NCBI RefSeq assembly: GCF_004010195.1
Contig: NC_057718.1
Span: forward strand, 45,868,322-45,916,182
Origin: Chiloscyllium plagiosum
Taxonomy: Eukaryota
Reading direction: 5' to 3'
Length of the DNA stretch: 47,861 bases
The position numbers were made by a program, and so were the translations under genes. Under the pieces are notes generated by a model, which saw nothing but the letters and a program-made list of their open reading frames with translations, did no database searches and had not been told where the DNA came from. Shown here one piece after another: positions 1 to 47,861 of the stretch (within the stretch, counting starts at the first letter, position 1; the number at the start of each line of letters is the position of its first letter).

Positions 1-376
1 TGGGAATTCATAGGGATACTTTATATGCCCTGGTTGAGGAAGGGGAAAGTGACTCAGTTTCCCATTTTTGTTGGTCGCTCAGTAAGCTCTGATGGAAGAT
101 TTCATTATGAACATCAGTTGAGGTCAGAATAGCTGATAATCATTCATTGTTTAGATTCATTCATGAAGATTGATTCCTTGGATGATGTAGAAAAAAATGT
201 ATTTATCACACGTTTCATGATTACAGAGCATCTTAAAGTGTTTTACAGTTAATTAGAACTTCTGAAGGGCAGTCATTGTAGTAATTTGAAGATACCAAAC
301 TCCCACAAACAGCTACCTAAAGTTATTAAATAATCTGTTTTTATTGTGATGAAGAACAACTATTGACTAGGACCGC

Positions 377-943
377 TAAACAAAGAAAAACACAAAAACT
401 GCAAATGTTGGAAATCAGAAACGAAAGCAGAATTTGCCAGAAAAACACAGCAGATCTGGTAGCATCTGTAGAGAGGAAGCAAAGTTTGTTTTTAAGAGTA
501 GATTCCCTACAATATGGAAAAAGGCCCTTTGGGCCAACAAGCCCATACCAACCCTCTGAAGAATTAACCCACCCATTCACGTACCCTACATGACTAATGC
601 ACCTAACAGTATGGGCAATTTAGCATGGCCAATCAACCTGACCTGCATATCTTTGGATTGTGGGAGGAAACCAGAGCAAACCCACACAGACACAGGGAGA
701 ATGTGCAAATGCCCTACAGACAGTTGCCCAAGGCAAGAATTGAACCTTGGCCCCTGGCACTGTGAGGCAACATTGCTAACCACTGAGCCACCATGCCGGG
801 TCCAGTGGGTCCAGTGACTGGTCTTCAGAATTGAGGAAGACCCTTCTGAAGAAGGGTCAGTAGATGTGAAACAAACTCTGCTTTCTCTCCATTGATGCTG
901 TCAGAACTGCTGAGTTTTTCCAGTAATTTCTGTTTTTTGTTAC
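377..943. mobile_element. Inverted (palindromic) Penelope-terminus insertion, family B, itself interrupted by a SINE
   Basis: Left arm CTGCAAATGTTGGAAATCAG..GCATCTGTAGAGAG..GACTGGTCTTCAGAA; right arm TTCTGAAGAAGGGTCA..GATGCTGTCAGAACTGCTGAG. ACTAGGAC is duplicated at 366-373 and 946-953. Confidence 0.75.
496..798 (-). mobile_element. HE1/V-type tRNA-derived SINE
   Basis: The minus strand starts CGGCATGGTGGCTCAGTGGTTAGC..GGTTCAATTC and contains the V-domain GGTTTCCTCCCACAATCCAAAG. It is homologous to 10943-11258. Confidence 0.85.
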
Positions 944-1739
944 ATACTAGGACTATAGGCTTTTTTTTAAAATTGTGTCTTATGATGTTTTATTTCCATC
1001 TGAACAAGCAGATGCCTCAATATAATGTCCAATCCAAAAGATAACATCTCCAACAGTGAAGTGCTCCTTGAGTGGTGCAGTGGTGTGTCAGTTTTGATTT
1101 TTGGACTGAAGCCCTGGGTGAAATTTGAATCCAGAACCCTGTGATCAGAGACAAGAGTACTACCAACTGAGCTACAACTGAGACATTGTAAGTAATAGAA
1201 ATTGATTGATGTCTGTAGTACCAAACTTCACTGAGCTTCAGGAAGTAGAAGAGGATGGAAGAACTGAGAAGATGAATGCAGGAAAATTCACATAAATATA
1301 TGTTTTTGCCTGTAATGGAGACCCATTTGTCAGGTTTCTTCCTTGCTGGGTCCCACCATGATGTCACCCATAGAAAGACACCATCAATTGAGTCCTCTGC
1401 AAGCAACTAAAGCCGCAATTAAATATGGGTCTAGGAGACAGACCAGAGTAGGCACACCTGAAAAGCTATGGTACTGGTTGCTTATGCTTCCTATGATGTC
1501 CACAGGGTGATTGGCTGCACTTAATTTCAATCATTAGATTAACCTAGCGCTGAGGAGTCTCCAATTTGTGAATTGAAAGCAATGCTTAGAGTTTTCAAAA
1601 GGTTTGCTGCATTTTAATAACAATGTCAATTGTTCATATTCAACCTATGAGCTCAACAACTTTCTTCTTCATCATTGACTAAATTTGTGTTTTTCACTGT
1701 CTAATTGCTTATTTTTTTGCATCAGTTGAATGCTGATCT

Positions 1740-2298
1740 TGCCACATTCTCCAGTTTTCTTCCTGCCTGGCCTTATCTTGTTCATGATGCTGAGCTGCTA
1801 CTTCTAGATCCTATTTCCACCAAACAAATAACCACCCAACAGCCCATTCTCACTCGCATGTTAGTTAATTTTTAATGTTTCCCTCTCCTCAGGTATAGTT
1901 TCCAGTTTGCTTTCAAGTCTCTGGTCATCACACCTTCCTTGAATTCCTGCTTTTGACTTCTCTGTTCTTGTAAATTTCCATCTCATCTCCAATCCTCCTT
2001 TCCTCATCAATGTGTTGCTTCCCCACAAATCAATGCCCGCCTCCGATAACGCATGTCTGAGCACCTCCAATCAGGCTTCCACTCAAACCACAACATGAAG
2101 TGGACCATATAAAAGTCACAAATAAAGTGATTGTCACTATTGTGAATGAGGCCTCCTTATCCTTCTCAATTTGTGCTCAGCCTTTGACATAGTTGACAAC
2201 ATCTTCATCCTCCAATACCTTTCTTATGTTGTCAAATTGAATAGGATTGACCTTGCCTGGTTTCATTCATATCTATTGAGACATAGCCAGAGAACCAA
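1740..2298 (+). mobile_element. Degenerate L2-clade LINE RT fragment
   Basis: 2068-2220 decodes, with frameshifts, to QSGF..H....IKVTN....LLILLNLCSAFDIVD, the typical L2 QSGFR..HSTETAL..LLDLSAAFDTVDH block. Confidence 0.6.
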
Positions 2299-2300
2299 CT

Positions 2301-2919
2301 AGATGAAAGTGAGGACTGCAGATGCTGGAGATCAGAGTTGAAAGTGTGGTGCTGGAAAAGCACAGCAGGTCAGGCAGCATCCAAGCAGCAAGAACATTGA
2401 CGTTTTGGGCAAAAGCCCATCATCAGGAATGAGACTGGGCGCTTCAGAGGTGGAAAGATAAATGGGAGGAGTGTGGGGCTGGGGGGTGGGGGAGGTAGCT
2501 GAGATTGCGATAGGTGGATGGATTTGGGGGTAATGGTGACAGGTTGGAGGGGAGGGTGGAGTGGATAGGTGGGAAGGATGATGGACAATATCCCAGTTCC
2601 AACCTTCCAGCCTCCCCCCAACTTATCTCAGTTCCAACCTTCCAGCTCAGTACTGCCCTTATGACCTGTTCTACCTGCCCATCTTCCTTTCCACCTATCA
2701 GCTCCACGCACCCCTCCGACCTATCACCTTCACCCCAATCTCCATCCACCTATCGCACTCTCAGCTACATTCCACCCAGCCCCACACCCCTCCCATTTAT
2801 CTCTCCACCCCCCGAGGCTCCCAGCCTCATCCCTGATGAAGGGCTTTTGTCCAAAATGTCGAATTTCCTGTTCCTGGGTGCTACCTGACCTGCTATGCTT
2901 TTCCAGCACCACACTCTCG
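2301..2919. mobile_element. Palindromic Penelope-terminus insertion, family A
   Basis: The left arm (minus; GATGAAAGTGAGGACTGCAGATGCTGG..) and the right arm (..CTGATGAAGGGCTTTTG..TTCCAGCACCACACTCTC) are reverse complements. ATAGCCAGAGAA is duplicated on both flanks. Confidence 0.85.
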
Positions 2920-3077
2920 ATAATAGCCAGAGAATCACATGAAATGTTTCTTGTTAAAGAATCAATCCATTTTAAATTCCAAGTCTGAGAATTCTGAGAA
3001 GGTCCATTATGTCTGGTTGCCCACCACAATTTTCAAATTAATGTGTTAAAGTTCATGCACAGTTCAAACATTGCAGA

Positions 3078-3262
3078 AACAACAGAAATTGCTGGGAAAA
3101 CTGAGCAGATCTGGTCATATCTGTAGATGTAGCTGCTTTAGAACTATTCTAAAGTAAACTCTGCTTTCTCTCCCCACCAATACTTCTAGACATGCTGAGT
3201 TTTCCCAGCAATTTCTGTTTTTGTTTCTGATTTCCAGCACCCACAGTTCTTTAGTTTTTTTT
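3078..3262. mobile_element. Short palindromic Penelope-terminus insertion, family B
   Basis: AACAGAAATTGCTGGGAAAACT / AGTTTTCCCAGCAATTTCTGTT inverted arms. ATTGCAGA is duplicated at 3070-3077 and 3271-3278. Confidence 0.75.
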
Positions 3263-3465
3263 GTCCAGATATTGCAGAGTATCTCCAATATTCAGCTGGG
3301 GCAAATACAAATACCACAAAATCCAGTCCCTTGTATTTTTGCCTTAACCTACTAGGTAACTAACACATACTGAGTTTCATCACATTCCCAAAAGCTAAAC
3401 CATCAGTAACTCAACCCTTTAAGGAAGTAACTTATCTCCTTCAAATGCTATTCACAGGGTAACTT

Positions 3466-4118
3466 AGAGTAGAGTAGAGAGTGGAACAGCTTTTATTTGT
3501 CATTTCTACCATATAGCACTGATAGAGTAAAAATGAGACAGTGTTCCTCCCGTACCGAGGGTGCTACATGGACAGGACAAACTACACAATCATACACAGC
3601 ATAAAGTGCATGAAGTGCAAAACATGCAAGTTACAGTGTAATGAAGAATGAGAAACAATAGACTTTTTCTAACAGCAATTCAAAGTCATGCAAAGAATTT
3701 CAGATAGGAAAGAGTCTGATCATACTGTGTTAAGGAGCCTAATGGCTTGGAGGAAGAAACTGTTGCATAGTCTGGCAGTGAGAGAATGAATGCTCTGGTA
3801 TCTTCTGCCAAATGGCTGGAGTGAGAAGAGTTTGAGTGAGGGGTGTATGGGGTCTTCCACACTGCTCTTAGCCTTTCAGATGCAGCCTGTGGTGTAAATG
3901 TCTGTAATGGAGGGAAGAGAGACCCTGATGATCTTCTCAGCTGTCCTCACTATCTGTTGTAGGGTCTTACGATCCGAGATGGTGCAATTCCTGAAGCAGG
4001 CAGTGATGCAGCTGCTCAGGGTACTCTCAATGACCCTGCTGTAGAATGTGGTGAGGTTGGGGGAATGGGTTGGGAGGTGGGCTTTCCTCAGCCTGCGCAG
4101 AAAGTAGAGACACTGTCC
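3466..4118 (-). mobile_element. Rex1/Babar LINE 3' fragment
   Basis: The minus strand translates approximately QCLYFLRRLRKAHLP..TTFYSRVIESTLSSCITA..NCTISDRKTLQQIVRTAEKII..LPSITDIYT..DPIHP..LCNSFFLQAIRLLN, the Rex1 C-terminus, and ends in an (ACTCT)n-like tail. Confidence 0.85.
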
Positions 4119-5064
4119 CTACTTATTGGAGAACTATAAGTTCTCCAATTGCAATTATTATAGGGGCACAACGCTACACGAATTTTCCTGATTTTATTGG
4201 TACTGTGTTTCCTATACCCCTCAATTCAACTGGCCTAATTTCTTCCTCACCTATTTAATCTTCTTTCTTTTCCTACTCTCCTGTAGTTAAAAACAACAAT
4301 TGCTTACTTCTCCTTCCAGTTGAAACTAGCACTTCTTCCCTTCCAGCCACATGAATTACTGTTGATATTCTCAAATTGTTTACCCCAATTCAATCTGGCA
4401 TTCTTTGTTCCTCATTCATGTCAGGTATCCCTAACTTCACTAGTTTAAACAATGTTGTTTGACTTCAATCTCAGTTCATATTAGTACTCTTCTCACCATC
4501 CCTTGGTCCAGGTTCAAGCTTGTACTTTGCTTTCCCCTGTAGTACTTAGTTCAAATTAGTGCTCCTCTCCCTGCTTCCTGCACACGATTGCAAATGCCTC
4601 CTTCAGCAACTTAATCCCAAATTCTCACTGGATTTCTTCTCATTTTTCTCTCCTGATTTATTCAGCTACTTCTTCTTCCTAGTAGTTTGTGCTCATTCAG
4701 GCAGATAATGTTTCCACTTCTTGAAAGAGGGTTCCCAGTTCTCTCCTTACTAACACCAGTCCCGAATTCTAACTCTGCTCCTTGAAATACTTAAATGCCA
4801 CTCAGACCGCAGTGAGCCTAATTACTCCATGAGACGTTCTAAAGACAGTTTTCAGGAGCATCACTTATAGGAGCCAGGACAGGAACTACCGTAGAAATGC
4901 TTTAGAGAGATGCTGGAAATTGACCACAAAAATGGGCATGAACCCTGGAAATGGCTGTCTGCATCAAAAGTAAATACCTAACACGCATTCTTTCAGTTAT
5001 TTAATTTGGGTGCTGTTACAGCCCTCTGAGGTAATACACCATAAATCAAAAACTACTGGTCATA

Positions 5065-5627
5065 ATAAATGTATAAAATATTGGTTAGGCTATAGCTGGA
5101 ATACTGTGTATGGTTCTGGTCAGTGCACTAGAAGAAGGATATGGTTGCATTGGAAATGGAGATTCATCAAGATCCGGCTTGGGATGGAGCAATTTATCTA
5201 TGAAGAGGTTGGATAAGCTTGAATTGCTTTTAGTAGAGCAGAAAAGGCTGAGAGGGGGCCTGATTGAGGTTATAATATTATGAGGGGCATGGACAGGGTG
5301 GATAGAAAGCAGCTGTTCCCTACGGATAAAGAGTCAGTAACAAGGGGGCATACTTTCAAGTTGAATGGCATGAGGTTTAGAGGGGATTTGAGGAAAAATG
5401 TTTTCATCCAGAGGATGGTGGGAATCTGAATTACACTACCTTGGTGGATAGTTGAAGTGGGAATCCTCACAACCTTTAAAAAGTACTTGTAAGAACACTT
5501 GAAATGTCATAATATTCAAGGCTATGAGCCAGGTGCTGGAGAGTGGAACTTGTGTAGATTTAGAGTAGTTTTTGACAGTGCAGACTTGATGGGCTGAGGG
5601 ACTTTTCTGAGCTGTATGATTCTATGA
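5065..5627 (+). mobile_element. CR1 LINE 3' end
   Basis: AGGCTGAGAGGGGGCCTGATTGAGGTTATAA (RLRGDLIEVY-like), CAGAGGATGGTGGGAATCTGAA, and tail TGTATGATTCTATGA. Confidence 0.85.
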
Positions 5628-6297
5628 AATGTTAGTTTCTTTAAAGCATGTGCAGTACCACAATCTACCTGACATTCAGACAAAAATTGATAATCAGACA
5701 ATAGCTATAAGTAAACAGATATAAACCATTGAAATATGACACTATAACGAAAACTCTCATCCACGTATAAATTCCCCCTTTATAGGCGCAAACATGCAAA
5801 TAGGGAAAATAGATTATTGGCAGAGCTAGAAAAAACTGGAAAGTCAGTTCAATTGTCTTTGCTTCCCAATTCTGATATAGAGATGATTGCCCATTGCTAC
5901 CCAGATGCATGGTATTCAGTTATCTTTCTCTGGAAGCTTTTACTAGTTTCTAAGAAGTACAAAGTGACTAACTCACTTGGAAATTACCTCTCACTTCTCA
6001 GTTCAAAAGTGACAGCTCACAGCAATTGCTGTAGAGGAAGGTAACTAAATATCTTTAAATTTATCTGAGTTATTTGCTGCATAGAACAGGCAGCTTCTGC
6101 TGGGCAGAGCAGCCACACACCCTTCTCTGTGTAACTCGTTTCCAGTTCCAACCTACTCAGCCAACTGAGAATCAATCAGCTTTATCAATAAGCACCCACT
6201 CAGTTCCTAATAATCTGCTTATGGCAGGAACCCAAATTCTACTGGCTTTCCTTCTGGGCTATTGTACTTGCTGGTGAGTTTAGTGCCTGATCTAGGA

Positions 6298-6484
6298 GGA
6301 GAAAGTGAGGACTGCTGGAGATCAGAGCTGAAAATGTGTTGCTGGAAAAGCGTAGCAGGTCAGGCAGCATCCAAGGAACAGGAGAATCGCGTTTCGGGCA
6401 TAAGCCCCTCATTCCTGAAGAAGGGCTTATGCCCGAAACGTCGATTCTCCTGTTCCTTGGATGCTGCCTGACCTGCTGCGCTTT
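6298..6484. mobile_element. Short palindromic Penelope-terminus insertion, family A
   Basis: Inverted arms around ~6408. TSD TGATCTAGGA at 6288-6297 and 6488-6497. Confidence 0.9.
6411..6446 (+). ncRNA. Minimal type I hammerhead ribozyme motif (intact core)
   Basis: ATTC-CTGAAGA-A-GGGC ttat GCCC-GAAA-CGTC-GATT: CUGANGA and GAAA cores, 4-bp stem II, palindromic ACGU helix III, GUC cleavage triplet, 3/4-paired stem I. Confidence 0.7.
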
Positions 6485-8993
6485 GCTTGATCTAGGAACC
6501 AATTATTGTCAAGGTAGTGTTTTGTCCTACTGAGAGCCACCCTGAACCATGCATAACTGCCAATGTCAGCTGCAATTGACAGCTACCACGCTTTAATTGA
6601 TCAGCGGCTGTCAGGCATGGGAATTCCACCTCTAGGGTCCTTGATCTCAGGAAAAGCCCTTCACTGGCCATAGAACTGACTGAGGAGCAATAAGTACATT
6701 GGCTTCTCCTCAATGGGGCAGGACAAGGGCTCACACTGCCCTTTCAACCAATGGATGAAACAATGGTTACCTGGGTTCTAACTGCTCAATAGTTGCACAT
6801 TGGCATTGTGGTTTGTTTGAGATGCAACCATTTACTTGTTTTTGAATTTTAAAGCCATTTATAAGATAGGTTTACAAAGCAGTTTTGATATTATAAACTT
6901 GTCGGAGGTTAAGCAGGTTCCATAACAGACAATTTACTTGAGGTACAGTGTCAATAAAATTATTGACAGTTAAAAGATTTCTCCTGATGTGACATGCTGA
7001 CACAAGGCAAAGGCAAAAGGGAGGAACGATTGCTTATGCCAAGACCCTGATGTCCTGGAGTCCCTTGTACAGCTTAATAGCTTGATAGATAGTCTGCTGT
7101 TCACAGTATATCATGAGTCACGCTGAATGGGTGCCTATTCCACTGAGCTCTTAAGAAATAAAGGCAACCATATACTGGATATTTCATCAAAGAAATGAAA
7201 TCAGAAGAAGGTTGTTATAATGAGTCCCAATTTTTCTTACAAGGACTATAAGAATCATTAAAATTATATTTAAAAGATAAATGTCCACCAATTTCAGAAA
7301 TGCAAACAGATTAACAGTATGATTCATCTTTAAAATATGAACTGCAACATGTTTAGAAGACTTACAAAGTACAAGAAACATCTTTGTATTTTTTTAGGAA
7401 ATTACCAAAAGGGCAAATTGATTAAATGTAGCAGGCATTATGATTTCCTTCTGCAAACTAAAGTTCATTTTAAATTCCATTATTTTAAAAGTCTAAAGAT
7501 TAAATGGCTAATGCTTTGTCCTCAGATGACAGGTTTTATAACTTTTTCCATCAATTTTAATGGAAACATTTTGCTGAATTTTATTGGAAAATGAATAATG
7601 AAACATTAGCATTGATTTATTATTGTCTTTGTGAAGTTTACTTAAGGGTCTCTTTGTCCATGGTATTAATCAATAGCCCAACAGATCCATGCTTTTTTAT
7701 TCAGCATGATTTCCCAAGAATAATTGGAAGACATTCCATTTAGGTCATTTTTGGCTCATGTTTATTTGCTGATACAATTAGTCTAAGAAGAGCACTTTTT
7801 AGAAGGAAAGTAAAGGTTAAAGTTTGCTATTGATATTCATCAGGAGATGGATGTTTAATCTTTAATCTCTTGTCCTCAGCCACTACTTTGGATCAACTCA
7901 TTATTTTGAATAAATGATGTGTCATTCCCATTATTTATGTTTCACTGCAGCCAAAGCACTGGTAAAGCATCATTTGTTTGTACCATTCAGTATTAATCTC
8001 CCTGCATCTTTCCTATCCTCATCACTGTCTTTATTTGCTTTCATAGGTTTTCCACATTTTGTTTTTATATGGATAATCTTTGACAAACCAGGCAGAATTG
8101 TGTACCAAACTGGATATCTTGACTATTGTCAATATATCATCAAACTGAAGTATGATTAATACACTGACTGTTGGAACTAGGTCAGGATATGGGCAATTTT
8201 TTTTCTTTTGTATCATTTAAGAATGACTAATGATGCTGGAGTCCTTCAAGATGGATTCTTCTAGCAGATGAGTTAAAGTGTATTTGCAGCACGCTGCAGT
8301 TTCAAAGTCGTAGAAGCTCTCTTGGTTCATAATCCCTGTCCAGATGGACAGCTGTAGGATACTGACAGAGTTTTGCTGATTACAATATTGGCAAAATGCA
8401 ATAACCATATGTCTTTCACTCAATACGTCTACTGATGTTTTAAAACCTTGCATTATTTTCAATAAAGATCTGTAACTGTTTTGTATGGGGAGGATTTAAT
8501 GCCATTTTTGATTTCTACTGTTGTGGAACATTGTAAGATAATACGTCATATCTTTCAATCTATTGCTCATTAAAAATTGAACAAATGATTGAACTTCAGG
8601 ACACACTAGAAGTCCTTATGTGCTGTCCTATGTTTTAACCTTCCTAATTTCAACTTCCAATGAGGAATACCCTAGGACCTTCCACAAACGTCTCTGATTC
8701 TGAACTGGAGTCAGAGACTTGGGACAGTTCTGATGTACTTAGCTGGATTGTTATCAAAAATAGTTAAACAGATTAAAACCTATTCTAACTCCTGGTAATT
8801 CCAGAACTGACCCCCATTCATATGTCCATCAACCCTTCAGACCACCCACCTACCTTCACGACACATGACCCTTTCGCGAGCATCTGATTACACCCCAAAT
8901 CAACTACACCGACAAGACCCCACTAGCTTTGCCAGCAGTCCTGTCTGGCGTCTGAATCTGCTGACTACTGTAATGACCTATCTACCTCTCCCA

Positions 8994-9500
8994 GGAGAAA
9001 GTGATGACTGCAGATGCTGGAGATCAGAGCTGAAAATGTGTTGCTGGAAAAGCGCAGCAGGTCAGGCAGCATCCAAGGAACAGGAGAATCGACGTTTCGG
9101 GCATAATCCCTTCTTCGGGAATGAGGAAAGTGTGTCCAGCAGGCTAAGATAAAAGGTAGGGAGGAGGGACTTGGGGGAGGGGCGTTGGAAATGCGATAGG
9201 TGGAAGGAGGTCAAGGTGAGGGTAATAGGCCAGAGTGGGGTGGGGGCGGAGAGGTCAGGAAGAAAACCTGCAATCTTCTTCCTGACCTCTCCGCCCCCCC
9301 CCCCACTCCGGCCTATCACTCTCACCTTGACCTCCTTCACCTATCGCATTTCCAACGCCCCTCCCCCAAGTCTCTCCTCCCTACCTTTTATCTTAGCCTG
9401 CTGGACACACTTTCCTCATTCCTGAAGAAGGGCTTATGCCCGAAACGTTGATCTCCTGTTCCTTGGATGCTGCCTGACCTGCTGCGCTTTTCCAGCAACA
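8994..9500. mobile_element. Young palindromic Penelope-terminus insertion, family A
   Basis: Near-perfect ~225 bp inverted arms centred near 9272. Exact 15-bp TSD TATCTACCTCTCCCA at 8979-8993 and 9501-9515. Confidence 0.92.
9418..9452 (+). ncRNA. Minimal hammerhead ribozyme motif (intact core, GUU triplet)
   Basis: ATTC-CTGAAGA-A-GGGC ttat GCCC-GAAA-CGTT-GAT. The antisense partner at ~9087-9123 has CCGAAGA (broken core). Confidence 0.62.
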
Positions 9501-9744
9501 TATCTACCTCTCCCAAACTGGTTTGACTACCTCCTTGACCACCTGATTACAGACCAGCCAATCTAACCATTCACCCATCTAATCTTCTACTCATCTACAT
9601 ATTTACCCATCTTACCACCCACTCATCTTTCCCACGTATTTCATCCAATCTACCCCCTCTATCCACTTGTCAACCTTACCCACCTAACCACCTTCTATCA
9701 CAACATTTCACCAAAACTTATGGAATGTAAAATTAAAAGGCTAA

Positions 9745-10245
9745 CAAGGTATTTAGTTTTTTGGCTCGGCCAGCATTTAATGCCCATCCATAATTGCCCT
9801 GAAGAAACTGGTGGTGAGCCATCATCTTGAATTGCTGTAATCCAGTGGGTTGTACTGACACTCCAAATAATGTTAGGAATGGATTTACAGAATTTTGACA
9901 CAGTGACAGCGAAGAATTGTGATTTAGTCACAGGTTAGGATGGTTCATCACTTGGAGGAGAACTTTCAGATGGTGATGTTTGCACGTATCTGCTGCCTTT
10001 TTCACTCTAGGTGGAGAAATCATGGGTTTGCAAGGGGATGTTGAGTTTGGTAATTTACTGCAGTGCTTCTTGTAGATGGTACACACTGCTGCCACTGTGG
10101 GTTAGTGGTGAAGGGAGTGAATGTTGAAGTTGGTGGACGTGGCTGCTTTGTCCGGGATGGTGTCAACCTCCTTGAGTATTGTTGAAGCTGCACTCATTCT
10201 GTTAAACATCTGTGCTTTGTAGATGGTGAATAGGCTTTGGGTTAA
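9745..10245 (-). mobile_element. CR1-like LINE 3' fragment (same family as 13730-15400)
   Basis: Reverse-complement similarity to 14900-15390 (e.g. TTCTTGTAGATGGT vs ACTATCTACAAGATG; GGTGGTGAG vs CTCACCACC). Confidence 0.7.
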
Positions 10246-10942
10246 GACATTTTCATTTATCTTTTAAATATTTAAAACCAAATATCATTATCATTGATGC
10301 ATTCGACATAGAGACTGATAACTTTTAAAAATAGATTTGAAATTGCAATGATAGTAGACATAGAATGTAAATACACAAAAACACAACAGGAAAGATGATC
10401 AAACTATTGCCAATTTGAAGATATCAAGAATTGTTATAGCTCCAAAGAAGAAGCTTATAAAGTTGCCAACAACATTGTGAGCCTGAGGATTGGGAACATA
10501 TTAGAATTCAATAAACCAGGAGTCTTGTGCTCAGTAGCAAGGTTCTTGTCTTGGTATTGAAATCTTGGATAGATAATGTTTTTCAATGTCAAGAATTTAA
10601 TTTTTCAATTCTTCCTATTTTCGTCTTTGTTCTTTCTCCAGCTGATTCATCATTGCCCATGTCATTCAAGGGCTGGGAGAATTCCACCCTTTATGTCTGT
10701 CTTCATGAAGGAAGACACAAATTACTCCCTGAAAAATTAGAGTACCAAAGAACTAATGAGAATGAGAAGCTAAAAAAAATTAAGTTTGTTCAATCATTAA
10801 TAGTGGAAAAAATAATGGGATAGAATGTTGATGAATCCTCTGCACACGATCATCTACATCCCCGATTGTTGAGAGACAGGCCAGTAGAGGTAGTGAATGC
10901 ATTTGAGGTCAACTTTAAAGTTCTGTAGATTCTGCAACTGTT

Positions 10943-11258
10943 TAGATTAGATTAGATTACATTACAGTGTGGAAACAGGCCCTTCGGCCCAACAAGTCCA
11001 CACCAACCCGCCGAAGCGCAACCCACCCATGCCCCTACATTTACCCCTTATCTAACACTACGGGCAATTTAGCATAGCCAATTCACCTGACCTGCACACC
11101 TTTGGACTGTGGGAGGAAACCAGAGCACCTGGAGGAAACCCACGCAGACACGGGGAGAACGTGCAAACTCCACACAGTCAGTCGCCTGAGGTGGGAATTG
11201 AACCCGGGTCTCAAGCGCTGTGAGGCAGCAGTGCTAACCACTGTGCCACCGTGCCGCC
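10943..11258 (-). mobile_element. Full-length, young HE1/V-type SINE
   Basis: Minus strand GGCGGCACGGTGGCACAGTGGTTAGC (A box), GGGTTCAATTCCC (B box), V domain and (AATCT)n tail. CAACTGTT is duplicated at 10935-10942 and 11258-11265. Confidence 0.93.
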
Positions 11259-12189
11259 AACTGTTGTTGCAGATTTGAGGGTACTAAATAGAACCTTACT
11301 ATTTCAGATCTGTTAGTCTGATATCATAGCAGGAATATGCTAGAATCCGTTATAAAGAATATGATAACTAAATACTTAGAAAGTTATGGTCGGATTTTCA
11401 TTCTATTTATCAACTTTGGAGTGTGCTGCCATTCAAGACTTGGAGGTGTACAGCAAGTAGTTCACATGTCCACACTCCCTCATATTACCTGCTGAGTGCA
11501 GCTGCACAAAGTGTTGTCTCTCTCAGGTTAAACACTGTCCCACAGGGATGCTCAAGCACTTCAGGGCAGTTGAGCAGCCTACACCAATTCTGAAACATTG
11601 CAGGGCTACAGATGATGGAAGGGTGAAAAGGAGATTTATCAGGATTCCTCTCAACCTACTGGCTGTCAAGAGAGACTTCATTGCACAACACCCATACATA
11701 ACATGCTGACTGAAGCCTTAAGAACCACCTAATGTTAACACCATGCCACGTTAATGCCCTGTCTCACTGACTACTGCTTTCTCGTTAACAGTCAGCAGGA
11801 CCTGTAAAATAGATACTTGAAAGTGAGGTAACTGACGATACCACACATACAATAACATGGATAGGAACATTTATTCAGCAAAAGAAAGGTTCAAGGACTG
11901 CAAAAGTAATCGGATCCATATATACCTTGGACCGATGTTCAATTTTTGAGGAACTCTCAGTGGTCTGAGCATTATATTTAAAACAAAGCATCCATTACGG
12001 ACAACATTTCAATTGCAACATTTGGCAATCTGACAATTTCTTTGCAATGCATTTATTAATTATTAAAAGTGTACATCTAAATTATATGACAGTTACAAAT
12101 ATTTTACCTGCATTTCTAGAAACTGGTCTCAGCCACAGATTCAAGAAGACTCAAATCCTTCACCAACTTGTCCCAGGTCAAGTTCCGAT

Positions 12190-13229
12190 ACATCCCTCCT
12201 TAAAATTCTCCAAAATGTGGAACATTTCCATTACTTTGGAAGCTACCTGTCATCGAAGGCTGACATTGATGCAGATATTCAACATTGCATCCTAATTGAG
12301 GTCTACAAAATTGTGAGAGGTACAGATTGGGTGGATAGCAAGAAGCTTTTTCCCAGAGTGGGGGACTCAATTACTAAGCATAACGAGTTCAAGGTGAGAG
12401 GGGAAAAGTTTAAGCGAGATATACACGGAAAGTTCTTTATGAAGAGGGTGGTGGATACCTGGAACATGTTGCCAGCAGAGGTCATAGAGGTGAGCACGAT
12501 AGCATCACTTAGGGTTTACCGAGACAAATGCATGAATGGGCAAGCAGCAGAGGAGTACAGATCCTTAGAAAATAGGCGACAGGTTTAGATAGAGGATCTG
12601 GATTAGTGTCGTCTTGGAGGGCTGAAGAGCTGTTCCTGTGCTGTAATTTTCTTTACTGTCTTTGTTCTTTGTCCAGTCTGCAAACGTTGCCTTTGGATAC
12701 CCAAGGAGAAGAGTCATTGACCACCATGATGTATGTGCTGATATCAAGATCCTTGCGTATAATGCAGTTATTCTTCTGACTTTTCTATATGGCTCCAAAA
12801 CATAGACTACGTATAAACGCCTCTTCAAAGGAAGTACCATCAAAGCTGTTTGAGGTAGATTCACTGCACCAATTCAAAGGACAGACATTGGCATCCTTGA
12901 AACAACTAATAGCACCAGCATCAAGGCCATGATTAACAGAAATCAACTCTGCTGGACTGACCGTATGCATAGGATGGCTGACTTCCGGCTGCCAAAGCAA
13001 ATCCTCTTCAGCCAGCTGAAGGAAAGCAGTGAAATGGGAGGAGGTCAAAGGAAGTAGTTCAATGATTCCCTGAAAGCCGCCCTCAAAAAATACAAGTTAG
13101 GTGGCAGTGTGTGGGAGACCATAAATGAGAAGACACCAACTTGAAGGAACGTTCTCTGTGAAGGGACACAACTCTTTGAGAACACCCATTGGCAAGAAAA
13201 AACATGGAAAAGGAATTGGAGAAAGGAAC
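12190..13229 (+). mobile_element. RTE-clade LINE fragment interrupted by a CR1 3' end
   Basis: NVEHFHYFGSYLSSKADIDADIQHCI (12213-12290) continues after 12672 as QSANVAFGY.RRRV... Later come CTGGACTGACCGTATGCATAGGATG and GGAGGTCAAAGGAAG (GGQRK), typical of the RTE C-terminal region. Confidence 0.75.
12291..12671 (+). mobile_element. CR1 LINE 3' end nested in RTE
   Basis: LIEVYKIVRG.D.VDSKKLFP..FF..RVV..WN.LP.EV peptide, followed by a TCTTTGTTCTTTG tail. Confidence 0.88.
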
Positions 13230-13729
13230 NNNNNNNNNNNNNNNNNNNNNNNNNNNNNNNNNNNNNNNNNNNNNNNNNNNNNNNNNNNNNNNNNNNNNNN
13301 NNNNNNNNNNNNNNNNNNNNNNNNNNNNNNNNNNNNNNNNNNNNNNNNNNNNNNNNNNNNNNNNNNNNNNNNNNNNNNNNNNNNNNNNNNNNNNNNNNNN
13401 NNNNNNNNNNNNNNNNNNNNNNNNNNNNNNNNNNNNNNNNNNNNNNNNNNNNNNNNNNNNNNNNNNNNNNNNNNNNNNNNNNNNNNNNNNNNNNNNNNNN
13501 NNNNNNNNNNNNNNNNNNNNNNNNNNNNNNNNNNNNNNNNNNNNNNNNNNNNNNNNNNNNNNNNNNNNNNNNNNNNNNNNNNNNNNNNNNNNNNNNNNNN
13601 NNNNNNNNNNNNNNNNNNNNNNNNNNNNNNNNNNNNNNNNNNNNNNNNNNNNNNNNNNNNNNNNNNNNNNNNNNNNNNNNNNNNNNNNNNNNNNNNNNNN
13701 NNNNNNNNNNNNNNNNNNNNNNNNNNNNN
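13230..13729. other. Assembly gap (500 N)
   Basis: Run of n characters. Confidence 0.99.
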
Positions 13730-15400
13730 AGTCTTCAGCCAATTCAATTAACTCCACATGATATCAAGAAATAGCTGGAGGCACTGGATACTGCAAAGGA
13801 AATGGGGGCTGATATGATTCCAGCAATAGCCAGCTATAGTACTGAAGATTTGTGCTCAACAACTTTTCGCTTTCCTCGTCAAACTGTTCCAGTACAGTTA
13901 CAACACTGGCATCTACCAGACAATGTGGAAAATTGCCCAGGTATGTCCTGTACACAAAAAGCAGGACAAATCTAACCTGGTCAATTACTGCCCCATCAAT
14001 CTCGATCATCAGGAAAGTCATGAAAGGTGTCATCAATGGTGCTATCAAGCAATATCTGCTCAGCAATAACCTGCTCAATGATACCCAGTTTGGGTTCTGC
14101 CAGGGTCACTCAGCCCCTGACCTCATTACAGCCTTTGTTCAAACATGGACAAAACCCAGAGGTGAGCTGAGAGTGACAGCCTTTGACATCAGACCAAATT
14201 TGATCAGATGTGCCATCAAGCAGCCCTAGAAAAAACTGGTTTCAATGAGTATAATGGGGCATACTCTTTGCTAGTTGGGGTCATACCTGGCACGTAGGAA
14301 GATGATTGTGGTTGCTGCAAGTCTGACATCAGATCTCCAAGGCATCTCTGCAAGAGTTCCACAGGATAGTGACCTAGGATGCTTCCTCGATGACCTCCCC
14401 TCCATCATAAGGCCAGAAGTTGGGATGTTCGCTGATGATTGCAAAATTTTCAGCACCATTTGTGACACCTCAGATATTGAAGCAGTCCATGTTCATGTGC
14501 GGGCGGCACGGTGGCACAGTGGTTAGCACTGCTGCCTCACAGTACCTGACACCCGGGTTCAATTCCCGCCTCAGGCGACTGACTGTGTGGAGTTTGCACA
14601 TTCTCCCCTGACAAGTAGCAATTAACACTCACGCCACACAAACAGCTATGACTATCACCAATAAGAGATAATCTAACTACTGCCCCTTGACATTCAATTG
14701 TGTTACCATCAGTGAAACCCTCCCACCAACATCCTCGGGTTTACCATTAACCAGAAAATCAACTGGACTTGCCACATAAACACAGTGGTTAGAAGAGCAG
14801 GTCTAAGGCTAGGAATACTGTGATGAGTAGCTCACTTCCTGAATCCCCAAAGTCTGTCAATCATCTACAAGGGACAAGTCAGCAGTGTGATAGAATATTC
14901 CCCACTTACCTGGATGGGTGCAGCTCTAGCAACGCTCAAGAAACTTGACACTGTTCAGGACAAAGCAAACCATTTCATTGGTACTTCATCCAAAAACATC
15001 CACTCCCTCCATCATCAATGCTCAGTACACATTAATGCTACTATCTACAAGATGCACTGCAGTGATTCACCAAAGATTCTCAGAGAATCCAACGACTCTC
15101 TGAGAATCTCCAAACTCACAACGACTTCCATCTAGAAGGACAAGAGCAGCAGACAGATGGGACCACCTCCACCTGCATGTTCCCCTGTAAGTTACTCACC
15201 ATCTTGACTTGGAAATATATCACTGTTTGTTCATGATTGTTGGGTCAAAACTCTGGAATTCCCTTCCTAAGGGCATTGTGGGACAACCTACAGCATGTGG
15301 ACTGCAGCGGTTAAAGAAGACAACTCACCACCACCTTCTTAGGGCAACTAGGGACAGGCAGTAAATATTGGCCACCAGCAATACCCATATCCCATGAATG
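13730..15400 (+). mobile_element. CR1-like LINE, RT domain to 3' end, degenerate
   Basis: Peptides QFGFCQGHSAPDLITAFVQTW, VPQDSDLG, MFADDCKIF, MIEYSPLTWMGA; 3' end ATCCCATGAATGAA. Confidence 0.85.
14501..14608 (+). mobile_element. 5' part of an HE1/V-type SINE (3'-truncated)
   Basis: GGGCGGCACGGTGGCACAGTGGTTAGC..GGGTTCAATTCCCGCC..TTCTCCCC, nearly identical to the head of 10943-11258. Confidence 0.9.
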
Positions 15401-15949
15401 AACTTTAAAAACCTGATTGTCAGAATTAAGTGAGGCCCTGATGTTAAGATGCTATGGATTTTACAATTACCTTGTTCTTGCCCACCCAATAATTGCCCTG
15501 GGTTAAACGAACTTTCTGCTCTTTGGCCCCTGTTTCTTCTCACTCCAGTTGCCTGCTGTGTTCTAGCTCCTGACTGGAAATAAAGCTGTGCTACAGGTCA
15601 TAATTATGTACCATATCCCAAATTAATGACGAACAATGCCATGACAGCTCTGCTATTACATTACAAAGTATGTGTTAATCATGCCCTTAATGATAATAAA
15701 AACCCATTTGCAACATTTTTAAAAGGCAAGCTATGAAGTGAAAGCCAAAGATAGCCAAATGTTCCTTTGACATTCCTAACCCAGTGTCCAGACTGGCAGC
15801 TGGAAACAGCTGTTATCATTAGTACATATGCTTATTTCCATATGGCTTAAATAAAAGCATTGACAATGGTTAGGGTTGTAGTTCCAACAATTTGTTGCAA
15901 GTGTGTTTCAGTATCATTAACACTCTATGTATATATGAAACATATTCAT

Positions 15950-16545
15950 CAAGTCATGTTGCGGCTGTGCAGGACATTGGTTAGGCCACTGTTGGAATAG
16001 TGCATGCAGTTCTGTCTCCTTCCTATCAGAAAGATGTTGTGAAACTTGAAAGGGTTCAGAAAAGATTTACAAGGATGTTGCCAGGGTTAGAGGATCTGAG
16101 CTAAAGGGAGAGGCTGAACAGGCTGTGGCTGGTTTCCCTGGACCGTCTGAGGTTGAGGGGTGACCTTATAGAGGTTTACAAAATTGTGAGGGGCATGGAT
16201 ATGGTAAATAGACAAGGTCTTTTCCCTGGGGTCAGGGAGTCCAGAACTAGAGGACATAGATTTATGGTGAGAGGGGAAAGATACAAAAGAGACCTAAGGG
16301 GCAAATCTTTCACACAGAGAGTGGTATGTGTATGGAATGAGCTGCCTGAGGATGTGGTGGAGGCTGGTACAATTGCAATATTTAAAAGGCATTTGGATGG
16401 GTATACGAATAGGAAGGGTTTGGAGGGATATGGGCCAGGTGCTGGCAGGTGGGACTAAATTGGGTTTGGATATCTAGTCGGCATGGACAGGTTGGACCGA
16501 AGGGTCTGTTTCCATGTTGTACACCTCTATGACTCTATGACTCTA
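15950..16545 (+). mobile_element. CR1 LINE 3' end
   Basis: ORF 16153-16458 LRGDLIEVYKI..TRGH..FTQRVV.VWNELP; (CTCTATGA)n tail. Confidence 0.92.
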
Positions 16546-16879
16546 AGTGTGTAGTTGGGAGATAGAAGGAACCATGTGGTAATTATTTCAGAGAAGCACA
16601 TATGTATTTATTTTTCAACCATTGAAAACTTAAAATTCTCTTCTCCCACCCCCCTATAAGTTCTATTGCTGCTATTAGACAAACCCCTGTCCTCTTAGTG
16701 CTTGCTGATGGAAAAGATCCTTGCTTCAGCCATTTGGTCAAGACCATACAAACATAGGAATTTTTCTCCTACAATTTTAATAAAAAAATTCAGGCAGGGT
16801 GTCTAGTGAAACATAAAGTCCTTCAACTACTTTCATCGACCAACTGGAAGGAAGCATGGAGAAGCAACAGCGAAAAAAA

Positions 16880-17645
16880 GATGCATTTCAAAAATGGGAT
16901 ACAGGAGCATAGAAACCTGGAAGTAAATTGCACAAATAGTTAAGAGACTAGGGTGAAAGAGCATTTGAAAAAGCAAATGGTATCATGTGCGTTATAAATA
17001 GGGCCTCAAGAGTACAAAAGTGAAGAAGCTAAGATAAACCTACATAAAATATTGTATTCAGCATCAACTTGAGTATTGCACCTACTTCTGGACACCACAT
17101 ATTAGGAAGGATATGAAGACATTGGTGAGAGTGCAGAAGATATGCATGAGAATAGTTCCAGCACTGAGGAACTTTGGGTAAGTCATTAGCTTGGTGAAGC
17201 TGGGGCTGTTCACCTTGGCAATTGGATGTTTGAAAGGAGATTTGACTTATTTTTCCTAACCAGCCTGTTCAGAGTTGTTATTACCGCCTCTCGAACAGGA
17301 GGGCCTTGAACCCAGGCCTCCCAACCCAGGGGTAGTGATGCTACCACTGCAGTACAAGAGCCCTCTGTAAGGAGATTAGGTAGAGGCATTCAAATCATGA
17401 GAATTCAAAGACACCAATTTAAGGTGATTGGCAAAACCAGCAATGGCGATGGACTAAAAATATTTTATGCAGCAAGTTATTAAGATCTGGAAAACACTGC
17501 TCACAGCTTGGAAAATGCAGTCTTATAGAAGATAATTGGATCATTATCTGAAGGAAAAAAATATTCATTGTATGGAGTAAAGGAATATGAATTGCAGAAT
17601 AATGGACAGAATGGCCTTTTTCTGTGCTGTAACTATTCTTTGATC
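16880..17645 (+). mobile_element. Old CR1 LINE 3' region
   Basis: CAACTTGAGTATTGC..TTCTGGACACCACAT..GAGAGTGCAGAAGA (QLEYC..W.PH....ERVQ) and AAAGGAGATT..GTAGAGGCATTCAA. Confidence 0.7.
17245..17366 (-). mobile_element. ~115 bp tRNA-derived mini-SINE
   Basis: Minus strand GGGCTCTTGTACTGCAGTGGTAGC..GGGTTCAAGGCCC..A-rich end. TSD AAGGAGATT at 17234-17242 and 17369-17377. Confidence 0.75.
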
Positions 17646-18929
17646 CCATGATTAAACACAAAGTATCATTGACCTTTATTAGTTACAAAACAATTGCTGG
17701 ATTCAATTGTATGATGTTTCAGATGTATTAATAAATTTATCCTTATAAGGTGTCCCTGCCTGAAGCAAATGGACATTGAACACATCTGATCTCTGGGATG
17801 GAGTGTGAACCCAATGAGTTGTGCGAGGGCCATATGTATTGTCATTATAAAATGTGGTATCTTAAATGTGCATTATTTATTTGGAAGTTCTCTTAGACAT
17901 TCGACAGTCATGTGGGAAAATGGAGGGATTTCTGCTCTCAGGGTGACAGCACCTTTATAACATCAACTGAGTTCCAGGTAGGTAGCTAGCCAATTGAGAA
18001 CATATGAATCACAGGAGGCCATTTGCAGCCACTTAATCATTCAAGAGTGGTTAAATTGTTAAAGTAGAATGTACAATGTTGTTCTCCAGGGCTTCATGTT
18101 TTCTGCAGTACACCCATGGATATGAACGAAGGAACAAATGAAATAATCTTTTTTGCTGTGAACAGCTGTGGACAACCCATCAAATTAGATTGACCATTGT
18201 AACTAGTGCTGTTCCAAGAATCTTGATGTGCTAAAGAAGAAATTTAACAATCTAACCTTGACAACCAAGATTAAAGTTCCCATCATAATTCTTTTACTCT
18301 AGATGGCCTGTATGACTCTCTATTAACTCCAGAACTATAGAATCTTTCTTTCTCTATTTCCCTTAATTGTTTTCCAGTCAGAATGGAAAAAAAAACTTCA
18401 CAATGTTTCTTACTTGGTGTTGAAACTACTAAGGGAACAACTTGAGGGATATATAAAAGCGTTGACAGTGGACACAATGAATTCATTGATAAGGAGGATT
18501 AGAAAATCCTAAACAGAAGGGGACTATTCAGCTGACATGCCTATATTGGCTGTTTGAAAATGCAGTTTTGCTTTATGGCACCATTCATTTTTTTTTGTCT
18601 AATCTGTCAGTTTCTCAACCACAAGTACCTACTCAACTCCCTTTTTAATGTTATTTATAAAAGCAACTTTCACCATTTTTTCAGGTGGAGCATTCCAGAT
18701 CACAACAGCTCTCTGAGTGAAAAGATTTCTCCTCATCTCTCCTTTAGAGGTTTTGCCAATTATTTTGTATCTATGACCTCTTGTTATTGACACTATGTTT
18801 CATGGAAAGGTTATCCTGCATCCTCTCTTTTAAGATTGAAAACCTTTATTAGGTCACACTTAACCATGTGCAATTCAAAAAAACAACGACCTATTTTTAT
18901 AACTCATTTTATGAAACAAATGTCCCAAT

Positions 18930-19220
18930 ACATTTCACAGGAGCAATATGAAACAAAGGATGGCACTGAGCCACTTCAGTAGATATTAGTTCAGATGATC
19001 AAAAGCTTGATCAATTACAAAGGTCTTCGGGAGTGTTCTTAAAGTGAGGAGAGGGGAGGGAGAGCTTTTGGAAGAGTTATCTTCCAGCGTTTGGGCTTAT
19101 GCAATGATGGCAAGACCACCAATAGCTGAATAATTAAAATTGAAGTGCAGAAGCAGCTAGCTTTAGAGAAGTGCTGATATCTTGGAGGGTTGTGGGTGGG
19201 AGAAGATTATAAAGAAAGGG
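18930..19220 (-). mobile_element. Old L2-type 3' tail fragment
   Basis: GATGATCAAAAGCTTG..GGTCTTCGGGAGTGTTCTTAAAG..TTCCAGCGTTTGGG resembles the reverse of an L2 3' end. Confidence 0.45.
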
Positions 19221-19221
19221 T

Positions 19222-19807
19222 TTGGAGTTGCTGGTGTTGGACTGGGGTGTACAAAGTTAAAAATCACACAACACCAGGTTATAGTCCACAGGTTTAATTG
19301 GAAGCACTAGCTTTTGGAGCGCTGCTCCTTCATCAGGTGGTTGTGGAGTACATAATTGTAAGACACAGAATTTATAGCAAAAGTTTACAGTGTGATGTAA
19401 CTGAAATTATACATTGAAAAATACCTTGATTGTTTGTTAAGTCTCTCATCTGTTAGAATGACCATGATAGTTTCACTTCTTTCATATGTAAATCACAAAA
19501 TCTTTTTTAAAAAGTTACATTCTCAGGTTAACTGTAACAATTGATGTCAGTGCAAATAAGATGTTGAGATGTTGGAGGTGTTAGCCCCCTATGTTCCCTG
19601 TCTGTGCCATAATGTTTAGTCTGATTCTAAAGTAAAAAGTGAGTTAACAGAGTCCATTTAAGTTTTGTGATTTACATATGAAAGAAGTGAAACTATCATG
19701 GTCATTCTAACAGATGAGAGACTTAACAAACAATCAAGGTATTTTTCAATGTATCATTTTAGTTACATCACACTGTAAACTTTTGCTATAAATTCTGTGT
19801 CTTACAA
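19222..19807. mobile_element. Penelope-terminus insertion, family C, with 145-bp inverted arms
   Basis: 19356-19500 and 19663-19807 are near-perfect reverse complements. A hammerhead-like motif lies on the minus strand at 19305-19339. Confidence 0.75.
19305..19339 (-). ncRNA. Minimal hammerhead motif, family C (G12 decayed)
   Basis: CAC-CTGATGA-A-GGAGC agc GCTCC-aAAA-GCTA-GTG. The second copy at 20173-20188 keeps GCTCC-GAAA-GCTA-GTG. Confidence 0.6.
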
Positions 19808-20143
19808 ATGCAATTGTAGGATATGTGGGGTGAAAGATCAGTTCTTTTGAGAAGAGCAGTAATGATGATAGATAAGATCTAACAATAAATGGTGAAACCC
19901 ATTGTCCCCCACCATAATTCTTTCAAGTCTGTGCCTGTTTGACTTAAGGGAGTAGAGCTGATGACTTTACCAGACGATTGGCTAAGATCACATATAACAT
20001 TGAGTAACATTTTGAATGGAGACAATGGGCAGGATTTTAGCTGTAGCAAACCTTACTCAGGAGGAAGTGTCCTGAGTTATTGGATTTTCCTTTAGAGTGA
20101 GGGATCAGTGCTGACGGGGTTGAAGCCTCCTGCTTATTATACA

Positions 20144-20242
20144 TGATTCGGAGATGCCGGTGTTGGATTGATGCTCCGAAAGCTAGTGTGCTTCCAATTA
20201 AACCTGTTGGACTATAACCTGGTGTTGTGTGATTTTTAACTT
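20144..20242. mobile_element. Tiny inverted family C Penelope-terminus insertion
   Basis: GGAGATGCCGGTGTTGGA head followed by the reverse complement of ~19252-19320. TSD TGCTTATTATACA at 20131-20143 and 20243-20255. Confidence 0.8.
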
Positions 20243-21215
20243 TGCTTATTATACACATGGCTGGACGAGAGAACATAATTGTCGACACATTGTCGCGACT
20301 TTGATAAAGGAATGTGGTGGCTTTTGGTGGTAGGAAGAAAAATGGACTGACAAGGTAGCACACTTAGAATCAATGCAAGGTTTGTGTATTGTATTGTACA
20401 AGTGTAAGACTAAAGGTTTTTAAAAATGAAGCCATTTTGTTTATTGAGGGTTCTTGTTTTTAAGGGGCTAGGTGTGGCAATACTATGGCTTTAAGAGGTG
20501 TATTTTGTCCTTTTCTTTACAAAGAAAGATTGAGACAGAGATGCTCAAAGTCAATAAAATAAACAGCTTGAGAGGCCTTGGGTTTTTTTTAAAGTTGGAA
20601 CAATAGAAACAGTTTGGGGTTTTCTTTTTACAGCTAGAATTGCATGTACAACAATTTATTTTACTGAGTTTGCCTTTGCCAAGAGTGTGTTTATGAGTTG
20701 TTACTATATTGGAACAGTTAATTATTAGTAGTTAATCTCTTAGTTATTCTGTTAAGCATTTTGATAGAGTTGCAGTTCAGTTGATTCTTTATTGTTTAAT
20801 TTGTATTTTAATTGTAGTGTAAAAATAACTTTTTGCTTAAATTTGATAGTTTTACCAATTGATTTGCATCTGGAATGCAACACCTTACACTTTAAAATAA
20901 GAAAAAATTAGGGTCTGGAATGCCTTCTTAATATATTTTGAGTGGGTAAAAACAAAAACTGCAGTTGCTGGAAACCAGATTCTGGATGAGAGTGGTGTTG
21001 GAAAAGCACAGCAGTTCAGGCAGCATCCGAGGCGCAGGAAAATCGACGTTTTGGGCAAAAGCCCTTCATCAGGAATAGCGCCTCTATTCCTGATGAAGGG
21101 CTTTTGCCCAAAATGTCAATTTTCCTGCTCCTTGGATGCTGCCTGAACTGCTGTGCTTTTCCAGCACCACTCTAATCCAGAATATATTTTGAGTGGGTTT
21201 GGTCTGAACCAAACA
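20242..21215 (+). mobile_element. 3' end of a Gypsy (Gmr1-like) LTR retrotransposon: RNase H C-terminus, PPT, 3' LTR (20473-21215)
   Basis: LLIIHMAGRENIIVDTLSRL* (20242-20304) matches the I.H..G.EN..AD.LSR motif. The purine tract TAAGGGGCTAGG precedes TG at 20473. The LTR ends ..AACA, and its 3' end is homologous to 33452 onward in reverse. Confidence 0.7.
20948..21180. mobile_element. Palindromic Penelope-terminus insertion, family A variant, nested in the LTR
   Basis: Inverted arms with a spacer of only a few nt near 21080. Exact 18-bp TSD AATATATTTTGAGTGGGT at 20930-20947 and 21181-21198. Confidence 0.92.
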
Positions 21216-21634
21216 CAGGGGTTGTGACAGGTATTTTAAAAGATTTGCTCAATGCTCCAGTTACAATAAAAAGAATTAAACAAAAATCAGTAGCCCCCAC
21301 TCTCCAGCTACTCATCCACCACATTTCCTCACCCCTATCCACTCACCATACCCCTACTGTGCCAAACTCATATTACCATGGCTCCATCACCTCTCATGTA
21401 TCTTAACTTCATGCCTATCTACCCCACACCCGTGGTTTTTTTTAGCTAACTTTGTTCCAACTCATGCAAGCCCATGAACCCCCACTTCTTATCCCCATGG
21501 TCCATTATAGCTCATATGCCAAGCTATACCCCAACACAGAAGCATTTCTCCTTACGCTCTCTATGCCAGCTCACCATTCATCAACAGCCCTCTAGATCCA
21601 GGGTGAAATAAATTAAATTTCCAAGTATCTAGTA

Positions 21635-22006
21635 CAGAACAACCTTGATTATCCGAATGAGACAGGTGGGGAGTATTTTGTTCAGATAACTGATCGTAGA
21701 GATAACTGATATGATCGTAAACAAATGGGAATTAATGAGTGCCGGTTATCCGAACATGCCTTGGCTATCTGGCAATATATGCCAAAATGCCGTTTAACTG
21801 ATAACTGATATGATCATAAACAAATGATAATTCATGAGTGCCGGTTATCCGAACATGCCTCGGTTGTCCGGCAATACATGCCATAGTGCCGTTTAACTGA
21901 TAAGTGAATGCTGAGTTGCCTAATGCCCTTTTTATGAAACCTTGAGATCTTGTTCCGATAATCTGAAATTCGGATAATTGATGTTCGGATAATCAAGGTT
22001 GTACTG
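21635..22006. mobile_element. Non-autonomous Tc1/mariner-pogo (Tigger-like) MITE
   Basis: 23-bp TIRs CAGAACAACCTTGATTATCCGAA / TTCGGATAATCAAGGTTGTACTG (1 mismatch); TA on both sides (21633-21634, 22007-22008). Confidence 0.9.
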
Positions 22007-23419
22007 TACGGGGTTTATTGTAATAAAACACTTACTGATAGCATTTTAAATCCCTTCAAGTATTTATCCTTGTACAAACAAATATTTCTTCCAGTACTCA
22101 GCCCTTCATAAAGCAAACATTTGTGATCATATACCTTCAACAAATACAACCGATCTCTTTAGAATCACTTGAACTCAAACTATGAACCTATAGGTCCCCC
22201 CACTGTTATGATCACAAGGATAAGCACTGAGTTGAACCTTATTCTTCCAATTGGAGGATGGATCTTTTTTTTCAAAATCTCTTTGTTTTTACATTTTATT
22301 TATAAACCCAAACAGCCCATATGTTTTTCTAACCACCTTATCAACTTGTACTATATTTTTCATGATTTGTGTACATAGACACTAAGGTCTCCCTGGTCAT
22401 CTGAGTCTTTCAAAATCATACCATCCTTCAAAAATGCATTCTCACAGAGAAAGGGGGATTAATATAAATTGTGATTATCTTCCCCTTTTAAGCTCAAGAC
22501 AGTGAAATATTATTTGATTCAATACTTGACCTTTTATTCCCGTCTCTAACTGCTGAAACATGTTCTGCAAATCCTGAATTATGGATTTCCAAATTGAGAA
22601 ATAAACCCACAGCAAAATGTTTGAGATGAAATTAAAAAAACTTGGTTTATTTAAAAAACAATCAAGACATGGGGGAATTGCTTTGCCACTCTAGCCAAAT
22701 ACACAAACATTCAGCAAACTAAGGGAGACAGGACAGGAGAAGAGATAGGTTATAAATTACAACTTTTGGTATATTTAGAGTAATTAAAAATTAGTTCACA
22801 TAAGTTACAACTTTCTAGAGTTAGGATCCAATAATAGTTTCCTCAGTGAGCTAAACTGAGTTGTTTTCTTTCTTGAAGGCAAAATGCAGATTTCTTTCTA
22901 TCAGCAACTTGAAGGCAGAGATGGAAGTCAGAAGCAGGATTCTAACTCAACCTGGAGTCCTGCTTTCCCTCTGGCGTTCTAACAGCAACTGCTCTAGAAT
23001 TGTGGAATTAAACAGTTCACCAAGCCCAGATTTTAGTCATACAACAAGACAAGCATTGCAGGAGCTGAGAGCCTCTCTCAGTGGGCTGATTGGGAGGTTA
23101 TTAAGCTAGTAATGTAGCTTTAACTGCCCCATCATAATTTTCATTACACAGGGATGAAGTAACTATAAAAGTGTTTGCGCCCATTTTAGCAAAAAAGGGT
23201 TCTGATATTTTCCGTTGTCCCGAGCTGGCTGGAGGCAGACTGCTTGACTCCAACCACACTGTGTCAGTATTAGCTGTTCTGTCTACACAATGTCTGTGTA
23301 ATAGAAACTGCTGGAAATGGCATTGTGTGATCAGCATTGGCCATTTTATGAGTCCAGAAAGGTTATCATATTTAAAAGAGAGAGAGATCAAACATAGAAA
23401 TATAGAACAGTATGTAATT

Positions 23420-23680
23420 TTCTTGGTGATTTTTCTTCATGTCCTCTGGCCATTTTAGGCTTTCCATATCTAGTTCCATCTGCCATGCTTCTACCCATTT
23501 TAACATCTTGTGACTGCCATCTTGAAGTTTATCAGCAACTGTACCATTCTCTAAGTTATTGTCAAGTTTCATGTATCAGCAAACATAATTCTGCACCCTT
23601 CATTCACATCAGGATAATTTCTAAACACTAGAATCAGTAATTGGGCCAAAATTGACCACCGGAATACTCCACTGCATACT
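23420..23680 (-). mobile_element. Old CR1 RT fragment
   Basis: Minus strand gives ..GVFRWSILAQLL..MFADT, then KMLKWVEAWQMEL (GVPQGSILGP..FADD..W...WQMEF-like). Confidence 0.65.
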
Positions 23681-23693
23681 CCTAGTTCATATA

Positions 23694-23820
23694 AGAGAAA
23701 GTGAGTACTGCAGATGCTGGAGATCAGAGTCAAGAGTGTGGTGTTGGAAAAGCACAGCAGGTCAGGCAGCATCTGAGGAGCAGGAGAATCGACGTTTTAC
23801 ACATGAGGCCGTCATCAGGA
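23694..23820 (-). mobile_element. Single Penelope terminus, family A
   Basis: AGAGAAAGTGAGTACTGCAGATGCTGG..GAATCGACGTTTT..TCATCAGGA; imperfect flanking repeat CTAGTTCATATAA / CTAGTTGAAATAA. Confidence 0.8.
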
Positions 23821-23954
23821 GGACTAGTTGAAATAACCAGTTAAATGCCCATTCAGACATATAACATTTCTGGTGTTTGCCATACAGTATAGTTATTTCT
23901 AATGACACCTTATTAGCCACTACATTAATGTCGGCAACATCATTATATGGCTAA

Positions 23955-24092
23955 AAAAAAAACAAAAGAACCATGGATGCTGTAAATTAGAAACAAAAAC
24001 AGAAATTGCTGGAAAACCTCAGCAGCCTGGTAGTATTTGTGGAGAAAAATCAGACTTAACGTTTCAGGTCTAGTGACTCTTCTTCAGAACTG
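23955..24092 (-). mobile_element. Single Penelope terminus, family B, with hammerhead core
   Basis: Minus strand AGTT-CTGAAGA-A-GAGTC acta GACCT-GAAA-CGTT-AAGT, followed by ..TTTCCAGCAATTTCTGTTTTTG. Confidence 0.75.
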
Positions 24093-24122
24093 AACTTATT
24101 AGATAGCTGTAATTCAATTTCA

Positions 24123-25060
24123 AATCATTACCTTTGAGGTATTGGAAAGACTTTGGAAAAATGGGGTGAAAGTTGCTCATGGGAAAATACTCAGTCTATG
24201 AGCCACCATTGTAGCTACATTATTTAAGCAGCTAGTCATTTTAGTTTTTGGTCAATAGTTCACAATGCCAACTATATATGCAGCAAACTAATGGCTGGGG
24301 TTGTAGTGTTAATAGCTGAGTGACATGAGCTTGAGAATTATTTCTGTTGGTTTTAAGTAATTTAGTTAAAATATTATATAGTGTAGTGTGGATATGGACT
24401 AGGGGTTTGAGAACAGATTCACAATTCTATCTTCCAGTTTTTCCTATGATTATTCATTTTCTGGACAAGGCTACATTTTAAGCTCTGCAGCAGTTATTGT
24501 CCAGTCCTGGATGCTCTCCAAATGTGGTGGTGAACCAACCTCCAAAACCATTGAGGTTTAGATAATGAACATAACCCAATGTATTGTTAGACAGGGAGTT
24601 CCTGTGTTTTGATCCAGCAATTATGAAAGAATGATAAATGTCCAAGTTACAATGATGCGTGACTCAGGTGGGAACAAGAAAATGATGGTGTTCCAAATGC
24701 CTGTTGCCCATTTCCTTCCAGGTGAAAGAGGTTGCAGATTTGGAAGATGGTGCCAAAATATTCTTGGTAAATTATTACAGTGGGGACTGAATTCTTAGCA
24801 TTGATAATGAAGGGCCACTGAGACAGATTACTTTGTCTCAGTTGGAATCAGGCTTCTGGAGCAATTATGGAGTGGCACCCATCCAGGAAAGGAGATAGTA
24901 TTTCATCATAGTTCCAATCATTACCTTTGAGGTATTGGAAAGACTTTGGAAAAATGGGGTGAAAGTTGCTCATGGGAAAATACTCAGTCTATGAGCCACC
25001 ATTGTAGCTACATTATTTAAGCAGCTAGTCATTTTAGTTTTTGGTCAATAGTTCACAATG
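24123..25060 (+). repeat. Exact 145-bp direct repeat (24123-24267 and 24916-25060)
   Basis: AATCATTACCTTTGAGG...ATAGTTCACAATG is present twice with no visible mismatch. Confidence 0.95.
24470..24782 (-). mobile_element. Old CR1-like LINE 3' end
   Basis: Similar to 9770-10060 (GTGGTGGTGAAC.., CAGGGAGTTCC..TTTTGATCCAGC, TCCAAGT, GATGGTGTTCC). Confidence 0.6.
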
Positions 25061-25419
25061 TCAATAGTGGATGATTCATCAGTGATGCCATTAGCCCTGT
25101 TTCTGAAGTGGCACATTTGGGAGAGTCTATCTACTGTTGAATGTGATTGGATATCATCTCCAGTTTGTGTGCAATAAGTCTGTTATACCCATCAAAAAAC
25201 AATAGAGTGACCTTGTTGATCGCAGGAAATATTGTATTATCACAACTCAGATCATTAGCTGCTCTGAAATACAGTACCATAAGGAAACATTGAAACCATG
25301 AGACCTCATATTGGAGATGTGGGCAGTAAGTGAATAAATGATGTCTTTACTGAGACAGCTCCTTAGCTGATCTTAATGACTAAGCCAAGAGTCATATAAC
25401 GTGTTCTTTCACCTTGTAA

Positions 25420-25537
25420 TATTTCTTAATGAACCTGCTCAGAAATATTTTGCCAAAGCTTTGGAGCATGTTGGATTTGAACTGGCACCTCCTGACCCGG
25501 AGGGAAGGACACTACCAATGCACCACGAAACCCCTTT
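25420..25537 (-). mobile_element. ~115 bp tRNA-derived mini-SINE (same family as 17245-17366)
   Basis: Minus strand GGGGTTTCGTGGTGCATTGGTAG..GTTCAAATCC..CTGAGCAGGTT. TSD TTCACCTTGTA at 25408-25418 and 25540-25550. Confidence 0.75.
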
Positions 25538-26689
25538 CATTCACCTTGTATTCTTGGCCCTTGAAATTATTATGGGCTATCAAATGTTGTGAATCTTGAC
25601 AAAAATAATTCAGAAAAGTAGGGTGAGATTAGTAGTGATCATTTATGCCCTATTAGCATGCAATAGCAGCTCATTATTAGTTAATCCAACCACATTTATA
25701 TGAAATTTCCTAATCCTCCACCTGCCAGATAGAAACTAGGCATCAACATGAAAGTCAGACCTGGTGACTCCAGCTCACCGCTTGCTCCTCTAATCTTCCA
25801 ACTTGACACCAGCCACCAACATCTTAGGGCATGCTCCATGAGCAGTGACTGCATGCACTCAATATCCATGGACATTAGCATCAGACATCTATCAGCCTCA
25901 CTACATCATCATGGCACATCTCTTAACTACTACCAATATGGTTCTGCATTTCAATGCTGCACTTTGGAGCACAGTGTCACCTCTCAGTCAAAGGTTATTG
26001 TAACAACAAGCACCCAACTCATGGACTGGGTGAGGCTACATCTCAGGGTTCCTTGCTTGCTCTCTTAGTGCTCACTCACTTTTCAGCTACTCTGATGCTA
26101 ACAGTGTTTCTGTATTGCCTTGACTTGTCTGTTCGTGCTTTTCCCCCTCAGTCAGATCTTAAATGCTCTCTGTCATACTTTGCTATTTAGTGCAGGAACA
26201 AAATCACACAGCGTGTCTTGGTTGTTCAGCGGTCATCAGGTAAGAGGTTGGACATATTGCTGTGTGTCACTGTGCTATGTTTATTTCATACCTGCACCAT
26301 GTGTCAGCAGCTTAGATGGTAAACACACTGCACGCGCATCAAACCAAAAGACCATGTCTCATAGGCTAAGGAGAATAGTCATCAGCCAGGTCACTCACTC
26401 ACTTCAGAAAGTTCAATCAAGAGGTCCCACATTAATTCAAGAACTGCTTCCAATGTCAGTTTAGAGATTTGGGGACTGTCAGTCAACCACTTGGAAATGT
26501 CATGGTCAGAAAGTCCATACTTCTGCAGACCAGGAAGTAGGCCATGGTCAGCCCAAGGTGTCCTATGCAACAAGACTGGTGAGTCAAGGTAAGTCAGTGG
26601 GGGAACTGCACAGAGATCATGTTCTCCTTTTTTCTCAATCCAGGAGTCCCCCACCCCAATATATTCGACAAAACCTTCAAACATGTCTG

Positions 26690-27112
26690 ATCCATTCCCC
26701 TCATTTCTGTTCTCACTCCTTCCCCTCCCTTTTGTCCTTGCTTTCGATTTCACCAGTCTCCACTTTTAAAACATCATCCTCTGCCATTCCCAAAAACTCT
26801 AACAAGATGCCACAACCAAAAATGTCTTACCCTCCCCTCCAAATCATCCTTCTGCAAGGACTGTTCCCTCCATGACATCCAGTCCACTCTGCTATCACTC
26901 CTTACACTTCCTCGCTCCCCCTTCTATGGCACCTATATGTAAACGTTCCCTTTAACTTCCTACCTTTTTATTGTTTGAGGCTGCAAACACACCTTCAAGG
27001 ATTTCACAGCATTTAATGGTATGTTTTTCAATCTGTTCAACTTGAAATATTAACCGTTTCTTTCTCTGCAGATGCTGCCAGAGTTTCTCCAGCATTTTCT
27101 GTTTTATTACAG
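26690..27112 (+). mobile_element. Degenerate Penelope fragment (post-RT linker) plus terminus
   Basis: CATCATCCTCTGCCATT..GATGCCACAACCAAA..CTTCTGCAAGGACTGTTCCCTCCATGAC parallels 32880-32980; ends CAGATGCTGCCAGA..CCAGCATTTTCTG. Confidence 0.6.
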
Positions 27113-27577
27113 CAAACTAACTGGCTTCTGTGCATGCAGTTTGATAACCCACAGCAGGCTAACTGCCTGAAAGAATTACAATATTGAATACACACAACAT
27201 ATTTAATGGTGACTTCATTTACAGGCATGATACACACAATGCATTGGGTAAATTCTATGTGTAAGATTTTCAGTAAGTTAGCCCATTTTTAAGGCATCAC
27301 TTCAAACCGAAGCCTGAGCTGTTGTTAAACATTTTGAGCTGCATCTTTGGCATTTTTTTATTATGGAGCAAGTTTCCAGGTTTTAATCTAAAATTGCTTT
27401 TTTATTGCAGATCACAATGCTTTCACCAGTCATCTATATTGTTTAGTTGTTGATAATACAATGGCTCCTAGTATCTGTGGGAAGTCATACTTAATCATAA
27501 TTGTCAAGGAGAATTTTCATTGGTAAGTGTAGTCATTAGCTCTGAAATTTGTACAAAGTCTCAACAAAAATATTTTA

Positions 27578-27719
27578 AAGTTAAAACAAACTCTGGTGGC
27601 TCACTCTGCAACAGTTCATATTTCTCCACTAAAAATAATTAACGTCCAAGTTAAAACAAACTCTGGTGGCTCACTCTGCAACAGTTCATATTTCTCCACT
27701 AAAAATAATTAATGTCCAA
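27578..27719 (+). repeat. Tandem duplication, 70-bp unit x2
   Basis: AAGTTAAAACAAACTCTGGTGG...AATTAA(C/T)GTCC repeated with one mismatch. Confidence 0.95.
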
Positions 27720-28793
27720 ACTATTTGTGTTTGTTACAAATTAACCTTGTCATTGGGGAATTGTTGTATATGTTGAAGTAACGTGCATGGTTCCCTGTCT
27801 CTCATAATGTAAAAATACAGCTTTGTATACAACACCGTTTTTGTGGTATATATATCGCATTCAAATGTTTTGTTTGCATTTCTTCCCTTTCTTTCTCCTC
27901 CTTATATTATCTCTCATTTTTGATTATTACATGTAATTAGTAATGTAATATTGACTGAATTTTCTCTGCTACATGCTCATATATAGGTACGTTCGTGCAT
28001 TTTTAATATTTTTGTTTATATTTGTACAAAGAGTTTGCAAAGTACTGGTTTCTTCAGTTATGCAGATGATTACTGTAGTAAGAGTATCGCGAGTCTAATA
28101 TCTATGAAAGATACTTAGGCTTTTTCTCATTACCTTTTATTGTCATTACTCTGCTGCAATATTGTAGCACTTGTGATACCTTGTGATTTCTTTTCTGCTT
28201 GTAAGTGTTTCCTGTCAGTAGTGCACATATGAAACTAGCTTTGTTCACAATACAAGAGAAGGTGGACCTGCTTAAATGCATGAGTCATGAGAATTGGTAA
28301 ACTGCCTCCAAATATGAAGTATAATGGAGATATAAATAAACTGAAGAAGAAATTTTGAAAGTTCAAACTGTAAATGACAAGGAGTGGGTTTGATTGTTCA
28401 AATATGCATTCTTATTAAATACTTCTGTGTTCTTAGTATTCAACACAGTGCTCAGTATGTCACAATATAATGTCAATCTACTCCTATATTTTCACGCTTC
28501 AGCTAACTCTTGTTCACATAACAATCATTTATCATTTCCAACTTGTTCTTTAGTTACAAGAGGTCTGAAAATACATGTGGCCTCCCCACCCCCAGTTTTA
28601 ACCTCCACAATATTGGCCACTCACGCCCCTACCTCTCTCCTTATCGACTTCTTTCCTTCCACCCTCATCAATTCAAAAACCAGTTTCATAAATTCTCTTC
28701 TCACTAATCCCCTCCCCCTCACCACAACCACCTCCACACATCAGACCTATCCATCACAATGTGTGCGTAAAACCCATGCAAAGGCATGCAGAA

Positions 28794-29053
28794 TCACTAC
28801 GGCAGTCTTCTCCCAAATTCACTGACTCCTATATCAGCTATGTCAACTGTCAGATCTTAGCATTCAACCACACAACCCAAGTCACATCCCTTATTTCTCT
28901 GACTACTGATTACTGTATCTCCTCACTACGGCAGTCTTCTCCCAAATTCACTGACTCCTATATCACAGCTATGTCAACTGTCAGATCTTAGCATTCAACC
29001 ACACAACCCAAGTCACATCCCTCATTTCTCTGACTACTGATTACTGTATCTCC
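28794..29053 (+). repeat. Tandem duplication, ~129-bp unit x2
   Basis: TCACTACGGCAGTCTTCTCCC...TACTGTATCTCC repeated; the copies differ by a 2-bp indel and one substitution. Confidence 0.95.
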
Positions 29054-29426
29054 TCTACTATCTCCGTTTTACATTTGCAACTGGTCTTTGCATGATTATG
29101 CACGTCTGCTGGAACACCTTTCCTTGTGTCTTTCTTGCTGTCAAGAGGTGTCCACATTGTCCCTCTAAAATGCTATGCATTATTCTTTCTTATGCAAGGA
29201 ATATGAACTATATGAAATATAAACATATTTAACAATTAAGAACTCATAGAGTAAGATATAAAGAAGTAGACAAAACTAAACCAATACAAGTACTTTTAAA
29301 CCACATGTAATCAGCATAGTTACTTTCTTAAAAGCTGTAAAATTGAAGAAAACTAATGTACCAACAGCAAAACTCTAGAGATAGATCCACTGTATCTCAA
29401 ACCAGTTGTGTTCAGTGTGTTTGAAA

Positions 29427-29548
29427 GCAGAAGCTGGCTGTTCACTGGTAAACAAAACAGAAGTTGTATGAAATAAGCTTGTTCCATTTTGTTGGATTAC
29501 GTTGAAGGCAGTGAATGTTTTGTTTACCAGTGAACAGCCAGCTTCTGC
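29427..29548. repeat. Perfect 33-bp inverted repeat with 56-nt spacer
   Basis: GCAGAAGCTGGCTGTTCACTGGTAAACAAAACA (29427-29459) and its exact reverse complement (29516-29548). Confidence 0.95.
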
Positions 29549-30099
29549 AAACGATTCACATAATATAAAACAAAGTGTGATTGCTGCACCTGATTGAAAC
29601 TGCAGTGATATTGGTTTTAATTTTACTACATGTTAAAAAGAAATGCCATTCTCTGCATATATATTATAAAAGACAAATTACTCACAATTCATGTCTATCT
29701 GTTTCTGGAGTACTTAATTGATGTTGCTGTTAATTCAGTCAAACATTGGAGCATTTGTTTTATGTAACCAATATTATAATTGTTTACAGGCTGCTATGTT
29801 TTGATTTTTTTTGGCAAATTTTCAATAATTCTGTACTGCAAATTTGCTGAACTACAATGGCACATCAGACCAATGTCAAATATATCTGATCATGTTGAAG
29901 CTGCACTTCTTTATTAGAAGTGCTCATTTTTATTCAAATACATATGAGAGGTGATTTTTTTTTTCTGTGTTTTTTTGGTCATGCATTTTTGGTTAATATT
30001 TTCTGATTTGTGATAGTTATGTGAACAGGTGTTAAAGCCAACACTCTATTATTTAATCTCTCACTGATTTTGCGATGCACAATTGCCGAACATAAAGCA

Positions 30100-30603
30100 G
30101 AACATAGAGTCATAGAGATGTACAACACAGAAACAGACCCTTCGGTCCAACCCGTTCATGCCGACCAGATATCCCAATCCAATCTAGTCCCACCTGTCAG
30201 CACCTGGCCCATATCCCTCCAAACCCTTCCTATTCATATTCCCACCCAAATGTCTTTTAAATGTTGCAATTGTAACAGCCTCCACCACTTCCTCTGGCAG
30301 CTCATTCCATACATGTACCACCCTCTGCGTGAAACAGTTGCCCTGTAGGTCTCTTTTATATCTTTCCCTTCTCACCCTAAACCTATGCCCTCTAGTTCTG
30401 GACTCCCCCACCACAGGGAAAAGACTTTGTCTATTTATCCTATCCATGTCCCTCCTTTGTTCAGCAACACTCCCTAGGACCTTACCATTAAGTGTATAAG
30501 TCCTGCTAAGATTTGCTTTCCCAAAATGCAGCACCTCGCATTTATCCGAATTAAACTCCATCTGCCACTTCTCAGCCCATTGGCCCATCTGGTCAAGATC
30601 CAT
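30100..30603 (-). mobile_element. CR1 LINE 3' end with internal deletion
   Basis: ORF 30184-30603 joins WAEKWQMEFNSDKCEVLHFG..EQR directly to DMDRINRQSLFP..TRGH..WNELP, skipping the usual intervening region; CATAGAGTCATAGAG tail. Confidence 0.9.
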
Positions 30604-30604
30604 T

Positions 30605-30691
30605 CTGAAAAGAAAACAGTAGATCTGACAGCATCTGCAGAGAAAGAATCAGCATTAATATTTCAAATCAAATAGAAATCTTCTTCAGAAT
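30605..30691 (-). mobile_element. Degenerate Penelope terminus, family B
   Basis: GATCTGACAGCATCTGCAGAGA..TTAATATTTC..TCTTCTTCAGAA. Confidence 0.6.
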
Positions 30692-32109
30692 CGTGCTTAA
30701 CTTCACAGATCACTGCCTTGCAACTCACTCCAAAAGGGTACAATGAATTCTTCCAAAGTTTGCAGATTGTGTCACTAATCTATACTTTAAGATGATTTTG
30801 GTGCCAGTAAGCTGATGGCTACAAGTGTACAAGATAGTACTTGATCATCATTCTTTTCTTGGTTTTCTTTCTCTGCTTGGCCAGTTTTAACCGCTTGGAT
30901 ACCTGAAAGTGGTGTATTAAGCAAGGGACAGTTCAAGAGGTGCTTGCTAGCATCATCTGCACCCCATAAATCAGAATAGATAGTGTTACTGAAGGAGAGA
31001 TGGCTATGAGGAAGAGGCTTAGAGATGAGGATTGGTTTGATGGTTCAGTTTCTGCTTGGACCAGGATTTCTCTACTATGAAGACAGAATGACTACTGCCT
31101 GGTAATTGGGGATAGATGTACAGGATGCTAGATAATGTGAACATCGATGAAATCATAGTCCTTGTAGTTCATGAAGGCATATCTTCTGTTTGCTGTGGCT
31201 TTTGAGCCATGTGATTGCTAGTAATAATGTTACAAGATGCAGGTAAGCCCATTCTCTCATATTGTTGACCTAGACCAGTGGGAAAGGAAATCATTTCCTT
31301 ATCTTCATGCAGATTGTAGAGTTACGTTGCATTGAACTGCACCAGTTTACTCCTTGAATGGTTGAATCAACGTTAAAGAGTTATGATAAGTGTGAGATTT
31401 GTGACTTTGATGTATTTGGAAGTCCTGGTCATCTTCAAAATAATATATATTGTATAGAGTAAGGTTTCCATATTACAAATAACCAAGAATGGACCTGCTG
31501 AAATGGAAATTTTGCAACAAGCTTATTCAATGGCAAAGCAAACTTGAGGGACCTTATGCCTCGATTTCTTTGTGTTCATTTCTTCTTTTGAAACTCCAAC
31601 AGTTGTCACAAACTGTCTGGAGAGTCAAGGTATGATTTTAATTTCTATGACATTGAAACAGACTGTTCAACCCAACCACCTAGTGTTGGTGTTAATCCTC
31701 CAGATGAGCAGTAATCCTCATACCATGTAGTTGCATCAATCCCTTATCCTTTATCAGCTCTCAGTTTTTTAATGATATCTCTTTTTAATTAGGAACTTCA
31801 GCAAAAACATTCCACTGCCTCTTTGTAAATCAGTTCTTTTGCTCTCTATCTTAAATCTCTTGCATTTAATTTTACATTGCTTTCCACCAAGTCTGAACCC
31901 CCACAGAATTGCCAAAACAAAAATAATATCAATTGTCCTTTATTTTGGACTCAAAAAATTGATTTGAAAAAGGCAGCAATCTAATTTCAGTTTATGCTTA
32001 GTGATTTATAATGACAACTTTATTAAGTTCACAAAGTTGACTTTATATGTCTGCCTTGATCTGGCACACATAAGTACTCCTCTGATCTTAAATTAAAGCA
32101 ATGGGTTCA

Positions 32110-34408
32110 CTGTGAAAAGATGCTTCTTCTGACTGAATTTCCAGTTTGTGGTACCGGCCACCACCTCTTCATCATGGATGTGCGATCTCACAGGTCTGTC
32201 CCCCATCCGGGAGGTCTCATTTCTTCCTGGGTAAAAGGTCTGAACTGTCCCCGTCCAACACCATCCTCCCTGCCAGACCAAACTCATTCTCACTTTGAAC
32301 AAATTCTCCTTTAACTCCTGTCACTTTCTTCAAATCTAGGTGTGACCATAGGCACCCACATGGGCCCCAGTAATGTCTGTCGCTTTATGGGAAATGTGGA
32401 AACATTCCTTGTTCCAGTCCTACTCCGATCCTTCCCACAACTCTCACTCTGGTATATTGATTACTTCCCCCTCTTGTCCAGAATTGGGAAAATTTATCAA
32501 TTTCACTTCCAATTTCTGCCCTACTCTCACCTTTACCTAGCCCATCTCTAACTTCTCCCTTCCCTTCCTTGATATCTTTGCTTTTATTTCTGAGGATAGA
32601 TTGGCCATTGATATCCTTTATAACCCACAAGCTCCCAGACTATAACCTTCACATTCTGCCTCCTGTAAGGACTCCATTCCATTGTCCTAGCTTCTCCGTC
32701 TCTGTTCTGACAATAACTCTTTCCACAGGGAGCTTCAGAAATGTGCACCTTGTTCCTCAATCGAGGATTCCCTACCACCATGGCTGACAGGGCCCTCAGT
32801 CATTTCTGATCCATTTCATGCACTTCTGCCCTCACCCCTTCTCATTGATAGGGTCTCCCTGGTACTCACCTACCATCCCGCCAGTATCCACATTCAATGA
32901 ATCAGACGCATGTTCCCCGCCACTCCTTTGTCAGCCTTCTGCAGGGACCAGGTCATCCAGGATACTTTAGTGCAGTCCACCTCCACTTCCAAACCTGCCT
33001 ACACACCCCCAGCACCCTCCCATACGCTCACAGAGGCTGCCGGTTTACTTCTTCCCTCCTTACTATCCAAGGCCCCAGACATGTCTTCCAGGTGAAGCAG
33101 TGATTTACCTGAACTTCCCTCAATCTAATCTATTGTATTCGCTGCTCACAATGTGGTCCCCTCTACATTGGGAAGACAAAACATCTTGCGGAACACAAAT
33201 TTCCTATTCTCAAAAGTGACTGTGAGCTTCTGGCTGATGGCCACTTCAACGCACCACTATGTTCCCAGCTAAAATGTCTATCTCTGGCCTGCTGCAGTGT
33301 CACCCAGCACAAATTACAAGAACAGCATTTCCTTTTCCGTTTGCGAATCGTGTAGCCTTCAGGGCTCAATGTCGTGTTCAATAATTTTAAGGCCTAAACA
33401 CTTTCTTCCAAGTCCTTTCCCACTGCATACCTGAGACCCTCTCATCAAATGTGTTATGGACTAAGCCAGATCACTCAAAATATTTTTAAGCAGGCAGCCC
33501 CAGACTATAACTTTGCAATTTGTTTTGGTAAGTTTATAGTGAAAATTACCCAGATTAAGTTAGCTAGGTTTGACTACTAGATTTTAAAACAGACAAAACT
33601 TTATTCACAAAATTACACAATGAAACAAAATAAAGAACCCCTACAGAACTCAGCCTATCCAACTCGACTTAATTATGCTGTTTCAAATATACACAACAGT
33701 CCCAATAGCAAACTCTCTTTAAAACCAGTATAAATAGAACACATGCTTACAGGTTGAAGTTGAAGGGTAGAAAGAGAGAGTGAGTTTCCACACAGTTCCC
33801 TGCTGAACTTGTCAATTCAAGACTAAACTAAAAACTGCTCAGCTCAGCTAGAGAGCTGACCACTCCCCTTTCATTATATAGGTCACTTCTAAAACATGAC
33901 CACTTTGGCCTGAAGTGTCATCTGTTTACATATAAACAAAAGGCCTCTCAAAATCCTTTTAGTCTCTGTACCAAACCAGAGTGATAGGAGCCCGGCCCGG
34001 TTTATTGCCCCTCTGAAAAATAATTCAAGGACAGAGTCACCTTGAGCCAAGGAACAGCTTTTAGCAAAAAAAGGGACTAGTTTTGTTAAATGTGGACTGC
34101 TTTCAGCAGAGCCAAACCATTTTCTACTACTATAATCCCCATAAGCAGCTCCTCTTTCTCCTCGTGGTACCATTATTCATCCCCTTGTCTGCTTAACTGT
34201 CTCTCTCTCCCTCTGGCCCCATCTCCACCTTTAAGTACTCCTTTACTATTACCACCCCACCCCTCCCCCACCTGTCTTCAGCATATATATACACCATATA
34301 TACTAGCTACTACTAGTTCTGAAGAAGGGTCACTAGATCCAAAATATCAACTCTGCTTTGTCTCCACAGATGCTGCCAGACCTGCTGCGTTTCTCTAGAA
34401 ACGTCTGT
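32110..34408 (+). mobile_element. Decayed autonomous-type Penelope-like element (RT + GIY-YIG endonuclease + ribozyme-bearing terminus), split by an LTR
   Basis: GVTIGTHMGPSNVCRFMG (from 32339) and WYIDY RT motifs; PLSAFCRD linker; NLIYCIRCSQCGPLYIGKTK (33122-33181) GIY-YIG; terminus AGTT-CTGAAGA-A-GGGTC acta GATCC-aAAA-TATC-AACT (34315-34352). Confidence 0.88.
33452..34090 (-). mobile_element. Solo LTR (related to the LTR at 20473-21215)
   Basis: Begins TGTTATGGAC..CACTCAAAATATTTTTAAG..CCAGAC, the reverse complement of the LTR 3' end near 20910-20947/21199-21215. It interrupts the Penelope 3' region; possible TSD AATG. Confidence 0.65.
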
Positions 34409-35034
34409 TACTTTATACAAAAAGCTATGTTTTCATTGGTTCCATTCCCACTTGCATTAAATCTCTCCTTTCTCAAGGAATGGATCCTTTGTTTTCACGC
34501 TCTTCAAGTTCCATCATATGTATTCATTTTACTTATTTCTTCATTCTGGGCTATTATTCTGAATACTTTGTGTCATTCCCTTGTCTGTACTGTTGCTAGG
34601 TTCCTATTTTGCATTCAACAACATGGATTTTAAAAAGATAAAGGTGAAAAGTGCGGGTTTTAAAACACATACCAAGAATGCCCCAACACATTTTAAATGG
34701 CTAATTATTTGCACAATTAAACAAAACTGCTATTTTCAGTAATTTTTGTGATAATGTTTCCATTAGTGCAGTCAATGAAGCATCTGACCAAATCAGCTGT
34801 TACATGCAATGGATATTACACTGAGCTGTTTGGTGTAATTGGAGGGCAAAAGCATCCTACCCACTGTAAAAATACTGTTCAGGAGTTGTAAAAGAGCTTT
34901 GCATCTGATTTTGCAGTAGTTTACAGACAACTGATTATTTCATTGAGATGATACTCAACTCTTTTGGTCTCTCAAAAAAAAGCTAACTTTTTTTTATGAT
35001 TGCTTAACGGCATTAAACAGAGCTACTAACAGCA

Positions 35035-35192
35035 GCGGTTCAATTCCCACACCAACTGAGGTTACACTGAAGGACACTCCTTCTCAACCTCTCTCCTCGC
35101 CTGAGGCATGGTGACCTTCAGGTTAAACCACCTCCTTAAGTGAGCGAGCAACTCTATGATCTGCTGGGACTATGGTGACTTGACCTTACCTT
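35035..35192 (+). mobile_element. SINE fragment (B box onward)
   Basis: GGTTCAATTCCC..CTGAGG..CCTTCTCAACCTCTC..GGTTAAACCACC..GACTATGGTGACTT matches a repeat I recognise from shark DNA. Confidence 0.55.
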
Positions 35193-36539
35193 AAAGCAAC
35201 ATTAAACTTAACATTTTGATAAATATTTTGCTAAAGTTATGAAACATAGTAGTTCCTGCTCTAAAGAAAGGAAAGATTTTGCTATACTTACCTATATTTT
35301 AAATATGGCTTAATTCTTTGAGGTTAAATGTCCAACTTTTAAAGTTACAATATCTATAAATGAAATAAGTTTGAAGTTTGAATGTCACATGTTAGAAGTT
35401 TTGGAAACTGGGCAAGGTAATGCCTGAAATATAACTGTTATATTTTATAGAAATGCTTGCTAACAATGATTAAACCAACATATTTATGCCAGAAAAACGT
35501 TCTTGTTTTCTTTTATTCTAGTCTGTTCACGGTCAAAGCAACTGCTTCACACTTTGTGAAAGTAGTGTTTTTAAAATCGCATGCATAAAAATTGTACAGA
35601 TTTTAAAAGACATAAAACTTTTGGAAATCGGATTAATGGTCTCATAGAAATGATGAATACTTCCACTGTAGAATGCCAATGTTTAAAAGAGCAGAATGAA
35701 CAGAACCTGAACAGCTGGTTAGTTGCACATTCACAGAAAGAAGTGAAATGTGAATACTTGTCAAAAAGACCATTTTATTAAATACGCCAGTCTTAAAACA
35801 AAGCATCTGTTTTCTCAGGATTGGTATGCGATTCCAAAACAATTGAAAAATTGAACTGTCTGCAGTTAATTTTCAAAACCAAAGGCGATTGATTCCTAGA
35901 ATGAGAAGGATAAAATACAATGGGGTTAAATTCTTCCAAGTTTAGAAGACTAAACTATGAAATGTCAATGGTGTTGGAGTTTCCTTGCACTTGTGTGGCA
36001 CAAATATTACTATTTGTATATACTATTCCAATATGATTTAGGAATTGTTGTCATGCATACGGACACATGTACATAAAATGGCATATCACACACTCTTATA
36101 TTACATACAGTCCATTTACCTAAGCAGTAATGTATTGTTACACAGCACATCCAGGTTTGTGGGAATTATCTTTGATGAAACCTTCAAAATCTATGTCTAA
36201 AAATGAGATTATTTCAAACTTCTGGAGACAATGTAAGACAATGGTATTAGATGCTTATGTGTAAGTGCCAAGCCTTATAACTGAAATATATGCTGAATTA
36301 CGTTGAGAAAATTCAATCAAAATTAGTGCCACTGCCACAACAATGAATGCCCAACTGTAGCCCACAGTGAATTAGGAAACTAATCCTGTCTCGATTTAAG
36401 CCAAGGAATTTAATCAATAGTGTGGCTTGATATTTAATAGCTTTCTAAAAGGCACCAGCAAAGAGAAGCTCAGCAACATCTTTTTGTGGTTTGGAGAAAA
36501 AAAATACATGAACTGTTTCAGTAGCTCAGGATTGAATGA

Positions 36540-38250
36540 CAATGGTGAGGCGTTTTGAGAAATTTCCAGCCAAAGCCAAATAATTGTATTCACCAATATG
36601 AACTTCACAGCTTCAGGCAGGAACCTGGAGAACCCATTGACAGTTTCTTCACGAGATTGAGAAATGTTGGTCAGTTTAAATTCCAGGAAGCACATAAAGT
36701 GTTGCTGGATTGGCTGACTTGGGGTTCTGCACACCCAATGCAGAGAGAGATCTTATTGGAAAGGACAAACTCACAATCCTGCAGCCTTTTTATGCTTTCA
36801 GAAAAAACTTTGTAAAGCTGAAAGCATGGCTTACTGCACTTTCACATCCACCCGTGACCTGTTTCCCATTCTGTTGGGGTGATAGAGGCATCAGATCAAC
36901 TCCCCACTTAGTGACTCCATTAAATGACAGATTAAATAGCTCTTTAAATGCCTCACTCTTTCACCACAACATTATTTTACATATTTCAGGGGGAGACCCA
37001 ATACCGGATGGTGACCCAACAACTTTTAATGAGCAAACTGGTGTTGGGTAATGGGGCTCACCTCCCTTCAGGGTTCCTTGTTCTCATTGGAAGTATCCTC
37101 AGGTAATACTATTCCGTACCAACCCCACCAACTCCGTATGCTCCAACCTCTCAAAGCCAGTCCCCTCACCCTTGCAGCTGGGCCCTGCCAGCCAGGCTCT
37201 GCTGATACCTCAGACTTACCATCAGCCCAAACCCCTCCACTTCCTCTTCGAGGACTGGTTTTACTCCCAGCAGTGGTCAATGTTCAGATGCACTGCGGCT
37301 GGGTATTCAGAATTAGCAGCATAGTGGAGAGTTTGGAAGCTGTCCAAGGTTAGATTTCCTCCTCAGATAGGGGCATGTGCCTTTCCCCAAGCCAAGTTAA
37401 TGATCTGTCAAATGCAAAATGGCTATATGACAATGGGACTTGTATGGGCAGGGTTCTGGCCAATGTCATATTCAATTGAACAAGAAACATGGTGCTCCAT
37501 AAAACTCAGCTCAACAAGTTTGAGGACATAATAGACACAGGAACCATAAAACTACCTGAAATAGCTGAATGTGGCAGGTCCTAGTGAAAAGGATTTCATG
37601 CAGTCAATCAAATCAGCAAAAATGCGAGGAATATGTCCACAACTATAAAACTAAAACTAAAGCCTGAGCACAATAACATCATCACATTCGTACTATACCA
37701 GAAGATCTTATGTGAATATTTGAAAGGGAATGGTTAGTGAAAGCAAGGTACTTTGAAATAAAACAATGCTATGCTAATGGCAAAAGGTGGACCTGAGATT
37801 TGACAGCAAGGAGCAACCCAGATGAGAGAGGCACACAAATGAAACATTCTACAATCACTAACACAGATGCTCCTGCTATCCTGGAGTTGAACAGTCGTGA
37901 AGAAATGCAGCTGATCTTGGTAAACCATGAACGGAAGGAATTGTTAGTGAAGGTTGAAAGTAATAATCCATTGGAAAGCACCCTTCAATCAGAAATTAGA
38001 AGTGCTTAAAATATAGCAGGGTGTTTTACTGAGATGGTTGGATGTTTTGAAGATTTTGAGAATTGCATTATCATTGGCCCAAAATGGAAACTAATATTCC
38101 CCACCCCAGCTACATAAAGTATCAAATAGACATAAAGGAAAGACTTCAAAGGAAGCTCCAAGAGTTGAAAGAAAAAAAAGTGATTGCCAGAGTTACACAG
38201 TTTATGGACTGGGCAAATTCCACTATTGAGAGAGATAACGTGCAAAGTCA
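36540..38250 (+). mobile_element. Highly decayed Gypsy internal region (gag fragment, start of RT)
   Basis: YELHSFRQEPGEPIDSFFTRLRNVG (gag Q..GE.ID.F.TRLR motif) and IKERLQRKLQELKEKKVIARVTQFMDWANS (RT N-terminus ..VIAKV..PTDWVNS). Confidence 0.6.
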
Positions 38251-38789
38251 AAAATATGGGTTGGTCCAATTATAAAACTGATAATTAACCATTGATGTTT
38301 TAAATATTGTCCAAATAATGTTTGAAACAAGCATATTGTTATTTAGAAATATTATTTTCTTAAAGGAAGGATTTTGTAGAATTTCATTCTAATCTATTTT
38401 AGAACTATATTGTTTTACATATCTATAGAATTGCATTCGCAATGCTACATGAATCACCTTGCACTGCACCCAATGTCACAAAGCAACAGAGCATTATTCT
38501 GCAGATCAAACACTGATTCATTGAGAATTCCTGCATAAAGGTAATCATTTTGAATTCCTGGAAACTGTAAAACATAAGTGACATCATTGCTGTCCAAATC
38601 TTAGTTTATAGGCAAACATGGTCTGCTTCATTATCTGAAGAGTTACAAATAGAACTGAACACTGCAATCACCAGCAAACCTTAAGAGGGAGAAGAGGCAA
38701 CTGAAGACAGTTAGGCCTAATTCCCTGACAAATTCTGATTGGGACTGAGTTGATTGACCCCTAATGGTCACAACCATCTTCATTTGTGT

Positions 38790-40122
38790 CATCGAGTCTT
38801 GAGTTATACAGTATGGAAAAGCCCCTTCAGTCCAACTCGTTTGTGCCAACCAGCTATCCTAAACTGATCTAATCCCATTTGCCAGCACATGACCCATATC
38901 CCTGTAAACTATTCCTATTCATATATCCATCCAGATGCCTTTTAAATGTTGTAATTGTACCCACATCCACTGGCAACTCATTCCATACACGCACCATCCA
39001 CTGCGTGAAAAAGTTGCACCTTAGGTCCCTTTTAAATCTTTTCCTTCTCACTTTAAACCATGCCTTTTAGTTTTGGACTCCCTACACTGGGAACAAGACC
39101 TTGGTTATTCATCCTATCATGCCCCTCATGATTTTATAAACCTCTATAAGGTCACAGCTCCAGGGAAAAAAATCCCTGCCTATTCAGCCTATCCCTATAG
39201 CTCAAACCCTCCAATTCCAGCAATATCCATGTAAATCTTTTCTGAACCCTTTTATATTTAACATCATATATCCTATAGCAGGGAGACCACAATTGAATGT
39301 CGTATCCTAAAAGTGGCATCACCAGTGTTCTGTGCAGCCTCCACATGACATCCTAACTCCTACACTCAATGCACTGACCAAAGAAAGCAAGCAGGCCTAA
39401 TGCCTTCTCCACCACCCTGTCCACCTGTGACTCATTTTCAAGGAAATAGACACTTGCACCTCTAGGTATCTTTGCCCAAAACGTCGATTTTACTGCTCCT
39501 CAGATGCTGCTTGAACTGCTGTGCTTTTCCAGCACCACTCTAATCTAGACTCTGGTTTCCAGCATCTGCAATTATTGTTTTTACCTAACACTCCCTGGGG
39601 CCCTATTATTAACTGTATGCCCTGTCCTGGTTTGCCTTACCTCACTTAAATTCTATCTGTCACACCTCGGCAGATTGGCCTATCTAGTCAAGGTACCATT
39701 GTGCTCTGAGATTATCTTCTTCACTGTCCACTACACAACCAATTTTGGTGTCATCTGCAAACTTACTAACTATATCTCCTATATTCAAATCTAAATTATT
39801 TATATAAATGACGAAAAGCAGTGTATCCAGCAATGATCCATAGGGCACACTGCTCTTCACAGGCCTCCGGTCTGAAAATCAACCCTCCATCACCACCCTC
39901 TGTCTCCTATCTTCAAACCACTTTTGTATCCAATTGGCTGGCTCCACTGAATACCATGTGACCTAACCTTGCTAACCAGTCTACCATGCTGAACCTTGTC
40001 GAATGTCTTGTCAAAGTCCATATGAACAACATTTACAACTCTGGCCTTCACCAATCTTCTTTTTCACCTCTTCAAGAAACTCAATCAAGTTAGTGGGACA
40101 CGATTTCCCATTTACAAAACTG
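38790..40122 (-). mobile_element. CR1 LINE 3' ~1.2 kb, nested in an older CR1-like fragment
   Basis: GTGTCATCTGCAAACTT (KFADDT in reverse), RVQKRFT and WNELP peptides. Flanks ~38650-38789 and ~40122-40150 are contiguous pieces of the 13730-type family in reverse. Confidence 0.88.
39472..39586 (+). mobile_element. Single Penelope terminus nested in CR1
   Basis: TTGCCCAAAACGTCGATTTT..GATGCTGC..CCAGCATCTGCA..GTTTTTACCT, same variant as 20948-21180. Confidence 0.85.
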
Positions 40123-40399
40123 GTATGACTCTAACCAATGGAGTGTTTTTGCTTCGATTCCAAATGACTTCTATTTTCTTAGAGCCTCCTGGTGCCAGAG
40201 TCAGAAGAGTGCTTCTCTGATATCACTCTCACATCACTTCTGGAATTCAGCTTTTTGGCCTCAGTTTGAACCCAAACTATAATGAACTCTGGAACCAAAT
40301 CGTCCCAGTATAATCCATATAGAACATTGATGAATAAGTGTCGCTTAATGGCACTGTTGGTGTCAACTTCTGATACTTTTTTGATAAATGAGTGTAAGT

Positions 40400-41272
40400 T
40401 GATTGGACCTGAGTGCCAAACAGCAGCAAGTGGTAGACAGAGCTAAACAATCCCACAACCAACAGATCAGATCTAAGCTTTGCATTCCTGTCAGATCCCA
40501 TTGTGAGTGCTGGTGGGCAATTAAACAACTCACTGGAGGTGGAGGCTCCATAAATAGTTCCAATCTGAATGTTGGAGGAGCCCAGCACATTAGTGCAAAA
40601 AGTAAGATTGAAGCATTCACAATAATCTTCAGTCAGAAGTACTGAGTGGATGATGCAACTCCACCTCCTTCAAAATCCTCAGCATCACAGATGTCATTCT
40701 TCAGCCAATTCAATTTGCTCCACATGATATCAAGTATCAGTTGGAAGTACTGGATACTGCAAAAGCTTTGGGCCCTGACAACATTCTGGCAATTGTTCTG
40801 AAGACTAGTGCTCCAGAACTGGCCATGCCACTAATCAAGCTGTTCTAGTACAGCTAGGAGAAAGTGAGGACTGCAGATGCTGGAGATCAGAGCTGGAAAT
40901 GTGTTGCTGGAAAAGCGCAGCAGGTCAGGCAGCATCTAAGGAACAGGAGAATCGACGTATCAGGCATGAGCCCTGAAGAAGGGCTCATGCCCAAAACGTT
41001 GATTCTCCTGCTCCTTGGATGCTGCCTGACCTGCTGTGCTTTTCCAGCAACACATTTTCAGCTCTGTTCCAGTACAGCTACAACACTGACATCAACCCAC
41101 CACTGTGGAAAATTGTCCAGCTATATCATGCCCACAAAAAGCAGGACAAATCCAATCCAGCCAATTACCACCCTATTGGTCTACTCTCAATCATCAGTAG
41201 AGTGATGGGAGATGTCATCAAAGTGTTATCAAACAGCATGTGCTCAGCAATAATCTGCTCAGTGATGCCCAG
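40400..41272 (+). mobile_element. CR1-like LINE fragment (pre-RT and RT start)
   Basis: WWAIKQLTGGG, GGCCCTGACAACATT (GPDNI), HKKQDKSNPANYHPIGLLSIISRVM; homologous to 13730-14090. Confidence 0.85.
40857..41063. mobile_element. Palindromic Penelope-terminus insertion, family A
   Basis: Inverted arms; 17-bp TSD CTGTTC(T/C)AGTACAGCTA at 40840-40856 and 41064-41080. Confidence 0.9.
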
Positions 41273-41748
41273 GAAAAGTCCAGTTGCCCTGATACTTTGG
41301 GAGTGGGGTGATGTGGGGGGAATGTTGGGAATTGGTGGTTGTGGAGGGTGCCAGTGATTGGAAGAGCCAGAAGTGCCAGGATTACAGAGAAACTGCGAAT
41401 TTAACCACAAGATCTCATTAGAATATTTTAACTTTGTTTTCTACCCAGCAATCAGCCAAAGAGAAAGCCTACTTGTCTTCCAAAGATAAAAGAAAAAGCC
41501 TGCAGACATCAGCTGAGCACTGTCAGGGCTGATGTCTGCAAATGACAAGATTGAGAATCATGGAGGGAGTGCTGAGGGCAGAGTCTTGAGGTACTGGATG
41601 TTCACAGCAGAATGTTTTGTTTGAGGAATCGGGGAAAGAACTCCTGCTCCAGTGAGTTGACAAATGCTGCTGGAAAAGGGGACCTGGTCGCTCTCATTTC
41701 CCTTTCAGGTTAAAGGTTTTCCAATTCCTGAAAAGTTTAATTCACAAC

Positions 41749-41838
41749 CTGTCAGAATCAGAGGGGCACAGCTTTAGGACTGTCAGAATCAGAGGGGTAC
41801 AGCTTTAGGACTGTCAGAATCAGAGGGGCACAGCTTTA
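41749..41838 (+). repeat. Minisatellite, 31-bp unit x2.9
   Basis: CTGTCAGAATCAGAGGGG(C/T)ACAGCTTTAGGA repeated. Confidence 0.95.
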
Positions 41839-42479
41839 CTAAGACAATTAAATATGGCCACCTCTGCAGAGAGGGCTATTCAGATACACCTGCACCTGCA
41901 ACTGTTAGAATGAAAGTATAAATTTCCATGGTCAGTCAGGATCAATTTTGCACCAATTTAGCTATACCTCATAGAGACAGTGGAACAAATTTGACATAAT
42001 GACTTCCAGAGTTTCTGCTTGTAGAGTTTTTGAAATGATTGATTTGACGGAACTTAAAGGAACTTCATTTTTTTTCTGGCAACCAGGAAACTCTTAATTT
42101 CAAAGGAGGTTTTTCATTGCTACCATAATCATAAAGTCAACCATTTGGGGTGTCAGGGATAGTAATAATGACATATTTTCACATTTTCACATCAGAGAAG
42201 CTTTGAGCTGTCTGAGAATTTGCTATAATTCTTTTTATCAACTAAATGGGCTTGTAATTGAGAGACTCACCAGAGGACGTTATGGCTTACAAAGTACAGA
42301 TTAAGCCATTTCCTTTATTTCTACATATTGTCACTACTTAAGACTGAATTTTAAGGTCCTCTGTTGGTGGAAATAAGCAATCATTACCCCTGAACCAAAG
42401 TCAACTCCAGCTACTGTTGAGAATTAGTATTCGATCTCATTCACTGAACATTTTACTACATTAGCTGAAAGCTTCATTG

Positions 42480-43500
42480 TGAAGTGTGCGCTGAGCAATA
42501 TGACAAAACATTTTGGCCATCAGCAGTTTGTTAATATTAAAGCATTATCCACAGTCCATTGTTTTGAGAATCTCCTTAATCAGCTGTATCTTAACGCTGA
42601 CAACAGAAAACATCATTGACAATAGTGCTGACTGATTTTAGCAAAGCATTTGACCATGCAGATCACACTGCAATCATCTATCTCCTTTAATTAAGTCTCT
42701 CGCGTGTACACTGGATCTTGGATTTTCTCAACAATTGACATCAATCTGTTTGATATGAATCAAGTATATCCAGTTGAATAATGCTATTTCCTGGGATCCC
42801 ACAAGGATCAAAAAGAATCGTTCCCTATTTTTTTTTTAGCTGCTATAATCAATACCTCTATTGGGATCACCACATTGTAAATTGCTGTAAATATGGATAT
42901 CTTGACCCTCTTGGAGTGTTGTAAGCATGATGATGCATCTCATGTGCAAGGGGCAACCACTTCATTGAGTGAATTGATAACAGTGAATCTCAAGTGACTT
43001 AACTCACAAAGGTGGAAAACTATGGAACTGTGTTTCATGCACAACATTCTGATACCCCTCTCATCAACATAGAAGATGCTGAGACTGCACAACAAATGTG
43101 CATTAAACTATTTGGAATTTACATCCCAAGTGATCTCAAGTGGGGTTATCAAGTGTGTGAAATACTTAAGAGAGAAAATGGAAAATTTCACGTGCTACAT
43201 CTTCTCAAGCATCACATTGTGTTTAATAATTATGTAGGTGCATTATTGACTATTCTGTGCCAGTTTGGAACACTGGGCTTAACAAAGAGCATGTGAACAA
43301 GCTCACAAAAGTTCAGAAATGCGCACTGCAAGTAACCCAAGGCAATACTTACCAAAGCTACTCTGATGCAATCAAACAATTATATTCGCATTTTCTAGCT
43401 GAAAAGTGTCTGGATTTCCCTATAAAACTTTTGAATTGTAGCATAAATTTCCATTATCTCCTTGTGTAACCACACAAAAGCAAACATATGATAGAATTAA
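42480..43500 (+). mobile_element. Ancient LINE RT remnant (CR1/Rex-Babar supergroup)
   Basis: DFSKAFDHADHT (~42635), GIPQGS (~42793), IKLFGIYIPSDLKW, PVWNTGLNKEHVNKLTKVQKCALQV..Y.SY..A. Confidence 0.65.
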
Positions 43501-43774
43501 GGAAAAAGATATCATTCGGCAAATGACGTACAGAATAAATAAACTATGAGACAACCAGTCCCTTAAACTCAAAAAATGTATGTAAATAATTGACAATTTC
43601 AGCAACTCAATCTGACAACAGAGCTATGGACTTTAACCAAAATATAGGATGGATATGTCATTATTATTCTGTAAATTAAGAACTACATTTTGTAATGTTT
43701 TGTAATTATTGGTATGTTGAAATGTTTTCTTTATTCTTTCATGGGATGTGAACATTACTGAAGAAAATCCCAAC

Positions 43775-44080
43775 TGTGCAGAAAGAGGCCATTCAGCCTA
43801 TGAGTCGGCACTGACCATTAGAAGAACATCCTACCCAAACCCAACCCCCAACCTTATCCCTGCATTTATCATGGTTAATCCACCTAGCCTACACATCCCT
43901 GGAGACTACAGACAATTCACCCAACTTACACGTCTTTTGACTGTGGGAGGAAACCAGAGTACCCAGCAGAAACTGGGAGAACATGCAAACTCCACACAGG
44001 TAGTCACCCTAGGTTGGAATCAAGCCCATGTACCTCATGCTGTGAGGCAGCAGTGCTAACAACTCAGCCACCAAACTGCC
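43775..44080 (-). mobile_element. Old HE1/V-type SINE
   Basis: TTGACTGTGGGAGGAAACCAGAG..GCAAACTCCACACAG..TGTGAGGCAGCAGTGCTAAC. Confidence 0.8.
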
Positions 44081-44339
44081 AGCGTGAGTCAGCCATTCGC
44101 TGCCTATCCCTAAATGCCCTTGAACTGATTGGCTTGCTAGACTATTTCAGAAAACAATTAAGAATCAACCACATTACTGTGGCCAGAAGTTACATGTAGG
44201 CCAAACTAGATAAGCCCAGCTGGTGTCCTTTCAGGACATTAGTGGAACAGATGAGTTTTATTAACAACTTGATAATATGTTTTGGGAGATATTTTGAAGA
44301 TTAAACTTAAAATATAAGCCATAGCTATTAATTTAACCT

Positions 44340-44495
44340 GGTGCAGTGTTTTGTAGAGGAATAAGACAGTGTTATTTTCTGGGTCTGTATAATGTGAAGG
44401 AGCAAAGATGGCCTTTGCAGTGATATGTACTTCTTGTCAGATGTGGGAGTTTAAAGAGAGTTTAAGGGTTACTGTGGATTATATCTGCCATAAAT
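44340..44495 (+). mobile_element. 5' part of a plus-strand CR1 ORF1 (Cys-rich N-terminus)
   Basis: MAFAVICTSCQMWEFKESLRVTVDYICHK; resumes in frame at 47653. Confidence 0.8.
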
Positions 44496-47400
44496 AGACA
44501 ATAGATAATAGGTGCAGGAGTAGGCTATTCTGCCTTTCGAGCCAGCACCACCATTCATTATGATCATGGCTGATCATCCTCTATCAGTATCCTGTTCCTG
44601 ATTTATCCCCATAGCCCTTGATTCCACTATCCTTAAGAGCACTATCCAACTCTTTCTTGAAAGCATCCAGAGACTTGGCCTCCATAGCCTTCTGGGGCAG
44701 AGCATTCCACACACGCACCGCTCTCTGGGTGAAAAAGTTTCTCCTCAACTCTGTTCTAAATGGCCTACCCCTTGTTTTTAAACTGTGTCCTCTGGTTCGG
44801 CACTCACCCATCAGCAGAAACATGCTTCCTGCCTCCAGAGTGTCCAATCCTTTAATAATCTTGTACGTCTCAATCAGATCCCCTCTCAGCCTTCAAAACT
44901 CAAGCATATACAAGCCCAGTCGCTCCAATCCTTCAACATAAGATAGTCCCTCCATTCCGGGAATTGACCTCTTGAATCTACACTGTACCCTCAATAGCCA
45001 GAATGTCTTTCCTCAAATTTGGAGACCAAAACTGCACACAATATTTCAGGTGCGGTATCACCAGGGCCCTGTACAGCTGCAGAAGAACCTCTTTGCTTCT
45101 ATACTCAATTCCTCTTGTTATGAAGGCCAGCATGCTATTAGCTTTCTTCACTGCCTGCTGTACCTGATGCTTGCTTTCATTGACTGATGTACAAGAACAC
45201 CTAGATCTCGTTGTACTGCCCCTTTACCTAACTTGACTCCATTTAGGTAGTAATCTGCCTTCCTGTTCTTGTCACCAAAGTGGATAACCACACATTTATC
45301 CACATTAAACTACATCTGCCATGCATCTGTCCACTCACCTAGCCTGTCCAGGTCACCTTGTAATCACCTAACATCCTCCTCACATTTTACCCTGCCACCC
45401 AGCTTTGTACCATCAGCAATTTGCTAATATTACTTTTAATACCACTATCTATATCATTAATATACATTGTAAAAAGCTGCGGTCCCAGCACTGATCCCTG
45501 CGGTACCCCACTGCTCACTGCCTGCCATTCTGAAAGGGAGCCATTTATCACGACTCTTTGTTTCCTGACAGCCAACCAATTTTCAATCAAAGTCAATATT
45601 TTGCACCCAATACCATGCGCCCTAATTTTGCTCACTAACCTCCTATGTGGAACTTTATCAAAGGCTTTCTGAAAGTCCAGGTACACTACATCCACTGGAT
45701 CTCCCTTGTCCATCTTCAGAGTTACATCCTCAAAAAATTCCAGATTAGTCAAGCATGATTTCCCCTTCATAAATCCATGCTGACTCTGACCTATCTTGTT
45801 ACTGCTATCCAGATGAGTCGTAATTTCATCCTTTACAATTGACTCCAGCATCTTTCCCACCACTGAGTTCAGACTAACTGGTCTATAATTCCCTGCTTTC
45901 TCTCTCCCTCCTTTCTTAAAAAGTGAGACAACATTAGCCATCCTCCAACCCGTAGGAATTGATCCTGAATCTATGGAACGTTGGAAAATAATCACCAATG
46001 CATCCACGATTTCTAGAGCCACCTCCTTCAGGATCCTGGGATGTAGACCATCAGGTCCAGGGGACTTATCAGACTTCAGACCTAACAGTCTCTCCAACAC
46101 CAATTCCTGGCAAATATAAATTCCCTTCAGTTCAGGTCCTTCAGCCACTATTACCTCTGGGAGATTGCTTGTGTCTTCCCCAGTAAACACAGATCTGAAG
46201 TACCAATTCAATTCTTCTGCCATTTCTTTGTTCCCCGTAATATATTCACCTGTTTCTGACTTCAAGGATCCAATTTTAGTCTTAAACATTTTTTTCCTTT
46301 CACATACCTAAAAAAGCTTTTACTATCCTCCTTTATATTTTTGGCCGGTTTCCCTTCGTACCTCATTTTTTCTCTGCGTATTTCCTTCTTAGTTATCCTC
46401 TGTTGTTCTTTAAAAGCTTTCCAGTCCTCCATTTTCCCACTCATCTTTGCTATGTTATACTTTTTCTCTTTTGACTTTATATGTTTCTTAACTTCCCTCG
46501 TCAGCCACGGCCACCCCTGCCTCCTCTTAGGATCTTTCTTCCTTTTTGGAATGAACTGATCCTGCATCTTCTGCATTATACCCAGAAATACCTGCCATTG
46601 TTCCTCCACTGCCATCCTTGCTAAGGTATTGCAGCATTGAACTTTGGCCAGCTCCTCCCTCATAGCTCCGTAGTTCCCTTTATTCAACTGAAATATTATC
46701 ACTTCTGATTGTACGCTCTCCCTTTCAAATTGCAGATTAAAGCTTATTGTATTATGGTCACTACCTCCTAATAGCTCCTTCACTTCGAGGTTCCTGATCA
46801 AATCCGGTTCGTTGCACAACACCAGATCCAGAATTGCTTTCTCCCTGGTAGGGTCCAGAACCAGCTGTTCTAAGAATCCATCTCGGAGGCACTCCATAAA
46901 CTCCCTTTCATGGGGTTCAGTACCATCCTGATTCTCCCAGTCCACCTGCATGTTGAAATCCCCCATAACAACTGTAGTAATATCTTTGTGACAGGCCAAT
47001 TTCAGCTCCTTATTCAACTTACACCCTACATCCAGACTACTGTTTGGCAGCCTGTAGATAATTCCCAAGAGGGTCTTTCTACCCTTAGAATTTCTCAGCT
47101 CTGTCCATACTGACTCTACATTCTCTGATTCTAGGTCCTTCTGCGCAAGGGACAGAATATCATTCCTTACCAACAGGGCCACCCCACCCCCTCTGCCCGT
47201 CAGTCTGTCCTTAGGATATCACGTATAGCCTTGAATATTCATTTCCCAGGCCCTGTCCACTTGAAGCCACGTCTCCATTATCCCCACAACATCGTAACTG
47301 CCAATTTCCAAATGAGCCTCAAGCTCATCCACTTTATTTCTAATGCTTCGTGTATTCATATATAATATTTTTAATTTGTTACTGCCCTCACCCTTCCTAA

Positions 47401-47652
47401 CAATCCCTATTTCACTCAACCTTATGGCATGATCCCTTTTTGAGTTTTCTGCTCCATTGATTCCATTGCCTTTCTTGACTTCTCTTGTTCTAATTTGCCC
47501 TTCAATTTCCTTCTTAAACTTCCAGTTTATCCCCTCACCCCCGCTATTTAGTTTAAATGCAGCTGTGTTGCAATGGCAAACCTGCCTGCCAGAATGCTGG
47601 TCCCCCACCTATTAAGGTGCAATCCGTCCCTCTTGTATAGTTTACCCTTACC
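44496..47652 (-). mobile_element. 5'-truncated CR1 LINE: end of ORF1 (esterase), all of ORF2, 3' tail
   Basis: LYKRDGLHLN..G..IL (SGNH/esterase end); APE motifs YMNTRSIRNK, ETWL, GDFN, LDLVL, SDHN; RT motifs KSPGPDG, NYRPVSL, YLDFQKAFDKVPH, SGVPQGSVLGP; (CTATTGT)-like tail at 44496-44510. Confidence 0.96.
44584..47400 (-). pseudogene. Disrupted CR1 ORF2 (endonuclease + reverse transcriptase)
   Basis: Collinear ORF pieces 47219-47608, 46262-47182, 45387-46289 and 44584-44847, separated by stops and frameshifts, including one at the FADD motif near 45415. Confidence 0.92.
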
Positions 47653-47861
47653 GCTGTTGGATGCGAATCTTATCACATCGAGTGGATCAGTTGGAGAGAC
47701 AGATAGATGCGATGAGGAATTTGCAACAGCAACAGTATGTGATGGATGGCAGTTATAGGAAGGGATGAAAGTCTCAGATACAGTCACATAGATGGGTTAA
47801 CTCCAGGAAGGGTGAGAGAGGTTGGCACCTAGGGCAGGAGTCTTTTGTGGATATACCCATT
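47653..47861 (+). mobile_element. Continuation of the plus-strand CR1 ORF1
   Basis: (C)CWMRILSHRVDQLERQIDAMRNL..W..SRK, the coiled-coil region of CR1 ORF1, in frame with 44409-44495. Confidence 0.8.

Follow-up and report, generated by a model that had tools for sequence, protein, structure and literature searches.

Hammerhead motifs of three Penelope-like families in Chiloscyllium plagiosum: copy ends point to uncut, capped RNA as the probable insertion template

The 47,861-nt stretch of Chiloscyllium plagiosum DNA analysed here (the window; contig NC_057718.1, positions 45,868,322 to 45,916,182) contains several hammerhead-like motifs at repeat ends, which raises the question whether they are genuine ribozymes and whether the RNA copied into the genome had been cut by them. 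Judged from their sequences, three families (A, B and C) of Penelope-like elements (PLEs) do carry genuine minimal hammerhead ribozyme (min-HHR) motifs. The ribozyme type itself is already in print, the motifs matching min-HHRs published by Cervera & De la Peña in 2014 (PMC4209133); the sole new detail is an excess of G at the 5' edge of the ribozyme in many copies. With a probability of about 0.7, we read the copies as decaying hammerheads of PLE terminal repeats (pLTRs) that were mostly reverse-transcribed from uncut, capped RNA beginning at the hammerhead, reverse transcription having started about 90 or 125 nt in.

A structure-only hammerhead descriptor was run on 1,069,624 unselected bases together with the window. 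It gave 76 matches, 56 of them with a stem I of at least 2 bp; within these, an extra nucleotide lying between residues 9 and 10.1 is present in 55/56 and a palindromic helix III in 41/56. Three sets of first-order Markov simulations yielded 0 matches each. The core, C3UGANGA9 followed by G12AAA15.1, U16.1 and H17, is intact at 6411 and 9418. It is accompanied by a G10.1-C11.1 pair that opens a compensating stem II (GGGC/GCCC in A, GGGUC/GACCC in B, GGAGC/GCUCC in C), by palindromic positions 15.2-16.2 without a loop III (at partly selected loci, ACGU in 142/173 A and 32/40 B copies, AGCU in 75/79 C copies) and by a short stem I of 2-4 bp whose pairing is compensated between families. The coordinates and the shared architecture given in the initial annotation are correct. 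Genome-wide (assembly G000), exact cores number 35,210 for A and 17,799 for C, and 78 for B, where the pattern was narrow; reversed-pattern controls gave 0 matches. An Rfam scan of the window returned 61 matches at E<=10 with no hammerhead among them, as expected for motifs without helix III; Rfam miRNA matches at 9161-9380 were rejected, since they correspond to a palindrome and score below the gathering threshold.

The min-HHRs described in the accessible part of PMC4209133 share the type I core, the nucleotide between 9 and 10.1, the G10.1-C11.1 pair, the palindromic 15.2-16.2 segment, the missing loop III and the short stem I; they likewise form several co-varying families per genome, with mostly solo copies and opposite-strand pairs. 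Set against them, stem II measures 4-5 bp here, and the number of exact A cores compares with descriptor matches of about 4,000 in coelacanth and 9,000 in Xenopus, although the measures differ. Supplement file 2 of that paper contains no shark term, and a literature search for shark and pLTR gave only an unrelated review. PLE hammerhead variants with a short palindromic stem III and dimer cleavage are also described in the available text of a review (PMC6765202) that summarises Lünse et al., whose variants may already include these or similar motifs. Discovery of the ribozyme as such therefore adds little, its type, extra nucleotide and palindrome having been published since 2014.

Compensatory change between the families, as claimed in the initial annotation, is real. 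At loci partly picked by the core pattern, C-G forms pair 2.1-1.1 in A (152/173) and C (71/79), U-A in B (27/40) and A-U in a further family D (5/6); pair 2.2-1.2 is U-A in A and B, A-U in C and C-G in D, and the helix III palindrome changes from ACGU in A and B to AGCU in C. This evidence amounts to three to four independent lineages, not to hundreds of events. The family A stem I proposed as ATTC/GATT keeps part of its pairing but is no full stem, because 2.3-1.3 is a U.U mismatch in 132/173 A copies. The extra A cannot be upheld as a lineage-specific variant: a nucleotide between 9 and 10.1 is given as a general min-HHR feature in the accessible text of PMC4209133, whose alignment has the same A in pufferfish, cichlid and coelacanth, and the unpaired nucleotide, A in families A-C, is U in family D. 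Loss of G12 in most copies holds for the window (8/13 hand-listed whole-core copies) but not for the wider sample, in which G12 is kept in 166/220 copies (101/133 A, 26/31 B, 39/56 C). G12 is replaced by A in 32/133 A copies as against 24/132 and 20/133 at adjacent CpGs. By these counts G12 decays neutrally, like other CpGs, and selection on G12 within copies is rejected.

The initial annotation had placed the motifs in Penelope termini, and this is borne out: the hammerheads lie in pLTR ends with reverse transcriptase (RT) and GIY-YIG pieces upstream. RT pieces precede A copies (tblastn E 1e-18), where a GIY-YIG domain (PF01541) also scores above the Pfam cut-off. Upstream of a family B copy lies a piece with 51% identity to the A GIY-YIG piece, endonuclease-like by BLASTP only, and family C shows RT motifs in locus L114 and a YIGET piece in L182. 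Pfam gave no match to the B and C endonuclease pieces, that of L182 included, nor to the A RT piece of L162. The order RT then GIY-YIG in a single ORF upstream of the pLTR is thus seen in pieces only. The one near full-length element among 20 fetched stretches is L114, in which two direct C hammerheads, 2,517 nt apart, flank a broken ORF with an ATG at +121, DKG, GTAMG and YVDD motifs and a weak RVT_1 match (E 0.0044); no intact A or B element and no A or B copy running past the tail into a common ORF start were found. Same-strand core pairs about 3 kb apart are mostly independent insertions. The pLTRs are direct, as in the L114 pair, or inverted, and their two 3'-end peaks about 35 nt apart fit a 30-40-nt tail. 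By eye, translations from all three families (L161 for A, L167 and L168 for B, L182 for C) show a cysteine linker CX2-5CxxC between RT and endonuclease. Such a linker is worded as a Neptune-clade trait in the accessible part of PMC8557442, and its position before GIY-YIG suggests that the elements are Neptune-like.

The ends of 346 sampled copies (A 182, C 93, B 71) were counted relative to C3. The 5' ends fall at -15..+14 in 111/182 A, 36/93 C and 33/71 B copies, and at -50..-16 in only 8, 4 and 3, respectively; on a conservative measure this clustering has p values of 8e-35 (A), 9e-9 (C) and 2e-8 (B). Starts at the cut site (+25..+32) number 6 in A, 4 in C and 6 in B, and with 16/346 in total, cleavage-made 5' ends are ruled out as the main class. 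The 3' ends of A and C peak at +87-90 and +122-126, resembling the tail sites of the anole element PAc; some C matches at +33..+65 are probably cross-matches to related tails. The 5'-end peak is broad, since 14,325 of the 35,210 exact A cores stop short of -4 and 4,682 copies match as far as -5 but not -8. Family D copies, inspected by eye, mostly extend upstream beyond their own hammerhead. By extrapolation there are about 1.1 million end fragments, about 300 per Mb, so that the genome offers an extensive natural collection of Penelope insertion junctions.

A G precedes the A at -4 in 3,398/5,653 non-C junctions of family A, where 25% is expected from the genome, and one base further in it is found in 13/100 of the matches listed. 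In C, G occurs in 67/100 at -8 as against 29/100 at the control position -4, among the matches listed. The signal is weak in B (G:A 35:24, p 0.005), where T is commonest at 41/100 of the matches listed; all these splits of 100 matches are by-eye counts from the first contigs only. The flanks of the G copies are unrelated or are inverted arms, so that these copies do not form a subfamily. In many solo copies the duplicated target carries the G as well, as does the arm in many inverted copies, and the G is plainly untemplated in some copies only, e.g. L269 and L278; target preference or RT tailing could therefore contribute. An extra G is a capping mark in full-length L1, and no report of a cap-derived G in Penelope elements was found in the open-licence PMC and bioRxiv literature. 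Promoter-like boxes lie about 30 nt above the -4 or -8 A: TTATCT, which differs from canonical TATA, in 85/97 long A copies (63 at -34), together with an initiator-like motif in 65/97, and TATAAAT in 31/48 long C copies, mostly at -38 to -40.

Under the favoured reading, the pLTR promoter with its box at the TATA position would direct RNA polymerase II to begin at an initiator A that precedes C3 by 4 nt in A and B and by 8 nt in C. The element protein would initiate cDNA internally at two tail sites, as shown for the anole element PAc. A cDNA started in the 5' pLTR would reach the capped end of its template after about 95-135 nt and run off, with a C added opposite the cap. Microhomology would then let the cDNA end anneal to the target or to another cDNA, which would yield solo and head-to-head copies. 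Starts in the downstream pLTR would give the rarer long, randomly truncated copies. The ribozyme would probably be slow and need a partner RNA, through the helix III palindrome, or a protein. Its cleavage would strip the transcript of its cap and of about 32 nt ahead of the ORF start; the ribozyme would therefore act on the mRNA pool and make no insertion template. Because the poly(A) site of family C (+57/+60) is above the RT start sites, its long copies would need a read-through tandem RNA. We lean, somewhat less firmly, towards a fuller version of this for the Neptune-like elements studied here: the hammerhead would be the first ~35 nt of the capped transcript, the hundreds of thousands of short copies would be cap run-off cDNAs with a cap-derived G, and the ribozyme would serve as a decapping switch upstream of the ORF rather than as a template processor. 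If the copies are such cDNAs, the genome records uncut RNA as the insertion template. The excess of G at a fixed position, the spacing of the promoter-like boxes and the lack of copy starts where cutting would occur give in vivo support, read from the genome, for an uncut capped template; what hammerheads do in Penelope elements with an endonuclease is still described as unclear (PMC8557442, accessible part).

Known systems resemble this scheme in part. According to the accessible text of Frangieh et al. 2024 (PMC11167929), PAc, a Poseidon element of Anolis carolinensis, also has a pLTR hammerhead near the ORF start, makes its tail from two internal RT starts and inserts unprocessed RNA; its ribozyme cut only with the element protein, and cutting was dispensable for insertion. 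PAc extends both target strands, which fits the head-to-head pairs seen here. However, its ORF starts in stem II, in contrast to the ATG of family C, and the families here carry a cysteine linker before GIY-YIG; that text gives no transcription start map and mentions no cap-derived G. According to the accessible part of Schostak et al. 2008 (PMC2377424), Penelope of Drosophila virilis likewise has an internal Pol II pLTR promoter with an initiator and a 5'-leader hammerhead. It is TATA-less, and its transcription begins 46 nt ahead of an intron of 75 nt that runs up to helix I, whereas here the start would be at stem I itself and no intron was seen.

A rather unlikely competing explanation is that, on a longer RNA, RT stalls or switches template where the hammerhead is folded or bound by protein, with the G arising from endonuclease site preference or non-templated addition. 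Such an origin would suit the end zone of about 30 nt, the inverted copy joined at 67/111 (about 60%) of the A ends in the -15..+14 zone, the frequent match of the G to target or arm, and the existence of RNA through the region. The latter comes from run X21, which is tied to the assembly by species label and likeness only. On L114 it gives 499 and 407 reads with poly(T) at +60/+57 (loose ends), which count for the favoured reading as well, and its depth runs on 200 nt upstream through the C motif as sense poly(A) RNA, which differs from RNA started at the hammerhead. X21 shows no pile of ends at the L114 hammerhead and, on family A, reads on both strands without a pile of ends; its depth over the L114 ORF is 0-6, too little to show element-driven full-length RNA. 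Against stalling, the ends are found on the far (5') side of the fold and not where RT would enter it, each family has its G excess at a single position, -4 in A and -8 in C, within differing contexts and with none at the control positions, and the promoter-like boxes are spaced to that position.

Very unlikely, in our view, is the model of the initial annotation and of PMC4209133 (accessible part), in which hammerhead dimers cleave a precursor at H17, leaving the cleaved RNA or a circle to serve as insertion template. The families have retained core, extra nucleotide and palindrome alike, and cutting is therefore probably selected in active elements; a dimer helix III plus stems II is worth -18.9 kcal/mol, and dimer cleavage is in print, the same paper reporting monomers as inactive and dimers as weak. 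However, the minimum-energy fold of the dimer (-21.9) is in a shifted register, few copies start at the cut site, 3' ends lie 60-100 nt beyond it, and for PAc, which inserts unprocessed RNA, reads ending at the cut were absent according to the accessible text of PMC11167929. Neither copy ends nor RNA reads carry a trace of cutting at 6442 or 9449, although libraries would lose such short products. Cut RNA is thus disfavoured as the route to these copies, and their ends argue for uncut RNA.

Still less probable, and largely refuted, are independent non-autonomous retrozyme- or SINE-like families without a link to a PLE ORF: most copies are indeed non-coding and 90-135 nt long, some with target duplications, but in longer copies these ends run on without a break into RT and GIY-YIG pieces, and self-comparison of the window revealed no head-to-tail hammerhead arrays. 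Non-LTR retrozymes (Li et al. 2026, 10.64898/2026.07.22.740005, accessible part) share type I hammerheads from PLE pLTRs, with one chondrichthyan reported, but are tandem arrays; the copies here are dispersed, solo or head-to-head, and tied to an ORF. The copies in the window are listed in Table 1.

Table 1. Hammerhead copies and associated elements in the window (positions counted from its first letter)
Feature	Position	Strand	Remarks
Family A hammerhead, intact core	6411..6446	+	Predicted cut between 6442 and 6443; 6411 is the initiator-like A; stem I is 2 bp + U.U + 1 bp
Head-to-head pair, short A copies	6297..6484	.	Palindrome 6347-6484 (93%), hairpin -129 kcal/mol; junction at hammerhead 5' edge; long tail on left arm
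Family A hammerhead, intact core	9418..9453	+	U17 replaces C17; 1-nt loss, so that stem I is down to 2 bp
TTATCT box	9388..9393	+	34 nt above C3; motif at TATA position, putative function
TCATTC initiator-like motif	9416-9421	+	Near 9418 hammerhead
Head-to-head pair, longer A copies	8993..9503	.	Palindrome 9036-9503 (94%); left-arm hammerhead with C3 at 9118 (minus), U4>C
Family B hammerhead relic	34315..34352	+	G12>A; helix III ATAT; stem I AGTT/AACT
Family B hammerhead relic	24054..24091	-	G12 kept; C11.1>T; stem I mismatch; copy starts 6 nt above C3
Additional family B copy	844..937	+	G12 kept, stem II decayed; absent from the initial annotation
Family C hammerhead	19305..19339	-	G12>A; stem I CAC/GUG; helix III AGCU
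TATAAAT box	19370..19376	-	40 nt above C3; putative start A at 19344
ATTAAA poly(A) signal	19293..19298	-	Just downstream of hammerhead
Family C 3' segment and tail	19219..19304	-	Ends near second reverse-transcription start (about +120)
Family C fragment	20173..20244	+	Begins in stem II; CUGAUGA absent
Head-to-head pair, A-subfamily copies	20945..21183	.	G12>A in both
Head-to-head pair, A copies	40851..41069	.	Right arm C3 at 40973, G12>A
Head-to-head pair, longer older A-subfamily copies	2296..2920	.	C3 positions 2426 (minus) and 2833 (plus); G12>A in each
Solo A-type copy, decayed	23682..23820	-	Starts 2 nt above C3

The segment at 20173-20188, previously taken for a family C hammerhead, is a fragment, because it lacks the stem II 5' arm as well as CUGAUGA. 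The copies at 6411 and 9418 had been called intact, which is true of both cores but must be qualified for 9418 by its U17 and shortened stem I. That these two are working ribozymes maintained by the host can be practically dismissed: their intactness reflects youth, as thousands of identical cores exist, decay is neutral, 9418 lacks some stem I pairs, and both lie inside long palindromes (138 and 468 nt). Such palindromes would fold into long hairpins in read-through RNA, so that both copies are unlikely to function where they lie, and the window copies as a whole are likely inert.

Every site in the window that the initial annotation had listed as a hammerhead reads as hammerhead-like sequence; at 20173 the likeness to family C stands, but the sequence starts inside stem II and lacks the 5' core. 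A structure-only descriptor returned 76 motifs from 1,069,624 unselected bases of the 3.56 Gb genome together with the window, 56 of them with 2 bp or more in stem I; three first-order Markov simulations yielded none, and the motifs are thus far above chance. Among these 56 motifs, 55 carry the extra nucleotide and 41 a palindromic helix III. Exact cores number 35,210 for family A, 78 for B (narrow pattern) and 17,799 for C genome-wide, and reversed-pattern controls gave no match for any of them. In Rfam no model matching these motifs was found. In a sample of 1,116,985 bases, end fragments numbered 182 for A, 71 for B and 93 for C, or about 1.1 million when extrapolated.

Copy starts, counted from the core C3, fall at -15 to +14 in 111 of 182 A, 36 of 93 C and 33 of 71 B copies and at -50 to -16 in 8, 4 and 3, respectively; apart from those at +25 to +32 discussed below, the other copies extend further up or begin further down. 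The A peak is broad (14,325 of the 35,210 cores stop short of -4 and 10,550 extend to -8), and 67 of the 111 A starts are inverted-copy junctions (e.g. 6347-6484). For A and C, copy 3' ends are most frequent at +87-90 and +122-126, in agreement with the tail and the pair of internal RT start sites demonstrated for Poseidon of Anolis carolinensis (PAc; PMC11167929). Long-tail family C copies frequently end at or just past the ORF ATG (L297, L299, L301, L303, L305 and others), and ends of A and C are frequently inserted into or beside each other's tails (L124, L063, L316).

In our best overall reading (probability about 0.72), a pLTR promoter would produce capped RNA beginning at the hammerhead, and the element's protein would start cDNA internally, at tail sites. 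cDNAs started in the 5' pLTR would run off at the cap, giving solo or head-to-head copies of 95-135 nt, and those started in a downstream pLTR would give long truncated copies. The ribozyme, which selection maintains in active elements, would act upstream of the ORF and take off the cap.

That the hammerhead forms the first bases of a capped transcript, with a cap-derived G, is the view towards which we lean. Above the A at -4, G is found in 3,398 of the 5,653 exact family A copies whose base there is not the element's C (25% expected), and one base further in, in 13/100 among the matches listed. Likewise among the matches listed, G precedes the -8 A of family C in 67/100 versus 29/100 at -4 (p 1e-7), and in the older family B the G:A ratio is 35:24, with T 41 (p 0.005). 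In 30 A loci carrying the G, the flanking sequence is either unrelated or an inverted arm; 18 of these loci are inverted, 9 solo, and 3 called long by the script are by eye insertions into other repeats. The G is frequently present also in the duplicated target or inverted arm and is plainly untemplated in some cases only; sites with G could be selected by microhomology to cDNA ending in C, and target preference is a possible source of the excess. The inferred start A lies in TCATTC in 65/97 long A copies, TCAGTT in 6/8 B copies and CCAC in 36/48 C copies, with TTATCT (85/97), a TATA-like box (5/8) and TATAAA (31/48), respectively, about 30 nt above it. These boxes were read by the initiator and TATA consensus sequences and the TATA-initiator spacing. 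An internal pLTR promoter is described for D. virilis Penelope (PMC2377424). The extra G at 5' junctions of full-length L1 reflects capping; a cap-derived G in Penelope elements found no mention in the open-licence PMC and bioRxiv literature.

Starts at the motif might instead reflect stalling at the hammerhead fold, which we regard as unlikely. Cut RNA as the insertion template is much less probable still: it predicts starts at G1.1 (+28 to +30), but few lie at +25 to +32 (A 6/182, C 4/93, B 6/71). The PAc ribozyme needed protein and PAc inserted unprocessed RNA (PMC11167929). Cleavage as obligate dimers, proposed initially, is unproven. Folding gives a plausible dimer helix III, at -18.9 kcal/mol together with stems II; the dimer of lowest energy (-21.9) pairs in a shifted register. 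One study (PMC4209133) found minimal hammerhead (min-HHR) monomers inactive and dimers weak. In X21, a poly(A) single-cell RNA run of which about 2% was read and which shares the species label of the best-matching DNA runs, 1,385 reads from both strands cover family A, with no pile of ends. L114, a family C locus, received 3,218 reads, with poly(T) at +60 in 499 and at +57 in 407; an A(A/T)TAAA signal precedes both positions. Depth at the motif is 1,253 versus 242 by strand and runs on 200 nt upstream; over the ORF it is 0-6. Thus, the pooled reads of many copies show sense poly(A) RNA that passes uncut through the family C motif. The run is no test of cutting, since the 3' product of cutting, about 30 nt long, would be lost from a poly(A) library. 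In the family C pLTR the used poly(A) site comes about 30 nt after the predicted cut and ahead of the two RT start sites, which suggests an LTR-like R region including the hammerhead.

L114 has a pair of family C motifs in direct orientation, 2,517 nt apart, and between them a frameshifted ORF with DKG, GTAMG and YVDD motifs, its ATG 121 nt below C3. Upstream of the family C motif of L182 lie a cysteine linker and a YIGET piece without Pfam match. Family A copies have RT pieces upstream and a GIY-YIG domain barely over the Pfam cut-off, and one B copy has a piece related to that upstream of A (18/35 identical). The cysteine linker, a mark of the Neptune clade (PMC8557442), points to membership of this clade. 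The motifs are min-HHRs of Penelope-like elements, an already described kind, because every testable feature of that kind (PMC4209133) is present and the tandem arrangement of retrozymes is not; a retrozyme or a SINE without ORF is highly improbable. Stretches with all six frames open, enclosed by divergent A pairs at a spacing of 3-4 kb, occur at L117, L118 and L129 and probably mark assembly gaps at long palindromes.

Across 306 descriptor matches from all loci examined, part of them picked by core pattern, pair 2.1-1.1 is C-G in A and C, U-A in B and A-U in D, pair 2.2-1.2 is U-A in A and B, A-U in C and C-G in D, and helix III is ACGU or AGCU by family. Compensatory change between families is confirmed, with three or four lineages as independent support. 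ATTC/GATT of family A is not a fully paired stem I, its third position being U.U in 132/173; in a subfamily (L110, L168, L208) GATT is replaced by GAAT and the 4-bp stem is perfect again. As for the extra nucleotide, it is A in families A-C and U in 5/6 D copies, and is no lineage variant: PMC4209133 states it as a general min-HHR feature, and its fish and coelacanth rows carry the same A. Family D, a fourth hammerhead family with this U and a longer stem II (L029:119, L163, L168:7467, L171 and others), has 23 copies among the matches listed, which by eye mostly extend upstream beyond the motif, unlike A-C. A YIGQTG-like piece, presumably Poseidon-like, lies upstream of the L168 motif. Among A copies, G12 is lost in 32/133 and the two CpG guanines that follow it in 24/132 and 20/133; among C copies, G12 is lost in 16/56, versus 13/56 at a loop CpG. 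The copies undergo neutral decay, and working ribozymes kept by the host are next to inconceivable. Loss of G12 in most copies holds for the window (8/13 whole-core copies) but not for the sample, where it is kept in 166/220.

Features in the window
Feature	Position	Strand	Details
Family A hammerhead	6411-6446		ATTC CUGAAGA A GGGC UUAU GCCC GAAACGU C GAUU; predicted cut 6442/6443
Family A hammerhead	9418		U17; stem I 2 bp only
Family B hammerhead	34315		G12>A
Family B hammerhead	24091		G12 retained
Family C hammerhead	19339		G12>A
Family C-like sequence	20173
Family C poly(A) signal	19293-19298	-	ATTAAA; used poly(A) site at L114:5931-5934
Head-to-head pair	6347-6484
Head-to-head pair	9036-9503
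Head-to-head pair	20979-21183
Head-to-head pair	40885-41069
Head-to-head pair	2296-2920
Head-to-head pair	3074-3262
Broken LINE	45387-47218	-	AP endonuclease (PF14529, PF03372) and RT (PF00078, E 3e-26) pieces
N gap	13230-13729		500 bases
Local duplication	24119-24271 / 24912-25064		97-99%
Local duplication	28794-29060		97-99%
Local duplication	19356-19500 / 19663-19807		97-99%; inverted 145-nt repeat of sequence upstream of family C

Both intact window copies (6411, 9418) are likely inert, as read-through RNA is predicted to fold into hairpins (-129 and -468 kcal/mol) that bury them. The 48 kb contain at least six head-to-head pairs of elements, and their read-through RNA would give long double strands. 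The local duplications are recent, and the broken LINE has no relation to the hammerheads.
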